Shown: positions 1 to 64,000 of the stretch, one piece after another | How the letters are laid out: each line of letters starts with the position of its first letter | Position numbering within the stretch: the stretch's first letter is position 1 | Source: Deltaproteobacteria bacterium | Lineage (GTDB): Bacteria; Desulfobacterota; JAFDED01 | Assembly: GCA_019310535.1 (NCBI GenBank) | Contig: JAFDED010000004.1 | Span: 27,699-91,698 of the forward strand | Reading direction: 5' to 3' | DNA length: 64,000 nucleotides | Position numbers and translations under genes: made by a program | The notes under the pieces: model-generated | Database searches by the model: none | What the model was told of the DNA's origin: nothing | Seen by the model: only the letters and a program-made list of their open reading frames with translations

Positions 1-1
1 A

Positions 2-142
2 GCCTTTGGGGGAGAGAAAGACACCGGGGGCGGCCGGGAAGCCGGTTCAGACTCGTGGAAGGCCTATATGAGGCGCCAGACCGTTACCATCAACTGGTCC
101 AGGGAACTCCCTCTTGCCCAGGGGATTAAGTTTGGGAATTGA
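2..142 (+). CDS. 3' end of an ALDH7/antiquitin-type aldehyde dehydrogenase (partial, cut by window edge)
   Basis: Frame 2 reads [46 protein letters not shown], the characteristic ALDH family-7 C-terminus; not in the ORF track. Confidence 0.9.
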
Positions 143-321
143 CGGTTTTGATCAGTCCGCGGAGTCGCCCTTAAGCCATTGCGTCTCCCGGGTGGAACCG
201 GATACTAAGCGTCGCAGGAGCTAAGCCTTGTTGGTTGGAAATGCCGTACTCAAGCTCCTCTCGAGCGTTTCCGCAGAGACAACCTTCCTGGATGGGCAAT
301 AGTGTATAAGGAGAAAAATCC

Positions 322-1005
322 ATGAGCAAAAATGTAGCGCTGATTCATGCCACCCGAGCGGCCATCGAGCCAACCCATACAGCCCTGCATGAGGCGTTGC
401 CTGCCCATGAGATCGTTCATTATATGGACGAGGCGCTTTTAAAAATTGCCCATGACAAAGGCTCCACCTCTTCCGAGGTTTTGCGCAGGTTCTTCAGATT
501 GTTTATTTCGGCCGAGGAAGGGGGCGCCTGTGTGGCGCTGATGACCTGTTCTTCATTAACAAAGTGTGCTGACCTTCTGAGGCCCATGCTGCGGTTTCCG
601 GTGGTCAAGATCGATACACCCATGATGGAAAGGGCCGTTTCTTTCGGGGGAAAAATCGGCATTGTGGCCACGATGTCCAGCGCCATAAATCCTGCGCGCG
701 AACAACTCGAACAGATCGCCCGGGAGAGGGGTGTGATCCTTAATGAGCGGTCTGTTGTGGTCGAGGGCGCTTTTCAAGCATTAATTGACAATGATCGGGA
801 GCGACATGACCAACTGGTGATGAAGAAAGTTCGCGCCCTTGCCCGCGGCTGTGATGCTATTGTTCTCGCCCAGGCATCCATCGCCGGGGTAGCTGCAAGG
901 GATGACCTGAAGATTTCTGTTCCTGTCTTGACCAGCCCACCACTGGCCGCCGCTCGTGTGAGGGAAATCCTGGAGCGGGGTAAAAAGGCGCATCATACCG
1001 CGTGA
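322..1005 (+). CDS. Asp/Glu/hydantoin racemase-fold protein
   Basis: ALIHAT start, MTCSS, KIDTPM, IGIVAT, DAIVLAQAS motifs; AAGGAG RBS upstream. Confidence 0.75.
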   Translation: MSKNVALIHATRAAIEPTHTALHEALPAHEIVHYMDEALLKIAHDKGSTSSEVLRRFFRLFISAEEGGACVALMTCSSLTKCADLLRPMLRFPVVKIDTPMMERAVSFGGKIGIVATMSSAINPAREQLEQIARERGVILNERSVVVEGAFQALIDNDRERHDQLVMKKVRALARGCDAIVLAQASIAGVAARDDLKISVPVLTSPPLAAARVREILERGKKAHHTA

Positions 1006-1283
1006 TGCTCATTTCACCATGTGAGGAGTCTGCCGGAAAACCTGATGTAATTTTAACTTTTGAGAATTCTGGTCTTCGAAAAATCGATGCCTTTTGATAT
1101 AGCGTTCCATACTTGTGCGCGCGGCAAGGAAAACTGTCCCGGACAGTACCGCACTATGCAATGTATTGATCGGGTACCGAGGGAAAGAAAACCGTGATCA
1201 CAAGTAATAGGAGTTCCTCTTTGGTAAAGGGAGATATAAACATGAGAATTTTGAGTCAAGGCTGTAACCCGGGATAAAAAGAT

Positions 1284-2480
1284 ATGGAAAAAACGGCAAT
1301 AATACTTGCTCCCGATGATAGAGGGCTTCAACCGGTATTCGGTATTCCCGCAGTTCGCAGGCTCGCTCTTCTCATCCTCCAGATGGGGCTTCGAGCTGTA
1401 CATATAGTCGGGCACGTCAATCCCCTTACCGCGATTCTTTCCGATCTTCTCCCACCGCAAGCATTCCATCAGTTGGACGATCCATCCTCGCTGGATCGAG
1501 TTGCGGAGGGGCTCGCTCTTCTTGATGAAGAGAGGGTTCTCGTGTTAAAAGCCAATCTTGTCATTGACCGGCATTCCCTTGCTCGATTGATTGAGGCCGG
1601 GAATAACTCGGGCCTTTATTATATGGAAGCCGTGGGGGAGAACGGCGCTGAAAGACTTTACGTGTGCAGCCCCGCCGATCTTGTCTCGGTCTTCCGCGGC
1701 CTATGGTCGCTTGATTCATCATATTTTACAATTCCAGACAAAGCGCAGCTCGTCCGGGGTGTTGCGGGACTTCCTTATGCTGCCGACAAGGGAGAGGAGC
1801 AGACAAGGTCTGCAGAGGCCAAGCTGATTGCGGCCCTTTCCTTCCAGACCGCAGCGGGTGATGGCTTTTTAGCCCGCCATTTTGATCGGCGAATCTCACG
1901 CGCTATCAGCGAGAGGCTTGCCCGAACCAGGGCGACACCGAATCAAATCACTCTCGGCGGCATGACAATAGGGCTTATCGGGGCATACCTTCTTTCATGG
2001 CCGGGCTACTGGTCCCACCTCATCGGCTCTTTGTTGTTTCTCTTTTGCGTCATTGTGGATGGTGTTGACGGTGAGGTGGCCCGTTTGACGGTACAAGAGA
2101 CCCGCTTCGGCCATTATCTGGATATAATTACAGACAATATAGTGCATGGTGCCATTTTCGCGGGGATAGCTTTTGGCCTTTACCATGACACAGGTGATGG
2201 AGGGTACCTGCGTGCTTTATGGTTTCTCATGGGCGGTTTTGGACTGAGTATTGTTGCGGTGTATCACTGTATTTTAAGGCGAAGCCCCGATGAGCTCAGA
2301 CGATCACCCATTACTATTCGGCTGATGACGCTCCTGGCCAGCCGCGACTTTGCCTATCTTGTTGTCGTCCTGGCAATTTTTAACAGACTCAGTTGGTTCC
2401 TAATCGGTGCAGCGGCAGGGTCTTATCTGTTTGCCGCTGCTTTATGGATTATAAGTATCCGTGAAAAAGCAAACGCGTGA
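1284..2480 (+). CDS. CDP-alcohol phosphotransferase with N-terminal degenerate nucleotidyltransferase-like domain
   Basis: TPNQIT and DGVDGEVAR...GHYLDIITD signature, followed by hydrophobic helices. Confidence 0.85.
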   Translation: MEKTAIILAPDDRGLQPVFGIPAVRRLALLILQMGLRAVHIVGHVNPLTAILSDLLPPQAFHQLDDPSSLDRVAEGLALLDEERVLVLKANLVIDRHSLARLIEAGNNSGLYYMEAVGENGAERLYVCSPADLVSVFRGLWSLDSSYFTIPDKAQLVRGVAGLPYAADKGEEQTRSAEAKLIAALSFQTAAGDGFLARHFDRRISRAISERLARTRATPNQITLGGMTIGLIGAYLLSWPGYWSHLIGSLLFLFCVIVDGVDGEVARLTVQETRFGHYLDIITDNIVHGAIFAGIAFGLYHDTGDGGYLRALWFLMGGFGLSIVAVYHCILRRSPDELRRSPITIRLMTLLASRDFAYLVVVLAIFNRLSWFLIGAAAGSYLFAAALWIISIREKANA

Positions 2481-2661
2481 CGATCGGCCAGTAACTTCCG
2501 CTCCATTCTCGCCACAGGCTGCGGAACACTGGAAAATGGCCGTAGCTGGGGGCAGGTCGCCATCCTCCCCTCAGATTACAAGAGAACACCTCGTGCGGCA
2601 TATAAGGCATATAATGCGTTCTTCGATTTGCAAACCGTAATCCCTGCGGCGATAGACTATC

Positions 2662-3879
2662 TCAATATTCAGTTAATTGGCAGCACCGATTGCAGATAGG
2701 AAGCAGTCCGCCCTGGTCCATGAGCATTCCGCGAAATTTCATAAAATTGGAACCGTGCCAGATCTCAAGAAAAGGGGTTTCATACACATTCCCCATGGAA
2801 AGAGGGGCATCTGTGAAAAGGTTGCACGGGTAAACATTGCCATCTGCGTCTATGGTGGGCTCATCAAAGGGCACCGGGCAGGGACCGCGACCAAGATCCC
2901 AGGAATAATCGGCATATAAGCGAGGAATCTGATGTAAGGGAATATGAGGGAGGGGTTCCAGTAAAAAGTCGAAAGCTTCCTTTTTAAGCGCAGAGACAAC
3001 TTTAACGATTCTGTAACCCTCCTCGACGAAATCTGAATAATCGTCCCTGAATCCTCCCGGTGACAAGACCCCTTTATCGACATCAAAGTATTTCTTTACC
3101 AGGTTAATGTACGCCTGCTCAGCTTGCTCAGGAATAAAAATCGGGGATAGTTTGATTTCCAAAACGTCTGCCAGTTCTTTTCCTCGTAAATCCCGGCAGA
3201 GATTTCTCAGGGCCATGGCACCGTTGTGCCTGTTCATCGTGAAGGCAATCTGTACCAGGGGAGTGTTTCTTCCCAGCCTTTTTTTCATCTCCCGAAGAGC
3301 ATACAGCCCTTTCATAGTTTTGTCATAGGCCCAGTTGCTACCTCTGATCTGGTTATGGGTATCTTTGTCGCCGTCTATTGAAACCGTTATTGATGTAACG
3401 CCTGATTTAACAACAGCACCGGCACAATGATCGAGCAACGTCCCGTTAGTAACAAATTTAACATAAAGGTTTTGTTTGCGCATCCTGTCCAGTAGCGTTT
3501 CAAATTGCGGATACAGTAAGGTCTCTCCACCTTCCATATCTATCAGTTTCAATCCCCTGGGTGTTAATTCATTCAGGATACGTTCTATGACTTCAATCTC
3601 AAGCAGGGTATTTCTTTTTGACGTATCGTACGCAAAATAGGCCCCGGTTTCTCCCCATTGGCCGCACATTTTGCACCTGAGGTTGCAATCATAGAGAATG
3701 CGAAGGTTGAGCTTGGTGGGAAAATAGGAACGGGGTGTAGGCATACGGCCGTGTTTCAAGATTTTCCTGATCCGGGTCGATTGTCTCCGCCCCAGCAGAT
3801 AAAAGTAGTACCCGGCGTTTACTCTTAGATTTTTCCACAGTCTCCAGTAAAGCTTCATTCGTGTTTTAGAAAGTACCAT
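2662..3879 (-). CDS. Radical SAM protein with SPASM/Twitch-type C-terminal domain
   Basis: CNLRCKMC, GGE, TNGTL, SIDG; C-terminal CPVP...DGNVYPC...CNRCC. Confidence 0.9.
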   Translation of the reverse strand: MVLSKTRMKLYWRLWKNLRVNAGYYFYLLGRRQSTRIRKILKHGRMPTPRSYFPTKLNLRILYDCNLRCKMCGQWGETGAYFAYDTSKRNTLLEIEVIERILNELTPRGLKLIDMEGGETLLYPQFETLLDRMRKQNLYVKFVTNGTLLDHCAGAVVKSGVTSITVSIDGDKDTHNQIRGSNWAYDKTMKGLYALREMKKRLGRNTPLVQIAFTMNRHNGAMALRNLCRDLRGKELADVLEIKLSPIFIPEQAEQAYINLVKKYFDVDKGVLSPGGFRDDYSDFVEEGYRIVKVVSALKKEAFDFLLEPLPHIPLHQIPRLYADYSWDLGRGPCPVPFDEPTIDADGNVYPCNLFTDAPLSMGNVYETPFLEIWHGSNFMKFRGMLMDQGGLLPICNRCCQLTEY

Positions 3880-3906
3880 TGATTTCCTTACGTTAGGAAA
3901 AATATT

Positions 3907-4521
3907 CTATGAGCTTTTTTCAATGGCCTGAAGCTGCAAGCGCATCTTTTGCAGGAGGATTTGATACGATTCCCGCTTGATCACTCTGCCGAAGGATTTC
4001 CGGTAGTTTTGGACAATGCTCACACCGTCGATCTTCACGTCGTGAACAAGCCACTCCTCATTCACCAGTGACAGGAAGTAATCCACTGGAATTTCCTCAT
4101 GTGTCCGGAGGATGGTGGTCTTTACCACAGCCCGGCCCTGATTGATATCTTCTTCAGTGTAGAGAATTGTTTCTTGCCTGAGAAAGTCCAAGACAAGCCT
4201 CGTATAGGAGTCCTGAAAAAGGTCCTGGAAAATGCCTTTGAATTCTGTCCGTTGAGCGCCATTGAGCTCCTGCCAATACCGGCCCAGAGACTGCTCAGCC
4301 ATTGCATCGAAATCAAAATTTTTGGCGATGACCTTTTTAATGGCAATCCTCCTTACCTCCCTGAATTCATGACCCTGGAGTTCAGGATCGCCCTGGATAG
4401 ACATCATATCTTCAAGCATTCGGCGTATTCCCTCTGTAGGCTCCTCTGCCTGACAGGGGGCATATAAATAGAAAAAGGAGAGGGCTGAGAGCATGGCCAT
4501 CGCGATAATTTTCTCTTTCAT
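3907..4521 (-). CDS. MlaC/Ttg2D (HpnM-like) periplasmic lipid-binding protein
   Basis: Signal peptide; FDFDAMAEQSLGRYW, IPVDY, W..HDVKIDGVSIVQNYRKSF. Confidence 0.85.
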   Translation of the reverse strand: MKEKIIAMAMLSALSFFYLYAPCQAEEPTEGIRRMLEDMMSIQGDPELQGHEFREVRRIAIKKVIAKNFDFDAMAEQSLGRYWQELNGAQRTEFKGIFQDLFQDSYTRLVLDFLRQETILYTEEDINQGRAVVKTTILRTHEEIPVDYFLSLVNEEWLVHDVKIDGVSIVQNYRKSFGRVIKRESYQILLQKMRLQLQAIEKSS

Positions 4522-4565
4522 GATATCTCCTCACGTGGGAGCTGATCTATTGTTAGAAACTCACT

Positions 4566-7337
4566 TCACCGGTTAATGTTTTGTTTCGGGGAAAGATGAG
4601 GTGTTGAATGGATTCGCCCCCTTTCCGAAAAATTTGTCATAAGCTGCATAAAGGCCGGGAGGAAAAGAATTGCTGCTGCCAATATGCACAGACTCCCCAC
4701 CATAGCAAGCAATCCCAGGCTATGGATGCCCTGGTGGTCTGATATGGCGAGGCTCCCGAAGCCCACAGTGGTTGTGAGCCCCGCGAGGATGACCCCCTTG
4801 GCGGTGCTGAATGGAAGCGTCACGTTTCCGGTGTCGCCGCCTTCGTGCTGCCGCCAGCGGTCTATGATGATGATGCCATATTCGACACCGGCGCCGACGA
4901 TGAGGGGCAGGAAGATGCTGTTGGCCAGGTTAAAGTCTACTCCAAGAAAACGCATCAATCCCATAGTCCACGCCGTTCCTACTACGAGCGGCATCATGAC
5001 CATGAAGGCATGGATCAGGTTACGGAAGGTGAGGAGCATCAGAGTGAAGATAAAAACCACCGCGTACATAGCCGCTTTAATAGCCGCATCGCGAAAGGCC
5101 TTGGTAAATACATAGAGAGTAACGGGATCACCGATGACGTCAGGGTCAACGGATCGAAGGTCACGCACGAACCTGCCGAGAAGCACCGGATCCCAGATAT
5201 CCTGAGACGGAAAAACCCGGATGAGATAATGACGGTCTTTGCTGACAAAACGCTGGAGCAGGGGTTTGGGTAAATCCTCAAGCTGCATGGGCGCGGCGTT
5301 CACATTGGTGCGGAGAATGTCAACCTTGTCGTTCAGGTCTTGGATCAGAGCACGTTCAAAGGCGTGCAATGCATCAGAAAGACGAGGTCTCTCCATGGAG
5401 TGAAAGCGGTGCCGGAGTTGATCAATGAGGTCTCGCACCTGGATCATTTGTGTTTCCACGGGCTTGCTGACACCCCACTGGGACTTACTGGAATCCAGCA
5501 TTTTAAAACGAATCCTGCCAAGGGTCTTATCTAATTCTGACAGATTGACAGAACCATCAGGACTTCGGGGTGAACCGACTCTTATCAGTAGCGGTTTCAT
5601 TTGCCGCAGGAAATCGATCTTGTCCTCCTGATCTTGAGGGAGTAAATTTATTATGCTTTGCACTTCCGAAACCGTTGGGAGAACCTCAAGGGCCGTCGTC
5701 TTTTTTTGAACTTCTTCAAGAGAGCGGGCCAGGACCGCTCCATACATGCTGGAACGCTCAGAACCTTCGAGAAGTTTTTTTTCCCAGATGACCGATTCCG
5801 CTCCTTTGGATTGAAGCCGGAGCATATTCAGGTCAAAGGTCACCTTTCCCGCTCCCCACAAAGACAAGCCCAATCCAATGGTGGCGGGAATCAAGATGGC
5901 AATGGCCCATCTGTTGTTTAGTTTCAACAGATGTTTCACCCGGGCGGGAGGCAAAAGGGTCCCTGTTCTGTGGCTTGACTTATCGAATATCAAGGCAAGA
6001 GCGGGCAGAACACAGAGCGTGGTCGCCGTGGTCATGAGCATTCCCATTGAGGTGATGATCCCTAATTCCACCAGGCCCCTGAAACCGGTGAGCACAAGGG
6101 GGAAGAAAGAAAGGGCTGCAGTCAAACCCGCGAGAAGAATCCCCGGACCGAGCTTGATCATGGTAGCCTGAATGGCCTCTCTCTTAGTAGCAGCCCGGAG
6201 CTGTTCCTCTTCTTGATAGCGGGCGAACCAGTGAATGCCGTAATCAATGCCCAATCCGAGAAGCAGAGGCGCAAAAGTTACTGATAGAATATTGAGATGA
6301 CCGATGAACAAGGTGGTCAGGCCGAAGGTCAATGATAGAGCGATAAGGAGCTCGATAATTTCCAACAGCGGTCGCCGGAACCCTCGCCAGAAGAGCACAA
6401 GAAGTCCCATGAGTCCGAATAGAGAGAGCACGGTGGCCAGGCTCATATCATGAAACGCCACGCCCATTTCATCCTCATTCAAGGCCTCTTGCCCGGTGAC
6501 GCCTACCTCTATATGGGGAAATCCGGCCTGCACCCGGGCAATCGCTTTCCTCAGGGCTTGCAGAGAATGCTGCGCATTGACAAAACTCTTGTCTATCTTT
6601 CTGGGCGTAACGAAAAGAAGAAGATACCGTTTATTTTCTGTCCAGAAATAACCCTCCTCGGAGTCATGGTCCCAGGATTTTTCAGTGAAAAACGATTCCC
6701 ACGGAGAAGTATAAGAAGCGTCTCCGTCCAACCAGTCTCTCAATTCCCGCAGGACACGAATGAGAAAACCAAGATCGAGAGGTTCTTTATCACTCTCTGA
6801 AGGGGTCTCATTGAGAAACCCGGTAAAAAGCTCTCCCACCATTTCGGAAGCCATCTCATGATTGACTCCCCTGAAAAAATCGGTCAAACCGGGCGACTGC
6901 ACCAGATTTTCAATAAAGCCGCGGTGTTCCTGGATGTTATCGCGAAGGGTTACGAGATCTTTTTTGTCCAGATACAGAAGCACCCAGGGCCTGAAAGGTT
7001 TTGGGTCCACGCGGTAAAAGACCTGAATGTAATTTTCGTCATCCTTCTCCAGTTGGGAGACCAAGGTGTGGAGAAATTTCAGGGAGCGTGAATTGTCCCG
7101 GTTTTCAATGGCGACCACAAAGGTGTCCAGATCCTCAAACTGATCCATCTGTTCCGACAGCCGTATCAGCCGATTGTGCGGAGAGATGAGATCTTTCTGG
7201 CTGGTGAGGAAATCCAGATTCCTTACGGTGTAAAAAATTGAAAGCGCGGCCAGTGTGAGCGCAATAAAAAGGGTAAGAAAGGGGTGCCCGGTTACAGCGA
7301 TGAAAATTTTTCGCAATACCCGTTGCAAGGCATTCAT
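4566..7337 (-). CDS. MMPL/RND lipid transporter, HpnN-like
   Basis: 923 aa with two MMPL repeats (GLGIDYGIH, GAGVEYGIII); located next to hopanoid genes. Confidence 0.85.
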   Translation of the reverse strand: MNALQRVLRKIFIAVTGHPFLTLFIALTLAALSIFYTVRNLDFLTSQKDLISPHNRLIRLSEQMDQFEDLDTFVVAIENRDNSRSLKFLHTLVSQLEKDDENYIQVFYRVDPKPFRPWVLLYLDKKDLVTLRDNIQEHRGFIENLVQSPGLTDFFRGVNHEMASEMVGELFTGFLNETPSESDKEPLDLGFLIRVLRELRDWLDGDASYTSPWESFFTEKSWDHDSEEGYFWTENKRYLLLFVTPRKIDKSFVNAQHSLQALRKAIARVQAGFPHIEVGVTGQEALNEDEMGVAFHDMSLATVLSLFGLMGLLVLFWRGFRRPLLEIIELLIALSLTFGLTTLFIGHLNILSVTFAPLLLGLGIDYGIHWFARYQEEEQLRAATKREAIQATMIKLGPGILLAGLTAALSFFPLVLTGFRGLVELGIITSMGMLMTTATTLCVLPALALIFDKSSHRTGTLLPPARVKHLLKLNNRWAIAILIPATIGLGLSLWGAGKVTFDLNMLRLQSKGAESVIWEKKLLEGSERSSMYGAVLARSLEEVQKKTTALEVLPTVSEVQSIINLLPQDQEDKIDFLRQMKPLLIRVGSPRSPDGSVNLSELDKTLGRIRFKMLDSSKSQWGVSKPVETQMIQVRDLIDQLRHRFHSMERPRLSDALHAFERALIQDLNDKVDILRTNVNAAPMQLEDLPKPLLQRFVSKDRHYLIRVFPSQDIWDPVLLGRFVRDLRSVDPDVIGDPVTLYVFTKAFRDAAIKAAMYAVVFIFTLMLLTFRNLIHAFMVMMPLVVGTAWTMGLMRFLGVDFNLANSIFLPLIVGAGVEYGIIIIDRWRQHEGGDTGNVTLPFSTAKGVILAGLTTTVGFGSLAISDHQGIHSLGLLAMVGSLCILAAAILFLPAFMQLMTNFSERGRIHSTPHLSPKQNINR

Positions 7338-8764
7338 TTTTTCCGGTCCTCTTGCCAGTCCTTCGCGCCCGCAACAAATTCCAACTTGGCCAGGGACATG
7401 TTGTAATTGAACAGCGCCTCAAGATATTTGCTCTGATTGTGGCCGTACTTTTCTATGGCCACAAGCATATTTTCGGCTGTTCCAACGCCCATATCGAAAT
7501 CGGCAAGGGCTGTGATTACCCATTTTCTGGAGGAGGAGACGGCCTTGCGATAAGCGTTTACGGCCTTTTTCCATTCCAGTACCTCTTGGTAAGATTTAAC
7601 TGTCTGGATACGGATGTTCATCTCAGCAGAAGCTTTTGTATAAAGAAGTTTGCTGTACTCCGCCGATACTTTATCCACCTTGGCTCTGCCGATCCCAAAA
7701 TCGAACTCCCATTTGACTCCGGCCACTACTCCGGCGTAGGCGTGATTGAAATCGTCAGGGATATAGGGGTTATCCAGGATATCCCGGCCCGGAGCCGTTG
7801 CAAAGGAACCCTCCAACGCGACAAAAAAGGAAGGATACCTGTCGCTCTGAGCCGCTTGCACCTGGAACTTTTGGGCTTCCAGTGCAGCGTTAAGCTGCTT
7901 GAATTCCGGGCGATTTGCAAATGCCTTTTTAATATAACTTTCCATCTCATCGAGGTCTTCATCCTTCATCGGGAGAGCTTCTTCGGCAATATCAAACTCC
8001 TTGCCGGGGGGCAGGTGGATTAGGGATTTCAAGGCAAAGTAAGCAACCTCCACTCCCTTTTGTGCCTCAGCTCGGGACCTGATGGAATCGGCACGGAAGG
8101 CATCGATCCTGTAAAGATCGCTTTCACTGACATTGGGGGAATCTAAATCCAAGAGGCGAATGATCCGGCGTCTGGCATCGTCAAAAAAATCCCCCGCTTC
8201 ATCGGCCGCATCGATTCCTTCACGGGCAAGAATCAAAGCGTAATAGAGTTGCTTGACCCTGAGGGCAATCCGGCTTTTTTTCTCTACAAGGCCGAATTCC
8301 TTAGCCCTGACTCCATCGCTGGCCGCTTTTCTTCGGTTAGCGAGCTTGCCAAAGGTATAAAGGGGTTGAGTTATGGTAAAGTCCAGCCTGCCAAAAATAC
8401 CTATATTGGAAAGGCTCGTGCCGGGGGAGGGGTCAAAGATTTTGTTATCGCGAATCACCGGTTCCCTGGCATCATCGATGGGGCCGACAACGGCTGTGCT
8501 CTCAAGCTGCGGATAATATGCGGCTTTCACCTGTTCAAGATCGCTTCGGGCTGCCGCTATTTCACTTCGGCTCTCACCAATCTCAGGGCTCTTGGCAATG
8601 GCCATATGGATCAACTGCGGCAAACTCAGGACAAGCTTCTCTTTTATCCGGGGTTCCCCCCAGGCCGGCCCGTGGAGGATAAAAACCGGGCAGAGGCTCA
8701 TAATTAACGTTAAAATAAAGAATCGGGCGGAAAATCGAAAACTGTGTATTATAGGCATGTCCAA
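7334..8764 (-). CDS. TolC-family outer-membrane channel
   Basis: Signal peptide, TQPLYTFGK, VKQLYY, NRPEF, YNMSLAKLE outer-membrane efflux repeats. Confidence 0.85.
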   Translation of the reverse strand: MDMPIIHSFRFSARFFILTLIMSLCPVFILHGPAWGEPRIKEKLVLSLPQLIHMAIAKSPEIGESRSEIAAARSDLEQVKAAYYPQLESTAVVGPIDDAREPVIRDNKIFDPSPGTSLSNIGIFGRLDFTITQPLYTFGKLANRRKAASDGVRAKEFGLVEKKSRIALRVKQLYYALILAREGIDAADEAGDFFDDARRRIIRLLDLDSPNVSESDLYRIDAFRADSIRSRAEAQKGVEVAYFALKSLIHLPPGKEFDIAEEALPMKDEDLDEMESYIKKAFANRPEFKQLNAALEAQKFQVQAAQSDRYPSFFVALEGSFATAPGRDILDNPYIPDDFNHAYAGVVAGVKWEFDFGIGRAKVDKVSAEYSKLLYTKASAEMNIRIQTVKSYQEVLEWKKAVNAYRKAVSSSRKWVITALADFDMGVGTAENMLVAIEKYGHNQSKYLEALFNYNMSLAKLEFVAGAKDWQEDRKK

Positions 8765-8788
8765 CGTTCCCTCCCTGTACTGATCGAA

Positions 8789-9802
8789 TTAGGGCTTCCC
8801 TCCCACCGGCTCTTTCTTTGGGAAAAGCCCTCCTTCTCGTTTCGCCGACAAGAGAGTCGCATACAGCAAAAGTCCGACTCCAGCCCAAAAGATTTGCTCC
8901 AATCGGAGTACCACCCCGTATGTCAGACCCAGAGCCAGGTCAAAACCCACGGCCTTGAGAGCAAGCACTCTGGTGCCCTCCTGGATACCAATCCCCAGAG
9001 GGATGGGAAATGTCAGGAGATCAAACCAACTCCCCAGAAACCAGATCCCTGCAGCAATAAAAAAAGACCCATGATCTGTTAACAGGAGCAAGAAATACCA
9101 GGCTTGCACAATGCCGCAGGCCATGCCGACAATATGCCAAAAAATGGCGAAAGGTAAATTTCCGGGGCGCTGTGTGTAAAAGCATTTGAGTTCTTCATCC
9201 ACGGTTGTAAGATGGCCGGCCAGAGTTTCCAGGGCCTTTCCGCCCAAATTGTGGGTGACGAACCATCGCGCAACAGCACCGAATTTACCAGCCTTTTGAA
9301 CAATCAAGAATCCCACGATTCCTGCCGCAAGAAGGGAACTGCTCACCAGCATTGCAGGCCAAATTCCCGGGGGCAGGTGAATTTTCCAAAGGATGAAAAA
9401 TGTTCCGAAGGCTACAAAAAGGAGTTGTGCAAGGGCATATGCCAGCTTGCCGATGAGGACACTGGTGATGGCATCAGTACCGCCATGATTCGAGGCCAGG
9501 AGAGCTCCCTTGGTCACCTCACCACCCAGAGTGGCCGTCGGGGTAATATAGTTGATGGAACTGCCGGCCATCCGGATGCGAAATAATTGAAAAAAGGGGA
9601 GAGATCGATGGGGTCCGGTAAGGCAATATCGCCATCCGAGAGTATGAAAAATGTCCGCCACTCCTTCAATCAAGATCAATGGCACGAGTCCCCAGCCCAG
9701 CAGAGCCAGTTCCCGCCATAATGCCTTGGGGCCGATTTTCCAGATCAGGAGGGCCAGCAGGATTATCCCGAAAAGAACGCTGTATGTGTGGAACTTTTTC
9801 AT
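8789..9802 (-). CDS. Lysylphosphatidylglycerol-synthase TM / flippase-like membrane protein
   Basis: Polytopic; INYITPTATLGGEVTK and IPLGIGIQEG motifs. Confidence 0.8.
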   Translation of the reverse strand: MKKFHTYSVLFGIILLALLIWKIGPKALWRELALLGWGLVPLILIEGVADIFHTLGWRYCLTGPHRSLPFFQLFRIRMAGSSINYITPTATLGGEVTKGALLASNHGGTDAITSVLIGKLAYALAQLLFVAFGTFFILWKIHLPPGIWPAMLVSSSLLAAGIVGFLIVQKAGKFGAVARWFVTHNLGGKALETLAGHLTTVDEELKCFYTQRPGNLPFAIFWHIVGMACGIVQAWYFLLLLTDHGSFFIAAGIWFLGSWFDLLTFPIPLGIGIQEGTRVLALKAVGFDLALGLTYGVVLRLEQIFWAGVGLLLYATLLSAKREGGLFPKKEPVGGKP

Positions 9803-11082
9803 CAGGTCCCTACGGCCTGTTGCCCGAGTGTCTTTTTCATTGTTCTGTTGTATTGAATCAACCGAACGCCGTGGATGACGGCGGTAAGAGCGGCCCAGAC
9901 AGCCACTACGGCGAAAGTGTAAAACGGATAACCCAGCGAAAAACCAAAAATAAACATAATACCGTAGACGTTGCGCCGTCCGGCGATGCGCCGGAATGTC
10001 GCATCGAAAGGGCTGAATAGATCAATGCTTTTGCTATACCATCTGCCCGCCAGAGTATAAACTATATTATCCGCTGTATCTGAGAGAATCAGCAAGCCAG
10101 CCAGGAACGCGGGCAAATTATTTGGGGCTGTGTCCCGTAATCCCACTGCCAGGGCCACGTACCAGCTATTCTCATAGATATAGTCGATAACGTCTTCATA
10201 CTTCCCGAATTTAGTATAGTGAAGCTTGGTGCGTGCCAGCTTGCCATCCACGCCATCCAGGATTTCCACAAGAAAGGTGCATAAGGCTCCCGCCACAAAA
10301 TAGCCGTGCCAGAACAGCCATGCCACCACCACCCCAACAGCCGCGCCGATCAGGGTAATCATGTTGGGAGTAACGGGTGTGTTGCAAAGGAGCAGGGTCA
10401 GCGCATTTTCAATGGGTGGATCGATGAATTGAGCGGGGAGATCCATAACCTTTTTTTGCTGACTGCGGATCAAGAGTCGGGTCGCTTCCCGGGCATCATC
10501 CTTGGAACGCACTTCCATGAAATAAGGGGTCAAAGGTCCTCTGATCTCCGGACAGAAAGGATTAATGTCGCCGGGGAAAAGGAATCCGGAATGACTGATC
10601 AGGGCGGCGCTTCCTTGTTTGGCCCAGATATGAAGATCCTCTATTTTCAGGAACCCCGCCCGAATTACCCGCCTTTCCCTGTCTACGGGGTCGATATAGG
10701 CAAAAGTGGTTCCTGATGCGGATGCCAGAGTGTATAAGAGCCGGGGGTCAATCAGGTGTGCCGTGTCAATGTATAAAAAACGCTGCTCAAGATCGGTAAT
10801 GGAGAGAATTGTACCCGGGATATTTACCTTTGCCCTCACCTGCTGTAATTCGAGGGTCCCCTGCCATTTCGTGAGCTCTATGGGGATACTGTCGGTGCTC
10901 AAAAGCAAAACGACCTTTTTTATCCCTGCCTCTTTGAGGTGGAAAAGCGTCCTTGCGGTGAGCGTAATACCGCCCACTTTCTCCCACGCTCCGGGATGGC
11001 AAGCATTCAGAATGGCCAGAGACGGAGGCGTGTTTTGGGTGGCTTCCGGAGGATGAGATACCTGTATGGATTCTGAAAGCAT
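9802..11082 (-). CDS. Second CDP-alcohol phosphotransferase with degenerate N-terminal NTP-transferase-like domain
   Basis: TPNMIT, DGVDGKLAR...FGKYEDVID; C-terminal TM helices. Confidence 0.85.
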   Translation of the reverse strand: MLSESIQVSHPPEATQNTPPSLAILNACHPGAWEKVGGITLTARTLFHLKEAGIKKVVLLLSTDSIPIELTKWQGTLELQQVRAKVNIPGTILSITDLEQRFLYIDTAHLIDPRLLYTLASASGTTFAYIDPVDRERRVIRAGFLKIEDLHIWAKQGSAALISHSGFLFPGDINPFCPEIRGPLTPYFMEVRSKDDAREATRLLIRSQQKKVMDLPAQFIDPPIENALTLLLCNTPVTPNMITLIGAAVGVVVAWLFWHGYFVAGALCTFLVEILDGVDGKLARTKLHYTKFGKYEDVIDYIYENSWYVALAVGLRDTAPNNLPAFLAGLLILSDTADNIVYTLAGRWYSKSIDLFSPFDATFRRIAGRRNVYGIMFIFGFSLGYPFYTFAVVAVWAALTAVIHGVRLIQYNRTMKKTLGQQAVGT

Positions 11083-11090
11083 GCTGAGTC

Positions 11091-12140
11091 CTACAGAATC
11101 GGATTATGGACCGGGATAAAACACGACCCTTCTCGATGAGATTTATAGGCGAGATAGGTAAGTTGAGCACAATACTTGCATTCCATAAAATTGGCGCCGC
11201 GAGCATCGACTTCCAGTATTTCCCGATGAAAATCCTCCATTACGGGTTTCATCCAATCCAAATGATGGGAACCTCCGGAAAGGGCTTCAGCGAAATCATA
11301 CCGGGTGGGCGGCAAACCATCGGCGTGCAAAATCAGGTGATCATCATTGATAACAATCGTTCCCTGTTCTCCCGTGATGGTTCCATAATTTTGACGATAC
11401 GAGGCCCGCCAGGTGAGTTGCAGCCGCGCCTCTGCATCGCGGAATCGCAGCACCACATCCACCGTCTCCTCCAAACCGGGGCCATTAACTTGTGAGTACT
11501 CCATCCTGGCCGAGATAGACAAGGGCGACTCATTGATGACGGAGAGAATCAGGTAGAAATGGTGCCAGCCATGATCCAGGAGAATGCCGCCGCCGGCAAT
11601 TTCTGCGCACTTCCGCCAGTTAGTGGCGCCTCCACCCGAATTGGAAGGGCGCAGCACCGTGAGTAAGATGGATCGCACGGTGCCGATTCTGTTTTCGCGG
11701 ATGAGTTCGACCGCCTTGGACCAAAGAGGTGCATGTTTCCAGTTGTTTACGGTAAAGATGACCCGCTGAAACTCATCGGCGGCCTCCTGGATCTTATGCA
11801 AACTTTCTAAAGAAGTTACAAGAGGTTTTTCACAAAAAACGTGCAGTCCTGACCTGCACGATTCGAGCATGAGATCCGCATGAAAACAGGGAGGAGTGCA
11901 GATATCCACGAAATCCAGATCGTTCTCGGCAACCAGGGGTTCTATTCCAGAATAAATCCGCGCTTCCGGTAGCACATCCATTGCTACCCTGGCCCGTTCG
12001 GGAAGGGGTTCCACGACGGCATCAATTCTAAAATGGTTGCTTTTCAGCCATAAGGGCAAATGAGCATGAATTGCCACATTGCCAAAACCGATAATGGCTC
12101 CCCGCAATGGGGGACTATGCTTGGGATTATCCCCGGTCAT
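11091..12140 (-). CDS. Gfo/Idh/MocA-family NAD(P) oxidoreductase
   Basis: IIGFGNVA, ICTPP..H, CEKP, GGGILLDHGWH; start moved to ATG at 12140 (AAAGGA RBS). Confidence 0.9.
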   Translation of the reverse strand: MTGDNPKHSPPLRGAIIGFGNVAIHAHLPLWLKSNHFRIDAVVEPLPERARVAMDVLPEARIYSGIEPLVAENDLDFVDICTPPCFHADLMLESCRSGLHVFCEKPLVTSLESLHKIQEAADEFQRVIFTVNNWKHAPLWSKAVELIRENRIGTVRSILLTVLRPSNSGGGATNWRKCAEIAGGGILLDHGWHHFYLILSVINESPLSISARMEYSQVNGPGLEETVDVVLRFRDAEARLQLTWRASYRQNYGTITGEQGTIVINDDHLILHADGLPPTRYDFAEALSGGSHHLDWMKPVMEDFHREILEVDARGANFMECKYCAQLTYLAYKSHREGSCFIPVHNPIL

Positions 12141-12153
12141 TGAGAGTTTTCCT

Positions 12154-13500
12154 TTATCTTTTATAAGGGATATGTTTGGCCAGGAATGCAAAGACGTCAT
12201 CAAGAATTTGTAATCCTACGTCCGCTTCTTCCTTGCTGAGACTCAAGGGAGGATTGACGCGGAAGTTGGGTTTGTAATTCATGCTCATCATGCCTCTTTT
12301 GAGCGTCTCCAGGAAAAGCTGTCTCGTAACGGCTTTATCAAGAGGTTCCTTGGTTTTCCTGTCCTTTACCAGTTCTACGCCGATAAGGAGACCACAACCA
12401 CGGACGTCTCCGATAAACTCATATTTTTCCTGAATCCGGCGTATTCCATTGAGCAGATAATCACCCACTGTGCGCGAATTTTCCACCAGGGATTCCTCCA
12501 GGATCGTTTGAATGGTCGCCAGAGCTGCGGTGCTGGCCAGGGGATTTCCCCCGTAACTGCTTGAGGATGCACTGGGTTTTGAAAAGGGCTTGCTCTTCGT
12601 GATCTCCTCAGTAGAGACGAGACCGCTGATGGGAAACCCGTTTCCCATTCCTTTCCCGATGGTCATGATATCGGGCCTGATGCCTGTATGATTGGAGCCG
12701 AACATCATTCCTGTGCGGCCAAATCCGGTGATCATTTCATCGGCAATAAGAAGAGCGTCATTTTCATGTGCGATCTCAAGCAGACCAGGAAGAAATTCCG
12801 GGGGTGGAATCACGTTGCCCGCCGTGCCCTGCATGGTTTCAACAATGATCGCGGCGAGGCCCCCTGCTGTATTGTTCTCAATAACTTTGCGGATGAATTC
12901 CAGACAGAAAAGGCCGCACCGAGGATATTCCATTTTAAATGGGCAGCGGTAACAATCAGCATAAGGTGCCAGATGAAGACCAGGATGAAGCACTTGCCAG
13001 TGTTTTTTAAACGGATCACCAATCAGGCCCAGGACTCCGCTGGTTTTGCCGTGAAAACCGCCCCAAAAACCGAGGATTTCAAATTTCTTGGTGTACGATT
13101 TGGCTAAACGAATGGCAGCCTCCACCGCTTCTGCACCGCCGCTGTAAAGTTGGATTTTGTTCAGGCCCGGAGGTGTCAGAGAAGCGATCAACCGCATCAA
13201 AGCCAACCGGTTTTCCGTAGTGAAGCTGCCCACGGTAATTTTTTCAAGCTGCTCTTTAATGGCCGCGACGTATTTTTGGTGTGAGTGTCCCAGGCTACAA
13301 ACCGCCACACCAGCCATAAAATCCAGGTAACGCCTGCCATCCGCGTCTACAAGCCAGCAGCCGCTTCCTTCCTTGATGGCCAATTGAGACAGTTGGGCCA
13401 CTTCCTGAAGGCCGGGCGACATGTATTGCTGTTCTTGAAGGTACAGTTGTGAAGACATCGTTTCAGCGATGTCTTTAATAGACACAGCTTGATATTCCAT
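12154..13500 (-). CDS. Class III PLP aminotransferase (same class as HpnO)
   Basis: SGGAEAVE, GFHGKT, IADEMITGFGRTG, PDIMTIGKG, YGGNP. Confidence 0.9.
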   Translation of the reverse strand: MEYQAVSIKDIAETMSSQLYLQEQQYMSPGLQEVAQLSQLAIKEGSGCWLVDADGRRYLDFMAGVAVCSLGHSHQKYVAAIKEQLEKITVGSFTTENRLALMRLIASLTPPGLNKIQLYSGGAEAVEAAIRLAKSYTKKFEILGFWGGFHGKTSGVLGLIGDPFKKHWQVLHPGLHLAPYADCYRCPFKMEYPRCGLFCLEFIRKVIENNTAGGLAAIIVETMQGTAGNVIPPPEFLPGLLEIAHENDALLIADEMITGFGRTGMMFGSNHTGIRPDIMTIGKGMGNGFPISGLVSTEEITKSKPFSKPSASSSSYGGNPLASTAALATIQTILEESLVENSRTVGDYLLNGIRRIQEKYEFIGDVRGCGLLIGVELVKDRKTKEPLDKAVTRQLFLETLKRGMMSMNYKPNFRVNPPLSLSKEEADVGLQILDDVFAFLAKHIPYKR

Positions 13501-14317
13501 TAAATTCTCCTTGGCAGATTCGCGTTATGTAGCTCGCGATGCTTTTGGCTGCAAACTGGCGACATAGCGAAAAGCTGGGCCAATCATTGAGATCGATCAA
13601 CACCACGTCACCTCCTCGGGCAAGGATTGCATCACCCCCGTAAATTTCAAGGCCCACCGCCTCAGCAGACCGGCTGGCTATTGCGGCGAGTTGTTTCATC
13701 CGCGAGGTGACCTCTTCGCCGCTGGATGCCAAAAATGCGCTGAAATAATCACCGGCACCCACACCGTAAAACTTGATCACCCGACCCTCCACATGTTCCT
13801 GGACAAGAATCTCCTCAATCTTCTGTCCGCGGAAATGATTGAGTGCTCTGTTCAGTTCTTCGCTCGATGCTATCTTCACGACATCATCTGACCGTATAGC
13901 ATGAACATCCCCTCGCTTCAACCAGTACCGGGTGGACGACCCGAAAGAGATTTTCCGCTCCACTTCTTCGAGGGGGACAATCTGGCTGGGAGGTATGGGG
14001 AAGCCACCTTTTGCAAGCAGATGAATCAGAGGCTTGCGATAACAGTTGCGAACCGAGCCGACGGAGTTGATGATTCTGGTTCCGCTCTTGTGCCAATTTT
14101 CTATGATATTGAGTGCCCGATTAGATTGTACCATGATCAATGCGCAGGAAGGTCGCATGGAAAGAATATCAAGAGCTTCGGCCTGCACGGTAGAGACCTC
14201 ATACCCCAGACGGGACAGCTCAAGCAGGGTGGCGTCCAGAATAGCGGCGTCTTCACGGACTTTTCCCGGTGAAAAGATTGGCTCCCGATACACGCCGAGC
14301 ACCGTCATGCAGTGCAT
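13475..14317 (-). CDS. ATP-grasp-like protein of unknown function
   Basis: WLKRGDVHA, VQEHVEG, KFYGV, IYGGD, IDLNDWPSF. Confidence 0.7.
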   Translation of the reverse strand: MHCMTVLGVYREPIFSPGKVREDAAILDATLLELSRLGYEVSTVQAEALDILSMRPSCALIMVQSNRALNIIENWHKSGTRIINSVGSVRNCYRKPLIHLLAKGGFPIPPSQIVPLEEVERKISFGSSTRYWLKRGDVHAIRSDDVVKIASSEELNRALNHFRGQKIEEILVQEHVEGRVIKFYGVGAGDYFSAFLASSGEEVTSRMKQLAAIASRSAEAVGLEIYGGDAILARGGDVVLIDLNDWPSFSLCRQFAAKSIASYITRICQGEFNGISSCVY

Positions 14318-15021
14318 TTCTTCTCAGTCTCCCGCAAATAGGTTTCAGCCTTCTCTATATCTTCGCGATAATCCACATCGACAGTCTTGGAGACCGGGAT
14401 ACCATACAGTGAATACCCGCTTTCCATCAAAAAGCCCAAAAACTGGCGAAGAGCGTTCATTGCTTTTGCCTGCGCGGCTTCTATCATAGCAAAGATGTCC
14501 GGCTTAAAATAGTAAAAACCGGCAGTCACATACCGGCTCGGGCGGGCGGAATCTCCCATGGCAAGTATTTTAAGACGAGTATCCACTCTCACCCACAGTG
14601 GCTTTTCATCATCGATGAACCGGGTGAGAGCCAAAACCCCCTGCGCGTTATTCAGGGTTTGAGCTTTTGTAAGAAACTTTTCCAGGCTCTCGAATCCAAA
14701 TACCGAATCGACGGTAAACAAGACAAAGGGTTCATCGCACAAAAACGGAGCCAGCGAAAACAGGCTTTCCATGGAACTGGGTGTAGTCTTCACAACGAGT
14801 TCCAAATGGACCGGCCAAGAGCCCGAACGCACGTAATCGGCGACAGCAGGGTTCAAATCGTTCACAATGCAGGCGATGGAAGTTGCTTTGACTTTCGCGG
14901 CGGCACGAATGACCCTGGCAATCAAAGGCTCGCCGCCAACAGGAATTAAGGGCTTTGGGATCGAGATGCCTCCCCGCGCGAGACGTTCTCCTCTGCCGGC
15001 AGCGATGATTCCCGCCTTCAT
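14305..15021 (-). CDS. Nucleotidyltransferase (NTP_transferase family)
   Basis: IIAAGRGERL...PKPLIPVGG; DVDYREDIEKAE. Confidence 0.9.
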   Translation of the reverse strand: MKAGIIAAGRGERLARGGISIPKPLIPVGGEPLIARVIRAAAKVKATSIACIVNDLNPAVADYVRSGSWPVHLELVVKTTPSSMESLFSLAPFLCDEPFVLFTVDSVFGFESLEKFLTKAQTLNNAQGVLALTRFIDDEKPLWVRVDTRLKILAMGDSARPSRYVTAGFYYFKPDIFAMIEAAQAKAMNALRQFLGFLMESGYSLYGIPVSKTVDVDYREDIEKAETYLRETEKKCTA

Positions 15022-15773
15022 GAGATCAACGCCTCCAGCTCAGACAGGCTTGATATCCAGGCATCCACGGGGCCGGCATTCTCAGGCATCCGAGGATTGG
15101 GTCCCTTCATCCAGATGGTTTTCATTCCAAGTTCTCGGGCCGGAATCATGTCCCTCTCATAAGAATCCCCGATAAAAACAACCTGTTCTGGGGACAAATT
15201 AAGCTTGCCCAGAGCGGTCAAGAATATCTCAGGGTGAGGTTTGCTGATCCCGGCCTGAGCGGAGTCCAGAATTACATCCAGTGATTCCGCCAATCCCGCC
15301 TCTTCACACAGTATGGAGACATTGCCGTAAAAATTGGATACCAAGCCCAGCCGATACCGGTTTTTCACGCGGCCGAGTAAACGCGCGCTTTGCAGGAGAA
15401 ACCGCTCCGATTTGTTACAAAATGCTTCGACCAATTTTTTCTCTTTCCCGTGATCCTCCAGGTTCAAGGCCGCAAACTGCAAATGCACATGGTGTTTCAT
15501 CAATGGGCGGAGGCCGAGTGAAACCACCAGTGAATCATTGCAGCACAGGGCGTCAGCATGATAAAAAGCGCGCTTGATTTCGGAACGGGGGACGTCCAAT
15601 CCGAAGTGTTCGTAGAGAGCGTAAAACCGATCCAGCCAGTGTTCCCCGTCGGAATCCAGGGTGCCTCCGAAATCGAAAAGAATTGCCTTGCATTCACGGA
15701 ATTTCGAGGCATTAATATGGCCGGCACCGGAAAAAACACCGCCGGGACCGCCGCCATCAGCTAACGAACACAC
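15018..15773 (-). CDS. HAD-superfamily hydrolase/phosphatase
   Basis: FDFGGTLD, VSN, KPHPEIF, IGDSYERD motifs I-IV. Confidence 0.9.
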   Translation of the reverse strand: MCSLADGGGPGGVFSGAGHINASKFRECKAILFDFGGTLDSDGEHWLDRFYALYEHFGLDVPRSEIKRAFYHADALCCNDSLVVSLGLRPLMKHHVHLQFAALNLEDHGKEKKLVEAFCNKSERFLLQSARLLGRVKNRYRLGLVSNFYGNVSILCEEAGLAESLDVILDSAQAGISKPHPEIFLTALGKLNLSPEQVVFIGDSYERDMIPARELGMKTIWMKGPNPRMPENAGPVDAWISSLSELEALIS

Positions 15774-15806
15774 GTAAGATCACTCCCTTTTGCCGCTGCA
15801 AGCCGG

Positions 15807-16919
15807 TCAAACCTTGCCCGTCGGGTATGTTTCTTTTACCATATCCGCTTCGGAATCGGAAGCGGGTTCGGCACCACTCATAATCAGATCCGGGGCCATG
15901 GGACCATCGGTGCCGGGACCTCGCAGATACACGTATAGTGCCTTGAGCGGATGTGCCAGAGCGTCGTTTACCGCCGTCGCCTCAAAACCGCTGTGAAGCA
16001 TGCAGTTGGCGCATTTGGGGTTGCGCCCCGTGCCGTAGCTCTCCCAGTCTGTCTCCTCCATAAGCGCCTTGTAGCTGGGGGCATAGCCCTCATCCACCAG
16101 AAGATAACAGGGCTTTTGCCAGCCAAAGACGTTCCGCGTGGGGGTACCCCAGGGAGTGCACTGGTAGGTCTGGTTGCCTGCAAGAAAATCAAGAAACAGA
16201 CTCGACTGATTAAATCTCCACTTACGCCCTCTGCCCAGCTTGAAGATATCCCGAAAGAGCTGTTTACTGTGTGTGCGCTTCAGGAACATGTCTTTCTGTA
16301 GGGCGTGCGCATAGCTGTATCCGGGAGATACGGTGATGCCTTCCACGCCCATGCCCATGACGCAATCGAAGAGTTCGGCGGCTTCTGCGGCGGTCATGCC
16401 ATCATACAGAGTGCAGTTAACGGTAACCCGAAAGCCCCTCGCGTGTGCAAGCTTTATTGCCTCCACCGCCGAATCATAGACTCCTTGCCGACAGGCCAGA
16501 GCATCATGCCGTTCCCGACAGCCGTCAAGGTGAATGGAGATGTTCAGAAAGGGCGATGGGGTGTAGTCCTTGATGTGCGTTTTCAGCAGCAGGCCATTAG
16601 TGCAAAGATAGATGAACTTCTCGCGCCTCACCAGGCCGGCCGCAATCTGCGGCATGTCCCTGTGGATCAGCGGCTCGCCCCCGGCGATCGATACGATAGG
16701 TGCACCGCATTCATCCACTGCAGAGAAACATTCCTCCACACTGAGACGTCGATCGAGGATCTCCTCAGGATAGTCGATCTTGCCACAACCGGCACAGGCG
16801 AGATTGCATTGGAACAGGGGCTCCAGCATCAACACCAGTGGATAGCGCCGCCTCCCGCGAAGCTTCTGGCTGATTACATATCGCCCGAGACGATATTGCT
16901 GAATGAAAGGCACACTCAT
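15807..16919 (-). CDS. hpnH: Adenosylhopane synthase (hopanoid radical SAM)
   Basis: RYPLVLMLEPLFQCNLACAGCGKIDYP, CTPWG, GWQKPCYL, CANCMLHSGFE; start at ATG 16919 with AGGAG RBS. Confidence 0.93.
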   Translation of the reverse strand: MSVPFIQQYRLGRYVISQKLRGRRRYPLVLMLEPLFQCNLACAGCGKIDYPEEILDRRLSVEECFSAVDECGAPIVSIAGGEPLIHRDMPQIAAGLVRREKFIYLCTNGLLLKTHIKDYTPSPFLNISIHLDGCRERHDALACRQGVYDSAVEAIKLAHARGFRVTVNCTLYDGMTAAEAAELFDCVMGMGVEGITVSPGYSYAHALQKDMFLKRTHSKQLFRDIFKLGRGRKWRFNQSSLFLDFLAGNQTYQCTPWGTPTRNVFGWQKPCYLLVDEGYAPSYKALMEETDWESYGTGRNPKCANCMLHSGFEATAVNDALAHPLKALYVYLRGPGTDGPMAPDLIMSGAEPASDSEADMVKETYPTGKV

Positions 16920-16938
16920 TGCGCGCTCCTGAGGGAGA

Positions 16939-17853
16939 TCATAGTGATTCAGGCAGCCGGACGTGCATGTGTTCCCGCTCAGCGTCCATCTCTCTGACCT
17001 CACCGGCACCGAAGGCAAGCAACCTCTCTAAAACCCTTTGCACCATCTCTTCCGGCGCCGAGGCCCCGGCCGTGATCCCTACCACGCAGTCTTCCCAGAA
17101 CCAGGCCCTGTTTATATCCTCCGCATCCTCGATCAAATAGGACGGTACACCGCTGTGCTCGCCCACCTCGCGCAGACGATTGGAATTGGAACTGTTGCGG
17201 CCGCCCACTACCAGCAGCACGTCTATGTCCCTGGTCAGCCGGCGGACAGCGTTCTGTCGACTCTGGGTGGCATAACAGATATTACTCAAGTCCGGCCCCT
17301 GAATAAGGAAACGCTTCTTCAACGCCTCGATCACCCCCAGGGTATCGTCAATGCTCAGGGTGGTCTGGGTAACATAGGCAAGCCGATCAGGACGACTGAC
17401 CCGCAATGTGGCAACATCGGCGATACTGGACACCACATACACCGGACCTTCCACACGGCCCCGGGTGCCCTCCACCTCCGGATGGCCGGGGTGGCCGATG
17501 ATGACGACCTCAAAGCCCTTGCGGCTGAAGTGCTGGGCCTGCAGATGCACCCTGGTGACCAGCGGACAGGTGGCGTCAATGATCCGCAGGTTCCTTTTTT
17601 CCGCCTCCTTGACCACCGCTGTCGGTACACCGTGGGCACTGAAAATGGACACCGCACCGGGAGGCACTTCATCGAGGGATTCAACAAATAAAGCTCCCTT
17701 GACCTTCAAATCTTCGACCACGTGGCGGTTGTGTACGATCTCATGCAGGACATAGATAGGCGAGTCATAGGTCTCCAGTGTACGTTCCACAATTTTTATC
17801 GCGCGGATCACTCCTGCACAAAACCCGCGCGGCTGAGCCAGTATCACCTGCAT
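16939..17853 (-). CDS. ispH: 4-hydroxy-3-methylbut-2-enyl diphosphate reductase
   Basis: PRGFCAGV, HEIVHN, SAHG, DATCPLV, QTTLS, ICYATQ, SSNS, TAGASAP. Confidence 0.97.
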   Translation of the reverse strand: MQVILAQPRGFCAGVIRAIKIVERTLETYDSPIYVLHEIVHNRHVVEDLKVKGALFVESLDEVPPGAVSIFSAHGVPTAVVKEAEKRNLRIIDATCPLVTRVHLQAQHFSRKGFEVVIIGHPGHPEVEGTRGRVEGPVYVVSSIADVATLRVSRPDRLAYVTQTTLSIDDTLGVIEALKKRFLIQGPDLSNICYATQSRQNAVRRLTRDIDVLLVVGGRNSSNSNRLREVGEHSGVPSYLIEDAEDINRAWFWEDCVVGITAGASAPEEMVQRVLERLLAFGAGEVREMDAEREHMHVRLPESL

Positions 17854-18511
17854 CAGTCCTCTAACCTCTTCGTGGTTTGTAGTAACCGCTCACCTGGGTG
17901 AAATTTGTTCATTCACTTACAAAAACTATTATAAAAGGATGAAGTACGGTTTCCTGGATTTTATTGTACACTCTTGGATACCGAATCATGCGCCTCGCAA
18001 CTTGAAGTATTTATATCATAAATGGGAAAGAAAGCGTATTGTTTTTATTCCGGCTTTTTATTGGGCGACAACGGGAGTAAAGGCGGGCAGGCCCATGATC
18101 CTTAGGTTTTGCCGCAGCTCCGTTTTGGTCAGGTGAGATCCTGGCGGTCGGAAACATATCCTTGCAATGCTCTTTTAGTACCTCCCGCCCGAATTTTTCA
18201 AGAGGAAAGGGTGTCTCCCGCTGATTATTTGTGTGTTTGATGATCCCCGTTCTTTTCAAGCCGAAATGAACGACGGATGGGGACATTTTAAGTGCGGCCG
18301 GAAGGGAGATATTTACATTACTGACATAAACCGATTTATTGCCTGTGCAAGAAGGTTAATCTATGGTATTATCGTGAACGATAAAAGCCTCCCAGTCAGT
18401 TAAAATTTCAGTCAAAATTGTTTTAACAAGCCTCGACCTGTGTGCAGGGAGTTTCATAAAGAACTGGTGTTGATCCCTGCTATTAAATAATAAAGAGATT
18501 AAGGAGGTCAC

Positions 18512-19777
18512 ATGAGAGAGGTAGTTATAACTGGTGCGGTGAGAACACCTATAGGAGCATATTGCGGCATGTTGCGTGATGTGCCTGTGGAGAAACTTGC
18601 CGCCATTGTTCTGAATGAGGCAATAAAGAGGGCCAATATCAAGCCGGAAGAAGTGGACGATGTAATTATGGGTCAATCATATGCCAATGGTGAAGCGCCC
18701 AACCTTGCCCGTCTGGCCATCCTCGAGGCAGGCTGGCCGGTTGAAGTTCCGGGCTACACGCTTGATCGGCGATGTTGCACGGGCCTGCAATCGATTTGGT
18801 CTGGTGCCATGGAAATCCAAACATTAAATGCCGAAATAGTTGTTGCCGGGGGGGCCGAAAGCATGAGCCGTACGGAGTTTTACATCCCCGGTGAATATAT
18901 GAAGTGGGGCGTAGGCGGGAAGACCGACCCAAAGTGGGGTTTCTTTCCAAGGCATCATGGCAGCTTATCTCTTTGGGGGATACCTCTTTACGATAGAATA
19001 CAGCGGGGCAGACCCATGCATCAGCCTGTGGATAGATTTGGTGAGCTTAATTCAATGATGACCTGGGCAGAGACAGCCGCTAAAAAGGAAGGGATAAGTC
19101 GTGAAGAAGCTGACAGATGGGCATTGCGATCTCATCAACGAGCGATCGCCGCTATTGACTCCGGCAAGTTTAAAGAAGAAATTGTCCCCGTTCCGGTCCC
19201 CCAAAAGGACGGAGAAATGATGGTTGATACAGACGAAACGCCTCGCCGTGATACTTCATTAGAGAAGCTTTCCAGGCTGCGCCTCGTTTATCCAGATGGG
19301 GTCTGCACAGCGGGCAACTCTTCCAGTGAAAACGACGGTGCCGCTTGCCTGGTACTGACAACTCCAGAGAGAGCGAAAGAGCACCAAATTGAGCCGATGG
19401 CATACCTGCGCTCCTTTGCTATTGCTGGTTCCGATCCGACCCTTACGTACCCTTCAGTGCCTGCATCAGTAAATCGGGCGCTCAAGAAAGCCGGCCTCGT
19501 GATCGATGAAATTGATCTTATAGAAATCCAGGAAGCTTTCGCCGTGCAAGCGTTAGCGGATGCCAAATTAATGGGCATTCGTGAAGGAGATCTGGAGAAA
19601 AAGGTGAATGTGAACGGCTCGGGGATTTCCCTTGGCCATCCCATTGGAGCTACCGGAACAATGAGACTGATCACATTAGCTCATGAGATGGCAAGACGCA
19701 ATGCCAGGTACGGCCTTTTGACCATCTGTGGTGGAGGAGGCCTGGGTATCTGCGGAATCCTGGAGAGGAAAGAGTGA
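18512..19777 (+). CDS. Thiolase (acetyl-CoA C-acyltransferase)
   Basis: RTPIG, DRRCCTG, GGAESMS, QEAF, GHPIGATG, CGGGG. Confidence 0.92.
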   Translation: MREVVITGAVRTPIGAYCGMLRDVPVEKLAAIVLNEAIKRANIKPEEVDDVIMGQSYANGEAPNLARLAILEAGWPVEVPGYTLDRRCCTGLQSIWSGAMEIQTLNAEIVVAGGAESMSRTEFYIPGEYMKWGVGGKTDPKWGFFPRHHGSLSLWGIPLYDRIQRGRPMHQPVDRFGELNSMMTWAETAAKKEGISREEADRWALRSHQRAIAAIDSGKFKEEIVPVPVPQKDGEMMVDTDETPRRDTSLEKLSRLRLVYPDGVCTAGNSSSENDGAACLVLTTPERAKEHQIEPMAYLRSFAIAGSDPTLTYPSVPASVNRALKKAGLVIDEIDLIEIQEAFAVQALADAKLMGIREGDLEKKVNVNGSGISLGHPIGATGTMRLITLAHEMARRNARYGLLTICGGGGLGICGILERKE

Positions 19778-19842
19778 GAGGCTTTTTCAAAATCATTTTC
19801 GACAGTTAAAAAATAATGTTCTTTGGAAACAATAAATTATAC

Positions 19843-20053
19843 CTATTAACTTAGCTCAGCTAATACTGTATATTGTAGTTATTAAATCACGGCATACAAT
19901 ATACAGAAGAAGAGAAGTAGGCATATGAAAAAGCCATATCAAAAAACAAACCTTCTGGAATTCCAGAAAAATATCAAACCGAACAAGTTTAATAGATTGG
20001 TTACGGCTTGTGTTAACTCCAGGAGCGTTTGTTATGCTGAGTTAACTCAATAG
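19843..20053 (+). mobile_element. Internally deleted IS1595-like element (MITE-like remnant)
   Basis: Imperfect 18-bp terminal inverted repeats (19843-19860 CTATTAACTTAGCTCAGC; 20036-20053, 15/18 match). Internal 42-aa ORF 19925-20053 joins an NLLEFQK N-terminus to an FNRLVTAC...YAELTQ* C-terminus, as recalled for IS1595 transposases. Confidence 0.65.
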
Positions 20054-20495
20054 CAATTTTAAAATGATTTTTGCACCTATTAATTAAAATGTACTGCGAA
20101 ACTTTAGTACGATAAGGGTCATTTGGGGGAAAGAAAAAGAAATTGCAATGTCCCTTGAAATGTGTTACATGTCTCGATGTCATAATAATAATGCAAATTT
20201 TATATGCTTCAGCCGGTTTGCAAAAGGCACAAGGGTTTTCCAATAAAAGTTTGCGAGTTTACCCAACACAAGGTATAAGCAGGTTCACATTGGTCGTTGG
20301 AAAACGACGCTTTTAGATTTTTGTTGCTTGTTTCAAATGGGAACAACGCTGAACGTTCAGCCCGCTGGATATTTCATCCGCAGGAAAGGGTTTGACCCAG
20401 GGGTACATGTGCGTGATTGACTATCGGATCCACAGAAAAGCCGTAAGGGAAGTCGCTATTGTGAACACGATTCTCTGCATCCACGGAGCCTCGGG

Positions 20496-21248
20496 ATGAA
20501 AAAACGAGTAGCGGGCCCCATCCCGCTTTATTATCAAATAGGGAATATCCTGCGGGATAAAATCCACAAAGGTGAATATAAATTGGGTGAACGATTTCCC
20601 AGTGAGAAGGAATTATGCGTTGAGTTTGGGGTAAGTCGTATAACCATCCGGCAGACCCTGGCGTCCATGGCTGATCAAGGCCTATTGAACAGGCAGCGGG
20701 GTCGAGGGACTTTTGTTCAGGAAAAGCCGCGTTCAAGGAAAGTTTATCAATTTGGAGGATTTCTGGAGGACCTGGCCGGTCAGGTGATGCGGTTAAAGGC
20801 GCATCTGATCCGGTTTGAACCCATCGACCCCGGGTCGGATATTCGCCAAATCTTACGCCTCGGCCCACAAGATGAGGTGTTCATAGTGGAGCGCGTTCGA
20901 CTTTCCAGTCAAGAACCTATACTGCACGCGATCCATTACATTCCCGGTCTTATAGCCCGGCAGTTTGATCCTGCGGACCTTTATAAACAGAACATTATGG
21001 AAATTATTGAAAAGAAATGCGGAATCAGCATCAGCCATGCAGAGCAGACTATGGTGGCGACCCTTGCCGATGCAACTATGTCCGAAATACTTCAAGTGAG
21101 GATCGGTGCTCCGTTATTGAAGATCCGGAGGACATTTTTCGCCATCGATCACCAGCCGGTGGAGAACGTGCTGGTCCACTACCGGGGTGATATGTATGAG
21201 TTTGTTGTGCGATTGAATAGGCGCGATGAGGATAATAAAGAAAAGTAA
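20496..21248 (+). CDS. GntR-family regulator, HutC/UTRA subfamily
   Basis: PLYYQI, FPSEKEL, FGVSRITIRQ, RGRGTFV and C-terminal UTRA-like domain. Confidence 0.92.
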   Translation: MKKRVAGPIPLYYQIGNILRDKIHKGEYKLGERFPSEKELCVEFGVSRITIRQTLASMADQGLLNRQRGRGTFVQEKPRSRKVYQFGGFLEDLAGQVMRLKAHLIRFEPIDPGSDIRQILRLGPQDEVFIVERVRLSSQEPILHAIHYIPGLIARQFDPADLYKQNIMEIIEKKCGISISHAEQTMVATLADATMSEILQVRIGAPLLKIRRTFFAIDHQPVENVLVHYRGDMYEFVVRLNRRDEDNKEK

Positions 21249-21364
21249 ATTGCACTTTTTCCAGCCAGGAAGTGATCACCGCCATGAACCCGGCAGTATT
21301 TTAAACGGCATGACTGTTCGCCCGCCAGGTAAATCCCTGCTGCAACACAAGGAGGACTGACAAT

Positions 21365-22525
21365 ATGGATTTCAATCTCACGGAAGAACAAAGGATTTTG
21401 CAGGACAGCGCGAAGCGCCTTGCGGAACGGGAATTTGCCCAAAACGCGTTTACATGGGAGGAGCGCGGGGAATACCCATGGCAGAACCTGAAAATCCTGG
21501 CTGAAAACGGTTTCACCGGTATCCGCATACCTCAGGAAGACGGCGGTCAGGGTGGGGAGCTATTGGACGCCATCATTGCCATGGAGGCGGTTTCGAAAGT
21601 CTGCCCGCACAGTGGTGATTGCGTGCAGGCAACTAACTTTGGAGCTATCCAGCAATTGGCCGTGCTGGGGTCCCGGGAACTGAAGCAGCAGTCCCTTGTC
21701 CCTCTCCTGAAAGGCGACGGGCTGATTACCGTTGCGATGTCCGAGCCGAACGCAGGATCAGCCGTGACAGACTTGCAAACCGCGGCCCGCCTGGACGGGG
21801 ATTCAGTGGTCATCAACGGCAGCAAGATTTTCAACTCCAATGGGCCCCATGCCACGTGCTTCGTGGTCTGGGTACGGTTCGGCAAGGATGTGCAGTCCTC
21901 CGGCGCCGTCCTGGTGGACCATGAGGCGCCGGGTTTCTCCAGAGGAAAAACGGAATATCACATGTCGGGCGAGGCTCACTGCATGCTGTATTTCGATGAT
22001 TGCCGCGTTCCACGGGGAAATATCATCGTGGAGGAGGACGGATTTCGGCGTCTGCTGCCGGTCTTCAACATCGAGCGACTGGGAAACTCCACCCGGTCCC
22101 TTGCACTGGCGCAGGCCTGCTTTGATCGTGCAGTCCAGCACGCAAAGGAACGCCAGCAATTTAACCGCCCCATTTGTGAATTCCAGGGGATCCAGTGGAA
22201 GGTGGCGGAGATGAAGATGAAGCTGGACGCCGCCCGCCTCCTGCTGTACCGGGCAGCCGTAAACGCTCAGGAGGGGACCCCCTCGGCCCTTGAGACGTCC
22301 ATTGCCAAGGCATACTGCAACCAGACCGCCTTTGAGGTTGCCCACGAGGCCGTGCAGATCATGGGCGGGTATGGTTACTCACGGGAGTTTCCCGTGGAAT
22401 ACATGTTTCGCCGTATCCGCGGATGGATGATAGCCGGCGGCACTATCGAGATGCTGAAGAACCGCATCGCCTCAGAGGTCTTCGGGCGTCGCTTCAGCCA
22501 GCGGCCCCCCCGTCCGAAAGCTTAA
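21365..22525 (+). CDS. Acyl-CoA dehydrogenase
   Basis: MDFNLTEEQ, AMSEPNAGS, NGSKIF, ERQQFNRPI, QIMGGYGY, IAGGT. Confidence 0.95.
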   Translation: MDFNLTEEQRILQDSAKRLAEREFAQNAFTWEERGEYPWQNLKILAENGFTGIRIPQEDGGQGGELLDAIIAMEAVSKVCPHSGDCVQATNFGAIQQLAVLGSRELKQQSLVPLLKGDGLITVAMSEPNAGSAVTDLQTAARLDGDSVVINGSKIFNSNGPHATCFVVWVRFGKDVQSSGAVLVDHEAPGFSRGKTEYHMSGEAHCMLYFDDCRVPRGNIIVEEDGFRRLLPVFNIERLGNSTRSLALAQACFDRAVQHAKERQQFNRPICEFQGIQWKVAEMKMKLDAARLLLYRAAVNAQEGTPSALETSIAKAYCNQTAFEVAHEAVQIMGGYGYSREFPVEYMFRRIRGWMIAGGTIEMLKNRIASEVFGRRFSQRPPRPKA

Positions 22526-23048
22526 CCTGACAACCCTACTGGGTAAGAAGCAAACTCCGGCGTTACGAAATATACTTCTCCCAACCAGCAATGCGAAGAA
22601 GGGGGTTCTCATGATTTACGTGCAGTATCCCCTGAAGGAGAGCATTAAAGAGGCAAACCTTTATTCTATGTTGTTACGGTGGACGCTTAATTAAGGCAGC
22701 ATAGGGCTCGTCTTCTGATGTGTCACTACCTCAAGCATGTTTGTTGCGGGAGCTCCCTTCCGGATCCTCATATTCCTTTTTCTTTGTTTGCCTTTATTAA
22801 GGATTCTAACTCTCTCTCTAGGATCGTACCAACTTGTATTTTCCCCGGTTATTAAGGACTTTTGGAGAAGCTTTTCGAAAAGGGGGGGGTGGCTAGGATG
22901 ACCTGTCGTCCTGGCTACCCCAACTGCATCCTTCATCTATTATTGGCGGTAATTTGACTGTAATATCGTTGATCAATATGTTGCTGATCAAAGTGGATAA
23001 TTCTGTTTTCCTTTCAAAATTTTGTGGTAAATCCTGATACTTTTTTGC

Positions 23049-23125
23049 TTGACATCAAATATGTGAACTGGTATGGGAAATATCATAAAAAGAATACAAG
23101 TAATACAAATATGGTCGTACGATCA
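23049..23125 (+). promoter_or_regulatory. Putative sigma70 promoter and operator for the catabolic gene run
   Basis: TTGACA (23049), 17 bp, then weak -10 TATGGG with TG extension; AATACAA direct repeats (23093, 23102); near-palindrome TGGTCGTACGATCA (23112-23125). Confidence 0.4.
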
Positions 23126-23336
23126 AGGCTGCTTTTACCGTAATTTTTTATCGTTCCTGCTTCTGGATTAGTGGGGAGAGCGCATTTTTTCGTGCCTATT
23201 TGATATCATGCAGAAGAAGACGAAATGTTTTAAAGGCGCAACAATAAAGGGGATGGGTTTGGGTTTTTTAATAACACCTTACTCAAAGGTGATAATTTCG
23301 GGAGCCAGCTTTAATTGTTAAGGAAAGGAGGGAATC

Positions 23337-23744
23337 ATGATCAGACCGAAAAGAATATACTTGACAGCCCTGCTGGCAGTGAGTGCTTTCTTGATTGGAT
23401 ATGCCTCTATATCCATAGCGGATGAGAAGGGGAGTGGTGGACCCAAGTTTGACCTCAAAATCGCTCCAGAGGCTGATGTCAAAGCCAGCGCGTATAAGAA
23501 AGAGTGGAAAGGGAAAAGCCGTCTCCACGTGCAATTGGAAATCACCAACGTGACCGACAAGCCACAACGTTTCAAGGTTATGGGCGACATCCCGGAGGGG
23601 CCTGCCTTCGCCATGAAGGTTCCCCGGAAGGGCAAACCACCGGTGGTGAAACCCAAGGAGACCCAGAAGGTTGTCTTCCCGCTGATTTACGAGAAGATGC
23701 CGGATCGGATCTTTATTGAGCTGATTACCGTTTCTGCGCAGTGA
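23337..23744 (+). CDS. Small secreted/periplasmic hypothetical protein
   Basis: AAGGAGG RBS, signal peptide, beta-rich mature part (LHVQLEITNVTDKPQRFKV). Confidence 0.7.
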   Translation: MIRPKRIYLTALLAVSAFLIGYASISIADEKGSGGPKFDLKIAPEADVKASAYKKEWKGKSRLHVQLEITNVTDKPQRFKVMGDIPEGPAFAMKVPRKGKPPVVKPKETQKVVFPLIYEKMPDRIFIELITVSAQ

Positions 23745-23848
23745 ATTTCGGAGATGAAACAAGGTGCAGGATCATTAAACCTCTTTCCGAGGGGGAAACC
23801 CCCTATTACTGGGAGGGCGACGAGACCCCTGCCAAAAGGAGGGTAGAG

Positions 23849-24820
23849 ATGAAGGACAGAAGCCTTACTATCCTTACTGTCGTAAGTATTGCGGTGGCCC
23901 TGGTCATTGTGGGTGCAGCGGCCGCCGACTCCCACGCAGAGAAAATGAAGCGTTATTCAGTGGCCACAGGCGGAACAGGCGGAACAGTATATCCCATGTT
24001 CGGCGCCATCGCCGAAATTGTCAATAGAAACGTCAAAAATGTGAAGCTGACCGTGGAGGTAACCGCAGCCTCTAACGAAAACCTGCGCTTGATCCAGACC
24101 GGAGAGGTGGACTTCTTTATCTCCAACGGCCAGTTGTGCAGCAAGGCCGTCAAAGGAGAAAAGCCCTTCCCCACCAAGTTCGACAAAGTCCGGCTCGCAG
24201 GTTGGATGCATGGAAGTCCCTTGCAGATCGCTGTATTCGCCAAAAGCAATATTAAGTCCCTCATGGACCTGAAAGGGAAAAAAGTGGTGGTCGGCGCTGT
24301 TGGTTCGGGCAACGAGGCCTCCGTGCGGATCATTTTTGGGATGGCGGGGCTGACCTACAAGGATTTCAAGCCGTTATACCTTAGCTTCAGCGAGGGTGCT
24401 GCGGCCATGAAAGACCGCAGGGTTGACGTGTTGACCGTACAGGCGGGTTACCCTACCACCGCCCTGCTGGACCTGTCCACATCAGTTCCCATCAGGCTGA
24501 TTCCGGTCGAAATGGCGCTGGCTAAAAAGGTCAACGCCAAGTACCCGCTCTATATTCCATCCACGATCCCGGCAAATATCTATAAAGGCCAGACTGAGCC
24601 AACACTGGTTATCGACTCCCCCGGCGTGTGGGGCGCCGCAGCGTCTGTCCCTGCGGACTTGGTTTACCAGGTGGTGAAGTTAACCAAGGAAAACATCGAC
24701 GAACTGGCCAACGTCCACGTTGCCTTCAAGCAATGGAAATTCGAACCGTCTGTCCAGGCGGCAGGTCCTCTGCATCCTGGCGCCATCCGGTATTACAAAG
24801 AACTGGGGTTGATGAAGTAA
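23849..24820 (+). CDS. TAXI-family TRAP solute-binding protein
   Basis: ATGGTGGTVYP, AASNENL, GSGNE, PLHPGAIRYYKE; start at ATG 23849 with AGGAGG. Confidence 0.92.
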   Translation: MKDRSLTILTVVSIAVALVIVGAAAADSHAEKMKRYSVATGGTGGTVYPMFGAIAEIVNRNVKNVKLTVEVTAASNENLRLIQTGEVDFFISNGQLCSKAVKGEKPFPTKFDKVRLAGWMHGSPLQIAVFAKSNIKSLMDLKGKKVVVGAVGSGNEASVRIIFGMAGLTYKDFKPLYLSFSEGAAAMKDRRVDVLTVQAGYPTTALLDLSTSVPIRLIPVEMALAKKVNAKYPLYIPSTIPANIYKGQTEPTLVIDSPGVWGAAASVPADLVYQVVKLTKENIDELANVHVAFKQWKFEPSVQAAGPLHPGAIRYYKELGLMK

Positions 24821-24860
24821 CCTCCATCGATTGATTCGTTTTCTGTTAACGGTACCATGT

Positions 24861-24903
24861 TTGGCTCCGGGGCGGCTTAGCTGTCCGGTTGCCCCGGAGC
24901 CGA
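24861..24903 (+). terminator. GC-rich intercistronic hairpin after the binding-protein gene
   Basis: GGCTCCGGGGC (24863-24873) pairs perfectly with GCCCCGGAGCC (24891-24901); no strong U-tract, so it may stabilise mRNA rather than terminate. Confidence 0.5.
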
Positions 24904-24985
24904 CATTCTGTCGGAAATGGACCGCCCTCCATCGGGGAAACCGGAATTGTTGAATCACCAAACATGATGCTTCACGGGATTTTAG

Positions 24986-26863
24986 ATGACCAGTCAACGC
25001 CATCTGACGGGTATTATCGCCAAAGTCGCCATGGTCACTGCTGTGGCCATGACTCTGTTCCATCTCTATTATACCACGCTGGGCATCATGCAGATGATGT
25101 ACTTCCGAAGCTTCCACGTCATGTTTGCCTGCGTGCTGATTTTTCTGCTCTACCCAATCTCCAGGAAATCATCCCGTTCGAGTGTCCCCTGGTATGATTA
25201 TCTCTTTGCCGCCCTGACCATCGCGGGCGGAACATACATCATCGTCGAGTTTGAGTCCATGGTGGCCCGGTTGGGCATCCAGACCACCCGTGATGTGGTC
25301 TTCGCCATCATTACCATCAGCCTTGTATTGGAAGCCACCCGGAGGACCGTTGGGAATGCATTGCCGATCTTATGCCTGGTCTTTATTGCTTACGCCATGT
25401 TCGGACACTACCTTCCCGATGCAATTGCTCACCGAGGCTTCAGCATCCAGCGCATCACCAGTCAGCTTTATTCAACCATGGAAGGCATCTACGGCATGAC
25501 CACAAAAGCCATGGCCGTGTATGTGTTCTTGTTCATAGTATTCGGTGCCTTCCTGGACGCATCCGGCGCCGGCAACTATTTCAACGATTTGGCGTACAGC
25601 CTGACCGGTTCCTGGCGGGGAGGCCCCGCTCAGACCGCCGTGGTTGCCAGCACACTGATGGGGTCGGTCTCGGGGGCCGCAGTGGCCAACGTGGTCGCCA
25701 CAGGCAGTTTTACTATCCCTTTGATGAAGAAGGTCGGATATCGCCCGCATGAGGCCGGTGCAATCGAGGCGGCTGCATCCACCGGCGGCCAGTTCATGCC
25801 GCCGGTGATGGGCTCGGGCATATTCATCATGTCCGAGTGGACGGGCATCCCTTACTTTGAAATCGTCAAGTTGGCGTTCCTTCCTGCCCTGCTCTATTTT
25901 TTTTCCGTGGGAGTGTACGTCTATATTCAGGCCAATAAAATGGGCCTTCAGCCGATCCCTCGCTCTGACCTGCCACCCATCGGCAAAACGTTGCTGAAAG
26001 GAATCCACTACATGGTGCCCCTGATTATTCTGGTTGTGGTGCTTCTTATTGGTCGCACCCCTACGTTTGCTGCAGTCATCGGTATCCTTTCGGTAATTGT
26101 GATCAGTTGGTTTCGCAGGGAAACCCGGATGTATCCACGGGACATCATGCGTGGACTGGCCATGGGCGCCAGGAAGGCCATAGCAGTTTCCGCGGCCTGC
26201 GTGGCGTCGGGCGTCGTGGTGGGCGTGGTAGGCCTTACAGGGATAGGGCTGTCATTTTCCTCAGGTGTTATTTCACTGGCCGGGGATTCTTTGATCCTCG
26301 CCTTGCTTTTGGTCATGGGCGCCACCGGCATCCTTGGGATGGGCCTGCCCATCACGGCGGCCTATATTGTCACCGCCATTCTGGCAGCTCCGGCCATGCT
26401 CAAGATGGGAATCCCCCTGCTGGTGGCGCATATGGTCATTTTCTGGTTCAGCTCCATCGGCAACGTTACTCCACCTGTCTGCCTTGCGGCATACGCCGGC
26501 GCCGGGATGGCTGGTGCCGATCCCATGCGCACCGGCTTTACCGCCTGGAACGTGGCAAAAGGGTTGTATGTGATACCATTCATGATGGTTTACACTCCGT
26601 TGATGACCGGTGAACCGGGTCCGATTCTGCTCAATACTTGCCTCATTGCGCTGGGGCTCACGGCCTTCACTATAACACTTTCACGACAATTAATCCGGCC
26701 ATTGAGCCTTTTTCAGCATGCGGCGTTCTTGGGAGCAACGATCTTCCTGCTTTTCCCCATCAACACCATTACTTATGGCTTGGGCATGGCGCTGTTCCTC
26801 TGGGGGATCGTCAGTGATATCTTAAAAGGGAGGGAAAAGATCAGCCAGACTGCTTCGGCTTGA
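24986..26863 (+). CDS. TRAP transporter fused (4TM/12TM) permease, TAXI-associated
   Basis: LEATRR, ANVVATGSFTIPLMKK, EAAASTGGQFMPPVMG, VTPPVCLAAY. Confidence 0.93.
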   Translation: MTSQRHLTGIIAKVAMVTAVAMTLFHLYYTTLGIMQMMYFRSFHVMFACVLIFLLYPISRKSSRSSVPWYDYLFAALTIAGGTYIIVEFESMVARLGIQTTRDVVFAIITISLVLEATRRTVGNALPILCLVFIAYAMFGHYLPDAIAHRGFSIQRITSQLYSTMEGIYGMTTKAMAVYVFLFIVFGAFLDASGAGNYFNDLAYSLTGSWRGGPAQTAVVASTLMGSVSGAAVANVVATGSFTIPLMKKVGYRPHEAGAIEAAASTGGQFMPPVMGSGIFIMSEWTGIPYFEIVKLAFLPALLYFFSVGVYVYIQANKMGLQPIPRSDLPPIGKTLLKGIHYMVPLIILVVVLLIGRTPTFAAVIGILSVIVISWFRRETRMYPRDIMRGLAMGARKAIAVSAACVASGVVVGVVGLTGIGLSFSSGVISLAGDSLILALLLVMGATGILGMGLPITAAYIVTAILAAPAMLKMGIPLLVAHMVIFWFSSIGNVTPPVCLAAYAGAGMAGADPMRTGFTAWNVAKGLYVIPFMMVYTPLMTGEPGPILLNTCLIALGLTAFTITLSRQLIRPLSLFQHAAFLGATIFLLFPINTITYGLGMALFLWGIVSDILKGREKISQTASA

Positions 26864-26884
26864 ATTTAGGCGAGGGAAAAGACG

Positions 26885-27358
26885 ATGAAAATCACGATTC
26901 CAGCCGTCTTTGGTGTTTTTGTTGGAATCCTGATCACCGCCCCGGCATCCGGGGGCCGATACGTTATCGAGGTGTACAACGACAGCTTGGGAAAGATGAT
27001 CATCCAGCGGCCCGCGGTGCCCGGCAATAGGTTCTCACTCGAATACATGCACTCCATTCAGCTTCATCCGGTGGTGGAAAACTTCACTTTTGATAAGCAG
27101 GGAGACATCATCCTGACCGACCAGATTATCATGGACCACGGGCACGGGCTGCCTGAGCCCTCCCCAAAGGATCACTGGCGTTTGGTTGATGACAAGATCC
27201 ACATTTATAACATCAACAAGCGTATTGGGACCATCGTTCTGCGGGTCAGCTTTTTACATGACCAGTTCCTGGTGTTCGGCTCATTTCGACTGAACCTGGT
27301 GAAAGTCGCACGGGGAGGACAGAGAATAATCATTTCTGTCCATCGTTTCGAGGAGTAG
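26885..27358 (+). CDS. DUF1850-like protein
   Basis: FSLEYMHSIQLHPVVENF...GHGLP pattern; usual partner of TAXI systems. Confidence 0.75.
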   Translation: MKITIPAVFGVFVGILITAPASGGRYVIEVYNDSLGKMIIQRPAVPGNRFSLEYMHSIQLHPVVENFTFDKQGDIILTDQIIMDHGHGLPEPSPKDHWRLVDDKIHIYNINKRIGTIVLRVSFLHDQFLVFGSFRLNLVKVARGGQRIIISVHRFEE

Positions 27359-27478
27359 TTCTTTCCCCCGAGTCGCCCTATGGGTGCGGCAGTTCACTAA
27401 AGGGCGGTGTCCAGCGTTTTGGCGGAGCTTGCCCGACTTCGCATTTTGTTCCGAGTTCCGGGTGATGAGGAGGTTTCT

Positions 27479-28609
27479 ATGCAGCTTACGGAAAAGGAGA
27501 TCAAGTTCGCCACAGATGGTATTGATCGTCTGGTTTGTGCTCCAATCGGCGCCAAGTTTTTCCGGCGCACCGAATACCCGCTGATCCATTTGCTCTATGA
27601 GGCGGCCCGAAAAAAAACGGCGACGGGAGACCCGTTGAGCTACCAGGCGGCCAAAGGCCTGGCCGAGCGGGTCAAGCCGGGTGACACGGTGATTTTTCTG
27701 ACCGGTTGGTACTTGCCCATGTACATGATCGGCGAGAATGACGGCCCTCCGGGCTCCGCTGGCTTGGCCCGCGCCATCAACTTCGGGCTGGGGGCCACTC
27801 CCATCGTCTTCTCAGAGTCCGGCCACCTGGACATAATAAAGGCCTCTTTTCAAGGTGCGGGCTTTCGCATTGCCGATGATCTCAAAGAGGCCCGGAAGAT
27901 AATGCGCCGCGTATATGTGGCAGCCCCGCTCTCGCCTCGCATGGATGAAACACAGAGCATAGAGATCATAAATCGCCGGCTGGATGAGCTGAAGCCCTCT
28001 GCCGTCATCGCAGTGGAGAAAAGCGGTCCCAATGCAGCCGGACTGAATCACTCGCTGCCCGGACGAGATCTGACACCCATCAACGGGAAATACCACCTCT
28101 TGGTGGAAGAGGCCCGGCGCAGGGGCATATTTACCATTGGCTGCGGTGATGGCGGCAACGAGATCGGCATGGGCAACGTTCACGAGGAGGTGCGAAAATA
28201 CCTTGCCACCGGCGACACGTGCTACTGTGGATGGTATTCAGGTTGCGCCGCCACTACTCAGACTGATGTACTGGTTGTGGGCTTCATTTCCAATTGGGCC
28301 GCTTATGGCATCGAGGCAGCACTGGCACTATTCCTCCAGCGCCACGAACTCATGCATGACGGGGAGATCGAGGAGCGTGTTTTGCGCTTGACCGCCGACG
28401 CCGGCGCTGCCGGACCTCCTTACGGATTTTCCGAAATGGGTGTGGATGAGCTTCCCACCCGCTTTAATATCCTGCTGGTAGAACAGCTCAAGTTCACCGT
28501 GCTGGATTACCTGACACATACAGAGGGCCGCCGCAGATACATGGAGACTATCAAGGGGATCGCAGCCCTGGACACTTGGATTAAAGAGGAATACGCCCAC
28601 AAAGATTAG
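27479..28609 (+). CDS. D-glutamate cyclase-like (DUF4392) protein
   Basis: ENDGPPG, IAVEKSG, TIGCGDGGNEIGMG, SNWAAYG; start ATG 27479 with GAGGAGG. Confidence 0.8.
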   Translation: MQLTEKEIKFATDGIDRLVCAPIGAKFFRRTEYPLIHLLYEAARKKTATGDPLSYQAAKGLAERVKPGDTVIFLTGWYLPMYMIGENDGPPGSAGLARAINFGLGATPIVFSESGHLDIIKASFQGAGFRIADDLKEARKIMRRVYVAAPLSPRMDETQSIEIINRRLDELKPSAVIAVEKSGPNAAGLNHSLPGRDLTPINGKYHLLVEEARRRGIFTIGCGDGGNEIGMGNVHEEVRKYLATGDTCYCGWYSGCAATTQTDVLVVGFISNWAAYGIEAALALFLQRHELMHDGEIEERVLRLTADAGAAGPPYGFSEMGVDELPTRFNILLVEQLKFTVLDYLTHTEGRRRYMETIKGIAALDTWIKEEYAHKD

Positions 28610-28653
28610 TGAGGTGTCTCAATGTCGACTTTTGTAAAAGGAGGAGGAAAGCC

Positions 28654-29628
28654 ATGAAGAAGAGAACATCCGTCTGGTTTGTCAGTTTAGCGGCGCTATT
28701 GGTTTTTGGGTTCAGCCCATCGGTTCCGGCAGCGGACTATCCGGTAAAGCCGGTTCAGTTGATCGTGCCCTATTCGCCCGGAGGCAGCCTGGACAGGACT
28801 GCTCGGATCATCGCAAAACACGCCGAGAAGTACCTGGGCCAGAAGGTGGTAGTCGTTAACAGGACCGGCGCCAGCGGTTCCGTCGGCTTCACGGCCATCG
28901 CGCAGGCCAAGCCGGAGGGTTACGTCCTGGGTATGGGCGCCACACCTTTGATCCAGCACCACCTGCTCCTGGAAGGGGTGACATACACATACAAAAGCTT
29001 CACCCCCGTCGTAATGTGCTCCTATGATAATAACACCTTTACGGTGAAAGCTGGGAGCCCCATCGACAAGCCATGGAAGGAGTTTTTGGCATATATGAAG
29101 GCGCATCCTAATGAAATACCCATCGGATTGGGAGGACACTGGTCTTCCCTGGATCTGGCTCGGGCGGCTTTCGAGCTGGCCACCGGGACGAGCTTTCGCA
29201 GGGTCCAATTCAAGGGAGGCGCCAAGGCTGTCGCATCTGTTCTGGGGGGGCATACTATGGCCACCACCGCTTATCAGGATGAAATTTACGACCACGTTAA
29301 GTTGGGCAAGCTTCGCATCCTGACCTTTATGTCCGAGAAGCGCATGGCCAACTTCCCCGATGTCCCAACCATGAAGGAACTCGGTTACGATGTGGTCATG
29401 GGTGTATGGCGTGGTGTCATCGCTCCCAACGGTCTGCCGGACGACGTCAAAAAGAAGGTCATCGAGGCTTTTGACAAGACGATCAAGGATCCCGCACTCA
29501 AGGCAGACTTCGAAAAAGGAAAGGTCCCCTACGTGTATAAGAACGCCGAGGAATTTGGAAAGATCAGGGCTCAGGGCCACGAGAAAATCACCAAGATCGT
29601 CCAGACCATCAAGGCCAGGTCAAAATAA
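28654..29628 (+). CDS. tctC: Tripartite tricarboxylate transporter binding protein (TctC/Bug)
   Basis: YPVKPVQLIVPYSPGGSLD, VVNRTGASG, PDVPTMKELG. Confidence 0.9.
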   Translation: MKKRTSVWFVSLAALLVFGFSPSVPAADYPVKPVQLIVPYSPGGSLDRTARIIAKHAEKYLGQKVVVVNRTGASGSVGFTAIAQAKPEGYVLGMGATPLIQHHLLLEGVTYTYKSFTPVVMCSYDNNTFTVKAGSPIDKPWKEFLAYMKAHPNEIPIGLGGHWSSLDLARAAFELATGTSFRRVQFKGGAKAVASVLGGHTMATTAYQDEIYDHVKLGKLRILTFMSEKRMANFPDVPTMKELGYDVVMGVWRGVIAPNGLPDDVKKKVIEAFDKTIKDPALKADFEKGKVPYVYKNAEEFGKIRAQGHEKITKIVQTIKARSK

Positions 29629-29749
29629 GAATTTATCGGGGGAATCCGGCGTCCTTATGGTTCAAAACTCAAGGGTTCCCCCTGTACATGTAAATTCTTC
29701 GTGAAGACGAGATCGATTCGGAAACGAGCCGGTTAAAGTTTGGAGGATT

Positions 29750-30241
29750 GTGATGTCCCGCGCTGAGAGGCTCTCCGTTCCTTTGACGCTGATCGTTTTC
29801 AGCGCCCTGAGCTATTTACAGACAACAAGATTTCCGCCCCTGGCGGCCCGATTCCCCAAATTGGTCATTACGGGAATATTGTCGCTGTCGTTGTGCCTCT
29901 TTATCAAAGAATTGAGATCCCGCACACCACCGGCCGAAGTGGAATCAGAGAAAGAGAATGCGGAAGGGCTGCAGTTTGGTGCCGGGGGGCTCACCATGCC
30001 CAGGGCCCGGCAGAGCCTGATTATCGTCTCCATGATCGGATATATTGGCCTCTTGCAATATCTGGGCTTTGTATTGGCCACGCTTCCGTTTCTTCTTGTG
30101 CAATTCTGGCTCCTTGGATATCGGGGGATCTGGACCGTCGTGTCGGTGGCGGTTTGCATGACTTTGGCGATTTATTATATATTTGTTAAGATTTTTCTGA
30201 TTATGTTTCCGGAGGGGATCATTTTACCCGGTCTTTTATGA
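29750..30241 (+). CDS. tctB: Tripartite tricarboxylate transporter small membrane subunit
   Basis: About 4 TM helices, FP and LGF motifs, C-terminal FPEG; lies between tctC and tctA. Confidence 0.8.
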   Translation: MMSRAERLSVPLTLIVFSALSYLQTTRFPPLAARFPKLVITGILSLSLCLFIKELRSRTPPAEVESEKENAEGLQFGAGGLTMPRARQSLIIVSMIGYIGLLQYLGFVLATLPFLLVQFWLLGYRGIWTVVSVAVCMTLAIYYIFVKIFLIMFPEGIILPGLL

Positions 30242-30314
30242 CAAAGAGGCATGACTGTTTCTTCACTGCCAAACAGACTGAAAGCGGCACATATTTTGCC
30301 GGTATGAGGACCGT

Positions 30315-31799
30315 ATGCTCCACAACATTTCCGCCGGCTTTTTTGTTGCCTTTCAGTTGCTCACGATCCTTACGAGTGCCCTTGGCGTGATGTTTGGGAT
30401 CATTGTGGGTGCCATTCCCGGCCTGTCTGCCACAATGGGCGTGGCGCTTCTGGTCCCTCTTACCTTTGTCATGGAACCCGCCCAGGGTTTGCTTATGCTC
30501 ATGGGTATTTTCTGCGGCGCTGTTTACGGCGGCTCCATCTCCGCCATCCTTTTTCGCGTTCCGGGAACAGGCGCCGCTGTGATGACCATGCTCGACGGCA
30601 ACGAGATGACAAAAAAGGGGGAGAGCCAGAAAGCGCTTCAAGCCTCGGTATGGGCATCCTTTGCCGGCGGCGTAATGAGCGCCTTTGCCCTCATGTTTTT
30701 TGCCCCCGCCCTAGCGGTGATCGCGTTGAAATTCGGCCCCTCGGAGTACTTCGCCCTGGCTCTATGCGGATTGACGATCATTTGCACCCTTGAGTCCAGC
30801 AATCTCATCAAGGGTTTTATCAGTGGGCTGTTCGGTCTCCTGGTGGGAACCATGGGGCTGGACCCCATGACGGGTTACCCCCGCTTCACCTTTGGACGGG
30901 CTGATCTTTTCGAGGGAGTCCAGCTCATTCCTGCGCTCATCGGCCTGTTCTCGTTACCCGAGGTTCTCTCTATTGTGACACGAAGAGGGAGCGTGAAGAT
31001 GATTTCGGGTGCTGAAATGACCCATAAAGGATTGACCCGCGGGGAAATCCGTCGCACTGCGCCCTTGCTGGTTAAAACAGGTCTTCTGGGAGTGTTTATC
31101 GGGGTCTTGCCCGGTGCCGGTGGTGTGATCTCTTCCATTATTTCTTACAGTGAAGCCAAACGATCGGCCAAAAGACCCGAATTATTCGGAACAGGGATTA
31201 TCGAGGGAGTGATCGCCCCTGAAGCAGCAAACAACGGGTCTTCAGCAGCGTCTCTGGTGCCAATGCTGACTCTCGGCATCCCCGGCAGCGCAACCGCTGC
31301 CATCTTCCTTGGTGCCCTGACAATACATGGCTTGCGTCCCGGTCCCCTGCTGTTCCACAGCAACTCTTCAGTGGTCTTCGGGCTACTGGTGGGAACGTTT
31401 TATGTTCAGGTCATCATGCTCATATTAGGGCTTTTTGGGGCACGGTTGTTTGCCCGGCTTGTTCAAATTCCGGGCGCATTCATCGCCCCCAGCATCGCAT
31501 TGTTCAGCATAGTCGGCTCTTATGCCATGGGGACCAACATTTTCGACGTGTGGATCATGTTCATTTTCGGAATCATAGGGACCTTGATAAAGCGATACGG
31601 ATTTTCCTCGCCTGCCCTGCTCTTGGCCCTTGTGCTCGGCCCCATTTTGGAAGAGAACATGGCCGCCAGCCTCCAGATATCAGGAGGCTCCCTATGGATA
31701 TTTATCAGCCGTCCTCTGACGCTGTTGATTTACGCCGCAACCATTTTCCTGATTATCGGCACTCTGCGGCATCTGAAGAAACAAAGATTATCTTCATGA
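30315..31799 (+). CDS. tctA: Tripartite tricarboxylate transporter large membrane subunit
   Basis: GAIPGLS, YGGSISAIL, APEAANN, PMLTLGIPGS, GLRPGP. Confidence 0.93.
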   Translation: MLHNISAGFFVAFQLLTILTSALGVMFGIIVGAIPGLSATMGVALLVPLTFVMEPAQGLLMLMGIFCGAVYGGSISAILFRVPGTGAAVMTMLDGNEMTKKGESQKALQASVWASFAGGVMSAFALMFFAPALAVIALKFGPSEYFALALCGLTIICTLESSNLIKGFISGLFGLLVGTMGLDPMTGYPRFTFGRADLFEGVQLIPALIGLFSLPEVLSIVTRRGSVKMISGAEMTHKGLTRGEIRRTAPLLVKTGLLGVFIGVLPGAGGVISSIISYSEAKRSAKRPELFGTGIIEGVIAPEAANNGSSAASLVPMLTLGIPGSATAAIFLGALTIHGLRPGPLLFHSNSSVVFGLLVGTFYVQVIMLILGLFGARLFARLVQIPGAFIAPSIALFSIVGSYAMGTNIFDVWIMFIFGIIGTLIKRYGFSSPALLLALVLGPILEENMAASLQISGGSLWIFISRPLTLLIYAATIFLIIGTLRHLKKQRLSS

Positions 31800-31815
31800 A
31801 TGGGAGGTACAACCG

Positions 31816-32742
31816 ATGGCCAAAGAGATTCGAAAGCCGGATTTTGTCTGGCTCAACGGTGAATTTATCCCCTTTGACGAGGCCAGAGTCCACCTGTTGA
31901 GCCCCTGCGCCCGCTATGGCATCAATGTCTTCGAGGGTCTGCGTGCTTACTGGAATGATGAGGTGCGGCAACTCTACGCATTCCGTCTCCGGGAACACTA
32001 TGTCCGGCTTGCGGAGTCCATGAAGATGATGCGGCTTCAGATTCCGCAGTCCATAGAGGATAATATCAAAATCCTGATAGAGACCTTTCAAAAGAATAAC
32101 CTGCGCGAAGATTGCCACATCAGACACGTTGTCTATGTAGATGGTTTTGAGGGGTATTATTCCACAGAACCGGTGGGCATGCTCGTGTGCGCCCTTCCCA
32201 CGGGGCGGTTTCTTAATATCGAGGAGGGCATCACTGCCACCATCAGTTCCTGGCGGAGGATAGATGACAACAGCATCCCGGCGCGCATAAAGGCGGGATC
32301 CAATTATCAGAACAGCAGACTTGCTACGATGTGGGCCAAAAAAGACGGCTATGACCAGCCCATCATACTGAACGCCGACGGGAAAGTGGCCGAGGGACCG
32401 GGTTCGTGTTTCTTCATGGTGCGCAAGGGGATAGTCCTCACTCCGCCCGTCACCGCCGGCATACTTGAAAGTGTAACCCGCGATTCGCTGATCCAGTTGA
32501 TCAGCGAGGAATTGAGGCTTCCAATGGAAGTCCGAGACATCGACCGGACAGAGGTATACGTGGCAGAAGAGGCCTTCCTCTGCGGGAGCGGCTATGAGGT
32601 TACTCCCATCAATTCGGTTGACCGCTTACCCCTGGGTGAGGGAAAGCCGGGACCCATTACCCGTCGGATACAGAAAGCTTACTTTGACATCGCTAGGGGA
32701 CGTAGCCCCAAGTATCCTGAGTGGAGAACTGCCGTTTACTGA
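31816..32742 (+). CDS. Class IV PLP aminotransferase (branched-chain/D-amino-acid type)
   Basis: YGINVFEGLRAY, RIKAGSNY, EGPGS, ILESVTR, EEAFLCGS. Confidence 0.9.
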   Translation: MAKEIRKPDFVWLNGEFIPFDEARVHLLSPCARYGINVFEGLRAYWNDEVRQLYAFRLREHYVRLAESMKMMRLQIPQSIEDNIKILIETFQKNNLREDCHIRHVVYVDGFEGYYSTEPVGMLVCALPTGRFLNIEEGITATISSWRRIDDNSIPARIKAGSNYQNSRLATMWAKKDGYDQPIILNADGKVAEGPGSCFFMVRKGIVLTPPVTAGILESVTRDSLIQLISEELRLPMEVRDIDRTEVYVAEEAFLCGSGYEVTPINSVDRLPLGEGKPGPITRRIQKAYFDIARGRSPKYPEWRTAVY

Positions 32743-32765
32743 GCGGTGCAACTGCGGGGACGCAA

Positions 32766-34466
32766 ATGGATAGCATTACTCTGGAAGTGATCTGGAGCCG
32801 TTTGATCTCCATTGTGGATGAGATGGCCATCACACTCAAAAGAATGTCTTTCTCCACTATCGTCAGGGAGGCCAACGATTTTGCTTGCGTACTCTTCAAC
32901 GAACGGGGAGAGTCAATAGCCCAGAGCAGCCTGTCCATTCCTTCCTTCATCGGGTGCCTTCCCCGCACTATCAAGTTGATGCTCGAGCGGTTTCCGCCTG
33001 AGGCTCTGGCGGAAGGCGACGTGCTGATCACCAATGATCCGTGGATAGGCGCAGGACACTTGCCGGACATTGTCGTGGTGGCCCCCATCCACCGCAGTGG
33101 AAAGCTTATCGGGTTCAGCGGAAGCATTGCACACGCCTCGGACGTGGGAGGCCGGCTCTGGTCGGCCGATGCTGGCGAACTATTCGAAGAAGGAATCAGA
33201 ATTCCCGTCATGAAGCTTTATCGGTGCGGTGAACCCAATCAGGACCTGCTTGAAATGATCCTGGCAAACGTCCGCGTCCCGGAGCAAGTGCTGGGCGATA
33301 TCAGCGCCCAGGTCATTGCCAACGAAATGATTGTCAAACGACTGGATGAGCTGTTGACCGAGTATGAGCAGGAAGACCTGGAGGAGCTTTCTCAGGAGGT
33401 CATCCGCCGCTCCGAGCAGGCCATGCGCAATGAGATCGAACGAATTTCCGACGGCACTTACCGACACACGGTCCATGCCGATGGGTTCGAATCACCGGTG
33501 ACGATCTGCTGCACCCTGACAGTGGAAGGATCGGATCTTCGGGTCGACTACGCGGGCAGTTCTTCCCAGAGCCGACGGGGGATCAACGTGGTGCCTAACT
33601 ACACCTTTTCGTTCACCATGTACGCCGTCAAGTGCGCCCTTCTGCCCCATATTCCAAACAACGAAGGGTGTTTTCGGCCTGTAGATGTGTGTGCGCCCGA
33701 GGGCACTATCTTCAACCCTCGCTTTCCCGCCGCCGTGGGAGCGAGGCACATCATCGGTCACTACATACCGTATGCCGTCTTCGGCGCACTGGCCCGGGTC
33801 ATTCCCGAGCGGGTCATTGCTGATAGCGGAACCAGCGGATATCCTTACTTCGGTGGAACCGATGAGCGCGGCAGAAAATTCACCCAGTTCTTACCCACGG
33901 CCGGCGGCCTGGGAGCCAGACACGATAAGGACGGTGAGAACTGCCTCTATTTTCCGAGCAACGTCTCCAATGTCCCCGTGGAAGTGGTGGAAGCGATGAC
34001 ACCTCTGCAGATTGATCGCAAGGAATTCGCGACGGATTCGGGGGGTCCCGGGAAGTTTCGGGGTGGCTGCGGGCAGGAGTTTGTGATCCGAATAAAAGAT
34101 GGTGCCGACATTCCGCCCTTAACCATGTCCATGATCACCGAGCGCACCATATTTCCCGCCAACGGTATCGCCGGGGGCAAGCCGGGCTGCACCCGGGTAA
34201 CGGTGCTCAACGATGGAGAGACACCCCATCCCAAGCTCCAGGTCCCGTTCCCCCCCGGAACCCGTATTTTCACCCTTGCACCTGGCGGCGGCGGCTACGG
34301 GGACCCTCTTGAACGCGATCCGGTCCTGGTCGCGCAGGACGTCCGATTGGGTCTTGTCTCCCATGAGAGAGCCCGCGAGGACTACGGGGTGGTCCTGGAC
34401 CTCAATACCGGAGAGGTCTTAATCGAGGAGACATTGAAATTGCGTAAAGAGATGAGTCGCGACTGA
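32766..34466 (+). CDS. Hydantoinase B / oxoprolinase subunit
   Basis: FSTIVREANDF, NDPWIGAGHLPD, GGPGKFRGG, PGGGGYGDP. Confidence 0.92.
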   Translation: MDSITLEVIWSRLISIVDEMAITLKRMSFSTIVREANDFACVLFNERGESIAQSSLSIPSFIGCLPRTIKLMLERFPPEALAEGDVLITNDPWIGAGHLPDIVVVAPIHRSGKLIGFSGSIAHASDVGGRLWSADAGELFEEGIRIPVMKLYRCGEPNQDLLEMILANVRVPEQVLGDISAQVIANEMIVKRLDELLTEYEQEDLEELSQEVIRRSEQAMRNEIERISDGTYRHTVHADGFESPVTICCTLTVEGSDLRVDYAGSSSQSRRGINVVPNYTFSFTMYAVKCALLPHIPNNEGCFRPVDVCAPEGTIFNPRFPAAVGARHIIGHYIPYAVFGALARVIPERVIADSGTSGYPYFGGTDERGRKFTQFLPTAGGLGARHDKDGENCLYFPSNVSNVPVEVVEAMTPLQIDRKEFATDSGGPGKFRGGCGQEFVIRIKDGADIPPLTMSMITERTIFPANGIAGGKPGCTRVTVLNDGETPHPKLQVPFPPGTRIFTLAPGGGGYGDPLERDPVLVAQDVRLGLVSHERAREDYGVVLDLNTGEVLIEETLKLRKEMSRD

Positions 34467-34467
34467 G

Positions 34468-36585
34468 ATGGGATTTTCTGACAGAAATCCGAAGTTCCGG
34501 GTGGGAATCGACATCGGGGGCACCTTCACCGATCTGTTCCTTGTCCGGGATGATCGGGCTGCCGCCCGGCACAAACTTCTGACGACCCCGCACGATCCAT
34601 CGGAGGCAATGTTTCAGGGGTTGCAAGAGCTGTTGAGCAGGCACAACCTTTCCATGGACGATTGCCTGGTCATCATTCACGGGACAACTCTGGTGACCAA
34701 CGCCATCATCGAGCGCAAAGGCTCAAAAACCGCTCTGATCACTACAGATGGTTTTCGTGATCTGTACGAGATGGGCCGTGAACTGAGATACGACATATAC
34801 GACCTGGAAATTGATCGACCCCGGCCCCTTGTGCCCAGAGACCTTCGATGGGGGCTGAAGGAGCGTGTATCGTCAGAGGGACGGATTCTGGTTCCTCTGG
34901 ACGAAGAACAGGCTCGGGACATAGCCAATCGATTAGCCCGCGAAAACATAGAGGCCGTTGGGATTTCCTTTCTCCATGCCTACCGGAACCCGTCGCACGA
35001 GCAGAAGATGGGGGAGATCATCCGGGAGCACACCCCTCATATGTTTATTTCCATTTCTTCGGAGGTGGTGCCCGCCATACGGGAATACGAACGGACGTCC
35101 ACCACGGTGGCCAATGCCTACGTTCAGAGCATGGTGGCAAGCTACCTTGAGCGGCTTCAGGAACGTCTGGCGCAGACAGGCTTCGATGGCCGGTTGTACC
35201 TGATGATGTCCAATGGCGGAGTCATGACGCCCGAGATGGCCCGGAAGTTTCCCGTTCGTATGTTGGAGTCCGGACCTGCCGCCGGCGCTCTGGGGGCTGC
35301 TTACCTGGCTCGCCGGGGACGGAATAAGCGTGTGTTGTCCTTTGACATGGGAGGCACAACTGCCAAAACCTGCCTGATCGATGACGGAGAACCGCTGGTT
35401 GCCCCTGAGTTCGAGGCGGCACGGATCGGTCGGTTCAAAAAGGGCAGCGGTCTGCCCATCCAAATACCTGCTGTCGAGATGATCGAGATCGGTGCAGGCG
35501 GCGGGAGCATTGCCCGGGTGGACGAACTGGGCTTGCTGAAAGTCGGGCCTGACAGCGCCGGGGCGGACCCCGGCCCGGCCTGTTATGGCCTTGGCGGTAC
35601 GGAGCCTACTGTAACTGACGCGGATCTGATCCTCGGCTATCTCAGTCCCGAATACTTCCTGGGAGGGAAAATGCGGCTTGACCGGGAAGCAGCAGCGGAG
35701 GCTATTGCCCGACGTGTGGCACAACCCCTGGGAATCGACCTGCTGCAGGCTTCCTGGGGAATCCATGAGGTGGTTTGCGAAAATATGGCCATCGCCTCCC
35801 GCATCCACATCCTGGAGCGCGGCCGTGATCCCAGGAACTACACAATGCTGGCCATGGGAGGGGCCGGTCCGGTCCATGCTCTCCGCATTGCCCAGAAGCT
35901 GGGCATCGAGCGGGTCATCATGCCTGCGGCGGCTGGTGTCTTTTCGGCCCTGGGCTTGCTGGTGGCGCCGTTGGCCTTTGACTACATACGCACCCGCTAT
36001 ATGATCCTGGAAGAGGCTGACCTGGAAACAGTTTCAGCACTCTTCCGGGAGATGGAAAAAGATGGGTACACTCAATTAGACGCACTCGGGATCACGGAAG
36101 AAAAGGCCATGGTTCAACGATCGGCTGACATGCGATATCTCGGACAGGGCCATGAGATCAAGGTGGTGCTCCCCGGCGGAGAAATGGACGGGCAGTGGAT
36201 CAAAAAAGCGTACCAGGCTTTCGAACAGGCTTATCGGACACTCTATCACCGTTCTCTGGATGAGATTCCTGTGGAGGTGGTTAACTGGCGATGCGTGATC
36301 TCGGCCCCGGTTGAGGTAATCCAAATGGAAGCAGTGCTTCGTGGTTTTTCCGCCGACAGGGGTGCATGTAAAGGCCATCGCCCGGTGTTCTTTCCGGGCA
36401 ACCCCGACAGGATTCCCTGCCCGGTGTATGGGCGAAACAACCTGCCACCGGGTTTCCAGGCGGAAGGACCGGCAATTATAGAGGAGTTAGAATCCACCGC
36501 TGTCATCCACCCGGGTGATCTCATTGAGGTCGATGGGGCTGGCAACTTGATTGCAACATTGAAACAGCCCGCAGCGAAATCATAG
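34468..36585 (+). CDS. Hydantoinase A / oxoprolinase subunit (ATP-binding)
   Basis: GIDIGGTFTD, HGTT, ESGPAAG, DMGGTT, IGAGGGS, SAGADPGPACYG. Confidence 0.93.
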   Translation: MGFSDRNPKFRVGIDIGGTFTDLFLVRDDRAAARHKLLTTPHDPSEAMFQGLQELLSRHNLSMDDCLVIIHGTTLVTNAIIERKGSKTALITTDGFRDLYEMGRELRYDIYDLEIDRPRPLVPRDLRWGLKERVSSEGRILVPLDEEQARDIANRLARENIEAVGISFLHAYRNPSHEQKMGEIIREHTPHMFISISSEVVPAIREYERTSTTVANAYVQSMVASYLERLQERLAQTGFDGRLYLMMSNGGVMTPEMARKFPVRMLESGPAAGALGAAYLARRGRNKRVLSFDMGGTTAKTCLIDDGEPLVAPEFEAARIGRFKKGSGLPIQIPAVEMIEIGAGGGSIARVDELGLLKVGPDSAGADPGPACYGLGGTEPTVTDADLILGYLSPEYFLGGKMRLDREAAAEAIARRVAQPLGIDLLQASWGIHEVVCENMAIASRIHILERGRDPRNYTMLAMGGAGPVHALRIAQKLGIERVIMPAAAGVFSALGLLVAPLAFDYIRTRYMILEEADLETVSALFREMEKDGYTQLDALGITEEKAMVQRSADMRYLGQGHEIKVVLPGGEMDGQWIKKAYQAFEQAYRTLYHRSLDEIPVEVVNWRCVISAPVEVIQMEAVLRGFSADRGACKGHRPVFFPGNPDRIPCPVYGRNNLPPGFQAEGPAIIEELESTAVIHPGDLIEVDGAGNLIATLKQPAAKS

Positions 36586-36643
36586 AGACGTGAAGGGGCG
36601 GTGTGCAGCAAGATGCCTGATGAAGCAGATGGAACAGGAGGAA

Positions 36644-38602
36644 ATGGTGTCCGGGTTAAAACATCTCTTTGCACCGGGAAGGATCGGCGCCCTGGAGACG
36701 AAAAATCGCATTGTTTTTGCCCCCATGCTGGACCGCCTGGCAAATGAAGACGGAAGCATCAGCAACGCCTCCGTCAGCTATTACAATGAAAGGGCTCGAG
36801 GCGGAGCGGGAATTTTGATCGTGGGAGCCGTCTATTTTACGCACGAAACCCACTACCGACCGAATCAGAACGGCCTTTACGATGATTCACTTGTCGATAG
36901 CCACAGGAGGCTGACCCAAGTCGCCCACGAATCCGGAGCGCATATCAGTTGCCAGCTCATTCACGCGGGCATCCGGCTGGCACAGAAAGCATTCGGGGCC
37001 GGGCGCGCCGCCCGGCCGGTGGGGCCGTCAGCTGTTTCCTTCGTGACAACGGGCGTCATACCCCATGCGTTGACGGGTGAGGAAATAAAGGAAATTACGG
37101 AGGCTTATGCCGTCGCAGCATTGCGCGCGCGGAGGGCAGGGTACGATTTGGTGGACATACATGCCGGCCACGGTTACCTGTTGCACTCATTTCTTTCGCC
37201 GTTCTGCAACAAACGTGAGGACAGCTATGGAGGGTCTGTCGAGAACAGAGCGCTCTTTGTGTGCGAGGTTGTCCGGCGTATCAAAGATGCGGCCGGAGCG
37301 GATTTCCCGGTCAATGTGCGGATTAATGGCACGGATTACTTGCCTGGGGGCATCGATATCGACCAGGCTGTGGTCCATGCACGGCTGATTGAAGCAGCCG
37401 GGGCGGATGCGATCAATGTCTCAGCCGGGACGCGCGAGAGCCGTCAGTACGTTATCCCCGGTTCATTTTTTCCCCAAGCCTGTTACGCAGATCTGGCTGC
37501 GAAAGTCAGAGAGGCGGTGAAAATACCGGTGATGACCGTGGGGAGATACATCGACCCGGTGCTGGCGGATGAGGTTCTGGGAGAAGGGAAAGCCGACTTC
37601 ATCATCATGGGTCGTGCGCTGCTGGCCGACCCGGAACTGCCGATCAAGGCTCGGGAGGGCAGGTTTTCCGAGATTCGGCGCTGCATCGGATGCAACACAG
37701 GCTGCGCGGCCCGGGACATCAAGAAGTTCCCTCATATTTCGTGCGCTGTTAATGCCGCCGTGGGCCGCGAAGATGAATGCCGCATTCGTCCGGCAGCCGT
37801 TCCGCGAAAGGTGATAGTTATCGGCGGTGGCCCGGCCGGCATGGAGGCCGCACGAGTGGCCGCCTTGAGAGGCCATGGGGTTGCCCTTTACGAGCAGGCC
37901 GAGACTTTGGGAGGCCAGATGGTAGTGGCCTCCATGACCCAGCACACGCGCGATATCCAGAACTTGACTCAGTTCCTGATCCGGCAGTTACAGGTTCTTG
38001 GAGTCCAAATCCATACGGGCGTTGCCGTGAATCCAAAATTGGTGGCTGAGTTGAACCCCGATGTCGTGGTAGTTGCCGCGGGAGCCGCTCCCATACGGCC
38101 GGAAGTGCCCGGCGCCGACAGCGATAACGTGGTTCTTGCCTCCGATGTTCTCGCCAGCACCGCCCCTGTGGGAGACCGGGTTGCGGTTGTCGGCGGTGGA
38201 CTGGTTGGGATGGAAACAAGCGTGCTCCTGGCTCAGGAGGGAAAGCGTGTTATCCTGGTGGAGATGCTCCCCAAAATCGGCGTCAACGCTAACCCCCTCG
38301 AGGTGGTCTGCCTAATGGAGCGCTTCATTGAGCTGGGTGTTCAAATTTTCACCCGAACAAAGTTGATAGGCATCCATCGTGGAGGGGTTACAGTGGCCAT
38401 GATGGGGCTAACCAATGAGAATGAGTTGATATCAATCCCCGCGGATACGGTAGTGATTGCCATGGGATACAAGCCTATGGACGACCGCATTCGGAATTTC
38501 CGGGATAGCGGCCGTCCGGTTCATGTTATTGGAGACTGCAAGGAAGCCCGTAAGATTATTGACGCAGTCCACGAAGGGTATAAAGTAGGGCTTGAACTAT
38601 AA
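36644..38602 (+). CDS. Old-yellow-enzyme/FAD flavin oxidoreductase with Fe-S cluster (dienoyl-CoA reductase/BaiCD-like architecture)
   Basis: HAGHGYLLHSFLSP, YGGS, CIGCNTGC...C, GGGPAG; start ATG 36644 with AGGAGG. Confidence 0.9.
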   Translation: MVSGLKHLFAPGRIGALETKNRIVFAPMLDRLANEDGSISNASVSYYNERARGGAGILIVGAVYFTHETHYRPNQNGLYDDSLVDSHRRLTQVAHESGAHISCQLIHAGIRLAQKAFGAGRAARPVGPSAVSFVTTGVIPHALTGEEIKEITEAYAVAALRARRAGYDLVDIHAGHGYLLHSFLSPFCNKREDSYGGSVENRALFVCEVVRRIKDAAGADFPVNVRINGTDYLPGGIDIDQAVVHARLIEAAGADAINVSAGTRESRQYVIPGSFFPQACYADLAAKVREAVKIPVMTVGRYIDPVLADEVLGEGKADFIIMGRALLADPELPIKAREGRFSEIRRCIGCNTGCAARDIKKFPHISCAVNAAVGREDECRIRPAAVPRKVIVIGGGPAGMEAARVAALRGHGVALYEQAETLGGQMVVASMTQHTRDIQNLTQFLIRQLQVLGVQIHTGVAVNPKLVAELNPDVVVVAAGAAPIRPEVPGADSDNVVLASDVLASTAPVGDRVAVVGGGLVGMETSVLLAQEGKRVILVEMLPKIGVNANPLEVVCLMERFIELGVQIFTRTKLIGIHRGGVTVAMMGLTNENELISIPADTVVIAMGYKPMDDRIRNFRDSGRPVHVIGDCKEARKIIDAVHEGYKVGLEL

Positions 38603-38744
38603 AGTCTGTATTACGGGCAACCAATCAAGGAGTGGCGTCCTGGTTGAAGAGATTGTGTAATAAGGATAGCAACAAAAATGTATTGTGGAGAACTCTGTTT
38701 GGAGCATCTGAATTAGTGCCACAGTGGCGAAAGGGGGAGGATTC

Positions 38745-40136
38745 GTGGAAACCGAACAGTTGTTGTCTCACTATGTGGCGGAAACCCCCTATGAGGAGAT
38801 ACCATCTGATGTTGTGGAGATGACCAAGCTGTGCATCCTGGATACGGCGGCCTGCGGGCTGGCAGGAAGCACGGCACCCGGAGTGAGAGAGGTCGTTGAA
38901 TTGGCTCAAGAACTGGGCGGAAGGCCGGAAAGCACGATCATGTATTACGGTGGAAAGATCTCATCGCCCTATGCGGCCTTCGCCAACAGCACCATGTGCC
39001 ATGCCCGTGATTTCGACGATACCCACGACCGGGGAGTGATCCATGCGTTTGTCAATGTTATGCCCGCTGTGTTGGCGGCCTCGGAAAGACGGGGCGGCGT
39101 GAGTGGCCGGGAAATCATAGCGGCCTGCGCGCTTGGTGCGGATTTGGCCTGCCGGCTGGCCCTTGCTGTCACGTTTGGGCCGGGATTCGAGAAGACTCAA
39201 CCGGGCTTTCTCCGTACAACCGTGTGCGGTATTTTCGGCGCAGCCGCCGGTGCAGCCCGGGCGCTGGGGCTGGATGCGAATGGCGTACATCATGCTATGG
39301 GAATCGTTTACAGCCAGACCGGCGGGAACAAGCAGTGCGTCACTGACGCATCCCTGGTCAAGCGTATGCAGCCGGCCCTGGCGGCACAGGGGGGAGTTTT
39401 TGCAGCTCTTCTTGCTCAGCGGGGGATTACCGGCGCCGCGGGATTTCTTGAAGGCCTTTATGGGATGTTCAATCTTTATTGGGGGGGCGCTTTTAATCGC
39501 GATGAACTTTTAGGGGATCTGGGCAGACGGTATGAACTGATGAACCTCTCCTTCAAGCCCTATCCCTCCTGTCGCCATTCCCACGGGGCTATCGAGGCCA
39601 TTCTTAAGATTGTGCAGGAGCATCCGCTTAAACCCGACGATGTGGATAGAGTGGTAGTTCATACGTCAAAACATAAGTTTTATGACAACGTCAGCCGGCC
39701 CTTTGCTGTGCGCGGCAATCCTCAGGTGGACGCGCAGTTCAGCATTCCTTACGCCGTCGGCGCGGCTCTGCTGAGGAAGGATGTATTCCTTGATGTCTTC
39801 GAGGAGCCTGTGGTTCGAAGTCCGGAGTTCCAGCAGATGGCTGCAAAAGTTGAAGTGGTCGCGGATCACGAAATCGTTCCAGGCTCTCTTGGCCCTGTAA
39901 CAGTCGAGGTGTTTACCCGCCACAACCGGCGCTACACGTCCCGTGTCGATGAATTCAAAGGCCATCCTGAGAATCCCATGAGCCGGGAAGAAATCCTGGA
40001 CAAGTTTCAGAAGTGCTCAACTGCTGCCTTCTGTGAGTATAGCGCACAGCGGGTCCGCAATATTGCGGATGGAATCCTTGGGCTTGAAGAACTCCGATCT
40101 GTGGAAGATCTGATGGTCCTTTTGGGTGGGAAATGA
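38745..40136 (+). CDS. MmgE/PrpD-family protein
   Basis: HARDFDDTH, KPYPSCRHSH, AQFSIPY, KGHPENP; GTG start with GGAGG. Confidence 0.9.
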   Translation: METEQLLSHYVAETPYEEIPSDVVEMTKLCILDTAACGLAGSTAPGVREVVELAQELGGRPESTIMYYGGKISSPYAAFANSTMCHARDFDDTHDRGVIHAFVNVMPAVLAASERRGGVSGREIIAACALGADLACRLALAVTFGPGFEKTQPGFLRTTVCGIFGAAAGAARALGLDANGVHHAMGIVYSQTGGNKQCVTDASLVKRMQPALAAQGGVFAALLAQRGITGAAGFLEGLYGMFNLYWGGAFNRDELLGDLGRRYELMNLSFKPYPSCRHSHGAIEAILKIVQEHPLKPDDVDRVVVHTSKHKFYDNVSRPFAVRGNPQVDAQFSIPYAVGAALLRKDVFLDVFEEPVVRSPEFQQMAAKVEVVADHEIVPGSLGPVTVEVFTRHNRRYTSRVDEFKGHPENPMSREEILDKFQKCSTAAFCEYSAQRVRNIADGILGLEELRSVEDLMVLLGGK

Positions 40137-40234
40137 GCAGAAAAACCCAACACTCAGTCTGAAACGGAAAAAAGTGAATCGCAGAAAATGAGCCTGATTC
40201 ATAAGCGTCAGAAAGCCATGGAAGGAGATGCGCC

Positions 40235-41332
40235 GTGATTGAGCTGGAGTTGTTTGACCGTGCCCGGGTTGTTCTTCGCCATTGCGCACTGCTGGAGGCA
40301 GGGGATCAGGTACTGATCCTCAGCGACGGCACACTGAGCCCCAGAATACTCAATGCTTTCGCCACCGCAGCACATGCCGATGGTGCCCGGGCGTGCCGGA
40401 TGACGTATGATCCGCGAACGTATATTCCCATGAAACATTTCTGCACCTTTGCAGGTATGTCACTGGACCCCTCGCCGGCAGAGCCGCCGGCCCCGGTGCG
40501 CGGTTCCCTCCGGGATGCGGATGTCATCGTCCTGTTGACCTCCGACCTGACACTCTACTTTTCCCGGGCCCTTAAAGAGGCCCTGGCCCTGAGCAAGCGG
40601 ATGGTCTCCTCCATATATATCACAGAGGAGAATCTGCTCCGTCTGTTCCCCGAGTCGGAGCAGGAGGTCATCGAACTTGACGAACTGACCCATGCTGTCG
40701 GCTCAGCGTGCGAGGCGGGAGGAAATGTTCGTTTCACATCGCCTGCCGGGACGGACTTCGAGTGTACGCTGGGCCAGTATGGCCTGAAGTGCAGCGGTGG
40801 AAGGATACGGAAAGCAACCCCTGGCGCGGTTACACGCTTCCTGCCCGAGTTCATACCCGGTGGCCAGGTGACTCGTGTTCCCGACGACGGGTCGGCGCAT
40901 GGGCGCATCGTCCTTAACAGAAGCATTGCCGCACGGGAATACCGTGAGCTGACCGAGCCGATCTATCTCGATGTCGAAAAGGGGTATGTACGGGAAATCT
41001 CGGGGGGTTGGGAAGCCCGCGACCTGAAAAGGTTTCTGGAAGAAATGGGCGGTGGTGAGATGTACCATATTACTGAAATCGGCCTGGGCACGAACAGGCG
41101 CTGTGTCCGCTGCGGCGTTGCCGCCCCTGCTGAAGATACCCACATGGCGGGCAGCGTCACCTTTGCTCTAGGGTGCGATGTTCACATTGGAGGCTCCACT
41201 CGAGCCCCAGCCCATATCGATTGCACCACCCACCAGGGTAACCTTCACGTGGGGGGAGTGGAAATTGTGCGAGAAGGGAAGATCCTCATAGATGCACCGA
41301 CATCCGCGAATCCATGGAGGGGAAAACGATGA
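40235..41332 (+). CDS. Peptidase M29-fold / NicX-like metalloenzyme
   Basis: TSPAGTDF, ITEIGLGTN, VTFALG...GG...HID pattern. Confidence 0.65.
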   Translation: MIELELFDRARVVLRHCALLEAGDQVLILSDGTLSPRILNAFATAAHADGARACRMTYDPRTYIPMKHFCTFAGMSLDPSPAEPPAPVRGSLRDADVIVLLTSDLTLYFSRALKEALALSKRMVSSIYITEENLLRLFPESEQEVIELDELTHAVGSACEAGGNVRFTSPAGTDFECTLGQYGLKCSGGRIRKATPGAVTRFLPEFIPGGQVTRVPDDGSAHGRIVLNRSIAAREYRELTEPIYLDVEKGYVREISGGWEARDLKRFLEEMGGGEMYHITEIGLGTNRRCVRCGVAAPAEDTHMAGSVTFALGCDVHIGGSTRAPAHIDCTTHQGNLHVGGVEIVREGKILIDAPTSANPWRGKR

Positions 41333-42111
41333 GGCGCAAGAACCCACGAACAAAAAAAACACCCAATGAAGTGAAGTTCAGCGGCGCCGTGGCCCGCGAG
41401 CGCATCAAATCATGGGATTTTTCCAGACCTGCTCCGGAGGTCATAGCGCGATACATGAAGATTGATGATTTGACGTCCACCGTCTCCGACATCCTGGACA
41501 GAGAGGGGATACGCGGGGCGATTCCGGGCTCTGTATTACAGCCCATCATCCCGGGAAAGAAAATAGCCGGACCGGCTACGACAGCCCGGCATGGCCCTGA
41601 ACGCAAAGAGGCCACCCGAATGGCGGTGGACAGGGATCGGGTGCGTCTCGGCATGCGCGATGTGCGCGAAGTTGCCCGGCCCGGTGATGTGCTGGTTTAT
41701 GACGGAGGCGGCCAGGCTGACGTTTCCAGCGGCGGCCACCTCGCCGCCCTCTTCTCTAAAGTTAAGGGTTTCGCCGGTTCCATATTCGATTGTGGTGTCC
41801 GCGACGTGGACGCCATCCGAGAGTTAGACTACCCCACCTGGGCCAGGGGAGTGACACCCATCACAGGGAAATATCGCTTCGAAACTCTGGAGATCAACGG
41901 CCCCGTAGTAATTGCCGGAGTGCAGGTTCTACCGGGAGACCTTATACTGGCTGACACCAGCGGTGTAGTAGTGGTACCGCGCGAAAAAATAGAAGACGTC
42001 CTGATCATGGCCGAAGAGGCCGCTACCAAAGAAGATGAGCTCATGAAGGCCATCCGCCGGGGAGCTTCCTTGGAGGAGCTCAACAAGATACTTTCCATGG
42101 AACGATGGTAG
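41329..42111 (+). CDS. RraA / HMG-aldolase family protein
   Basis: VSDILD, IAGPATT, PGDVLV, DCGVRD, PGDLILADTSGVVVVP. Confidence 0.88.
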   Translation: MRRKNPRTKKTPNEVKFSGAVARERIKSWDFSRPAPEVIARYMKIDDLTSTVSDILDREGIRGAIPGSVLQPIIPGKKIAGPATTARHGPERKEATRMAVDRDRVRLGMRDVREVARPGDVLVYDGGGQADVSSGGHLAALFSKVKGFAGSIFDCGVRDVDAIRELDYPTWARGVTPITGKYRFETLEINGPVVIAGVQVLPGDLILADTSGVVVVPREKIEDVLIMAEEAATKEDELMKAIRRGASLEELNKILSMERW

Positions 42112-42205
42112 CGGGCGTTTATTGAGAGGCGGACGGGGTTTATTTCCGCCCGCTCGTAGTTTAAGTCTGCAAGCGATATGGAAAAAATAACCGGGATTAG
42201 CTGCA

Positions 42206-42430
42206 ATGGAGTCAATTGAAAAAACTGATTATAAACGGGTTGAAGTGAGTGTCCGCCATAAATGGTGCAAACAGTGCGGAATCTGCATAGAGTTTTGCCC
42301 CGGAAATGTCTATGACCTGGGTGAGCTTGGTAAACCAGATCCAGTGCGGCCCGAGCTGTGTACGGTTTGTCGCATGTGCGAGATACGCTGCCCCGAGTTT
42401 GCCATCACTGTTGACGTTCAGGAGGAATAG
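42206..42430 (+). CDS. 2-oxoacid:ferredoxin oxidoreductase delta subunit (2x4Fe-4S)
   Basis: CKQCGICIEFCP and CTVCRMCEIRCP. Confidence 0.9.
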   Translation: MESIEKTDYKRVEVSVRHKWCKQCGICIEFCPGNVYDLGELGKPDPVRPELCTVCRMCEIRCPEFAITVDVQEE

Positions 42431-42432
42431 AA

Positions 42433-43563
42433 ATGGAGGATGGCGGAGTAGTCAGGTTCATGGAAGGCAACGAGGCCGTGGTGGAGGGAGCCGTCGCTGC
42501 AGGAGTTCGCTTTTTCGCAGGCTACCCCATAACGCCTGCCACTGAGATCGCGGAGCATATGTCTATCCGAATGCCCCAGGTGGGCGGTACATTCATGCAG
42601 ATGGAAGACGAACTGGCCAGTCTGGCAGCAGTCATCGGGGCCTCAGTGGGCGGGGTGAAGTCCATGGATGCCACCAGCGGGCCGGGTATTTCGCTGAAGA
42701 ACGAGAATATCGGCTTTGCCGTGGCAGCAGAGATACCCTGTGTCATCATCAATGTGCAGCGCACAGGTCCGGGGATCGGCTCTGTAACCATGGCCCAGCA
42801 GGATTTAATGCAGGCACGGTGGGGGTCCCATGGTGATTATACCGTCATTGCTCTGGCTCCTGCCTCAGTGCAGGAATGTTACGATCTGACCATTCGGGCC
42901 GTGAACCTCTCCGAGCGGTTTCGAACCCCGGTGATCCTGCTGCTGGACACCTTTCTGGGCCACTTGAGCGAGCGGGTGGTCCTGGAAACACCGAAAGAAA
43001 TCATCGATCGGCCAAGACCTACGGTGCCTCCTGAAAAGTACTTGACGTTTGATGCGGAAGGGGATGAGATTCCGCGCATGGCAGATTTCGGCGGGCCGTA
43101 CAGGTCAAAAATTATCGGTAACATGCACAACAAGGCAGGGGGATACACCCGGAGCCCGGAGATATTCGAGGCCCTGATCCGTCGATGGCAAGGTAAGGTC
43201 TTGGCGCGCAGAAACGAATACACTGATGTGGAGCGATTTATGATTGAGGATGCACGGGTTGCCGTGATCACCTGGGGCACAACCGCGCGCTCGGCAAAGC
43301 GGGCTATCCGCATTGCCCGTGAAGAGGGAATCCCTGTGGGACTGTTCCGGCCGCGAACGGTTTGGCCCTTCCCTGGCCGGGAAGTAGAGGATCTTTCCGG
43401 GCGGGTCGGCCAGATCGTGGTGCCGGAGATGAACCTGGGGCAGATGTACATCGAGGTGGATCGCTGGAGCCGAGGCCGATGTGGGGTTCACCCTGTGAAT
43501 CAAGTGGATGGACAGGCAATACTGCCTGCTCGGATTCTGGAAAAGATCAAGGAGGTGGCTTAA
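42433..43563 (+). CDS. 2-oxoacid:ferredoxin oxidoreductase alpha subunit
   Basis: GNEA, FFAGYPITPATE, QMEDE, ATSGPG, PEMNLGQ. Confidence 0.93.
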   Translation: MEDGGVVRFMEGNEAVVEGAVAAGVRFFAGYPITPATEIAEHMSIRMPQVGGTFMQMEDELASLAAVIGASVGGVKSMDATSGPGISLKNENIGFAVAAEIPCVIINVQRTGPGIGSVTMAQQDLMQARWGSHGDYTVIALAPASVQECYDLTIRAVNLSERFRTPVILLLDTFLGHLSERVVLETPKEIIDRPRPTVPPEKYLTFDAEGDEIPRMADFGGPYRSKIIGNMHNKAGGYTRSPEIFEALIRRWQGKVLARRNEYTDVERFMIEDARVAVITWGTTARSAKRAIRIAREEGIPVGLFRPRTVWPFPGREVEDLSGRVGQIVVPEMNLGQMYIEVDRWSRGRCGVHPVNQVDGQAILPARILEKIKEVA

Positions 43564-44414
43564 TGGCAAAGCTTAAGCCACATAGGGAGTTGCTCGGGAA
43601 GTATTTTACCCAGGAGGATTTGCCCACGGCATGGTGTCCCGGGTGTGGGTGCGGCATCGTGGCGCAGGCGCTGATCCGTGCCATGGATGCGACGGGAATC
43701 CACCCGGACAAATTTGCTTTTATCACCGGCATCGGTTGCAACGGGTTCATTCCACGCTATCTGCTTTTTAACGAACTTCACGTCCTTCACGGCCGCGCGC
43801 CCGGCTACGGCACGGGGCTGAAAATGGCCCGTCCCGACCTTTCCGTCATTCTTGTTCAGGGAGACGGTGATCTGGCGGCCATAGGGGGAAATCACTTCAT
43901 TCATGTTGCCAGGCGTAACATCGACCTGACGGCCATCGTCTCCAACAACTTCATTTATGGCCGGACAGGCGGCCAATTCGGACCCACAACAGCTTATGGC
44001 GACCACGCAACCACAGCGCCATTCGGTCTGCCCGAACGTCCTTTCGACCTGTGCAGGCTCGCGGAGTCTGCCGGTGCCACATTCGTGGCGCGGGGAACGG
44101 TCTATCATGTCATCCCCCTGATCAATATGATTGAAAAGGCGATCCTTCACAAGGGCTTTTCCATGGTGGAGGTTATCACTCCGTGCCCTACCAATTACGG
44201 ACGGCGCAACCCGGAGAAAACCGGTTCTACCGGCCCCGAGATGCTCAAGTGGATCAGGGATAATACCGTTTCTCTGTCCAGGGCCCGACAGATGAGCCCT
44301 GGTGAGTTGGAGGGGAAAATCATCTCCGGTATTTTTGTCGAGCGCGGTGATCCCGAGTATACAGATGAGTATGAGAAGATTCGGGAAAAAGCCCGGTCAC
44401 TTGTATCTCGGTAA
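43563..44414 (+). CDS. 2-oxoacid:ferredoxin oxidoreductase beta subunit (TPP-binding)
   Basis: WCPGCG, GIGC, HGR, GDGD...NN; start ATG 43563 overlaps the alpha stop codon. Confidence 0.93.
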   Translation: MAKLKPHRELLGKYFTQEDLPTAWCPGCGCGIVAQALIRAMDATGIHPDKFAFITGIGCNGFIPRYLLFNELHVLHGRAPGYGTGLKMARPDLSVILVQGDGDLAAIGGNHFIHVARRNIDLTAIVSNNFIYGRTGGQFGPTTAYGDHATTAPFGLPERPFDLCRLAESAGATFVARGTVYHVIPLINMIEKAILHKGFSMVEVITPCPTNYGRRNPEKTGSTGPEMLKWIRDNTVSLSRARQMSPGELEGKIISGIFVERGDPEYTDEYEKIREKARSLVSR

Positions 44415-44466
44415 GGGGAAAAAATAAGCACGGCTGTTAAATAAGGTCAAAAAAGGAGAATGCGGA

Positions 44467-45021
44467 ATGATTCGGGAGATACGTTTCGCCGGGTCGGGTG
44501 GACAGGGAATACTGTTGGCAGGTAATGTGCTTGCGGAATCCGCTGCAGTATATGAGGGCCGCAATGTGGCCCGGAACACCGCGTATGGGGGGCAGGTGAG
44601 GGGAGGAGCCAGCCGCTGCGAAGTGCTCATGGCTGACAATGACGAAGAGATAGATTTTCCTCAGGTTCTCTGTGCTGATGTGCTTGTTGCAATGAGTCCT
44701 GAGGCCGTGAAGGAATTTGCGCGCGAGGTCAAGGACGAGGGGCTTATCTTACTGGACGCCAGCCTGACGGGGGAAATGCCGGATGTGAGGGCCCGTGTGG
44801 TCGCCATTCCAGCCACAAAAATCGCTGACGAGGAGTTAGGACAAGTCCACGTTGCCAACATGGTCATTCTGGGTGCACTCCTGAGTCTGACCCATCTGGT
44901 GCCGCTGGAGAGTGCGGAAAAGGCCCTGATTGGCAAAGTACCCCCCCATACAGTGGAGCTTAACCTGAAGGCCTTCCGCCGGGGAGTCAAGGCCGCCCGG
45001 CAATTCGAGAGCGCTGCGTAA
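44467..45021 (+). CDS. 2-oxoacid:ferredoxin oxidoreductase gamma subunit
   Basis: IRFAGSGGQG, YGGQVRGG, ANMVILGA, NLKAF. Confidence 0.92.
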   Translation: MIREIRFAGSGGQGILLAGNVLAESAAVYEGRNVARNTAYGGQVRGGASRCEVLMADNDEEIDFPQVLCADVLVAMSPEAVKEFAREVKDEGLILLDASLTGEMPDVRARVVAIPATKIADEELGQVHVANMVILGALLSLTHLVPLESAEKALIGKVPPHTVELNLKAFRRGVKAARQFESAA

Positions 45022-45033
45022 AGAGGTTAATCA

Positions 45034-46359
45034 ATGCCCGAACAGCCCCATGGTTCATGGAGAGACCATTATCGCTCCATACTTGCCGATCCCCAAGAGG
45101 CGGTGCGGCATGTGCAATCCGGACAGCGAATCTTCATGGAGACCAACTGTGCCGAGCCTTTATCTCTCATTGAAGCCATGATGGCGCGGCGGGGAAAACT
45201 CGAACAAGTGGAGATAGTCCAGGGCTTTTATCGCGACAAAGTTTGTCCTTACGCACAACCGGGAATGGAGGCCCATTTTCGGATCACCGCCTTCCACGTT
45301 GGGCCGGCGGTCATGCCTGCGCTGCGAGCGGGTTTCTGTGACTACATACCGGTGCACCTTTCGGAGATTCCCCGTTTGTGTGAGCCATCCGGTCCTTTGC
45401 CTATAGACGTTGCGCTGGTTCAACTCTCACCCCCGGACGATGAAGGTTATTGCAGCTTCGGCATAGCGGTAAACTTCACGAAGCCTATCGTGGAGAATGC
45501 CCGGTGTATCGTCGCGGAAATCAACGACTGCATGCCCTACGTGTTTGGAGATACTACCATACACGTGTCCCGGCTTGCAGCTGCGGTGGAGGTTTCGCGG
45601 CCTCTGGTGGAACTTCCTCCCGCCAACATAAATGATGAGGCAAAAGCTATCGCCGAGCAGATAGCTCCCCTCATCCCTCACGGGGCAACCCTTCAGATCG
45701 GAATCGGTTCGGTACCGGATGCAGTGCTGGCCCTGCTGAGAGATCATCATGACCTGGGCATCCATTCAGGACAGATCGGCGATACGGTGGTGGAAATGAT
45801 CCAGGCGGGAGTCATCACCAATGCCCGTAAATCCTTTGACAAGGGTGTAACTGTCTCATGTATGGCCATGGGGACCAATGATGGGGTTTATCGCTTCATT
45901 CACCGAAACACGGCGGTGGCTTTTCACCCCGTGGCCTACACGCATGACCCGTGCATTGTCGGACGAATCGACAATTTTATCACCCTGGCATCGGCGGTTG
46001 AGATTGATTTAACCGGTCAGGTAAACGCAGAAATGGTACGGGGTGAGCAAATCAGCGGTCTGGGAGGGTCCCAGGACTACTTGCGGGCGTCATCCCGCTC
46101 GTCGGGAGGGAAGGCCATCCTGGCGATGACCTCCACGGCTGGCCGGGGGAAGTTCTCACGCATTGTCCCGAGTCTTCCTCATGGTGTATCGGTATCTTCG
46201 CCGCGTGGGGACGTCCATTATGTGGTCACCGAGTACGGCATCGTAAATCTCCGGGGCCGAACGTTAGGCCAGCGGGCACGAGCCCTGGTGGAGATCGCCC
46301 ACCCGCGTTTCCGCGATGAATTGCGGGGCGCGATCATGGAGATGAAGCTTGGATGCTGA
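45034..46359 (+). CDS. Acetyl-CoA hydrolase/transferase (4-hydroxybutyrate CoA-transferase-like)
   Basis: SPPDDEGYCSFG, TLQIGIG, EIDLTGQV, SGLGGSQD, VVTEYG, IAHPRFR. Confidence 0.9.
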   Translation: MPEQPHGSWRDHYRSILADPQEAVRHVQSGQRIFMETNCAEPLSLIEAMMARRGKLEQVEIVQGFYRDKVCPYAQPGMEAHFRITAFHVGPAVMPALRAGFCDYIPVHLSEIPRLCEPSGPLPIDVALVQLSPPDDEGYCSFGIAVNFTKPIVENARCIVAEINDCMPYVFGDTTIHVSRLAAAVEVSRPLVELPPANINDEAKAIAEQIAPLIPHGATLQIGIGSVPDAVLALLRDHHDLGIHSGQIGDTVVEMIQAGVITNARKSFDKGVTVSCMAMGTNDGVYRFIHRNTAVAFHPVAYTHDPCIVGRIDNFITLASAVEIDLTGQVNAEMVRGEQISGLGGSQDYLRASSRSSGGKAILAMTSTAGRGKFSRIVPSLPHGVSVSSPRGDVHYVVTEYGIVNLRGRTLGQRARALVEIAHPRFRDELRGAIMEMKLGC

Positions 46360-46508
46360 AACTCCTGACAAACCATCAGGGGATATCGAACAAGCTTCCT
46401 CAAATATTTTTCTTGACAAGCTTCATACTGATATGTCATATAATAATTGGAAATAATATCAATTAATAGGATTTGATAGAGATGGCGTCTCCCACAAACC
46501 GTATCCCG

Positions 46509-46592
46509 ATGAAACATGAGAGAGTCGAGTCAGTACTATTGGTAGTATTGGTACGGTACCCATACGGGATGGCTGAGGCAGGGGACCCATGA
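46509..46592 (+). CDS. ilv leader peptide (MKHERVESVLLVVLVRYPYGMAEAGDP)
   Basis: Seven consecutive Val/Leu codons (GTA CTA TTG GTA GTA TTG GTA, 46533-46553) just upstream of ilvB; an in-frame upstream ATG at 46482 is an alternative start. Confidence 0.8.
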   Translation: MKHERVESVLLVVLVRYPYGMAEAGDP

Positions 46593-46623
46593 GCCGATAA
46601 TTTCCCATCAATAGTTATTCAGC

Positions 46624-46662
46624 CCGCCATCCAGCGACCAGCAGGATGGCGGTTTTGCTTTT
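46624..46662 (+). terminator. Attenuator terminator hairpin upstream of ilvB
   Basis: CCGCCATCC (46624-46632) / GGATGGCGG (46644-46652) perfect 9-bp stem followed by TTTTGCTTTT. Confidence 0.85.
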
Positions 46663-46784
46663 ACGGGTAATTTCTTTGGCGGGAGGATTGATAGGTTTCA
46701 TGTCAAAGAGGGGGCCGCTTATATAAGGTGCATTTCTCTGTGCATACCTCAGGGCCTTTTCAAGTTGACTAAGGGAGGTAAAGG

Positions 46785-48458
46785 TTGAGCGCGGCTAAAA
46801 AAGAAAAAATATCAAGTGCGCGTGCAGCAATTCGTGTCCTTGAAAGCGAAGGGGTGGAAGTTGTTTTCGGTTATCCGGGTGGTGCTATTTTGCCGTTTTA
46901 CGATGAGTTGAGGACATCATCCATTCGCCACATCATGGTGCGCCACGAGCAAGGCGCCGCGCACATGGCCGACGGGTACGCGCGGAGTACCGGCGGAGTG
47001 GGGGTTTGCGTCGCCACCAGCGGGCCGGGCGCAACCAATCTGGTAACGGGCATTGCCACGGCGTACATGGACTCTTCATCTGTAATAGCCATTACTGGAC
47101 AGGTGTCGCGAAATTTAATCGGCAACGATGCCTTCCAGGAAGTTGACATCACGGGCATCACCATACCCGTTACCAAACATAACTACCTCGTATCCGATGC
47201 TCGAGATATCCCGCGCGTCTTCCGGGAGGCGTTTCATCTGGCCCGCACCGGACGGAAGGGCCCGGTACTGGTGGACATTCCAAAGGATGTGCTGCTTGAG
47301 CAAATAGCTTTTCAGGAGCCTGGCACAATTAACATGGAGGGGTATCGGCCCAATATTCAGGGCCATAAGCGGCAGATCCTGAAGGCGGCGGAAGCTATCC
47401 GATGCGCAAAACAGCCCGTGATCATTGCGGGAGGCGGAGTCTTATCGGTTGAAGCTTCCGATGAGTTGCTGGCAATTGCGGAGAAGGCCGGCATCCCGGT
47501 GGCCACCACGCTCATGGGGAAAGGTGCATTCCCGGGGGAACATCCGCTGAGCCTTGGGATGACAGGCTATCATGGTACTCGATACGCCAATTACGCGGTC
47601 CAGAATGCCGACCTGATCCTGGCCCTTGGAGTCCGTTTTGGAGATCGCACCACCGGCCCTCTGAATACCTTTGCACAGCATGCCCGTATTATACACGTAG
47701 ACATAGACCCTGCAGAGATCGGCAAGAATATCAGACCGTCCATCCCCATCCAGGGGGATATTAAGCAGATTCTGACACAACTGCTTGAAGGGGTCTCTCC
47801 GGGAAATTACGACGAATGGCGCCGTCGCATTGATCAATGGAAGGCTGAACACCCGCTGTGTTACAACGGCGGCAATGATAAGCTGCGTACTCCGTACATT
47901 ATAGAGGAACTCCAACGGATGGCAGGAGACTGGATCGTGGTGACCGAAGTGGGTCGCCACCAAATCTGGGCCTCCCATTATTTCCGCAAGGCGGCCCCCC
48001 GGCGGTTTATAACATCCGGCGGATTGGGCACCATGGGATTCGGCCTGCCCGCCGCCATCGGCGCCGCAGTTGGAAATCCTGGGAAAACAGTGGTCAACAT
48101 CGCTGGCGACGGTAGTTTCATGATGACCTGCCAGCAGTTGATGGTCGCCTCTGAACTGGAACTCCCGGTGGTGACGCTCATTATGGACGACCGATGCCTG
48201 GGCATGATTCGTCAGCTCCAGGAAGTTTTTTATGATGGACGGGTCTATTCTGCCGAGCTGCCGGGTTGCGTGGATTTTGTTCAATTGGCTTCAGCCATGG
48301 GGGCTCGAGCGATCAAGGTGGAACGGCGAGATGAAGTGGTTCCCGCGTTGAAGAAGGCTTTCAGCGGACGGGGACCCTGTGTGGTTGATTTCTCGGTGAC
48401 AGCGGATGAGTTGGTTCTCCCCATGGTCAAGGGGAACTCACTGGAGGAGTTTATCTGA
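46785..48458 (+). CDS. ilvB: Acetolactate synthase large subunit
   Basis: VFGYPGGA, RHEQGAAHMADGYAR, TSGPGATN, DAFQE, SGGLGTMGFG, GDGSF; TTG start with GGAGG. Confidence 0.95.
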   Translation: MSAAKKEKISSARAAIRVLESEGVEVVFGYPGGAILPFYDELRTSSIRHIMVRHEQGAAHMADGYARSTGGVGVCVATSGPGATNLVTGIATAYMDSSSVIAITGQVSRNLIGNDAFQEVDITGITIPVTKHNYLVSDARDIPRVFREAFHLARTGRKGPVLVDIPKDVLLEQIAFQEPGTINMEGYRPNIQGHKRQILKAAEAIRCAKQPVIIAGGGVLSVEASDELLAIAEKAGIPVATTLMGKGAFPGEHPLSLGMTGYHGTRYANYAVQNADLILALGVRFGDRTTGPLNTFAQHARIIHVDIDPAEIGKNIRPSIPIQGDIKQILTQLLEGVSPGNYDEWRRRIDQWKAEHPLCYNGGNDKLRTPYIIEELQRMAGDWIVVTEVGRHQIWASHYFRKAAPRRFITSGGLGTMGFGLPAAIGAAVGNPGKTVVNIAGDGSFMMTCQQLMVASELELPVVTLIMDDRCLGMIRQLQEVFYDGRVYSAELPGCVDFVQLASAMGARAIKVERRDEVVPALKKAFSGRGPCVVDFSVTADELVLPMVKGNSLEEFI

Positions 48459-48943
48459 TGCAGCATACCATTTCGATCCTGGTGGAGGACAAGCCAGGGG
48501 TGCTCATGCGCATCTCAGGCCTGTTCGCCCGCAGGGGTTTCAACATCGAGAGCCTGACCGTAGGCAAAACAGCCCAACCGGGGAAAAGCAGGTTCACGAT
48601 TGTGGTCAATGGCGACGATCGAGTGCTGGAACAGGTTCGCAAGCAGCTTCAAAAACTTATTCACGTTCTTAAAGCAAGGAACCTGAAGCCTGGTGATGCT
48701 TTCCATCGTGAGTACGCCCTGCTCAAGGTGGCGGCATCAGAGGGCAAGATGGACCGCATCATTCAGGTTGTGGCGGGACTGCAGGGGAAAATCGTGGAAG
48801 CCTCCGATGGCATGTGCACCGTGGAGTTTACCGGAAACGAGCGAACTATTGACAGCGCGTTCAACCTGTTGAGACCTTTTGGGATACATGAATCTATCCG
48901 TACCGGCAAGATCGCTATGCTGAAAGGGAAGGCCACCCTGTAA
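48458..48943 (+). CDS. ilvN: Acetolactate synthase small (regulatory) subunit
   Basis: HTISILVEDKPGVLMRISGLFARRGFNIESL ACT domain. Confidence 0.95.
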   Translation: MQHTISILVEDKPGVLMRISGLFARRGFNIESLTVGKTAQPGKSRFTIVVNGDDRVLEQVRKQLQKLIHVLKARNLKPGDAFHREYALLKVAASEGKMDRIIQVVAGLQGKIVEASDGMCTVEFTGNERTIDSAFNLLRPFGIHESIRTGKIAMLKGKATL

Positions 48944-49065
48944 AGGGGTTCATACTGCTTCGGTGCGAAGCGGGGCTGCGCCCTTTAGCAGAGCGCATTC
49001 CTTATTTCCCGCCTGTTTCAATGGCTGGCCGACGTTTTCACAATACGTGGAAAGGAGACAGCTCC

Positions 49066-49536
49066 ATGTTTGAAGTGGACATAAGCGTTGTGGGGAAGGA
49101 ATTTCCGGCCCAAACTTTTGATGTGGAAAAAGGACGGATTTATGATTTTGTCAATGCCATCGAGGACCCCAACCCGATATATCGCGATGAGAACGCTGCT
49201 TTGGCTTCAGGGTATCCGAACATCATGGTGCCCCCAACCTATGCCATTGCCTTACGCGATGAAAGGGGAGATACTCAACGAGCGTTGGCTGATATGGGGT
49301 TCCCTATGGGACATAGTCTTCATGGTGAGCAGGAGTTCGAGTACTATCGATATCTCCGGCCTGGCCAAACATATACAACTCAATCCCGGATAGCCCATGC
49401 GGCGGACAAGGATGGGCGCAGTGGCCCCATTGTCCTCCTTACACTGATAACCGAGATCCTGGACTCCCATGGAACATTGTGTGTGCGCGCCCGGAAGGTC
49501 ATCGTGCTTCGCAACGCCCGACTCAGAAAGCCTTAG
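49066..49536 (+). CDS. MaoC-like hot-dog-fold protein (HadA-like partner)
   Basis: VEKGRI..F..AIED.NPIY, VPPTY, LHGEQEFEY; start ATG 49066 with AAGGAG. Confidence 0.85.
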   Translation: MFEVDISVVGKEFPAQTFDVEKGRIYDFVNAIEDPNPIYRDENAALASGYPNIMVPPTYAIALRDERGDTQRALADMGFPMGHSLHGEQEFEYYRYLRPGQTYTTQSRIAHAADKDGRSGPIVLLTLITEILDSHGTLCVRARKVIVLRNARLRKP

Positions 49537-49550
49537 AAGGTGGTACAACG

Positions 49551-49982
49551 ATGGCAGATGTATATATTGAGGACGTCCAAGTCGGCATGGCCCTGCCGCA
49601 AATCAATAAAGGGCCCCTCCAAAGAATCCAGCTTGTGCGTTACGCCGGTGCCTCCAGGGATTTCAACCCCATCCATGTGATCGAAGAATCCGCGCGAGAG
49701 GCAGGTCTTGGTGGTGTGATCGCACACGGAATGCTGACCATGGCTTTCGTAGGGCAGATGCTCACGGACTGGGCGGGAGTGGATCGGCTGCGAAAGTTCG
49801 GCGTCAGGTTCATCGCCATGGTGCGTCCGGATGACGTCATCTCGTGCAAGGGCACGGTGGTTGACAGGTTCGTTCATGATGGCGATCAATTGATTACGTG
49901 CGAGGTGTGGGCCGAAAACGCCAGGGGAGAGAGGGTGGCTCAAGGAGAGGCCGTTCTTTCTCTTCCCAGCAAACGCCCATGA
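49551..49982 (+). CDS. MaoC-family (R)-specific hydratase/dehydratase (HadB-like)
   Basis: YAGASRDFNPIH and IAHGML hydratase motif. Confidence 0.88.
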   Translation: MADVYIEDVQVGMALPQINKGPLQRIQLVRYAGASRDFNPIHVIEESAREAGLGGVIAHGMLTMAFVGQMLTDWAGVDRLRKFGVRFIAMVRPDDVISCKGTVVDRFVHDGDQLITCEVWAENARGERVAQGEAVLSLPSKRP

Positions 49983-50070
49983 GGTACTCACCGCCAGAGT
50001 CCCTGCCCAAGCAGCTCAAAATGATTATCCGTAGCCAACTCCAGAGATATGCATATGAGGAGATACACCG

Positions 50071-50940
50071 GTGATACGACTGATCTGGATAACCATACGA
50101 CCTAAACAGTGGATAAAAAACCTGTTTGTTTTCGCCCCGCTTTTCTTCGCCCGGAAACTCTTCGACCCGTCCAGCATACTACAGACCATCGCTGCTTTCG
50201 GTGTGTTCTGTATAATGAGCTCGGCTGTGTATATTATCAATGACTTGATGGATGCCAAAGAGGACCGTGAACATCCGTTAAAGCGATTGCGCCCGATTCC
50301 TTCAGGCGCGCTTCCCGTAAATTTCGCCTGGACCGCCAGCGTGGTTTTGGCCGTGCTGGCAACGGCAGCGGCATGGGCATTGGGAAAAGGGTTTTTTTGG
50401 TCTTGTGCCTTTTACGGTGGGCTGAACCTCGCGTATTCATTACGCTTGAAGCATGTGGTCCTCATCGATGTTTTTATTATAGCCGCTGGATTTGTCCTCA
50501 GGGTCCTTGCAGGGGCACTGGTGATCAAGGTGGAGATATCATCGTGGCTGGTGATCTGTACCATTCTCCTGTCCCTTTTTCTGGCGCTGTGCAAGCGCCG
50601 CCACGAATTGGTCATCCTGGAGAATAATGCCGGTCATCACCGGCAGATCCTGCGTGAGTATACTCCTTATTTTCTGGATCAACTCATCTCCGTTGTCACT
50701 GCTTCGACCGTTGTGGCTTACTCCCTGTATACCGTGTCAGAGGATGTGACCACAAAATTTGGCACGCAGAATTTGCGGCTCACCATCCCGTTCGTTTTAT
50801 ATGGCATCTTCCGTTATTTATACTTGGTCCATAGAAAGGATGAGGGAGGCAGTCCCACACAGGTGTTACTCACTGATCTGCCTCTGATCATAAACGTGGT
50901 ACTGTGGGGCATCAGCATTCTCTTCATTCTCTATTTTTAA
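50071..50940 (+). CDS. UbiA-family polyprenyl-phosphate phosphoribosyltransferase-like protein
   Basis: RPKQWIKN, YIINDLMD..EDREHP.K..RPI, KRRHEL, YGIFRY. Confidence 0.88.
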   Translation: MIRLIWITIRPKQWIKNLFVFAPLFFARKLFDPSSILQTIAAFGVFCIMSSAVYIINDLMDAKEDREHPLKRLRPIPSGALPVNFAWTASVVLAVLATAAAWALGKGFFWSCAFYGGLNLAYSLRLKHVVLIDVFIIAAGFVLRVLAGALVIKVEISSWLVICTILLSLFLALCKRRHELVILENNAGHHRQILREYTPYFLDQLISVVTASTVVAYSLYTVSEDVTTKFGTQNLRLTIPFVLYGIFRYLYLVHRKDEGGSPTQVLLTDLPLIINVVLWGISILFILYF

Positions 50941-50970
50941 CCGGCCCCACTATGGAAGCCCCATGCATGT

Positions 50971-52080
50971 GTGGAAGAGAAGTCCAATTCGTGCCGGCCG
51001 CTTCATTTTCCCCATGACAAGATCATGATTTCGGGTCGCATGCTGGTGATTCGACGAGGAGGCCTGGGGGATTTCATCCTGGCATTACCCGTCCTGGAGG
51101 CGCTTCACAAGAGGTTTGAAGGACTTCACCTGGAGGTGATGTGTGCATCTTCCATGATCCCGCTGGTCATGGGGACAGGCCATATTTGCGGGGCAAAATC
51201 AGCGGAGACCCCGGGACTCTCAACGTTCTATGGTGATGGAGCCTGTCCGGATCCTCGTTTTTCCGAATATTTTCGCACATTCAACCGCATAATTTTATTG
51301 GGAGTCGATCCCGAAGGCCGATTCTCAGCAAACGTAAGGCTGGCCGGAGCCGGAGAGGTAGCGGTCATTCCGCCTTTTCCGCCCAGGGGACTGAGTGTGC
51401 ACGTATCGGACTATCTGGTCCGGTCAACCACAGGATTTCTTCGAGCCGATCCTCCCCGGGTAGAGATTTTTGACGAGGAGCTTCGATCCGCAAGAGAGTT
51501 CATACTCGCCGGGATGGGGAGAAGCGTATCAATGGCGCGGGGGGGATTCCCCTCACTTGCAGCGATTCACCCGGGCAGCGGAGGAGCCGGCAAAATCTGG
51601 CCTCCCGCGTACATGGCCCGGGTGGTGCACGGGCTGACCCAGGAGGGGCACATAAACGGAATCCTTCTTATCCAGGGTCCGGCAGATGATGAATATGCAA
51701 AAGTGCTACACGAGGAATTGGATGGTAGCCTGGTAATTCCGGTGTCAAATCGGCCCCTGTTGGAATTGTCAGCCATCCTGCGGAGTGCGCGGTTGTTCCT
51801 TGGCTCTGATTCCGGTGTGGCCCATCTGGCCGCAGCAGTGGGAGTTCCCACCGGCGTCATATTCGGCCCCACAGATCCCCGGCTATGGGCGCCGCGCGGA
51901 CCTTGTGTCGCTGTTATTCGCAAGGAGATGCCCTGCGCGCCATGTGGGTATGAAGGTATGCGCATCTGTATGCAGCGAGACTGTTTGGGAGATGTATTGG
52001 TTGAAGATGTTCTCAATACGGCACGCTCTCTACTTCAGAAACAATCAAACAGTTTCTGCCAAAGGAAACGATGGCATTGA
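50971..52080 (+). CDS. Glycosyltransferase family 9 (heptosyltransferase-like)
   Basis: GGLGD, IHPGSG..KIWP, GSDSGVAHLAAA, FGPT; true start may be slightly downstream. Confidence 0.88.
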   Translation: MEEKSNSCRPLHFPHDKIMISGRMLVIRRGGLGDFILALPVLEALHKRFEGLHLEVMCASSMIPLVMGTGHICGAKSAETPGLSTFYGDGACPDPRFSEYFRTFNRIILLGVDPEGRFSANVRLAGAGEVAVIPPFPPRGLSVHVSDYLVRSTTGFLRADPPRVEIFDEELRSAREFILAGMGRSVSMARGGFPSLAAIHPGSGGAGKIWPPAYMARVVHGLTQEGHINGILLIQGPADDEYAKVLHEELDGSLVIPVSNRPLLELSAILRSARLFLGSDSGVAHLAAAVGVPTGVIFGPTDPRLWAPRGPCVAVIRKEMPCAPCGYEGMRICMQRDCLGDVLVEDVLNTARSLLQKQSNSFCQRKRWH

Positions 52081-52154
52081 GGTTTTCATCCATACAAACG
52101 GTTGATCCGGCCAGATGATGAGCAATAGGGATACAGGCAGTATTTCCCCTGAAC

Positions 52155-52379
52155 TCAAATTCCGGGCTTGAGAGTTCGCGAGAGCAGGTTAATCCTTTTC
52201 CGAATAAGCGGAATTTCTTGTGTTCGTGTCCTCTGCGGCCCCTTTACAGGCTTTAATGCGGACATCTTCTCTCTCAGGTCATTGAACCGCTTCAGTTCTA
52301 CGGTGATTTTCTCAATCGCACCGTACATGATGAAAAACGAATCCAATACGTGGAGTGCATGTTTTAGAGTCTTCTCCAT
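52155..52379 (-). CDS. Small hypothetical protein (74 aa)
   Basis: GGGAGG RBS 5' of the ATG; directly downstream of the GGDEF gene on the same strand. Confidence 0.45.
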   Translation of the reverse strand: MEKTLKHALHVLDSFFIMYGAIEKITVELKRFNDLREKMSALKPVKGPQRTRTQEIPLIRKRINLLSRTLKPGI

Positions 52380-52416
52380 ATCTGACCCCCTCCCATCCCC
52401 AGGATGTATGGAAGGC

Positions 52417-53601
52417 TTACTCGATTTTTAATTTTTCTTTAACATATTCAATGATGAAGTTTTGTCCTTCCCCTTCGAATTGCAGGAAACTCAGTCCCAC
52501 TAAATACGGGCCATCAGGCACAACTCCATTTTCAACGCGGACAACCTCGCCAAAGAAACTCACTGTATGATCCGATTCAGGAACTCGGACCTGGACTTCG
52601 ACAATGGCATGAAGTGGGATTTGCTGCTGTACTGCGAACAACAGGCCGCCCATACTGAGATTTCGTGTATCGGCACTATCCACTGTGTTGAAGGTGGGCT
52701 CGACCACCTGGTAGCGAATGGGACAGATGAAATCGATTCGAACAAACTGACGACGATCGGGCGTGCAAAAGCAGATGGTGTTTCTTCCTTCGCTTTTTGC
52801 CTGATATAGCGAGCGGTCCGCGTTGAGAAGAAGCTGGTTTTCATCATGTCCGTCTTGCGGAAAAGTGGCAATGCCTCCTGATAGGGTCAGATGGCTTTTC
52901 AAATGGCAACCGGGATTATTGGGGTCGAGGCATGCGATGAGTTTCCTGAACCTTTCCCCTATGACCAGAGCGCCGCTGCGTGATGTACGCGGCAATACTA
53001 CAAGAAACTCCTCCCCTCCATATCGAATCGCTAAATCCTCAACGCGAAGTGTATCCTTTAACCGGTTGGCAATAAAGCGCAGAGCCTCATCTCCTGCTAT
53101 ATGCCCGAATGTATCGTTATATGTCTTAAAGAAATCCAGATCAAAGAGGATGATGGAAAATGGGGATTTGAGGCGATTAGCCAGAGAAATTTCGCGCAGA
53201 ATTACTTGATCAAGAAAGCGGCGGTTATACAGGCCTGTGAGAGGGTCAATGTACGTCAATCGTTCGATGGCTTCGAACAACTCGATCTCAATGATCTTGG
53301 GATTCTCAATCTTGCGGTTGATCGTGAAAAAATAATCGATGAGGGCCACCCGAAAGCTTACCGGCCTGTTCAATTTCCGGCTCATATCAGCCATGTGATC
53401 CGTTATCCGGTTCCAGTGCTCATGGGCCTCCTTTTCCGGGAAATCGAGGTGGGTCAATACGTGCAGGAGTGCCCGGTAAAACAATCCCCCCCTTCGTTGC
53501 GCAAGGTCATAAGTCCGGGAGAGAAAATGCCCTTCATCCCGGCCATCTTCCAAGAGAGTGCGCACGATATTATTAATCAAATCCTGGACATCCGAAGCCA
53601 T
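52417..53601 (-). CDS. Diguanylate cyclase with C-terminal PilZ domain
   Basis: DPLTGLYNRR, DLDFFK.YND.FGH..GD, RVED I-site, RYGGEEF; PilZ RRQFVR and NLSMGG. Confidence 0.92.
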   Translation of the reverse strand: MASDVQDLINNIVRTLLEDGRDEGHFLSRTYDLAQRRGGLFYRALLHVLTHLDFPEKEAHEHWNRITDHMADMSRKLNRPVSFRVALIDYFFTINRKIENPKIIEIELFEAIERLTYIDPLTGLYNRRFLDQVILREISLANRLKSPFSIILFDLDFFKTYNDTFGHIAGDEALRFIANRLKDTLRVEDLAIRYGGEEFLVVLPRTSRSGALVIGERFRKLIACLDPNNPGCHLKSHLTLSGGIATFPQDGHDENQLLLNADRSLYQAKSEGRNTICFCTPDRRQFVRIDFICPIRYQVVEPTFNTVDSADTRNLSMGGLLFAVQQQIPLHAIVEVQVRVPESDHTVSFFGEVVRVENGVVPDGPYLVGLSFLQFEGEGQNFIIEYVKEKLKIE

Positions 53602-54187
53602 GATCGCTCATCTCCGGGCTGTTTTCGGAATCAGTCCCCAGGATACCGTCTCCCCTTTGCCGGAAAACCACTTTTTTTATTGTCTATCGAGCGGTTGAAT
53701 CGGTTGGCAAAAAAATATATTGCACCGTTCCCTTCCAGATGGATGCCATGTTATTTCCTGTCATCAATACACGCAAGGAAAATATATAGTTGGTCAGCCC
53801 CCCAGTACAAGCATTGTGGAGACGGAACGCATTTATTTTAAATATCAGGATGTCGGTGATTATTTAAATATTATCTATCAGTATTTGAAATTCATTTCAA
53901 CTGTTTTTCTTTTGTAATCCCATCTCACCCCTGGAGAGTGTATCCCATTCTCTGTTGGAAGTTGAAAACCATGTAGTGGATCATACTCCCGATAGGATAG
54001 CGTCGAGAATTTTATGTAAATTCTTTTTGGGTCTATGGTGAGAAAGTAAAGCGTCACGCAGGGCAGCGATTTTTCGGCTGTCCCGTGGTTCCCGGCGTGG
54101 TCCGGAATCTAAGGCCGGGCTTCAAAAGGACGTTCATGCAATGCTACAGCCGGCGGGCAAAGTGCGGTAAAATGGCTCACCCCGGGT

Positions 54188-54811
54188 TCAATCGGCGTTG
54201 CCTGCCATTTTTCGCAATATTTTTGCGGCCCTCAGCGGGTTGAAGATTCCGCACAGACAGGGCTTTGCCAGTTCGCGGCCGGCATCCTCATACGAGATAT
54301 TGCCTTTCTTGATTTGCCGGATCAAGTGGTCCACATGATTCTTCGCCACCATGGCGTGGCCGCACATGGTGAGGATCTCAAGGTATGGCTCTGGAGGAAG
54401 GAGGTCGGTATTCCCGTGGACCCCCAGGCTGTACTCGGTGAGGTGCCACCGGATGCCCGCCTCTTTGCAGCATTCGTGCACTACATCGAAGCATCCGGAC
54501 ACGACGACGGAGATGCCCGCGTCGGCTTCTTTAAGCTCCTTCAGGCAGGAGGTAAGCGACTCTTTGTCCTTGAAGACGGTATGAGTGCCCACCTTAAGAT
54601 GAGCGAGTATGTTATCGATGCTGGTAGTGTACTTGTTGCCTACAACCCCGTCTCCAAAGTTCAGGTCCGAATGCTTCATCATAATCTCGGAGATCTTTCG
54701 CAATCTTTCGTTAGCATTTTCATCATTGTGTCCTTTAGCCACATGAGCCAGGATGGGAAAGTCCTCCAGGAGGCTTTCGCGATCTCCTCTGCGGTGCAGT
54801 GTGTGTGTCAT
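54188..54811 (-). CDS. Hypothetical Cys/His-containing protein
   Basis: MTHTLHRRG, SVVVSG, TMCGHAMV, PCLCGIFNP; overlaps the upstream Fe-S gene by 4 nt. Confidence 0.8.
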   Translation of the reverse strand: MTHTLHRRGDRESLLEDFPILAHVAKGHNDENANERLRKISEIMMKHSDLNFGDGVVGNKYTTSIDNILAHLKVGTHTVFKDKESLTSCLKELKEADAGISVVVSGCFDVVHECCKEAGIRWHLTEYSLGVHGNTDLLPPEPYLEILTMCGHAMVAKNHVDHLIRQIKKGNISYEDAGRELAKPCLCGIFNPLRAAKILRKMAGNAD

Positions 54812-55566
54812 CGTTCCTCCTGCTTGTTAGTATGACGGCCAAGCCCCAGGTTTGTTTTGCCGTTGATACGAACTTCGAGGCCCTCTCGGGCGATAATGGG
54901 GAGCACGGGGATGATGCCGTCGGCCTCGGGAGGACAAATTACATCCAGGGAGAATACGCTCTCCAGGTTTTTCCCCACCTCGCGGATAGCCTCAAGGGCT
55001 TTGCGGAATTTCTCCAGCGGCACTTCAGCCTCGATGATGGCCGAGAGCACCTTCTCATTCAGTACGTCGGGCTTTAGCTTGCCCGTGCGCGTATCTTCCA
55101 TGAGGACGGCAGTAACGGGGTTCTTGGGCTCGAAACGGGCACCGATCCCGGCCAATGCCATTGCCATTTTCTCCAGATCGCGCAAACGGGCGCCAACGCC
55201 CGGGCGTCCCATCTCGGTGGCAATGCCCACCATGCCCCGCTTATAGCGACTGGTGACCTCATTGGTTTTCATCTCCTCGGTGCCCCGTCCGGGTACGCCG
55301 GTTTCAGCAAACGTGATACTCGGATCTGAAAAAGCTGCTCGTATCGTTCTGGGCCATTGCATCTCCGGCTGATACAGCGCACCGGATTTGCACACATCAG
55401 CCCGCACACAGCAGCGGCACTCCACGCACCCCTCCTCGTCGATGACGACATAGTATTTTCCTTTGCCCGGCATATCCGGAGACCTGGGTTTTGTATGAAT
55501 GACGTCCACCGGACAATAAATACGGCATAGCTCACAGCCGATGCACTTTTCGGGGTCGCTTCGCAT
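54808..55566 (-). CDS. 4Fe-4S dicluster protein with uncharacterised C-terminal domain
   Basis: CIGCELCRIYCP, CVECRCC...C, GRGTEEMKTN, EMGRPGVG; GAGGAG RBS. Confidence 0.85.
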   Translation of the reverse strand: MRSDPEKCIGCELCRIYCPVDVIHTKPRSPDMPGKGKYYVVIDEEGCVECRCCVRADVCKSGALYQPEMQWPRTIRAAFSDPSITFAETGVPGRGTEEMKTNEVTSRYKRGMVGIATEMGRPGVGARLRDLEKMAMALAGIGARFEPKNPVTAVLMEDTRTGKLKPDVLNEKVLSAIIEAEVPLEKFRKALEAIREVGKNLESVFSLDVICPPEADGIIPVLPIIAREGLEVRINGKTNLGLGRHTNKQEER

Positions 55567-55835
55567 GGCGCAGCTCCTCTCTTATTCCCGCGAAATGATT
55601 ATTGGACTCTAAATCCAGGAAAAACCTCTGCACTCATTCTCTGTCAAATGAACGATAACCCAATAGATTGATTATTTTCGATTGATTCAAACAGCAAGAG
55701 GACGAATGGTAAAAGAGCATTTTATCTCTAACACCTTCGGAACTATTTTGCTGGATGAACCATTCTGAAAATTTTCACCCGAAAATTATGTTTTCGTGCC
55801 TTTTGACAGGAAGCCAGCAGAAAAAGACATGAGTA

Positions 55836-57914
55836 TCAGGGAAGGGCTTTGCCTGGTCCATTGCCGGCTGACGCCCCCCCGACAAGATGCCGGAATCGCT
55901 CGTCTGTGTGTAACGAACGGAGGTCGGGATCATGTAACACCCTATCAATGGGACCGTAGCCTTTCGCCAGGGCTTCTTTGAGCCAGGTAACAGCCTCGTC
56001 CCGATTCCCCTTAAGGGCGAACAGGCAGGCTAGGTTGTAAGGGGCCAGGGCGCCGGAGGGATCTAATGCAATGGCCCGTTTCAGCTCCTTGATTCCTTGG
56101 TCAAGCTGGCCCCTCTGTCCCATGGCGACGCCAAGGAGGTTGTGGGCCATGGCGTTGCCGGGCGCCAGAGCCACGGCGCGCCCCAGGGCATCCAGCGCTT
56201 CATCGCTGCGTCCCTGGCGCAGGAGGGACATGCCCAGTTGCAGATGTGCGTCCGCCGCCCGCGGGGTCAAGGCGATAGTTGTGCGGAAAGCCTCCTCGGC
56301 CTCTGCAACTTCTCCCATGGCAAGCAAAGAAAGGCCCAGATTGTACCGGGCGTCCGCATAGTCCGGGTTTTCCCGCAGGGCCAGTTGGAACTGCTCCACC
56401 GCGCGCCGGTGCTCTTCTCGCAGGGCGAAGTCAACTCCGCGGCCGTAATATGCTTGCGCCAACCCCTGTGAAGACATGCGGTAAGGATCCATATGGGTCA
56501 GGATCACAAGCACCAGGATAACGCTTGCACTTATGGCGGCATGCCTGTAATGACGAAGTACCAGCAGTCTTCGTAGCCTGCAGAGGGCATGGGCCGCAAA
56601 AATCAGGAGAAACGGGATGAGGGGAACCCGATAGCGCGATGTTACGAAAAACAGCACGATGCTTGCCCCATAGGAGAGAACGAACAGGGCCATCAGCACG
56701 GCCGAGCGGCGGGAATGTGTGGAAGTTGTCCGGTCCGGTAAACAGATACTCAGCACCATGCCCACCAGGGCCAGGGCCAAGACAATTCCGAAATCCAGGG
56801 GAAGCCAGCGCAGTATGCGTGAACCGCTGCGCTGAAAATTCAGGTCCTTGTTGTTGGGGATTTCGAAGTTCCCGGCAAGCAGGACAATCTTCTTCATGAT
56901 GAGGCGCATGTAATCGCCCGGGTGTTCCCGGATGAATGCCAGGCCCCGCCCCAGCCAGTAATCGGAAACTTCTGAGGGTTTGAGCGTTCTTCCCAGGGCT
57001 TCTTCCGCCATGCGTATGGAATCTTCGTATCCACCCCACCATGTGGCGCGAGTTCCAGGAACCACCGCTGTTACGCCGTCTGCGCGGGGGTTGTTGCCGA
57101 TAAAGAAGTTTACGCCGGCCTGCGAAGCGATGAGAACCAGGTCATTTCCCACTACCGCGTTGCGGACTGTGACGGGAAGGATGAAAAGAATTATGCCCAT
57201 CACTATGGGGACAAGGGTGCGGGCCGATTCCCGCAGGCCCCTTCGGACGTTTCCAAAAATCGTCCATAGCAGGACCAGCGGAAAGAAGATAAGGATGTTC
57301 GGCCTTGTAATGGCCGAGGCGCCAAGGACGAGGCCGGCGGCCAGCCACCAGCCCCTTTGTTTTTTCCTGTCCGCCGCCACCAGCAGTACCATGGCCAGCA
57401 CATCCAGAAAGACTTCCATTACAGGAAGCAGGAGTTCGCCATCGAAGTAAATGAAAACCCAGTACGTGGCGGCCATGAGGCCGGCTGCGGCCCCCTCAAA
57501 TCGGCCGAATACGCGGCGTCCCAGCCAGTAAATCAGCAAACAGCTCAAGGAGCCCAGCAGGGCCTGCGCAACCCGTACTGCCATAAAATCAGGGCCTGCT
57601 ATGCGATACAGGGATGCCAGAAAGAAGACATACAAAGGTGCGCGGAAATACGGCTGACTCCGGAGAGGAGCGATTTTTTCGTCCCATTGCCCGGTGGAAA
57701 TCCCCTTAGCCCACTGGTGGTGGTACAGGGCGTCCATGGAAGGGGCGTTAAAGTCGGGCTCGTGGCGTATCTCCCAAACATAGGCGAGCCGAAGCAGAAA
57801 AGCCAGGATGAGGATTCCCATGGGAATGAGTAGAAGCAGCAAAGTATGCTTTTGCTTCATCCCTGACCTGGAAATGCCAGATGAGCGCGAAGATTGGTAA
57901 CTGTCATCTTCCAT
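55836..57914 (-). CDS. GT-C (PMT/ArnT-like, GT39-type) membrane glycosyltransferase with C-terminal TPRs
   Basis: DALYHHQWA, FRAPLY, TRPN, GNNP, RYRVP, many TM helices, TPR repeats; start may be ATG 57860. Confidence 0.85.
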   Translation of the reverse strand: MEDDSYQSSRSSGISRSGMKQKHTLLLLLIPMGILILAFLLRLAYVWEIRHEPDFNAPSMDALYHHQWAKGISTGQWDEKIAPLRSQPYFRAPLYVFFLASLYRIAGPDFMAVRVAQALLGSLSCLLIYWLGRRVFGRFEGAAAGLMAATYWVFIYFDGELLLPVMEVFLDVLAMVLLVAADRKKQRGWWLAAGLVLGASAITRPNILIFFPLVLLWTIFGNVRRGLRESARTLVPIVMGIILFILPVTVRNAVVGNDLVLIASQAGVNFFIGNNPRADGVTAVVPGTRATWWGGYEDSIRMAEEALGRTLKPSEVSDYWLGRGLAFIREHPGDYMRLIMKKIVLLAGNFEIPNNKDLNFQRSGSRILRWLPLDFGIVLALALVGMVLSICLPDRTTSTHSRRSAVLMALFVLSYGASIVLFFVTSRYRVPLIPFLLIFAAHALCRLRRLLVLRHYRHAAISASVILVLVILTHMDPYRMSSQGLAQAYYGRGVDFALREEHRRAVEQFQLALRENPDYADARYNLGLSLLAMGEVAEAEEAFRTTIALTPRAADAHLQLGMSLLRQGRSDEALDALGRAVALAPGNAMAHNLLGVAMGQRGQLDQGIKELKRAIALDPSGALAPYNLACLFALKGNRDEAVTWLKEALAKGYGPIDRVLHDPDLRSLHTDERFRHLVGGASAGNGPGKALP

Positions 57915-58447
57915 GGCGCTTGTTCCGAACCTGGAAAAGAGATGGTGATAAAAATAACCTGTTTTTTCTCCATTCCAACTACCATCAGGCTAACGCAGGC
58001 GTGCCAACACGTCAAGGCAAAAGACAGAATATCTTCCCGCTGCCCTCAAGGGGAGAGGGAAAAGTCGTTTCAATGGCAGGAGGCTCAGACAATTTATTGT
58101 CTGAACGGCACAATATCAAGAGGTCATGTTGGTCGGAGGAACGCGGCGCGTCGTGCCTTTGCAATCCTCCTGTCTCCCGAGGCATGTATCGGCAAGTGAA
58201 CGCCCGCCAGTTCATCATACGGACAGCCCGTCCCATAAATAAATGCTAAATTATATTGACAATACTATGATAATCCTTAACAATAATTTTTGTCCGCTGG
58301 TGTTCGGCGACAAGTCATTCAGGCCATCCGCAGAATTCGGTATCAGGCAGGGTCACGGCCCCTTGCGCCATTAAACTGTTTTCAAGCTCATAAAGTCCCG
58401 GTGCGGCCTTCAATGAATTTCCAGCTTCAGCAAAGGAGAAGCAAGAC

Positions 58448-59560
58448 ATGAGAATTACCGACATTCGCGCATACACCCTTTCCGCCCCGCTGGACAAACC
58501 CTGGAAGATCGCCGGCATGGTGATGTCGGAAATGACGGCCACTATGGTGGAGGTGGAGAGCGACAGCGGGCTGGTCGGTTACGGCGAAGCGCTCACCCGC
58601 TTGGGTCCGTCGGCCACCCGGGAGATTGTCACTTCCATTCTCAAACCAATACTTCTCGGCGCAGATCCCATGGATGTTGATGTGCTCTGGGGGCGGATGT
58701 TTTCCACTATGAAAACCCGGGGCCACTGGAAGGGCTTCATGATTGAGGCCATGAGCGGCGTTGATATCGCCCTGTGGGACCTTCTCGGGAAAGCGCTGAA
58801 CCAGCCCGTATCCAGGCTTCTCGGGGGACGGCACCACGAGAAGCTGGAGGCCTACGCATCTTCCATAATGCTCATGGAACGAGCGGAAATGGTACAAGAG
58901 GCGGAGGATCTGGTCCGCCGCGGCTTCAAGAAAATCAAGGTTAAGGTGGGCCTGGACGTTGAGACGGACTTCGGAAACATCAAGGCCATCCGGGAGGCTG
59001 TCGGGCCGGACATCGGGATCATGCTCGACGCCAATTGTGGATACGCCATTGATGGGGCCTTGCGGCTGGGCACCATGCTTGAGCCTTTGAATATACTCTG
59101 GTTCGAAGAACCCGTACCGCCCTACGATTCGGACGGGTACGCGAAGCTGTCCGAAACCTTGCGCATACCCATAGCAGGCGGAGAGTCGGAGTTCACCCGC
59201 TGGGGGTTCAGAGACCTTATCCTGAACGGGAAGGTCTCAATTATCCAGCCCGATATCGCGCGGTGCGGCGGCTTTACGGAATATCGCAAGATCGCGGCCC
59301 TGGCCGGTGCTCACGGCATACCCATCGCGCCCCACACAGGAGCATCGGGCGCAGTGAGCATAGCGGCGACCGTGCAGTTATGCTCGTCGCTCTCCAACTT
59401 ATATATATATGAGCACATGTACACTGAAAACCCCTTGCGCGAGGACATCCTTAAGGAATCAGTCCTGGAATGTGAAATGGGAGCGGTTCAGGTGCCCGCC
59501 GGCCCGGGCCTGGGCATAGAAGTTGACCACCAAAAACTCAAGCACTACATGCGTCCGTAA
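58448..59560 (+). CDS. Mandelate racemase / muconate-lactonising enzyme (enolase superfamily)
   Basis: GVDIALWDL.GK, KVK, MLDAN, WFEEP, AGGE, QPD, APH. Confidence 0.92.
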   Translation: MRITDIRAYTLSAPLDKPWKIAGMVMSEMTATMVEVESDSGLVGYGEALTRLGPSATREIVTSILKPILLGADPMDVDVLWGRMFSTMKTRGHWKGFMIEAMSGVDIALWDLLGKALNQPVSRLLGGRHHEKLEAYASSIMLMERAEMVQEAEDLVRRGFKKIKVKVGLDVETDFGNIKAIREAVGPDIGIMLDANCGYAIDGALRLGTMLEPLNILWFEEPVPPYDSDGYAKLSETLRIPIAGGESEFTRWGFRDLILNGKVSIIQPDIARCGGFTEYRKIAALAGAHGIPIAPHTGASGAVSIAATVQLCSSLSNLYIYEHMYTENPLREDILKESVLECEMGAVQVPAGPGLGIEVDHQKLKHYMRP

Positions 59561-59576
59561 GCAGAGGAGATTCTTC

Positions 59577-61418
59577 ATGAAAGGATATATGAATCGTATC
59601 GTTGAAGTAAATCTGACCAAGCGAACAACTGAAGTAGTTCAGTTAGACGATGAAATCAGGAAAAAGTTCATCGGCGGCAGCGGCCTAGGGGCTAAAATCT
59701 TATGGGACAGCGAGGCGTACCGGTTTGATCCACTGTCGGAGGACAATACGTTGATTTTCATGACCGGTCCTTTTGCCAGCACCCCCGCTTTGCTCATGGG
59801 CCGACATGCGGTTGTTTCCAGATCGCCGCTCACCGGGATATTCGGTGAGGCGGACTCAGGAGGCACCTGGGGCCCGACCCTCAAGCGGGCCGGGTACGAT
59901 GGGATCGTCGTGAGGGGAAAAGCCGATCGTCCGGTTTACCTGTGGGTATCCGAGGAAGGGGTCGAGATCCGGGATGCGGGCCACCTCTGGGGGAAAGACA
60001 CCTTTGACACCGATGCGGCACTGCGGGCTGAAACTGCTGAAAAAGCGGTGACCGCCTGTATCGGTCAGGCGGGTGAACGTCTGGTTCGGATGGCCGCTGT
60101 CATGAATGACGGCCGAGCGGCCCGGGCCGCGGGCCGCTGCGGTCTGGGAGCGGTAATGGGATTCAAAAAACTCAAGGCAATCACCGCATACGGCTCCCAA
60201 AAAACTCCCATCCACGACAGGGAAGGTTTACTGAAGGCGGTGAAAGAGATTGCCCGGACGATCCGGGAAAATATGGTGGGGATGACCAAATATGGCACCT
60301 CCGGCGGACTGGCCTCATTCGAGGAATTGGGGTCGCTACCACTGCAGAACTGGAAGCGATCGGAGCGCTGGAAGGATGGTGCATCGGAGATCACCGGGGC
60401 CGCCATGGCAGAGCGCATTGGTGCGGGAAACTATGGCTGCGAGGGGTGCGTCGTCCGGTGCGGCCGGGAGATTCAAGTCACCGACGGACCTTACGCCGGC
60501 CTGGAGGGGGCGGGGCCCGAGTACGAAACCCTGTCATCCCTGGGAAGCCTCTGTCTGATTGATGACCTGAACGCCATCGCCATGGCCAACGAGCTGTGCA
60601 ACAGGTACGGTATCGACACCATCTCGGTGGGTGCGATGGTGGCGTTTGCCATGGAAGCTTATGAGCAAGGGATTCTAACAAATAAAGATACCGACGGCAT
60701 GGAACTCACCTGGGGCAATGCCCGTGCCATGATCGAGACTGTCAGGATGATCGGCGAGAACAGGGGTCTGGGATCGATTTTGGCCAGGGGGTGCCGAGAG
60801 GCGGCGAAAGAACTGGGCCCCGGGGCTGATCAGTTCGCGGTGCACGCCAAAGGACTTGAATTTCCCATGCACGACCCCAGATGTTACATGGCCGGGGCGC
60901 TCCAGTATGCCACGTCGGCCCGCGGCGCCTGCCATCTCTCGGGCATGTCCCATGCCTTCGAGCGCGTCCTCACATCGCCGGAAATAGGTCTGGGAGAAGT
61001 TCCCGACCGGCTTGCCACCGAGGGCAAGGGAATACTCACCGCCAAGACCCAGAACATCATGGGAATGTACGATTCCCTGAAGGTTTGCAAGTTCATTCAA
61101 TTCGGAGGGCTTACAATAACGCACCTGGTGGACTGGTATGAGAAGATTACCGGAGAGAGCATGAGTATTGAGAAATTCATGTTGACCGGAGAGCGGATTT
61201 TCAACTTAAAGCGGCTCTTCAACCTGAAGTGCGGCATCACGCAGGAGGACGACACCGTCTCAGCCCGGATTCTTAACCTGCCTAAAGAGGCCGAAGGATG
61301 GAAGACCAGGCGGCCTCCTGTCTCGGAGATGATGAAGGACTATTATGCCTTTCGCGGCTGGGACGACAAGGGCGTGCCCACGGATGAGAAGCTGAAAACC
61401 CTGGGTTTGGCTGAGTAG
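59577..61418 (+). CDS. Aldehyde:ferredoxin oxidoreductase (tungsten-cofactor AOR family)
   Basis: SPLTG, LKRAGYDG, RAAGRCGLGAVMG, CEGCVVRC, GPEYET, GIDTIS, RGACH; start ATG 59577. Confidence 0.93.
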   Translation: MKGYMNRIVEVNLTKRTTEVVQLDDEIRKKFIGGSGLGAKILWDSEAYRFDPLSEDNTLIFMTGPFASTPALLMGRHAVVSRSPLTGIFGEADSGGTWGPTLKRAGYDGIVVRGKADRPVYLWVSEEGVEIRDAGHLWGKDTFDTDAALRAETAEKAVTACIGQAGERLVRMAAVMNDGRAARAAGRCGLGAVMGFKKLKAITAYGSQKTPIHDREGLLKAVKEIARTIRENMVGMTKYGTSGGLASFEELGSLPLQNWKRSERWKDGASEITGAAMAERIGAGNYGCEGCVVRCGREIQVTDGPYAGLEGAGPEYETLSSLGSLCLIDDLNAIAMANELCNRYGIDTISVGAMVAFAMEAYEQGILTNKDTDGMELTWGNARAMIETVRMIGENRGLGSILARGCREAAKELGPGADQFAVHAKGLEFPMHDPRCYMAGALQYATSARGACHLSGMSHAFERVLTSPEIGLGEVPDRLATEGKGILTAKTQNIMGMYDSLKVCKFIQFGGLTITHLVDWYEKITGESMSIEKFMLTGERIFNLKRLFNLKCGITQEDDTVSARILNLPKEAEGWKTRRPPVSEMMKDYYAFRGWDDKGVPTDEKLKTLGLAE

Positions 61419-61562
61419 CTCCCGAGGGAAGTATACTGTGCATGATGGCCGCCGAGAAGCATGGCACATGGTGTACAATCCCACGTCAAAATTTTAGGGA
61501 GCGGTTCTGGGGATAATCCTTTTTCAAAAAGGTTTCATTCGGCTTTTTAGAGGAGATTTCCA

Positions 61563-61874
61563 TTGAACGCAGCAAGAGATATGTCCGAACGCATATTTCT
61601 TCTTCTCCATGAAAAGGACAACACGGTTACCGCATTGAAGAACCTGGCTAAGGGAGAAGAAATTATATTCGATCCCGAAGAGGAGTCCGCACGGATCACG
61701 CTCAGGCAGGAAATTCCTTATGCGCATAAGTTTGCGCGGGTGTTCATTCCGCGAGGGAGCGATGTCATCAAGTACGGGGAGGTTATCGGAGCGGCCACAG
61801 AGGACATTCATCCGGGCGATCACGTACATGTTCACAATGTTGAGAGCAAGCGAGCACGAGGTATTGCTTCATGA
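61563..61874 (+). CDS. SAF-domain small subunit of a UxaA/GarD/SuyA-type dehydratase
   Basis: HEKDNT.TAL, IPYAHKFA, IKYGEVIG, GDHVHVHN. Confidence 0.88.
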   Translation: MNAARDMSERIFLLLHEKDNTVTALKNLAKGEEIIFDPEEESARITLRQEIPYAHKFARVFIPRGSDVIKYGEVIGAATEDIHPGDHVHVHNVESKRARGIAS

Positions 61875-63049
61875 ACTTTTCCAGAGCCACGTTCACAGGT
61901 TTCAGACGCCAGGACGGGAGGACGGGGGTTCGTAATTACCTCGGCGTTATCTCGACGGTCACCTGCGCCAACCAGGCGGCCCAGGAGATTGCAGACCATA
62001 TCGAAGGCACCGCGGTTTTCACTCACCAGCAGGGGTGCGGTTTGACACAGGACGACCTGGGCCTTGCAGAGAGGACCCTTATCAACATCGGGCGCAACCC
62101 CAACCTGGGGGCTGTGCTGATTGTCAGCCTGGGCTGCGAAGGCGTTGATCCGGATAGGATTGCTGATGGGATCGCGTCTTCGGGAAAACCAGTTGAGTTG
62201 GTGAAACTCCAGCGGGAAGGGGGCTACTTCGGGGCGCTCACCGAGGCGGGACGCAAGGCACAAAAACTTTCCATGGCCATATCCGGTATCAAGCGTGAAG
62301 AGGTGAACATCGAGGAGCTTCGCCTGGGCATAAAGTGCGGGGCTTCCGATCCAACCTCAGGGCTGGCTTCCAACCCGGGGGTGGGCAAAGCGGTGGACCG
62401 GTTGATCGAGGCGGGAGGAAGCGCTGTTTTCGGTGAAACCACCGAGGTTGTGGGAGCCGAGCACATACTGGCCCGCCGGTGCGCTGCCAAGGACGTGGCC
62501 GACAGGCTTCTGGCCATGGTGGAGGCGCTGGAAAGGCGCATTCGCCAGAGCGGCGCTGACATCAGAGGGGGCAATCCCAGCGCCGGCAATATCGCCGGTG
62601 GCCTGACCACGCTGGAAGAAAAATCACTGGGCGCAATTGTCAAGGCCGGGTCAGCAGAGATCAGGGATGTTATCCAGTACGGCGAACGCCCTCCCCTTGA
62701 AAAAGGGCTGTTTTTCGTCGATTCGCCCGGTCGGGAACCTGAGATACTCGCGGCATTGGCCGCCGCGGGATGTCAGATCGTCCTTTTCTCTACCGGCCTC
62801 GGAGCACCCCATGGCTTCCCATTTGTACCGGTAATCAAGATCAGCGGAAACCGAAAGACCGTCCAGAAGCTGGTCGATTTTATCGACATGGATGTAGCCC
62901 GGATAATTCTCGGAGGCGAGACCCTTGACCAGGCCGGCGACCGAATCCTGGAGGAGAGCCTGCGGGTTGCCTCCGGAGGACGAACAAAGGCCGAAGCCAT
63001 AGGCTATTTCGGCTCAACGGCCATCCATCAAACCGGTCCCATTGTGTAG
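61871..63049 (+). CDS. UxaA/GarD/SuyB-type dehydratase large subunit
   Basis: GVRNY, HQQGC, LGCE, KCGASD, ETTE, GNPSAGNIAGGLTTLEEKSLG. Confidence 0.92.
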   Translation: MNFSRATFTGFRRQDGRTGVRNYLGVISTVTCANQAAQEIADHIEGTAVFTHQQGCGLTQDDLGLAERTLINIGRNPNLGAVLIVSLGCEGVDPDRIADGIASSGKPVELVKLQREGGYFGALTEAGRKAQKLSMAISGIKREEVNIEELRLGIKCGASDPTSGLASNPGVGKAVDRLIEAGGSAVFGETTEVVGAEHILARRCAAKDVADRLLAMVEALERRIRQSGADIRGGNPSAGNIAGGLTTLEEKSLGAIVKAGSAEIRDVIQYGERPPLEKGLFFVDSPGREPEILAALAAAGCQIVLFSTGLGAPHGFPFVPVIKISGNRKTVQKLVDFIDMDVARIILGGETLDQAGDRILEESLRVASGGRTKAEAIGYFGSTAIHQTGPIV

Positions 63050-63100
63050 CTCAGCATGCAGTGCCATTGAATGAAGGGATTCGGTATTTTCACGAAATAT

Positions 63101-63143
63101 TCCTCCTACCCCTTGACGGGAGGAGAGGATCGGGGTGAGGGTG
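63101..63143. repeat. Degenerate REP-like palindromic element between convergent genes
   Basis: TCCTCCTACCCCTTGACGGGAGGAGAGGATCGGGGTGAGGGTG; a related fragment lies at about 58033-58060. Confidence 0.4.
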
Positions 63144-63177
63144 GCGGGGCAAATAAACCACTATTATTTCCAACGCT

Positions 63178-63798
63178 TCACTCTGCCATCTGCAGAATCA
63201 GCGACCCCTTACGTATACCAAATTCCAAAGCCGAACGAAGGTCACTGAACCAAATATCAATCCAGTTTCTTTTTCGTTTATGCATCACATCCTCGACCTT
63301 ATACCAGCCGTCATACTCCTCCAAACCTGTGTTCACATATACTTTTGTCCCAAGAGGGATCAGCGTGAGCAAATCTCTGGAAACCGCTATAAACCCCTTT
63401 CTCACCCGCTTGTTGGACGCTGTAGTAAACGGCGTCGAATCCGTTTCCTGAATGCTGGATGTATATGCAGTAACGGTCACATGGATTTCCCAACGAGCGT
63501 GGCCATAAGCCGGTACCAATAATAATGAAACAAGTGCATAAGGCAGACTTTTTTTCCATAACGATTTTTTTGGGGTTTCCATGAAAGACTGGAAGGGTAT
63601 GAGATAATTACGCCCTTGTTGGGGCAGTCCCTTCATTTCTTCTGACGATTGGCGTCCTGAAGCGATTCCCTCATTCACTTGAAAACAGTCGTCAATATCC
63701 CGATGCGTATCCAGCACAAGAATCTCACCGGCCGCTTCAGAACCGATATACGGTGAAGCACGCCCCAGGCTCCTCAGGTATAATTGTTTAATACTCAT
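63178..63798 (-). CDS. 3D-domain (MltA-like three-aspartate) protein
   Basis: VTVTAY...TAS...IAVSRD...VED...IDIWF; AGGAGG RBS at 63798; internal hydrophobic segment. Confidence 0.85.
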   Translation of the reverse strand: MSIKQLYLRSLGRASPYIGSEAAGEILVLDTHRDIDDCFQVNEGIASGRQSSEEMKGLPQQGRNYLIPFQSFMETPKKSLWKKSLPYALVSLLLVPAYGHARWEIHVTVTAYTSSIQETDSTPFTTASNKRVRKGFIAVSRDLLTLIPLGTKVYVNTGLEEYDGWYKVEDVMHKRKRNWIDIWFSDLRSALEFGIRKGSLILQMAE

Positions 63799-63941
63799 GA
63801 CACTCCTCCTTCCGATGGAGCCTCGTACGTAAATGGATGGTTCAACAATTGTTTTCTACCGAGGGTAGTAAGAGTTGAGATGTTATTTTTTTAGTGATTA
63901 GAACCCCGGGGGTAAATGGGGAGAATCCTGTATATTAAGGC

Positions 63942-63979
63942 AGGAAAATCCTTATTTTAAATAAGGATTTTCCTTATTC
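63942..63979. promoter_or_regulatory. Long inverted repeat, likely transcription-factor operator
   Basis: AGGAAAATCCTTATTT-T-AAATAAGGATTTTCCT: perfect 16-bp arms with a 1-nt spacer, overlapped by AATAAGGA-TTT-TCCTTATT. Confidence 0.55.
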
Positions 63980-64000
63980 ATTTAGTAGGGTATTGTCGGG

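Follow-up and report, generated by a model that had tools for sequence, protein, structure and literature searches.

The di-inositol-phosphate (DIP) pathway of hyperthermophiles relies on DIPPS together with myo-inositol-phosphate synthase (MIPS), a cytidylyltransferase and a phosphatase. The aminocyclitol pathways of aminoglycosides and rhizopine use an inositol dehydrogenase, an aminotransferase and the radical-SAM dehydrogenase BtrN, and in the salvage pairs LicA/LicC, HldE and the Bacteroides FKP, among others, a kinase is combined with a nucleotidylyltransferase. An "alternative inositol lipid cluster" in Bacteroides vulgatus and Prevotella, putative and unverified, has been proposed to follow a Kennedy-type route via CDP-inositol (Heaver et al., 2022; PMC9246714). 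As described there, it consists of three genes, those of a HAD hydrolase, an NTP-transferase and a CDP-alcohol phosphotransferase, with MIPS adjoining and often an LPG-synthase-like gene; the description makes no mention of an ATP-grasp protein. Hopanoid (hpn) clusters are the subject of a preprint whose main text contains 0 mentions each of inositol, CDP and ATP-grasp (Lawrence et al., 10.1101/2025.07.29.667474).

The locus analyzed here lies in a window of 64,000 nucleotides from a deltaproteobacterial genome, and there an operon combines hopanoid genes with a pathway that is widespread but uncharacterized, which points to an undescribed membrane lipid. Judging from the predicted gene functions, the product of the pathway appears to be an amino-inositol phosphate head group that would be put on a membrane lipid and then exported. 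Open reading frames and Pfam and NCBIfam matches, which define the calls for all 14 genes, bear out the arrangement given in the preliminary description: 13 tightly packed minus-strand genes, from ispH to a radical SAM/SPASM gene, in which neighbors either share 1-80 nt or leave gaps of 8-44 nt, and a second CDP-alcohol phosphotransferase gene on the plus strand (1284-2480) that converges on them and ends 181 nt from the radical SAM gene. The gene order recurs in dozens of genomes across several phyla and is, therefore, not due to chance. The locus shares the NTP-transferase, CDP-alcohol phosphotransferase and HAD genes of the Bacteroides/Prevotella cluster; Prevotella locus L027 displays the same core, homologous genes share the neighborhoods, and the ATP-grasp gene is present in 4/4 of our Prevotella loci. 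Beyond this core, the window has an aminotransferase, a dehydrogenase, a second transferase with an E-x3-D motif, the radical SAM/SPASM enzyme, an RND/MlaC/OEP export set and the hopanoid genes, and its transferases, unlike those of the Bacteroides/Prevotella cluster, are of a long two-domain type.

As in described hpn clusters, a genuine hpnH accompanies ispH (Lawrence et al., 10.1101/2025.07.29.667474). The operon opens with ispH, encoding HMBPP reductase (16939-17853, minus strand; PF02401, 9e-93; NF002188, 447.8 bits against a cut-off of 420), a single-copy gene with one tblastn match in the genome. It is followed by hpnH, for the radical SAM adenosylhopane synthase (15807-17018, minus strand; TIGR03470, 532 bits against a cut-off of 225; Radical_SAM and DUF3463 domains), whose true start probably lies downstream of the TTG given for it, because the family match begins at residue 34. 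The preliminary description found shc and the usual tailoring genes missing, which holds for the window but not for the genome: searches of the whole assembly located shc, hpnG, hpnI, hpnJ and hpnA on contig C136, and MIPS on contig C16. Hence, a genome devoid of squalene-hopene cyclase, named there as evidence against a hopanoid connection, is not what the searches revealed.

The end of hpnH is 33 nt from the first of the head-group genes, which codes for a HAD-IA (REG-2-like) protein (15018-15773, minus strand; PF00702/PF13419). Its motif I reads D-x-G-G-T in place of the phosphatase D-x-D, and among 67 aligned homologues conservation reaches 90% or more at residues D34, G36, G37, T38, D40, S146, N147, K178, D203 and D208. 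The protein may be an inositol-phosphate phosphatase or phosphotransferase, an uncertain assignment, and the missing Asp+2 of HAD phosphatases makes it doubtful that it frees inositol from its phosphate. The adjoining gene encodes a sugar/polyol-phosphate nucleotidylyltransferase (14305-15021, minus strand; PF00483/PF12804) with intact G-x-G-x-R-L and PK motifs and a weak match to the IPCT/DIPPS family (NF041135, 7e-14); its presumed product is CDP-(amino)inositol. Sugar-1-phosphates are substrates of NTP_transferase enzymes.

An ATP-grasp-like protein of an unnamed family (13475-14317, minus strand) had no Pfam match at E ≤ 0.001 and was recognized by comparing a profile of 55 homologues (A1) with the PDB. 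The profile matched a solved ATP-grasp protein (7DRM, 1e-7), RimK (7e-5) and, across the C-terminal ~50 residues, ITPK1 (1e-4 to 1e-3). The weak Pfam matches of the 55 members were divided among ATPgrasp_ST (22), RimK (18) and Ins134_P3_kin (16), so that the similarity to kinases is not decisive. Among 37 long homologues, the partner was NTP_transferase in 29, HAD in 2, CDP-OH_P_transf in 2 and Aminotran_3 in 1 (P0001), and one fused homologue carries the source name "choline kinase". Atlas clusters show the same kinds of fusion, in some of which NTP_transferase is joined to Ins134_P3_kin, a domain present on 51% of the members of one cluster. Because 29/37 fused forms carry the NTP-transferase, the protein is more likely to be an (amino)inositol kinase feeding that enzyme than an acylating ligase. 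The acylation step tentatively included in the preliminary description also fits poorly with clusters (Prevotella; L015-L020) that have the ATP-grasp gene but no aminotransferase. A candidate kinase encoded beside, or fused to, an NTP-transferase recalls LicA/LicC, HldE and FKP, although here the predicted kinase has an ATP-grasp fold.

Three further enzymes could convert inositol to an aminocyclitol. The Gfo/Idh/MocA dehydrogenase (11091-12203, minus strand; PF01408/PF22725) had iolG as its top NCBIfam match, at 73.5 bits and under the cut-off of 355, and matched glucose-fructose oxidoreductase (3.5e-23) and inositol 2-dehydrogenase (6.5e-13) in the PDB; we infer that it converts inositol to inosose. 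The class III (omega-type) aminotransferase (12154-13500, minus strand; Aminotran_3, PF00202, 8e-99) is the best-conserved protein of the module, with 50-84% identity among relatives, and presumably aminates the oxidized cyclitol. To our knowledge, the aminotransferases known to act on inosose are of a type other than class III. The radical SAM/SPASM enzyme (2662-3879, minus strand; PF04055 and PF13186) matched anSME (2e-8) and the C-terminal domain of BtrN (1.6e-5), by analogy with which it may oxidize the cyclitol. It is tied to the module in several phyla and adjoins module genes in 10/16 loci of at least 47% identity. The succession of dehydrogenase and transaminase on a cyclitol, together with a SPASM/twitch-type radical SAM enzyme, resembles the aminocyclitol pathways; unlike in those pathways, the aminotransferase is class III rather than of the DegT/StsC type and the product is apparently a lipid head group rather than a secreted glycoside.

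Both CDP-alcohol phosphotransferases have the IPCT/DIPPS architecture, a nucleotidyltransferase-like N-terminus followed by a CDP-alcohol phosphotransferase C-terminus. The operon copy (9802-11082, minus strand; PF01066; 4MND, 5.9e-9) belongs to a subfamily in which G-x2-E-x3-D replaces G-x3-D-x3-D, with E296 and D300 invariant in alignment A3. The convergent copy (1284-2480; PF01066, 6.5e-13; NF041135, 4.5e-23) retains the canonical D-G-x-D-G-x2-A-R-x8-G-x3-D-x3-D motif, which this second type keeps in every listed locus, and hardly any version of the module lacks the canonical type. The A. fulgidus IPCT/DIPPS (4MND), from a MIPS-dependent pathway, is the best solved relative, and the family profile matched it over its full length (1.3e-34). 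Both window proteins also match PIP and archaetidylinositol-phosphate synthases (1e-11 to 1e-16). In contrast to IPCT/DIPPS, their N-terminal domains lack the catalytic G-x-G-x-R and Lys motifs, the NTP-transferase is encoded separately, the scores (63-82 bits) fall far under the DIPPS equivalog cut-off of 580, and the context is one of membrane-lipid export rather than solute synthesis.

Next to the E-x3-D transferase gene, with which it forms a conserved adjacent pair, is the gene for an HpnL-like/LPG_synthase_TM membrane protein (8789-9802, minus strand; PF03706, 2.6e-26; TIGR03476, 114 bits against a cut-off of 196) that is flippase-like by name only. The genes that follow encode a TolC-like outer-membrane efflux protein (OEP; 7334-8764, minus strand; PF02321 in two stretches) with a signal sequence (hydrophobic segment 11-35), an HpnN-type RND/MMPL inner-membrane lipid exporter (4566-7337, minus strand; TIGR03480 over its full length, 532.9 bits against a cut-off of 751.85) and an HpnM-like periplasmic lipid carrier of the MlaC family (3907-4521, minus strand; PF05494, 1.2e-35; TIGR03481, 72 bits against a cut-off of 160), also with a signal sequence. 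The best solved relative of the pump is the HpnN of B. multivorans (5KHN, 3.8e-53, versus 1.5e-13 for MmpL4). It is the only full-length HpnN-like gene that a genome search recovered, so the pump probably carries hopanoids as well. HpnN-, HpnM- and HpnL-like genes are also features of described hpn clusters (Lawrence et al., 10.1101/2025.07.29.667474); in the window, unlike in those clusters, their products score under the curated cut-offs and are accompanied by the TolC-like partner, and the operon showed no MlaA-like HpnS. The TolC-, HpnM- and HpnN-like genes keep adjoining the module despite rearrangements and, in Gemmatimonadota and Latescibacterota loci, they directly follow both transferase genes.

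The polyol is most likely myo-inositol, a reading based on MIPS adjacency, the IPCT/DIPPS architecture and the match to the putative Bacteroides/Prevotella cluster. In deduplicated loci, MIPS adjoins the module in 13/22 and 6/29 Desulfobacterota, 9/17 Elusimicrobiota and 1/4 Prevotella loci, and it does so in 34/79 further loci. This adjacency and the IPCT/DIPPS-like transferases lend support to the earlier proposal that a polyol phosphate would be activated as an NDP derivative, oxidized, transaminated, transferred by a CDP-alcohol phosphotransferase and exported.

We tentatively favor, at somewhat less than even confidence, one operon that would couple the start of C35-hopanoid synthesis to an amino-inositol head-group pathway and an inner-to-outer-membrane route, with an ordinary membrane lipid as the acceptor. 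In this scheme, ispH and hpnH would be co-transcribed with a Kennedy-type phospho head-group unit. MIPS would supply myo-inositol-3-phosphate, from which the HAD protein might free inositol for oxidation by the Gfo/Idh/MocA enzyme, amination by the class III aminotransferase, re-phosphorylation by the ATP-grasp protein acting as a kinase and conversion to CDP-(amino)inositol by the NTP-transferase. The two IPCT/DIPPS-like transferases would then transfer phospho-(amino)inositol, on the cytoplasmic side of the membrane, to a lipid alcohol, the HpnL-like protein would flip the product, and its delivery to the outer membrane would fall to the HpnN-type pump working with the MlaC-like HpnM and TolC-like proteins; the radical SAM/SPASM enzyme could further modify the cyclitol or the lipid. 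The acceptor is taken to be of the diacylglycerol or ceramide type because it must be an ordinary lipid in Bacteroidota without shc, and the tie to hopanoids would be one of co-regulation, co-export and joint outer-membrane function. Counting against this reading, a separate, intact bifunctional IPCT/DIPPS-like gene in the genome (contig C97) could already supply simple inositol-phosphate products.

A phospho-aminoinositol bacteriohopanepolyol ranks, in our view, slightly below an (amino)inositol phospholipid with a coupling to hopanoids. In the former case, which we consider somewhat less likely, the same CDP-(amino)inositol pathway would deliver the phospho head group to a C35 bacteriohopanepolyol, for example to the C-35 hydroxyl of bacteriohopanetetrol; HpnL, HpnN, HpnM and the TolC-like protein would then flip and export the resulting phospho-(amino)inositol hopanoid. 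In close relatives, the module sits inside the hpn cluster with hopanoid genes, including shc, hpnG, hpnI, hpnJ and hpnA, on both flanks: the order in L004, L007 and L025 is hpnG-shc, hpnI, hpnJ, MIPS-HAD-...-HpnN-HpnM, with L014, L009, L013 and L022 alike, and in L089 ispH-hpnH lies downstream. The spacing of only 33 nt between hpnH and the HAD gene in the window also favors a hopanoid acceptor. Further, shc is present in 26/31 module genomes versus 43/370 module-free genomes of Desulfobacterota and in 11/16 versus 1/170 of Elusimicrobiota, an association that the non-independence of related genomes inflates, and in 3/3 tested carriers from Nitrospirota and Methylomirabilota. Thus, the link to hopanoids suggested in the preliminary description is real within Desulfobacterota and Elusimicrobiota. 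Among 111 Desulfobacterota families, 26 have shc, including 12/12 of those with the module; the only congener (G001) has neither module nor shc. Two of the five shc-less Desulfobacterota carriers have hpnH and the other three genomes are 62-85% complete, and the five Elusimicrobiota carriers with neither shc nor hpnH form one clade in whose loci no transferase or MIPS gene lies beside the module. Mere co-function explains the family counts and the flanking hopanoid genes less well than a hopanoid substrate would, and it is the transferase that differs, short in Bacteroidota and long and IPCT/DIPPS-like in the shc-associated phyla.

Against a hopanoid acceptor, the full system, including both transferases and the HpnL-, TolC- and HpnM-like genes, is common without nearby hpn genes (0/63 more distant loci and 0/17 Elusimicrobiota loci have them), and the whole amino variant occurs in Ignavibacteria loci. 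The five Elusimicrobiota carriers that have neither shc nor hpnH likewise speak for independence from hopanoids. The core is abundant in Bacteroidota, where SHC is reported as absent or extremely rare (Lawrence et al., 10.1101/2025.07.29.667474), and shc was not found in 3/3 Prevotella genomes tested. The occurrence of the module independently of hpn genes, held in the preliminary description to argue against its proposal, is therefore borne out in part, by the core in Bacteroidota, and a hopanoid acceptor is no more than a candidate. Literature searches found no phosphorus-containing hopanepolyol, which also counts against it.

It is improbable that the ispH-hpnH, head-group and transport genes are merely adjacent, with transport serving hopanoids only. 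Such a view gains from the lack of a strict hpn gene in the fetched 20 kb of 39/51 deduplicated Desulfobacterota loci and from the prevalence of MIPS in the phylum regardless (237/401 genomes), but the frames overlap or nearly abut throughout the 13 genes, the linkage recurs in differing gene orders, and module and shc co-occur in genomes even without physical linkage.

More improbable still is a soluble product, with the NTP-transferase, the DIPPS-like transferase and the HAD protein making, in place of a lipid, a compatible solute akin to the di-inositol phosphate of hyperthermophiles or to an aminated form of it. IPCT/DIPPS is indeed the best family match of both transferases (NF041135, 4MND), and the enzyme set of the DIP pathway, given at the outset, also speaks in its favor. 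Yet the module is constantly found beside lipid-handling genes (HpnL-like, HpnN-type RND pump, MlaC-like and OEP), the HAD protein is missing the acid/base residue of phosphatases, and the DIPPS equivalog scores are low. Hopanoid producers have been linked to high-osmolarity tolerance (Lawrence et al., 10.1101/2025.07.29.667474), which would suit a solute, but Bacteroides and Prevotella species described as having only this cluster make an inositol sphingolipid (PMC9246714).

Least probable of all is a reversal of roles, in which HpnG phosphoribosylhopane would become CDP-ribosylhopane through the NTP-transferase, be coupled to inositol phosphate by a PIP-synthase-like reaction and lose its remaining phosphate to the HAD protein, in the manner of phosphatidylinositol synthesis via CDP-diacylglycerol and in keeping with the PIP-synthase matches of both transferases and the use of sugar-1-phosphates by NTP_transferase enzymes. 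The 29/37 fusions imply that the NTP-transferase substrate should be the ATP-grasp product rather than that of HpnG, the module occurs in shc-less Prevotella, and phosphoribohopane is described as a theoretical HpnG product that has never been observed (PMC13459092). The carriers of the module include the cultured Desulfoferrobacter suflitae DRH4.

The 13 genes reported in the preliminary description are present as minus-strand reading frames (2662-17853) whose neighbors either overlap (by 1-80 nt) or lie 8-44 nt apart, and their identities were borne out by Pfam and NCBIfam or, for the ATP-grasp protein, by a profile of its homologues. They encode IspH (score above the NCBIfam equivalog cut-off), HpnH (adenosylhopane synthase), an HAD-IA protein (Pfam), an NTP-transferase, a 280-aa ATP-grasp protein without a Pfam match, a class III aminotransferase, a Gfo/Idh/MocA dehydrogenase, a CDP-alcohol phosphotransferase of the E-x3-D type (9802-11082, PF01066), an HpnL-like protein (LPG_synthase_TM), a TolC-like protein (OEP), an HpnN-like MMPL protein, an HpnM-like MlaC protein and a radical SAM/SPASM protein; Pfam and NCBIfam identified the NTP-transferase, aminotransferase, dehydrogenase, OEP and radical SAM/SPASM proteins. 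HpnH scored 532 bits with TIGR03470 (cut-off 225) and carries both the radical SAM core (PF04055) and DUF3463 (PF11946) expected of the family. On the plus strand, a second CDP-alcohol phosphotransferase (1284-2480, PF01066) converges on the operon. A promoter and terminator scan of positions 1-19000 returned the counts of shuffled sequence and was uninformative about the operon. The window lies in contig C17 of a 4.8-Mb assembly (191 contigs, 95% complete) in which ispH is single copy. Below, we refer to the genes from HAD to HpnL as the module.

The genes predicted to make the head group are physically linked well beyond this genome. Among 37 longer ATP-grasp homologues, the fusion partner was an NTP-transferase in 29, an HAD protein in two, a CDP-alcohol transferase in two, a class III aminotransferase in one and a PAS-histidine kinase in two, and one had no Pfam domain. 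The ESM Atlas contained the same fusions, and in one of its clusters 51% of the members carry the inositol-trisphosphate-kinase ATP-grasp family. ATP-grasp, HAD and NTP-transferase thus travel together. The PAS-histidine kinase fusions (P0008 and P0009, 691-692 aa) were an unexpected regulatory arrangement. Another unusual arrangement was found at locus L049 (G082:C8:106487-126486), where a single contig bears two ATP-grasp copies at a distance of 6 kb, one among HAD and NTP-transferase genes and the other among aminotransferase, dehydrogenase and transferase genes; the same genome has a third copy on another contig.

The 280-aa protein was assigned to the ATP-grasp superfamily because a profile of 55 homologues matched the solved ATP-grasp enzyme 7DRM (1e-7) and RimK (7e-5), with no Pfam family reaching threshold. 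The inositol 1,3,4-trisphosphate 5/6-kinase family (PF05770) gave weak matches below threshold in 16 of the 55 members (best E 0.0034), and the matches of the profile to ITPK1 in the PDB span only about 50 C-terminal residues. A kinase followed by a nucleotidylyltransferase is a classic salvage or activation pair. Given this pairing and the presence of the gene in clusters that form no amine (Prevotella; loci L015-L020), we infer that the protein is an (amino)inositol kinase rather than an acylating ligase, even if the sequence signal separating the two is weak and mixed. The acylation that had been proposed for it is less likely, as some loci have the gene but no aminotransferase, and its usual fusion partner is the NTP-transferase.

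Phosphatases of the HAD type carry a D-x-D-x-T motif I, with the nucleophile and an acid/base Asp two residues on; here the motif is D-[FYL]-G-G-T, conserved in 67 sequences, with motifs II-IV present. Because D-x-G-G-T replaces the phosphatase D-x-D, a phosphatase role for the HAD protein is uncertain. The dehydrogenase scored 73.5 bits with the IolG equivalog (TIGR04380, cut-off 355), which places it in Gfo/Idh/MocA only, and like the aminotransferase it is a generic member of its family. Together, the two enzymes would oxidize and then transaminate a cyclitol. The order of the reactions and the use of CDP as the nucleotide are likewise our reconstruction of how the pathway may run.

The two transferases connect the operon to inositol. 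Both have an N-terminal domain of about 200 residues followed by the CDP-alcohol transferase domain, and a profile of the family (32 sequences) aligned over its full length with the Archaeoglobus fulgidus IPCT/DIPPS 4MND (1.3e-34) and with AF2299 (1.6e-41). The N-terminal G-x-G-x-R and Lys motifs are missing from both proteins and from the family consensus; the separate NTP-transferase of the operon retains this signature. Neither protein classifies as IPCT/DIPPS, a family defined by NF041135 and an active N-terminal cytidylyltransferase domain (63 and 82 bits, cut-off 580). The convergent gene (1284-2480) has the canonical PF01066 motif (D-G-x2-A-R-x8-G-x3-D-x3-D) and represents the type that almost all versions of the module carry. 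In the operon gene (9802-11082) the motif ends in G-x2-E-x3-D, so that the last two acidic residues are Glu-x3-Asp and lie one residue nearer the conserved Gly; both (E296 and D300) are invariant in the A3 alignment. In 80 related loci, the CDPOH1 query matched 102 transferase segments (54 G-x2-E-x3-D, 25 G-x3-E-x3-D and 23 canonical). We had considered the gene a degenerate transferase and dropped this idea once the wider survey revealed a conserved Glu-x3-Asp variant. Elsewhere in the genome, contig C97 (L168:6388-7710, plus strand) carries a separate and apparently intact bifunctional IPCT/DIPPS-like gene (440 aa) among MFS and TRAP transporter genes. It has the G-x-G-x-R-L and Lys motifs and the canonical transferase motif, matches NF041135 over its full length (289 bits, below the cut-off of 580) and would therefore provide a second CDP-inositol route.

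Myo-inositol-phosphate synthase (MIPS), one of the genes that the preliminary description had suggested looking for, is encoded near the end of contig C16. In other genomes it often adjoins the module: in 13/22 and 6/29 deduplicated Desulfobacterota loci, 9/17 Elusimicrobiota loci, one of four Prevotella loci and, counting from printed rows, 34 of another 79 loci spread over many phyla. At the genome level MIPS is common and thus a weak discriminator (25/31 genomes with the module, 212/370 others); we searched for it with PF01658, as PF07994 at E≤1e-20 missed short-type MIPS, including the genome's own. The Prevotella loci, with the order NTP-transferase, ATP-grasp, CDP-alcohol transferase, HAD and DUF5686/CarbopepD_reg, correspond to the putative “alternative inositol lipid cluster” of Bacteroides and Prevotella described by Heaver et al. 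(2022; PMC9246714). The window has the NTP-transferase, CDP-alcohol transferase and HAD genes of that cluster, and MIPS is adjacent in many relatives but on C16 here. The predicted head group is, on this evidence, inositol-derived. The putative Bacteroides/Prevotella cluster is the nearest described system, and IPCT/DIPPS and PIP synthases are the nearest characterized enzymes.

Among 16 loci with a radical SAM/SPASM homologue of at least 47% identity, module genes adjoin it in 10 (Desulfobacterota, Nitrospirota and Methylomirabilota) and hpnJ/hpnI in one; no module genes were found near any of 63 distant homologues. Judged by its neighborhood, the gene belongs to the module system. Among solved structures the protein is closest to anSME, and its auxiliary-cluster domain to the aminocyclitol dehydrogenase BtrN. 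An ESM Atlas search recovered only generic radical SAM/SPASM clusters, and a search for a small precursor-peptide gene beside it yielded only unconvincing short ORFs.

The transport part of the operon resembles HpnN/HpnM. The MMPL protein, product of the only full-length HpnN-like gene in the genome, is closest among solved structures to Burkholderia HpnN (5KHN, 3.8e-53, vs. 1.5e-13 for MmpL4). Its match to TIGR03480 is full-length but below the curated cut-off (532.9 vs. 751.85 bits), as is that to NF052374 (338 vs. 1100 bits), and we therefore call the protein only HpnN-like. The HpnM-like and HpnL-like proteins score above the Pfam thresholds of MlaC and LPG_synthase_TM and below the curated cut-offs of TIGR03481 (72 vs. 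160 bits) and TIGR03476 (114 vs. 196 bits), respectively. The E-x3-D transferases are almost always paired with an HpnL-like gene. Loci from Gemmatimonadota and Latescibacterota have the order transferase, transferase, TolC-like and HpnM-like. With the export genes following the transferases, their likely cargo is the product of the transferases, which would be flipped and exported across the envelope. The same unit of canonical transferase, E-x3-D transferase, TolC-like and MlaC/HpnM-like genes recurs in Gemmatimonadota, Latescibacterota and other MAGs (L290-L311, L314, L316, L318-L320 and L326), with no HAD, NTP-transferase or ATP-grasp gene detected within 10 kb. A 191-aa ORF between hpnA and hpnG on contig C136 (L040:5854-6429, minus strand) aligns with no more than the C-terminal ~90 residues of HpnN (TIGR03480 positions 769-858, 1e-31); within the canonical hpn cluster it may be what is left of an hpnN gene, or a small paralogue of one.

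The module is genomically tied to hopanoids in at least four phyla. Squalene-hopene cyclase (shc, 850 bits) and hpnG, whose presence elsewhere in the genome the preliminary description had left to a search, are adjacent on contig C136, next to hpnA, hpnI, hpnJ and an FPP synthase gene, all above curated cut-offs. With these genes, the organism should make C35 hopanoids, including those of the glucosamine/cyclitol-ether branch. The closest relatives carry the module inside the hpn cluster: loci L004, L007 and L025 have hpnG-shc, hpnI and hpnJ followed by MIPS, HAD, NTP-transferase, ATP-grasp, aminotransferase, dehydrogenase, transferase, HpnL, TolC, HpnN and HpnM genes; in five others (L005, L009, L013, L014 and L022) the arrangement varies and takes in hpnA and hpnH; and the L004 contig continues (L089) with the radical SAM gene, a canonical transferase and ispH-hpnH. 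Under strict identity thresholds, an hpn gene lies within the fetched 20 kb in 9/22 and 3/29 deduplicated Desulfobacterota loci. Of 401 Desulfobacterota genomes sampled, 31 have the ATP-grasp gene and 69 have shc, and shc is present in 26 of the 31 and in 43 of the 370 others, an association that Fisher values overstate, as related genomes are not independent. Of the five carriers without shc, two have hpnH and three are genomes of 62-85% completeness. Each of the 12 families in which the module occurs also contains shc, as do 26 of 111 families overall, and the sole congener lacks both module and shc. Among 186 Elusimicrobiota genomes, the ATP-grasp gene was found in 16, shc in 12 and both in 11, with shc in one of the 170 others. 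Three tested carriers (two Nitrospirota and one Methylomirabilota) all have shc.

Strict dependence on hopanoids is another matter. The possibility that the module occurs independently of hpn genes, raised in the preliminary description, is countered by its tracking of shc in Desulfobacterota and Elusimicrobiota but realized in three of three Prevotella genomes, none of which has shc, and in five Elusimicrobiota carriers without shc or hpnH. The latter form one clade, and the transferase and MIPS genes are missing beside their modules. No hpn gene was found near the module in any of 17 Elusimicrobiota loci or, as read from printed rows, 63 more distant loci. The family is also very large, with at least 599 confirmed stretches from one peptide pattern; the matches listed include Desulfobacterota, Elusimicrobiota, Nitrospirota, Methylomirabilota, Binatota, Myxococcota, Acidobacteriota, Verrucomicrobiota, Gemmatimonadota and Bacteroidota. 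It is common in the last of these (e.g., Sphingobacterium, Dyadobacter and Bacteroides), and Ignavibacteria loci also carry the aminotransferase and dehydrogenase.

We tentatively favor a general membrane lipid as the acceptor; the product would be an (amino)inositol phospholipid or sphingolipid, produced alongside hopanoids and exported with them. A bacteriohopanepolyol acceptor, suggested by synteny and co-occurrence, is somewhat less likely; if confirmed, it would represent a new lipid class. Unlikely as a whole is the fuller proposal that the operon makes the first bacteriohopanepolyol containing both phosphorus and nitrogen. For this, a new ATP-grasp cyclitol kinase and an IPCT-like nucleotidylyltransferase would generate CDP-inosamine or CDP-inositol, and the long IPCT/DIPPS-like transferases would place the phospho head group on the C-35 hydroxyl of bacteriohopanetetrol, with the HpnL-paired E-x3-D subfamily acting as the hopanoid-specific transferase. 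The BtrN-like radical SAM/SPASM enzyme would oxidize the head group further, and the HpnN/HpnM/TolC-like route would deliver the product to the outer membrane. In that case, zwitterionic “hopanoid phospholipids” should occur in soil and peat Desulfobacterota, Elusimicrobiota, Nitrospirota and Methylomirabilota. A soluble DIP-like product, a CDP-ribosylhopane route and mere adjacency of the genes carry little weight.

The open-access literature yielded no work that connects MIPS, CDP-inositol or CDP-alcohol transferases to hopanoid genes, no bacteriohopanepolyol with an inositol or phospho group, no biosynthesis of inosamine-type lipid head groups (aminoinositol, aminopentanetetrol) and no experimental characterization of the widespread module system. 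In the available portion of a 2026 review of lipid radical SAM enzymes (PMC13459092), the only hopanoid entries are HpnH, HpnJ, HpnP and HpnR. To the putative alternative inositol-lipid cluster known from gut Bacteroidota, so far the only hint in print, the module adds an ATP-grasp step that had been overlooked, an amino branch, a second subfamily of transferases and a route for export. A hopanoid acceptor would mean a new composite hopanoid class and a possible new biomarker of anaerobic soil bacteria. With the favored membrane lipid acceptor, hopanoids would be genetically hard-wired partners of an inositol-type lipid in the outer membrane, in a bacterial counterpart of sterol-sphingolipid pairing. 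Both outcomes are directly testable because a cultured carrier exists, Desulfoferrobacter suflitae DRH4 (NZ_JAIBKA010000015.1). In this isolate (L170) the module adjoins an hpnJ homologue, in the order HpnJ, HAD, NTP-transferase, ATP-grasp (57% identity), aminotransferase, Gfo, HpnL, TolC and HpnM, with a convergent canonical transferase.

The rest of the window encodes ordinary catabolism: thiolase, a GntR regulator, acyl-CoA dehydrogenase, TRAP/TTT transporters, hydantoinase A/B, an OYE-type reductase, PrpD, CoA-transferase, a TPP enzyme and aldehyde:ferredoxin oxidoreductase. The hydantoinase/oxoprolinase B and A pair (32721-36585) and the aldehyde:ferredoxin oxidoreductase (59523-61418), both on the plus strand amid transporter and CoA-transferase genes, belong to ordinary anaerobic catabolism. 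A 692-aa protein (55836-57914, minus strand), in which a PMT_2 domain (dolichyl-phosphate-mannose-type glycosyltransferase) precedes numerous TPR repeats, is unrelated to the operon.

Follow-up and report, generated by a model that had tools for sequence, protein, structure and literature searches.

The closest described system is the 'alternative' inositol lipid cluster of Bacteroides vulgatus and Prevotella, presented as a putative pathway in the main text of Heaver et al. 2022 (PMC9246714), in which an NTP transferase, a CDP-alcohol phosphotransferase and a HAD protein accompany the entry enzyme MIPS, with an LPG-synthase-type membrane protein nearby. According to that main text, which mentions an ATP-grasp gene at no point, species with only this version of the pathway make inositol phosphoceramide. 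The locus described here, from a 64,000-nucleotide stretch of deltaproteobacterial DNA (the window), shares the NTP transferase, the phosphotransferase, the HAD protein and the nearby membrane protein, again with MIPS as the presumed entry enzyme. Unlike the Bacteroides vulgatus/Prevotella cluster, it adds a GFO/IDH/MocA oxidoreductase (GFO) and a class-III aminotransferase (AT3), together with lipid-export genes and a hopanoid context; its MIPS lies outside, and its phosphotransferase carries an extra nucleotidyltransferase-fold domain (about 400–426 aa, compared with about 310 aa in the Bacteroidetes cluster).

Two further systems invite comparison. The IPCT/DIPPS enzymes of hyperthermophiles, whose logic of inositol phosphate to CDP-inositol to phosphodiester would be common to both, include the nearest solved relative of the phosphotransferase over both of its domains (A. 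fulgidus, 4mnd). However, the scores here fall far under the family cut-off, a gene of its own encodes the cytidylyltransferase, and whereas the DIPPS product is a soluble solute of thermophiles, this locus carries genes for amination and lipid export. As to the hopanoid gene set, HpnH is a full member here, and the HpnN-, HpnM- and HpnL-like proteins all score under their family cut-offs. A 2025–26 survey of hopanoid loci assigns HpnO to the class-III aminotransferases, gives HpnL no assignment and says nothing of inositol or CDP.

Gene content of the locus

Fourteen genes make up the locus, 13 of them co-oriented on the minus strand and the last convergent with these. The first gene of the operon encodes IspH (HMBPP reductase; 16939..17853; NF002188, 447.8 bits, cut-off 420), and the second HpnH, the radical SAM adenosyl-hopene transferase (15807..17018; TIGR03470, 532 bits, cut-off 225), which is directly upstream of the HAD gene, its ORF stop coordinate lying 33 bp from the HAD start. 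The five core genes follow: a HAD-IA family protein (15018..15773; Pfam Hydrolase and HAD_2), an NTP transferase (14305..15021; Pfam NTP_transferase), a 280-aa ATP-grasp protein recognised by its AlphaFold fold (AGL; 13475..14317), AT3 (12154..13500; Aminotran_3, 331.5 bits) and GFO (11091..12203, true start probably near 12140; Pfam GFO_IDH_MocA and C-terminal domains). Pfam and NCBIfam support the families of four of the five, all except the 280-aa protein. A sequence-only reading of this DNA had described these five genes, and the seven motifs it quoted are all present in the translations: FDFGGTLD..G.HW and VSNFYGN in the HAD protein, VKTTPSSM and IDDEKPL in the NTP transferase, and WLKRGDVHA, KFYGV and IDLNDWPSF in AGL.

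Directly downstream, just outside the coordinates given in that reading, which end one gene too early, the CDP-alcohol phosphotransferase CDPOH1 (9802..11082; Pfam CDP-OH_P_transf at residues 238–336) and an HpnL-like, flippase-like LPG_synthase_TM membrane protein (8789..9802; PF03706, 93.2 bits; TIGR03476 HpnL, 114.3 bits, under the cut-off of 195.65) complete the set. Beyond them lie a TolC-like outer-membrane channel (7334..8764; Pfam OEP, in two stretches), an HpnN-like RND (HAE3/MMPL) lipid transporter (4566..7337; TIGR03480, 532.9 bits, under the cut-off of 751.85; BstA, 300 bits) and an MlaC/HpnM-like periplasmic lipid carrier (3907..4521; PF05494, 123 bits; TIGR03481 HpnM, 72 bits, under the cut-off of 160). 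The final minus-strand gene encodes a radical SAM/SPASM protein (2662..3879; Pfam Radical_SAM and SPASM), and a 77%-identical gene comes after MlaC in one relative (L006). The convergent gene, on the plus strand, encodes a second CDP-alcohol phosphotransferase, CDPOH2 (1284..2480; PF01066). The five genes are the middle part of a conserved, uncharacterised operon, probably for an inositol-phosphate-derived, aminated, CDP-activated head group on a membrane lipid, which is possibly a hopanoid.

Conservation of the module in other genomes

Among close relatives we collected 29 loci with AGL, 23 of them deltaproteobacterial-type. Their usual order is MIPS-HAD-NTP-AGL-AT3-GFO-CDPOH-HpnL-TolC-HpnN-MlaC, and in three of the relatives (L014, L016 and L036) MIPS sits at the place held here by HpnH. 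The sequence-only reading had remarked on the lack of an inositol synthase, and the window indeed contains none, the sole PF01658 match in the genome being on contig C16. The further step from this absence to a non-inositol polyol is not supported: 14 of the 23 deltaproteobacterial-type loci carry MIPS as the next gene upstream of HAD, this genome has it on another contig, and its absence from the locus is a local rearrangement.

In an independent sample of 32 AGL loci (30 genomes, from a 401-genome sample of the phylum), AGL was accompanied by AT3 in 29 loci, a CDP-OH transferase in 25, GFO in 24, the NTP transferase in 23 and HAD in 22, with a flippase-type membrane protein joined to the module in 16; the sampled genomes are mutually related, and co-occurrence counts, here and below, overstate independence. 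MIPS fell inside the fetched stretch in only 5 of the 32 loci, and recognisable hopanoid biosynthesis genes in only 4. At the genome level, MIPS is common in the phylum (237/401) and weakly enriched with AGL (25/31 AGL-positive versus 212/370 AGL-negative genomes). HpnH was found in 28 of 31 AGL-positive versus 42 of 370 AGL-negative genomes, the three AGL-positive genomes without it being 62–85% complete, and SHC in 26 of 31 versus 43 of 370; the five genomes behind L017, L018, L020, L028 and L032 also all carry SHC. The module is thus nested, at genome level, within C35-hopanoid producers.

More distant versions keep the same core. Two Elusimicrobia loci have HAD-NTP-AGL-AT3-GFO-CDPOH together with a true MIPS (both Pfam MIPS domains). 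All four Prevotella loci have NTP-AGL-CDPOH-HAD, syntenic with the module here at 25–41% identity and with the AGL gene included; MIPS lies beside HAD in L033 only, and DUF5686 is present in L029 and L033. These Prevotella loci correspond to the cluster of PMC9246714. The resemblance to this Bacteroidetes 'alternative' cluster, whose gene set the earlier reading gave in agreement with that paper, is one of real homology and synteny. SHC was found in none of the four Prevotella genomes with the core module, which indicates that the module does not need hopanoids.

Predicted functions of the core proteins

The NTP transferase is probably an (amino)inositol-phosphate cytidylyltransferase, to judge from its sequence: its whole length aligns, with a weak score, to the IPCT half of NF041135 (NCBIfam), it carries G-x-G-x-R-L and PKPL motifs, and it is 36–41% identical to the Prevotella cluster gene. 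The HAD protein is 29–32% identical to its Prevotella counterpart. Its motif I is D-x-G-G-T, with the second Asp absent in 50 of 51 homologues, which makes it a poor fit to a plain phosphomonoesterase.

CDPOH1 consists of an N-terminal nucleotidyltransferase-fold domain and a CDP-OH_P_transf domain, a layout that CDPOH2 shares. Its best solved relative is 4mnd, A. fulgidus IPCT-DIPPS, both by sequence (E 5.9e-9) and by fold (Foldseek E 8.2e-15, TMq 0.65, 446 columns). The CDPOH1 clade has a variant active-site motif, shortened and without a conserved third Asp, and no G-x-G-x-R signature is present in the fused N-domain. CDPOH2 has the canonical DGx2DGx2AR..Gx3Dx3D motif and is of the phosphotransferase type that accompanies the module across the phylum.

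AGL is probably an ITPK-like kinase. A Pfam search at the default E-value limit gave no match for it; its AlphaFold model (pLDDT 92.9) has the ATP-grasp fold, in common with ITPK1/ITPK4 and PPIP5K2. By overall fold it is nearest to RimK/LysX ligases (Z 23–24; VIA Z 24.0 to RimK with an rmsd of 2.5 across 250 residues) and further from inositol kinases (PPIP5K2, Z 20), and ITPK1 is not among the best 50 structural matches listed. It is by motifs, however, that AGL is a candidate kinase. Of the solved structures, ITPK4 is the one that the family profile matches best (E 2.7e-4), while ITPK1 scores E 0.018, and both align with AGL at its GGD and D-x-N-x-x-PSF motifs; the aligned D-x-N is as in ITPKs, whereas the corresponding motif of the ligase PsnB in that output is E-x-N. 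The family does not reach the Pfam ITPK model, with Ins134_P3_kin matching 1 of 27 members (E 0.25), ATPgrasp_ST 16 and RimK 5. In the Atlas, Bacteroidota structural look-alikes of AGL are fused to NTP transferase, HAD or CDP-OH transferase, and in one such fusion cluster Pfam Ins134_P3_kin is found in 51% of members. AGL belongs to the core module, being retained in aminotransferase-free versions (the four Prevotella loci, L017–L020, L022 and L026).

AT3, the module's most conserved gene (52–84% identity), matched no NCBIfam equivalog at or above its cut-off, and the best NCBIfam match of GFO was iolG (73.5 bits, cut-off 355). The CEKP and DHGWH motifs of GFO are found in 37 of 37 homologues, and the catalytic motifs of both enzymes are intact across homologues. 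That AT3 and GFO travel with the module fits an inosamine head group, and this context favours the amino-cyclitol proposed in the sequence-only reading. Counting against it, the cyclitol ketone transaminases known to us belong to the DegT/StsC class rather than to class III.

A proposed pathway and its alternatives

On balance, we lean towards a conserved, uncharacterised pathway that has these five genes as its biosynthetic core and leads to an inositol-derived phospho-head group, a pathway of the Kennedy or IPCT-DIPPS type. Following this logic, MIPS, encoded on the other contig, would form inositol 3-phosphate, whose phosphate would be re-tailored by the HAD protein and the ITPK-like AGL kinase, either by dephosphorylation, ring modification and re-phosphorylation, or through a bisphosphate intermediate that is dephosphorylated once transferred. 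GFO would turn one ring hydroxyl into a ketone and AT3 the ketone into an amine, giving an inosamine. The nucleotidyltransferase would then produce a CDP-activated cyclitol, the IPCT/DIPPS-like phosphotransferases (CDPOH1 and CDPOH2) would move the phospho-cyclitol onto a membrane alcohol, and the HpnL-like flippase-type protein with the TolC, HpnN-like RND and HpnM-like set would carry the product to the outer membrane. The acceptor might be an extended hopanoid such as bacteriohopanetetrol or, just as tentatively, a diacylglycerol, ether lipid or ceramide-type lipid; we know of no hopanoid head group that is phosphodiester-linked or inositol-derived.

The polarity could instead be opposite, as in bacterial PIP synthase: AGL and the nucleotidyltransferase would phosphorylate and CMP-activate a lipid alcohol, the CDP-alcohol phosphotransferase would join the CDP-lipid to inositol 3-phosphate, and the HAD protein would strip the remaining phosphate. 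Models of PIP synthase and of archaetidylinositol-phosphate synthase do match both phosphotransferases (42–61 bits, the PIPS score of CDPOH2 being 59), as do PIPS structures, every one of the five core genes gets a role, and the phosphatase is accounted for by analogy with the B. thetaiotaomicron route characterised in PMC9246714. We nevertheless consider this unlikely, since the best phosphotransferase matches are to DIPPS, with CDP-inositol as donor, the nucleotidyltransferase is of the soluble sugar-phosphate type and weakly IPCT-like, the ATP-grasp kinases in the match lists act on inositol phosphates rather than lipids, and the HAD protein is missing the Asp that normally serves as general acid/base.

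A product that is not a lipid, a soluble di-inositol-phosphate-like solute that may be aminated, seems improbable. The gene set for DIP, as in hyperthermophiles with their IPCT/DIPPS and phosphatase, is exactly MIPS, a cytidylyltransferase, a DIPPS-like transferase and a protein of a phosphatase family, and IPCT-DIPPS is the closest solved relative, its model also giving the best NCBIfam match to each half. But the NF041135 scores (51.6 bits for the NTP transferase, then 62.9 and, for CDPOH2, 81.9) are far under the equivalog cut-off of 580, half of the sampled loci join a flippase-type protein to the module, TolC, RND and MlaC lipid-export genes are present here, and the product reported in PMC9246714 for species with the Bacteroidetes version alone is a lipid.

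We are similarly doubtful that AT3 is a functional HpnO which, with GFO, acts on the hopanoid side chain (ribosylhopane or bacteriohopanetetrol), both simply lying among the inositol genes. HpnO is itself a class-III aminotransferase, the operon contains HpnH and IspH, the module-bearing lineages outside Bacteroidota, in all those checked, are hopanoid producers by their SHC/HpnH genes, and the putative HpnO of L015 has no close orthologue in this genome (best match 34% identical). Yet the position of AT3 between AGL and GFO is kept in 29 of 32 loci, with hopanoid genes near in 4; L015 holds AT3 as well as a separate, 28%-identical, PigE/putrescine-aminotransferase-like protein encoded between IspH and HpnH; and in Elusimicrobia the AT3/GFO pair lies between AGL and the CDP-alcohol transferase and MIPS genes. 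Gene context does not suggest a plain HpnO that acts independently. Least probable is the remainder of the sequence-only reading, which fared well on the Bacteroidetes link and the amino-cyclitol: a non-inositol amino-polyol whose amine AGL acylates as a ligase would suit the RimK/LysX-type fold and weak family matches of AGL, its adjacency to AT3 in 29 of 32 loci and a window without MIPS, but MIPS adjoins the module in 14 of 23 related loci and this genome encodes it elsewhere, AGL is kept where the aminotransferase is absent, and its D-x-N and GGD motifs are ITPK-like.

Literature searches found no paper describing an operon for an aminated inositol-phosphate lipid of the kind that we favour. 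If the proposed pathway is true, its product would be an as yet undescribed type of lipid.

Operon layout and related loci

On balance, we favour the reading that the operon makes an inositol-derived phospho-head group, usually aminated and CDP-activated, that would be placed on a membrane alcohol and then exported. Its genes overlap or almost abut in a minus-strand run of IspH, HpnH, a HAD-family protein (HAD, 15018–15773), a nucleotidyltransferase (NTP, 14305–15021), a 280-aa ATP-grasp protein (AGL, 13475–14317), a class-III aminotransferase (AT3, 12154–13500), a GFO/IDH/MocA oxidoreductase (GFO, 11091–12203) and a 426-aa CDP-alcohol phosphotransferase (CDPOH1, 9802–11082). These are followed by an HpnL-like LPG_synthase_TM protein, a TolC-like channel, an HpnN-like RND transporter, an MlaC/HpnM-like protein and a radical SAM/SPASM protein. 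A second CDP-alcohol phosphotransferase (CDPOH2, 1284–2480) lies on the plus strand and converges on the run. HpnH scored above its family cut-off (TIGR03470, 532 bits versus 225); the transporter (TIGR03480, 532.9 bits) and the LPG_synthase_TM protein (TIGR03476, 114.3 bits) fell under theirs (751.85 and 195.65) and are termed HpnN-like and HpnL-like only.

The five minus-strand ORFs from HAD to GFO lie where an earlier, sequence-only reading had placed them, and all the motifs it quoted are found in the translations. Pfam and NCBIfam confirmed four of the five families; AGL matched nothing in Pfam at the default E-value limit, and its ATP-grasp fold comes from an AlphaFold model. That reading had also listed a phosphotransferase and a flippase; because CDPOH1 and the HpnL-like gene continue the run, its boundaries cut off parts of the set it described.

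Several neighbouring genes were recorded in passing. The radical SAM/SPASM gene (2662–3879, minus strand), which ends the operon after the MlaC-like gene, has a 77%-identical counterpart at the same place in a related locus (L006), and its product could add a further modification to the cyclitol or the lipid. An Asp/Glu racemase-family gene (322–1005, plus strand) lies upstream of CDPOH2. A separate island (23741–38602) encodes TRAP and Tct transporters, a D-glutamate cyclase-like protein, a class-IV aminotransferase, hydantoinase/oxoprolinase A and B and an old-yellow-enzyme-type reductase, and probably takes up and degrades a cyclic amide or D-amino acid.

Searching public genomes for AGL gave 29 related loci: 23 from Thermodesulfobacteriota/Syntrophorhabdales/Syntrophobacterales-type MAGs, two from Elusimicrobia and four from Prevotella. 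Local BLAST with the window proteins gave a typical order of MIPS (inositol-3-phosphate synthase)-HAD-NTP-AGL-AT3-GFO-CDPOH1-HpnL-TolC-HpnN-MlaC, with SHC (shc), HpnG, HpnI, HpnJ, HpnA or HpnH further upstream in many of the relatives. In one relative (L016, 15496–16047), a DUF2147 gene stands between the HpnL-like and TolC-like genes; this family is named HpnT in a 2025–26 preprint on hopanoid loci.

The main text of Heaver 2022 (PMC9246714) describes a Bacteroidetes cluster of MIPS, NTP transferase, CDP-alcohol phosphatidyltransferase and a HAD-family hydrolase, with LPG-synthase-like and carboxypeptidase-regulatory-like genes nearby, and proposes a route via CDP-inositol that it leaves unconfirmed; ATP-grasp proteins, aminotransferases and hopanoids each occur zero times in that main text. 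The resemblance to this cluster, proposed in the sequence-only reading, was borne out by BLAST: the NTP transferase, CDP-alcohol phosphotransferase and HAD are homologous and syntenic with all four Prevotella loci, which have the order NTP-AGL-CDPOH-HAD and 25–41% identity to the window proteins. MIPS adjoins HAD in one of them (L033), and a DUF5686/CarboxypepD_reg protein then follows in L029 and L033. Unlike the Bacteroidetes alternative cluster, the operon in the window has no MIPS in or beside it. Judged from shared gene order and identity, the homology is real, and AGL is a fifth core gene of the 'alternative' inositol-lipid cluster of gut Bacteroidetes.

Proposed head-group activation, transfer and amination

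By sequence, CDPOH1 has its best solved relative in A. fulgidus IPCT-DIPPS (4mnd; E 5.9e-9), in an alignment that begins in the tail of the cytidylyltransferase domain. An AlphaFold model built from a 29-sequence alignment (pLDDT 89.8) again had 4mnd as its top Foldseek match (E 8.2e-15, TMq 0.65, 446 columns), followed by AF2299 and PIP synthases, and the N-domain alone matched IspD and glucose-1-phosphate thymidylyltransferase (E 1e-5 to 1e-4). As in IPCT/DIPPS, CDPOH1 thus combines a cytoplasmic nucleotidyltransferase fold with a CDP-alcohol phosphotransferase membrane domain. Unlike in IPCT/DIPPS, the fused domain lacks the G-x-G-x-R signature of competent catalysis in both CDPOH copies, whereas the free-standing NTP has it; we therefore take the fused domain to be probably non-catalytic. 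When the CDPOH1 N-domain was compared by BLASTP with NTP from the same operon, no significant match emerged; their kinship is visible at the level of fold only.

Two alternatives arise from these matches. Transfer of opposite polarity, in the style of the PIP synthases that rank below 4mnd in the structural comparison, is improbable. A DIP-like soluble solute, the product that the IPCT/DIPPS match would itself bring to mind, is very unlikely: NTP (51.6 bits), CDPOH1 (62.9) and CDPOH2 (81.9) all stay under the NF041135 (IPCT/DIPPS) equivalog cut-off of 580 bits, and the operon runs on into HpnL-like and TolC-like genes.

The two phosphotransferases differ in their active-site motifs. CDPOH2 has the canonical PF01066 motif (DGx2DGx2AR...Gx3Dx3D) and is of the type found across the phylum. 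In the CDPOH1 clade (seven sequences) the motif is one residue shorter, D, C or N stands at the position of the third Asp, and an earlier Glu is conserved; CDPOH1 is present only in loci that also hold AT3 and GFO. We speculate that it may be a paralogue specialised for an aminated donor.

In phosphatases of the HAD superfamily, the general acid/base is the second Asp of motif I. HAD and its relatives, Prevotella included, lack this residue: motif I is D-x-G-G-T in 50 of 51 homologues. This leaves the 'phosphatase' label uncertain; such a motif is out of the ordinary for a HAD phosphatase and hints at non-standard chemistry.

AT3 is the module's most conserved gene, with 76–84% identity in close relatives, 52–63% in distant ones and 54–57% in Elusimicrobia. 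An independent sample was drawn from 401 genomes of the phylum, of which 31 were AGL-positive; 30 of these supplied 32 AGL loci. AT3 was adjacent in 29 of the 32 and GFO in 24. The CEKP and DHGWH motifs are kept in 37/37 GFO homologues and DE..TGFGRTG in 46/46 AT3 homologues. Neither protein reached an NCBIfam equivalog cut-off or had a close solved relative. The best solved relatives of AT3 (6s54, GABA and putrescine aminotransferases, racemases) and of GFO (glucose-fructose oxidoreductase, then inositol dehydrogenases with weaker matches) are too generic to narrow down either substrate. GFO has the superfamily EKP and D-x3-H motifs and scored 73.5 bits against IolG (TIGR04380), under the cut-off of 355. 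The pair fits a classic conversion of hydroxyl to ketone to amine, predicted here to act on a cyclitol that may be free, phosphorylated, CDP-bound or lipid-bound. In one Elusimicrobia locus (L028), a GNAT acetyltransferase gene (15865–16392) follows MIPS, and its product may N-acetylate the amine.

AT3 and GFO might instead be hopanoid side-chain enzymes, as their place downstream of HpnH would allow, and we regard this as highly improbable. The two Elusimicrobia loci (HAD-NTP-AGL-AT3-GFO-CDPOH-MIPS) sit by BamA, Skp and LpxD and have no hopanoid gene close by. One relative (L015) holds AT3 and also a separate, PigE/putrescine-aminotransferase-like aminotransferase between IspH and HpnH, the two being 28% identical; the separate enzyme is the better HpnO candidate. 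No curated HpnO model was among the best 25 of 69 NCBIfam families for AT3 or the L015 aminotransferase, and a Table 1 note in the hopanoid-locus preprint states that there is no specific HpnO profile. Genomic context argues against AT3 being an HpnO orthologue.

Inositol synthase and the ATP-grasp protein

MIPS is absent from the window, and the genome's single copy lies on another contig (C16), 270 bp short of its end and next to unrelated genes on the upstream side. Among the 23 deltaproteobacterial-type loci, 14 have MIPS directly upstream of HAD, and contig ends truncate several of the remaining ones. In the phylum sample, 5/32 loci have MIPS in or beside the cluster. Three relatives (L014, L016 and L036) have the order HpnH-MIPS-HAD; in the window, 33 bp separate HpnH from HAD. 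The sequence-only reading noted the lack of a synthase and proposed an amino-cyclitol or amino-polyol head group. Given MIPS beside HAD in the relatives and on C16, its lack in this cluster is a local rearrangement and no sign of another polyol. Genome-wide, MIPS occurs in 25/31 AGL-positive and 212/370 AGL-negative genomes, a weak co-occurrence because 237/401 genomes of the phylum sample have it.

Another contig of this genome (C136) carries shc, hpnG, hpnA, an HpnI-like glycosyltransferase gene and an HpnJ-like radical SAM gene. Beside hpnG and shc is a 191-aa ORF (L004, 8855–9430) with an IS4 transposase N-terminal match and an MMPL fragment, which looks like the remnant of an HpnN-type gene; such a remnant fits a rearrangement that split an ancestral shc-to-hpnN locus in this genome. 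Elsewhere, genome G087 (L044 and L063) has three AGL copies, two of them 6 kb apart, one in HAD-NTP-AGL and the other in AGL-AT3-GFO-CDPOH, which suggests duplication of the module.

The AlphaFold model of AGL (27-sequence alignment, pLDDT 92.9) has an ATP-grasp fold, with LysX, ArgX, RimK and Ddl as top Foldseek matches. With VIA, it matched RimK at Z 24.0 (rmsd 2.5 over 250 residues); RimK/LysX ligases are its nearest folds (Z 23–24), and PPIP5K2 reaches Z 20. Although the fold matches at Z 24, the metal site of AGL is D-x-N where E-x-N would be expected of RimK/LysX-type ligases, and AGL scored 29 bits against TIGR00768 (RimK/LysX-type), under the cut-off of 143.4. The best match of the AGL family profile among PDB sequences is inositol 1,3,4-trisphosphate 5/6-kinase 4 (ITPK4, 7pup; E 2.7e-4), with ITPK1 also matched (E 0.018), in an alignment that spans the catalytic GGD and D-x-N-x-x-PSF motifs; D-x-N is common to AGL and the ITPKs, and E-x-N is what PsnB has, an ATP-grasp ligase listed in the same output. 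Pfam scans of individual members gave ATPgrasp_ST for 16/27, RimK for 5/27 and Ins134_P3_kin (PF05770) for 1/27, at E 0.25. The fold ranking and these Pfam counts weigh against an inositol-phosphate kinase; the profile matches, the shared motifs and the fusions described next speak for one.

Fusion clusters in the ESM Atlas, which are structural look-alikes in Bacteroidota and serve as leads rather than tests, join AGL-like domains to an NTP transferase (564 aa, 92 members; and 527 aa, 92 members, 51% of them with Pfam Ins134_P3_kin), to a HAD domain (512 aa, 418 members) and to CDP-OH_P_transf (601 aa, 60 members). AGL is still present in those versions of the module that have no aminotransferase (Prevotella, L017–L020, L022 and L026). 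From this retention and the fusions to phosphate-handling enzymes, we infer that AGL is a cyclitol or cyclitol-phosphate kinase. The same two observations lead us to reject amine acylation, the role first proposed for AGL, as its main function, and together with the MIPS neighbourhood they make a non-inositol polyol with N-acylation, to which the ATP-grasp ligase fold and the synthase-free window had lent some appeal, the most improbable reading.

Four loci (L021, L023, L025 and L063) hold AGL homologues without the module and were left out of the inference. In the first three, AGL is 43–49% identical and has a SAM methyltransferase gene and a DUF1614 gene as neighbours; these homologues probably form a paralogous subfamily that acts on another substrate.

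Hopanoid association and the predicted product

Hopanoid genes and AGL occur together across the 401-genome sample, with counts tempered by the relatedness of the genomes. SHC is present in 26/31 AGL-positive and 43/370 AGL-negative genomes (69/401 in all), and HpnH in 28/31 and 42/370 (70/401). HpnH was missing from three AGL-positive genomes, whose completeness is 62%, 79% and 85%. Roughly 25 of 111 families have HpnH, and all 12 families with AGL-positive genomes are among them. The one genome from the same genus (G033) has neither AGL nor SHC nor HpnH. SHC was found in 5/5 genomes behind L017, L018, L020, L028 and L032 and in 0/4 Prevotella genomes. Recognisable hopanoid biosynthesis genes lay within the fetched stretch in only 4/32 sampled loci, which tempers the link further. 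The association is strong, yet it singles out no acceptor: a hopanoid is a possible one, and a glycerolipid or ceramide-type lipid is an equally tentative candidate. An Atlas search for fusions of the HpnL-like protein that would name a substrate gave only plain LPG_synthase_TM clusters. The most specific product we envisage, though a somewhat unlikely one, is an inosamine linked by a phosphodiester to bacteriohopanetetrol, which would be the first phospho-hopanoid and the equivalent, among hopanoids, of phosphatidylinositol.

Hopanoids rank among the major lipids of bacterial membranes and serve as geological biomarkers. Few of their head groups are known, and HpnL has no known function. The gene set is undescribed in the literature searched on hopanoids and bacterial inositol lipids, although the supplements of PMC9246714 and of the preprint may list neighbours; in the part consulted of the preprint, HpnL is given no role, and inositol and CDP are never mentioned. 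A conserved operon in which an inositol/inosamine phosphate pathway is joined to genes for the synthesis and export of hopanoids predicts a possible new lipid class, one that would escape standard hopanoid work-ups. The operon also offers a testable role for HpnL-type proteins, since the gene for one comes straight after that of the enzyme whose product would be flipped. The ITPK-like ATP-grasp protein extends the unconfirmed Bacteroidetes pathway by a gene, and biochemical reconstruction of that 'alternative' pathway would have to take in AGL. If the phospho-hopanoid reading is true, three uncharacterised gene products would gain their first functions: the HpnL-type protein as flippase for the inosamine hopanoid, the TolC/HpnN-like/HpnM-like set as its outer-membrane export route, and the ITPK-like ATP-grasp protein as a bacterial cyclitol kinase.

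Follow-up and report, generated by a model that had tools for sequence, protein, structure and literature searches.

The locus considered here raises a simple question: do twenty adjacent genes encode one catabolic pathway and, if so, for what kind of substrate? The genes occupy positions 23337..46359 of a 64,000-nucleotide stretch (the window) of contig JAFDED010000004.1, from a Deltaproteobacteria bacterium (Desulfobacterota). The reading favoured here, with a probability of about 45%, is that the twenty genes form a single catabolic unit, with which a strictly anaerobic scavenger of organic acids would import and ferment an anionic, carboxylated, nitrogen-containing five- or six-membered cyclic amide. 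The best guess at the substrate is a carboxylated lactam, of the 5-oxoproline or (5-substituted) hydantoin type.

An open reading frame survey of the window found 20 genes in this interval, all on the plus strand, in agreement with the initial annotation, which had counted about 20. Its description of the run as co-oriented holds for all 20 but is not specific to them, as every open reading frame of at least 150 aa accepted as a gene between 18512 and 52080 lies on the plus strand. GC skew is positive across the same region. Short internal gaps are better evidence for a unit than co-orientation. Spacing within the run is -22 to 165 nt, and large gaps are confined to its ends (811 nt upstream, 425 nt downstream). 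The junctions from TctA through the aminotransferase, HyuB and HyuA to the reductase (g08-g12) measure 16, -22, 1 and 4 nt, the second being a 22-nt overlap of g09 with g10, and those of the OFOR and CoA transferase genes (g16-g20) measure 2, -1, 52 and 12 nt. Genes g14 and g15 share 19 nt, and gaps of 94-165 nt lie between sub-blocks. Promoter-like and terminator-like sites are no commoner than in shuffled sequences (14 vs 8.5±2.7 and 20 vs 14.2±4.8; 7 vs 6.0±3.0 and 15 vs 11.4±4.3), and the internal gaps hold no terminator-like site above chance by the same comparison. Several transcription starts probably lie inside the run. The region around a hairpin between g02 and g03 (24830-24960) folds at -55 kcal/mol (z -3.65), with 1 of 200 shuffles equally good. 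The start of g18 was corrected from 43362 to 43563, and the likely true starts of g02, g05 and g06 are at about 23846, 27479 and 28654.

Table 1. Features of the run and its upstream flank, in window coordinates. NCBIfam figures are scores against the model cut-off (>, passed; <, not reached).
Feature	Coordinates	Strand	Description	Basis
GntR/UTRA	20496..21248	+	HutC-type regulator	Pfam GntR + UTRA
ACAD	21365..22525	+	acyl-CoA dehydrogenase, upstream flank	Pfam ACAD domains
g01	23337..23744	+	small secreted protein, 135 aa, family unassigned	hydrophobic N-terminus, by eye
g02	23741..24820	+	TAXI-type TRAP solute-binding protein	PF16868 1.7e-72; TIGR02122 267.8 > 84.35
Hairpin	24863..24901	+	15-bp hairpin between g02 and g03	folding
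g03	24986..26863	+	TRAP fused permease	TIGR02123 674.4 > 320.65
g04	26885..27358	+	DUF1850 protein	PF08905 9.1e-13
g05	27407..28609	+	DUF4392 / D-glutamate-cyclase-like C-terminal domain protein, metal-dependent	PF14336 2.2e-54
g06	28609..29628	+	TctC binding protein	PF03401 3.2e-50
g07	29750..30241	+	TctB	PF07331 6.4e-15
g08	30315..31799	+	TctA permease	PF01970 8e-146
g09	31816..32742	+	class IV aminotransferase, branched-chain (IlvE) type	PF01063; NF005146 301.9 > 279; TIGR01122 291.2 > 245.55
g10	32721..34466	+	HyuB subunit, ATP-dependent lactamase/hydantoinase	PF02538 6.3e-158, full profile
g11	34468..36585	+	HyuA subunit	PF05378 + PF01968 + PF19278
g12	36590..38602	+	OYE-type FMN domain + [4Fe-4S] cysteines + FAD/NAD(P) domain	PF00724 + PF07992
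g13	38724..40136	+	MmgE/PrpD-family protein	PF03972 + PF19305
g14	40235..41332	+	NicX-fold (M29-clan) metalloprotein	match to solved NicX, modelled structure
g15	41314..42111	+	RraA-like class II lyase (aldolase / decarboxylase type)	PF03737 2.2e-32
g16	42206..42430	+	OFOR delta (2x[4Fe-4S] ferredoxin) subunit, 74 aa	OGOR_delta 2.4e-13, 50 < 125
g17	42433..43563	+	OFOR alpha	NF006412 495.3 > 411
g18	43563..44414	+	OFOR beta (TPP)	PF02775; NF007207 253.8 < 364
g19	44467..45021	+	OFOR gamma	PF01558; NF006323 165.7 < 235
g20	45034..46359	+	family I (acetyl-CoA hydrolase/transferase type) CoA transferase	PF13336 + PF02550

Of the 19 run reading frames submitted to Pfam, 17 were given a family, and NCBIfam gave matches for 13 of the 20. 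With a structural match to NicX for g14, for which Pfam named no family, every gene family listed in the initial annotation was found at its place; g01 matched neither Pfam nor NCBIfam. The best PDB matches of g11 are N-methylhydantoinase 7hk5 (481 bits) and 6yra (422 bits), with carboxylases lower (328 and 271 bits), and by sequence this HyuA is closer to N-methylhydantoinase and lactamase than to carboxylases. Its partner g10 scores 236 against a caprolactamase-beta cut-off of 1000. The aminotransferase g09 passes the NCBIfam IlvE equivalog cut-offs, best matches BCAT 6h65 (294 bits) and carries a FEGLRAY motif at position 39. The reductase g12 has the architecture of 2-enoate and dienoyl-CoA reductases, with cysteines C365-x2-C368-x3-C372-x12-C385; its best PDB matches are 2-naphthoyl-CoA reductase 6qkg (319 bits) and DCR 1ps9 (295 bits), and it misses the NCBIfam equivalog cut-offs for BaiCD, BilR and mycofactocin. 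The nearest branch to g13 comprises IRG1/CAD and iminodisuccinate epimerase (PDB 7bra, 3e-31; 2hp0, 1.3e-30), while PrpD equivalogs give only 28-46 bits. Two CxxCxxCxxxCP motifs are visible by eye in g16. The CoA transferase g20 scores 274 against a TIGR03948 cut-off of 675, and one source labels its relatives 4-hydroxybutyrate CoA-transferase.

The favoured reading orders these families into a tentative route. The substrate would enter via TctCBA and/or the TAXI-TRAP system, and a conjugated C=C bond in its ring or side chain, if present, would be reduced by g12. HyuBA (g10, g11) would then open the ring amide at the expense of ATP, and g14 could cleave a C-N bond by metal-dependent hydrolysis, for example to remove a carbamoyl or acyl group or to deaminate the opened ring. 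The metalloenzyme g05 may act on the other enantiomer or a related ring. The alpha-amino group would pass to 2-oxoglutarate through g09, after which g13 might isomerise, dehydrate or decarboxylate a polycarboxylate, and g15 would cleave or decarboxylate the resulting 4-substituted 2-oxo acid via a pyruvate enolate. Finally, the four-subunit OFOR would convert the 2-oxo acid product or products to acyl-CoA by oxidative decarboxylation, reducing ferredoxin, and g20 would recycle CoA and release the free acid. This series of reactions, from ATP-dependent ring opening of a lactam or hydantoin through transamination, a C-C lyase step and oxidation of an oxoacid to CoA transfer, is consistent with the families as they appear from sequence.

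Part of this set recurs in other phyla, as seen in eight loci with an orthologue of the g14 clade, which are not independent, since L002 and L003, from two MAGs both labelled Limnocylindria, are near-duplicates in gene content. The recurring core comprises the NicX-fold gene, an RraA-like lyase, DUF4392 or a D-Glu-cyclase, a ring amidase (ATP-dependent HyuAB or creatininase-type) and a class IV aminotransferase. Only the NicX-fold gene occurs in all eight loci. A cyclic amidase (HyuAB, creatininase or Amidohydro_1) is found in six, a pyruvate-type C-C lyase (RraA, HpcH or FAA hydrolase) in five, an RraA-like gene in three, and DUF4392 or a D-Glu-cyclase in three. Gaiellaceae locus L006 is a compact operon served by one ABC importer: it opens with a GntR/UTRA gene and also holds genes for an RraA-like protein, HyuA and HyuB, a class IV aminotransferase, a D-Glu cyclase (PF07286) and the NicX-fold protein. 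In Anaerolineaceae locus L001, creatininase, DUF4392, RraA-like and two NicX-fold genes have overlapping ends. The synteny check proposed at the outset bore out a core, but not one that includes the ene-reductase, OFOR or CoA transferase (0/8 each). The claim of a coherent route fares likewise: the enzyme logic fits at family level, yet those three genes are unlinked to the core elsewhere, MmgE/PrpD and the class IV aminotransferase each appear in 1/8 loci, and the same-genus genome G001 lacks the run. Closer relatives in metagenomes are 77-82% identical to g05 and g14, and 54-59% to g20. The matches to these genes share exact longest-contig sizes (47160, 46702, 20981 and 7815 bp), of which 20,981 bp fits the g05-to-g20 span (19 kb) and 7,815 bp that from g14 to g20 (6.1 kb). 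These equal sizes suggest that g05 to g20 stay together in ~80%-identical relatives. The nearest named relative of one run protein is a Desulfobacterota MAG.

No collinear match to the run was found in G001. There a single contig carries both flanks, ACAD (87% DNA identity) and ilvBN (85%), at a distance of 5 kb from each other, with a three-gene TRAP/lyase cassette in the run's place. The GntR/UTRA gene, outside the interval first annotated, is a candidate regulator of the run and has no DNA match in G001. The adjoining ACAD reaches no NCBIfam equivalog cut-off and is possibly related in function to the run; in G001, an orthologue immediately precedes an OYE and two PrpD genes. The source genome (G000) encodes 14 NicX-fold, 12 PrpD, 23 TctC, 18 TAXI and 14 OFOR-alpha genes, many in similar transporter-led cassettes and paralogous sets. 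With so many copies, their side-by-side occurrence is less remarkable than it would be in most genomes, and the run could be a product of modular assembly.

This abundance of similar cassettes, like the absence of the run from G001, stands against a single conserved unit. Both lend weight to the most serious alternative, which is rated somewhat less likely than the favoured reading: a mosaic in which three or four transporter-led cassettes, each independent and for a different substrate, were joined at a rearrangement-prone spot. The cassettes would be TAXI-TRAP with DUF1850 and DUF4392; TctCBA with the aminotransferase, HyuBA and reductase; PrpD with the NicX-fold and RraA genes; and OFOR with the CoA transferase. 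The run's two complete uptake systems do suggest more than one substrate, its sub-blocks are set apart by the wider internal gaps, and a repeated IS-end-like element lies nearby at about 19830-20060. The sub-blocks also occur apart elsewhere in the source genome: HyuAB with a flavoprotein, TctCBA, an amidase, an HpcH aldolase and a class IV aminotransferase (C178); HyuAB with an aminotransferase, next to gamma-glutamyltranspeptidase (C162); PrpD with four NicX-fold genes and TAXI-TRAP (C2); OYE with two PrpD genes (C169); RraA with CoA transferase (C136); and NicX-fold with OFOR (C92). Moreover, a TAXI or Tct gene is found no more than 10 kb from 10/14 NicX-fold and 8/12 PrpD genes, the figure for random sites being 15%. 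Against a mosaic, L006 unites members of three sub-blocks behind one importer, and DUF4392 immediately adjoins NicX-fold genes in L001, L004 and G001:C225 (NicX-fold gene 5'). The contig sizes and the lack of terminator-like sites above chance in the gaps point the same way. In favour of the single unit, its logic is also repeated by paralogous sets: C178, G001:C225 and G001:C218, the last with RraA immediately 5' of a NicX-fold gene, an aminotransferase and a DHDPS-type aldolase.

The variant preferred in the initial annotation, in which g12 dearomatises a pyridine or pyridone carboxylate (hydroxypicolinate, hydroxynicotinate or dipicolinate, for example) before HyuBA opens the lactam and further breakdown follows, is improbable. 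The best solved relative of g12 is indeed a dearomatising enzyme, the fold of g14 is that of a pyridone-binding enzyme, and HyuAB-like enzymes (IaaCE) are tabulated for anaerobic indoleacetate breakdown in PMC8453981. However, Pfam and NCBIfam reveal no molybdenum hydroxylase in the run, g12 is never linked to the core in the eight loci, g14 does not keep substrate and metal residues of NicX (H265 aligns with E, S302 with A), and creatininase replaces HyuAB in L001-L003, pointing to small five-membered rings. Plain salvage of 5-oxo-L- or 5-oxo-D-proline is very improbable. It would run through glutamate and 2-oxoglutarate to succinyl-CoA, formed by a 2-oxoglutarate:ferredoxin oxidoreductase, and to succinate released by the CoA transferase. 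BCATs use the glutamate/2-oxoglutarate pair, and the OFOR subunits score best against 2-oxoglutarate models, below cut-off. DUF4392 and PF07286 domains jointly form mammalian D-glutamate cyclase, according to PMC5339696 and PMC5132392, but no PF07286 gene was found in the source genome (95% complete). Such salvage would also leave the reductase, PrpD, NicX-fold and RraA-like proteins without a role, although the latter two belong to the conserved core, and the C162 HyuAB pair is a likelier true 5-oxoprolinase. That the genes instead serve housekeeping, or the biosynthesis of amino acids or cofactors, and merely lie among transporters is scarcely credible. It is true that the scores of g09 are those of an ordinary IlvE, and that ilvB and ilvN, just downstream, pass biosynthetic AHAS cut-offs. 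Yet ilvBN are 425 nt away and kept in G001 without the run, four further IlvE-like genes exist in the genome, and importers, an ATP-dependent amidase, OFOR and CoA transferase are hallmarks of catabolism.

A search of the accessible literature for the gene combination found no paper describing such a set, in line with the initial annotation, which did not recognise it as a described pathway. Five of the six acidic metal ligands of TON_0340 align with g05 (E110, D112, E204, D248, E252), the sixth falling outside the alignment, and judging from such residues both g05 and g14 retain intact metal sites. The proposed RraA aldolase is RraA-like and keeps the catalytic R123, D124 and E199 of HMG/CHA aldolase (R163, D164, E240 in g15), but K147 and R195 are replaced (R188, A236), and the PRK08245 subfamily (NF006093, 122 < 208) scores best rather than LigK. 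For the gene described as M29/NicX-like, the NicX fold is borne out by sequence (7cn3, E 3.5e-13 alone and 2.2e-36 with a 22-sequence profile) and by a predicted structure (pLDDT 91.4) whose best Foldseek match is NicX (TM 0.76-0.80). A NicX-type dioxygenase is ruled out, because two of the four NicX iron ligands are absent: E281 and A311 stand where NicX has H265 and S302, whereas H318 and D320 have their counterparts in H327 and D329, alongside the clade-specific H303, D315 and H317.

The initial annotation had read the plus strand of the window as carrying a 23-kb co-oriented run of anaerobic catabolic genes. The 20 open reading frames recovered there, with families named by Pfam and NCBIfam, bear this out, and a block comparison with a same-genus genome returned the same boundaries. 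The run is genuine and, as catabolic gene runs go, unusually long, and its core is partly conserved and undescribed. It encodes two importers, a TAXI-TRAP system (binding protein, fused permease and DUF1850) and a Tct system (TctC, TctB and TctA). Its enzymes are a DUF4392/D-glutamate-cyclase-like protein (g05), a class IV aminotransferase scoring above IlvE cut-offs (g09), HyuB and HyuA (g10, g11), a reductase with OYE, Fe-S and FAD parts (g12, the Fe-S part from its Cys motif), an MmgE/PrpD protein (g13), an RraA-like protein (g15), a four-subunit 2-oxoacid:ferredoxin oxidoreductase (OFOR) that includes a 74-aa ferredoxin subunit, and a family I CoA transferase (g20). One member absent from the initial list, g01 (135 aa), is a small secreted protein with no family in Pfam or NCBIfam. 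The remaining protein, g14, has no Pfam match and was matched to NicX by sequence and structure. Atlas queries added no families to those already assigned to the run.

Co-orientation is weak evidence for the run, because every gene between 18.5 and 52 kb lies on the same strand. Gaps inside the run are -22 to 165 nt, against flanking gaps of 811 and 425 nt; junctions of 94-165 nt occur at g02/g03, g06/g07, g12/g13, g13/g14 and g15/g16. Packing is closest across TctA, aminotransferase, HyuB, HyuA and reductase (gaps of 16, -22, 1 and 4 nt), in the g14/g15 pair (-19 nt), and across OFOR and the CoA transferase (2, -1, 52 and 12 nt). Consensus promoter and terminator scans of the run gave counts at chance level against shuffles. 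A 15-bp hairpin lies 3' of the TAXI binding-protein gene (z -3.65), and hairpins in the g15-g16, g06-g07 and g12-g13 gaps were no better than shuffles (z -0.40, -1.11 and +0.20). A near-palindrome upstream of g01 belongs to the type of site that HutC-type GntR regulators bind; an operator search found a single copy, and at least one match arose in 82 of 100 shuffles. Nothing convincing came from a repeat search of the region upstream of the run.

Positions of features in the window, in its genome (G000), in a same-genus genome (G001) and in two loci of other phyla (L001, L004)
Location	Strand	Feature
window 15807-17853	-	radical-SAM protein with DUF3463, adjoining LytB/IspH
window 19830-20060 (approx.)		165-250-bp element just upstream of the GntR gene; copies on at least nine other contigs (88-96% identity), halves about 0.8 kb apart in two contigs, one copy abutting an IS1595-type transposase
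window 19866-19906		perfect 12-nt inverted repeat
window 23050		promoter-like TTGACA
window 23112-23125		near-palindrome TGGTCGTACGATCA, between TTGACA and g01
window 23337-46359	+	run, g01-g20
window 52417-53601	-	GGDEF diguanylate cyclase and PilZ c-di-GMP receptor domains in one protein
window 58448-63049	+	enolase-superfamily sugar-acid dehydratase-like gene, aldehyde:ferredoxin oxidoreductase, galactarate/altronate dehydratase C-terminal-type gene
G000:C2:2216-10177		example of the expanded NicX/M29-fold family of G000, whose members often form tandem pairs
G000:C31:8470-12437		further example of the NicX/M29-fold family
G000:C40:11481-12518		further example of the NicX/M29-fold family
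G000:C29:115-2783		second DUF4392 gene of G000, with an ISXO2-like transposase and a group II intron maturase fragment as neighbours
G000:C162:27619-34429		third HyuA/HyuB pair, by an arylmalonate-decarboxylase-like gene and gamma-glutamyltranspeptidase
G001:C11:3000-22999		row of TRAP permease, TAXI, Lyase_1, ACAD, OYE (FMN domain only), PrpD, PrpD, divergent from ilvBN; the triple of OYE and two PrpD genes also in G000:C169
L001:5412-7719		two g14-clade copies, all clade-specific metal residues kept in both
L004:916-4067		two g14-clade copies, all clade-specific metal residues kept in both

Upstream of the run lie a thiolase, a GntR/UTRA regulator and an acyl-CoA dehydrogenase (ACAD); downstream are biosynthetic-type ilvB/ilvN and two MaoC genes. 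The repeated element near the GntR gene looks like an IS end or a MITE. In the only same-genus genome compared (G001; 94% complete, 520 contigs), no collinear counterpart of the run was found, and 30 short matches of 64-88% identity are spread over many contigs. A single contig there holds the ACAD orthologue (87% DNA identity) and, 5 kb away and inverted relative to it, ilvBN (85%); a TRAP permease/TAXI/Lyase_1 cassette fills the space between. For the thiolase and GntR genes, comparison with this genome at the DNA level gave no match. The ACAD/ilvBN context thus occurs there without the run, which acts as a single unit at a variable site.

By sequence, g14 matches solved NicX (7cn3 was used for profile alignment). 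Its structural model (pLDDT 91.4) has the NicX fold, with 7cn3 and 7cup as top Foldseek matches (TM 0.75-0.80, E 2e-26), followed by M29 aminopeptidases and CgnE/CgnB. In NicX, Fe(II) is bound by His265, Ser302, His318 and Asp320, all essential by mutagenesis (PMC7910607). The profile alignment places E281, A311, H327 and D329 of g14 at these positions, so that H318 and D320 are retained, and the E281 and A311 substitutions are constant in all 22 sequences of an alignment of g14 relatives (A1) and in 7 g14-clade rows. With H265 and S302 replaced, g14 is not a NicX-type dioxygenase, which suits an anaerobic host. Compared with NicX, g14 has the additional invariant residues E300, D301, H303, D315 and H317, among which H303, D315 and H317 are invariant in the g14 clade and missing from the other NicX-fold paralogues of the genome.

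The M29 aminopeptidases (AmpT, PepS and AmpS) and CgnB/CgnE share the fold clan of g14, with TM values to the peptidases of 0.56-0.68. However, g14 does not match PF02073 (Peptidase M29) even at E <=10, a model matched by 13 of 17 NicX-like paralogue ORFs from G000 and G001 in Pfam, and peptidase activity is not inferable for g14. CgnB has a dinuclear Zn site, and both CgnB and CgnE are described as peptide-binding proteins (PMC10070186). Judged by residue spacing only, the E...H...H-x-D pattern of g14 resembles that site. Tandem duplicates are frequent in the M29/CgnB-CgnE proteins and the g14 family alike, although one copy in the CgnB/CgnE pairs is without the metal residues, unlike the paired g14-clade copies of L001 and L004, two loci whose record titles place them in the Anaerolineae group.

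Conservation was examined through g14 relatives, using the 22-sequence alignment and a scan of one genome per species. From 196 pattern matches, 9 g14 relatives were confirmed in eight loci, labelled as Anaerolineae/Anaerolineaceae, Limnocylindria, Acidimicrobiia, Gaiellaceae, Paractinoplanes and Rhodobacteraceae bacterium.

Features at the eight loci with a g14-clade orthologue in other phyla (tblastn and Pfam)
Feature	Loci	Count
cyclic amidase, any	all except L004, L005	6/8
HyuAB	L006, L007	2/8
creatininase	L001, L002, L003	3/8
Amidohydro_1	L002, L003, L008	3/8
RraA-like	L001, L002, L006	3/8
pyruvate-type lyase, any (RraA, HpcH, FAA hydrolase)	L001, L002, L004, L006, L008	5/8
DUF4392 or PF07286 D-Glu cyclase	L001, L004, L006	3/8
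class IV aminotransferase	L006	1/8
PrpD	L007	1/8
reductase, OFOR, CoA transferase		0/8

Linkage is thus conserved in part, for the amidase, the RraA-like protein and DUF4392/D-Glu cyclase, and does not extend to the reductase, OFOR and CoA transferase. In these counts L002 and L003 are not independent, because they have an arrangement in common, and the contigs of L004 and L005 are short. L006 is the most informative locus: its GntR/UTRA, RraA-like, HyuA, HyuB, class IV aminotransferase, D-Glu cyclase and NicX-fold genes share a strand, overlap at their ends and are interspersed with the genes of a single ABC importer.

Matches to g14 at E <=1e-30 number 31 among 1.84 billion representative proteins. 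With 5 candidates scored per genome, samples of 401 genomes from the phylum of G401 and 401 from that of G404 each yielded one genome with the g14 clade, the centre genome itself. In the own-phylum sample, matches occurred in 8 of 41 genomes, none above 34% identity, and g05 had matches at E <=1e-40 in 3 of 401 own-phylum genomes, none orthologous. Relatives 77-82% identical to g05 and g14 come solely from metagenome data, with one named Desulfobacterota MAG. The longest contigs recorded for g05, g14 and g20 matches coincide exactly in length: 47,160 bp (g05 82%, g14 81%), 46,702 bp (g05 80%, g14 77%, CoA transferase 54%), 20,981 bp (partial g05 81%, CoA transferase 54%) and 7,815 bp (g14 80%, CoA transferase 59%). 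The last two are compatible with the window spans of 19 kb (g05-g20) and 6.1 kb (g14-g20). These equal sizes are indirect evidence that the g05-g20 row is kept in relatives. A separate metagenome scan with HyuA gave 80 loci, mostly at about 45% identity, with HyuA in 76 and HyuB in 59; among 25 other window proteins queried, the flanking thiolase alone matched, at one locus. These loci belong to the wrong family branch.

Within the genome itself, tblastn of the whole assembly detected 14 NicX-fold, 12 PrpD, 23 TctC, 21 TctA, 18 TAXI, 14 OFOR-alpha, 3 HyuAB and 5 IlvE-like genes; G001 has 10 NicX/M29-fold matches. A TAXI or Tct gene lies within 10 kb of 10 of the 14 NicX-fold and 8 of the 12 PrpD genes, compared with 15% of random sites. 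Parts of the run recur in paralogous sets. On contig C178, HyuAB and TctCBA are joined by a flavoprotein, a class IV aminotransferase, an HpcH aldolase and an FmdA-type amidase; on C162, HyuAB adjoins gamma-glutamyltranspeptidase. PrpD is accompanied on C2 by a TAXI-TRAP system and four NicX-fold genes, and the nearest g14 paralogue lies on C40 together with a creatininase and an Asp/Glu/hydantoin racemase. In G001, RraA is immediately 5' of a NicX-fold gene (C218), and another NicX-fold gene is immediately 5' of DUF4392 (C225). This repetition points in two directions: such enzyme pairings recur and are thus meaningful, but the run may be a composite of modules.

The other enzymes can be placed to differing depths. 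In g15, R163, D164 and E240 align with Arg123, Asp124 and Glu199 of HMG/CHA aldolase (LigK/GalC/ProA type; P. putida F1, PDB 3NOJ), an enzyme of the same RraA fold in which Arg123 stabilises the enolate and the two acidic residues serve the metal (PMC5065237). Of the residues binding the substrate carboxylate, K147 corresponds to R188 and N71 falls outside the alignment; R195 corresponds to alanine. The protein also scores below LigK-type cut-offs (TIGR02798, 84 < 304.5; NF006731 (PRK09262), 92.1 < 179), its best model being PRK08245. Aldol cleavage is not assured, because the RraA family also includes FlDet, a dehydratase/decarboxylase (PMC8563752). Consequently, g15 is annotated as a putative aldolase or decarboxylase acting via a pyruvate enolate, no more.

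Five of the six acidic DUF4392 ligands of TON_0340 are matched in g05 (E59, D61, E115, D157 and E161 by E110, D112, E204, D248 and E252), the sixth, D246, lying beyond the alignment. Mammalian D-glutamate cyclase carries the same domain, and its partner domain, PF07286, takes the place of g05 in L006; in contrast, g05 is a stand-alone protein and exceeds TON_0340 in length by about 110-130 residues. In PMC5339696 and PMC5132392, TON_0340 is reported solely as a weak Mn-dependent phosphatase, and cyclisation is not pinned to one domain of D-glutamate cyclase.

HyuA and HyuB have full-length domains in both subunits (PF02538, 1-519 of 519; PF05378, PF01968 and PF19278) and are separated by 1 nt. 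They reach no NCBIfam equivalog cut-off, falling below caprolactamase models (590 and 236 < 1000) and acetophenone carboxylase (335 and 131 < 1500), and HyuA is closer to N-methylhydantoinase and a lactamase than to acetone/acetophenone carboxylases. The aminotransferase exceeds IlvE cut-offs (NF005146, 301.9 > 279; TIGR01122, 291.2 > 245.55), and its best 15 PDB matches are all BCATs. The complete enoate/dienoyl-CoA reductase architecture is present in g12 (OYE FMN domain PF00724, 26-358; C365/C368/C372/C385; FAD/NAD(P) domain PF07992, 407-633), whose best solved relative is the dearomatising naphthoyl-CoA reductase. Only superfamily domains are matched by g13, which misses the PrpD equivalogs (46 < 950, 35 < 575, 28 < 458) and is nearest cis-aconitate decarboxylase and iminodisuccinate epimerase. 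All four OFOR subunits (delta, alpha, beta and gamma) are present; the generic alpha model NF006412 is the sole one passed (495.3 > 411). The 2-oxoglutarate-specific cut-offs are missed (alpha 352.7 < 579, beta 253.8 < 364, delta 50 < 125, OorC 103.8 < 216).

A carboxylated five-membered, possibly six-membered, cyclic amide is proposed as the substrate, because HyuAB is exchanged for creatininase across loci, a pyruvate-type lyase is constant, the aminotransferase is of BCAT type and the importers, judged by family, would be of carboxylate-taking kinds. Following import, this compound would undergo C=C reduction where needed and ATP-driven ring opening, then metal-dependent C-N hydrolysis by the NicX-fold and DUF4392 proteins. 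Transamination, a PrpD-type rearrangement and RraA-type C-C cleavage would follow, and ferredoxin-linked oxidative decarboxylation with CoA transfer would complete the route. We infer every step, and give a probability of 0.45 to the whole run serving, as a single unit, a substrate class of this sort.

The run could alternatively be a mosaic of independent cassettes, against which stands the g05-g20 row apparently kept in relatives; we regard this as possible, though less likely than a single unit. A route for an N-heteroaromatic acid would draw on the dearomatising relative of g12, yet the signature enzymes of the anaerobic nicotinate and indoleacetate routes (molybdenum hydroxylase, enamidase and B12 mutases) are not in the run by Pfam and NCBIfam, and such a route seems improbable. 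Plain 5-oxoproline or D-glutamate salvage, to which HyuAB and g05 might lend themselves, appears very improbable; the HyuAB pair on C162 is likelier to be the true 5-oxoprolinase of the organism. A non-catabolic role is scarcely credible for a row of importers and enzymes of this kind.

Beyond the single-unit reading for a cyclic amide acid, the g14 loci may represent an undescribed cross-phylum module that degrades a cyclic ureide or lactam acid without O2. Its members would be a DUF4392/D-Glu-cyclase protein, a ring amidase, an RraA-like lyase and, in translational coupling with that lyase, a NicX-fold metalloenzyme whose metal site has been rebuilt and is probably dinuclear. This wider reading is doubtful. 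Were it true, the NicX fold, known so far from an O2-dependent ring-cleaving dioxygenase, aminopeptidases and the CgnB/CgnE peptide-binding proteins, would gain a further hydrolytic or lyase-linked function, and DUF4392 its first bacterial physiological context. Anaerobes would have a new way to mineralise a nitrogen-containing ring acid, and there would be a testable context for non-dioxygenase NicX-fold proteins, DUF4392 and non-LigK RraA-like enzymes, all widespread without a physiological role. The g14 clade is small and the wider family, at 14 copies in this genome, lies mostly beside carboxylate importers, so that solving a single case would supply annotation for many genes.

Among described systems, NicX itself is the best sequence and fold match of g14, but its partners are NicD, NicF and NicE, whereas g14 is accompanied by amidases and lyases in an anaerobic context. 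A similar logic is that of the hyuABC hydantoin-utilisation genes of Pseudomonas sp. NS671, which also have a racemase gene, hyuE. There, HyuAB, an ATP-dependent enzyme of two subunits, cleaves the ring of a five-membered cyclic amide and a second hydrolase frees the amino acid (PMC8453981); this is the HyuC carbamoylase in NS671, a place that the NicX-fold protein would fill in the run. The run differs in its carboxylate importers, reductase, PrpD, RraA-like lyase, OFOR, CoA transferase and anaerobic host. In the caprolactam pathway of Pseudomonas jessenii, the ATP-dependent CapAB lactamase likewise yields an amino acid that is transaminated (PMC8453981 and PMC6061476). However, g11, at 590 bits, is far under the cut-off of the CapA model, the aminotransferase of the run is a class IV BCAT type, unlike that of the caprolactam pathway, and its binding proteins, judged by family, would be carboxylate-taking kinds ill-suited to a neutral lactam.

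Breakdown of N-heterocycles without O2 is known from nicotinate fermentation in Eubacterium barkeri and from the anaerobic indoleacetate (iaa) pathway, in which a cyclic amide is opened hydrolytically after ring reduction or hydroxylation, a logic like that of the run. Full matches to six further pathways were rejected: the aerobic nic pathway, gallate/protocatechuate 4,5-cleavage, creatinine degradation, anaerobic urate/orotate routes, itaconate degradation and the gamma-glutamyl cycle each have one or two families in common with the run. IaaCE is among the HyuAB-like enzymes tabulated in PMC8453981. The initial annotation had not recognised the set as a described pathway; no published description of the gene combination was found in the openly accessible article texts searched either. 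The nearest described logics, namely hyuABC, caprolactam, the LigK/GalC step of aromatic lower pathways and anaerobic nicotinate/indoleacetate, have at most two to three families in common with the run.
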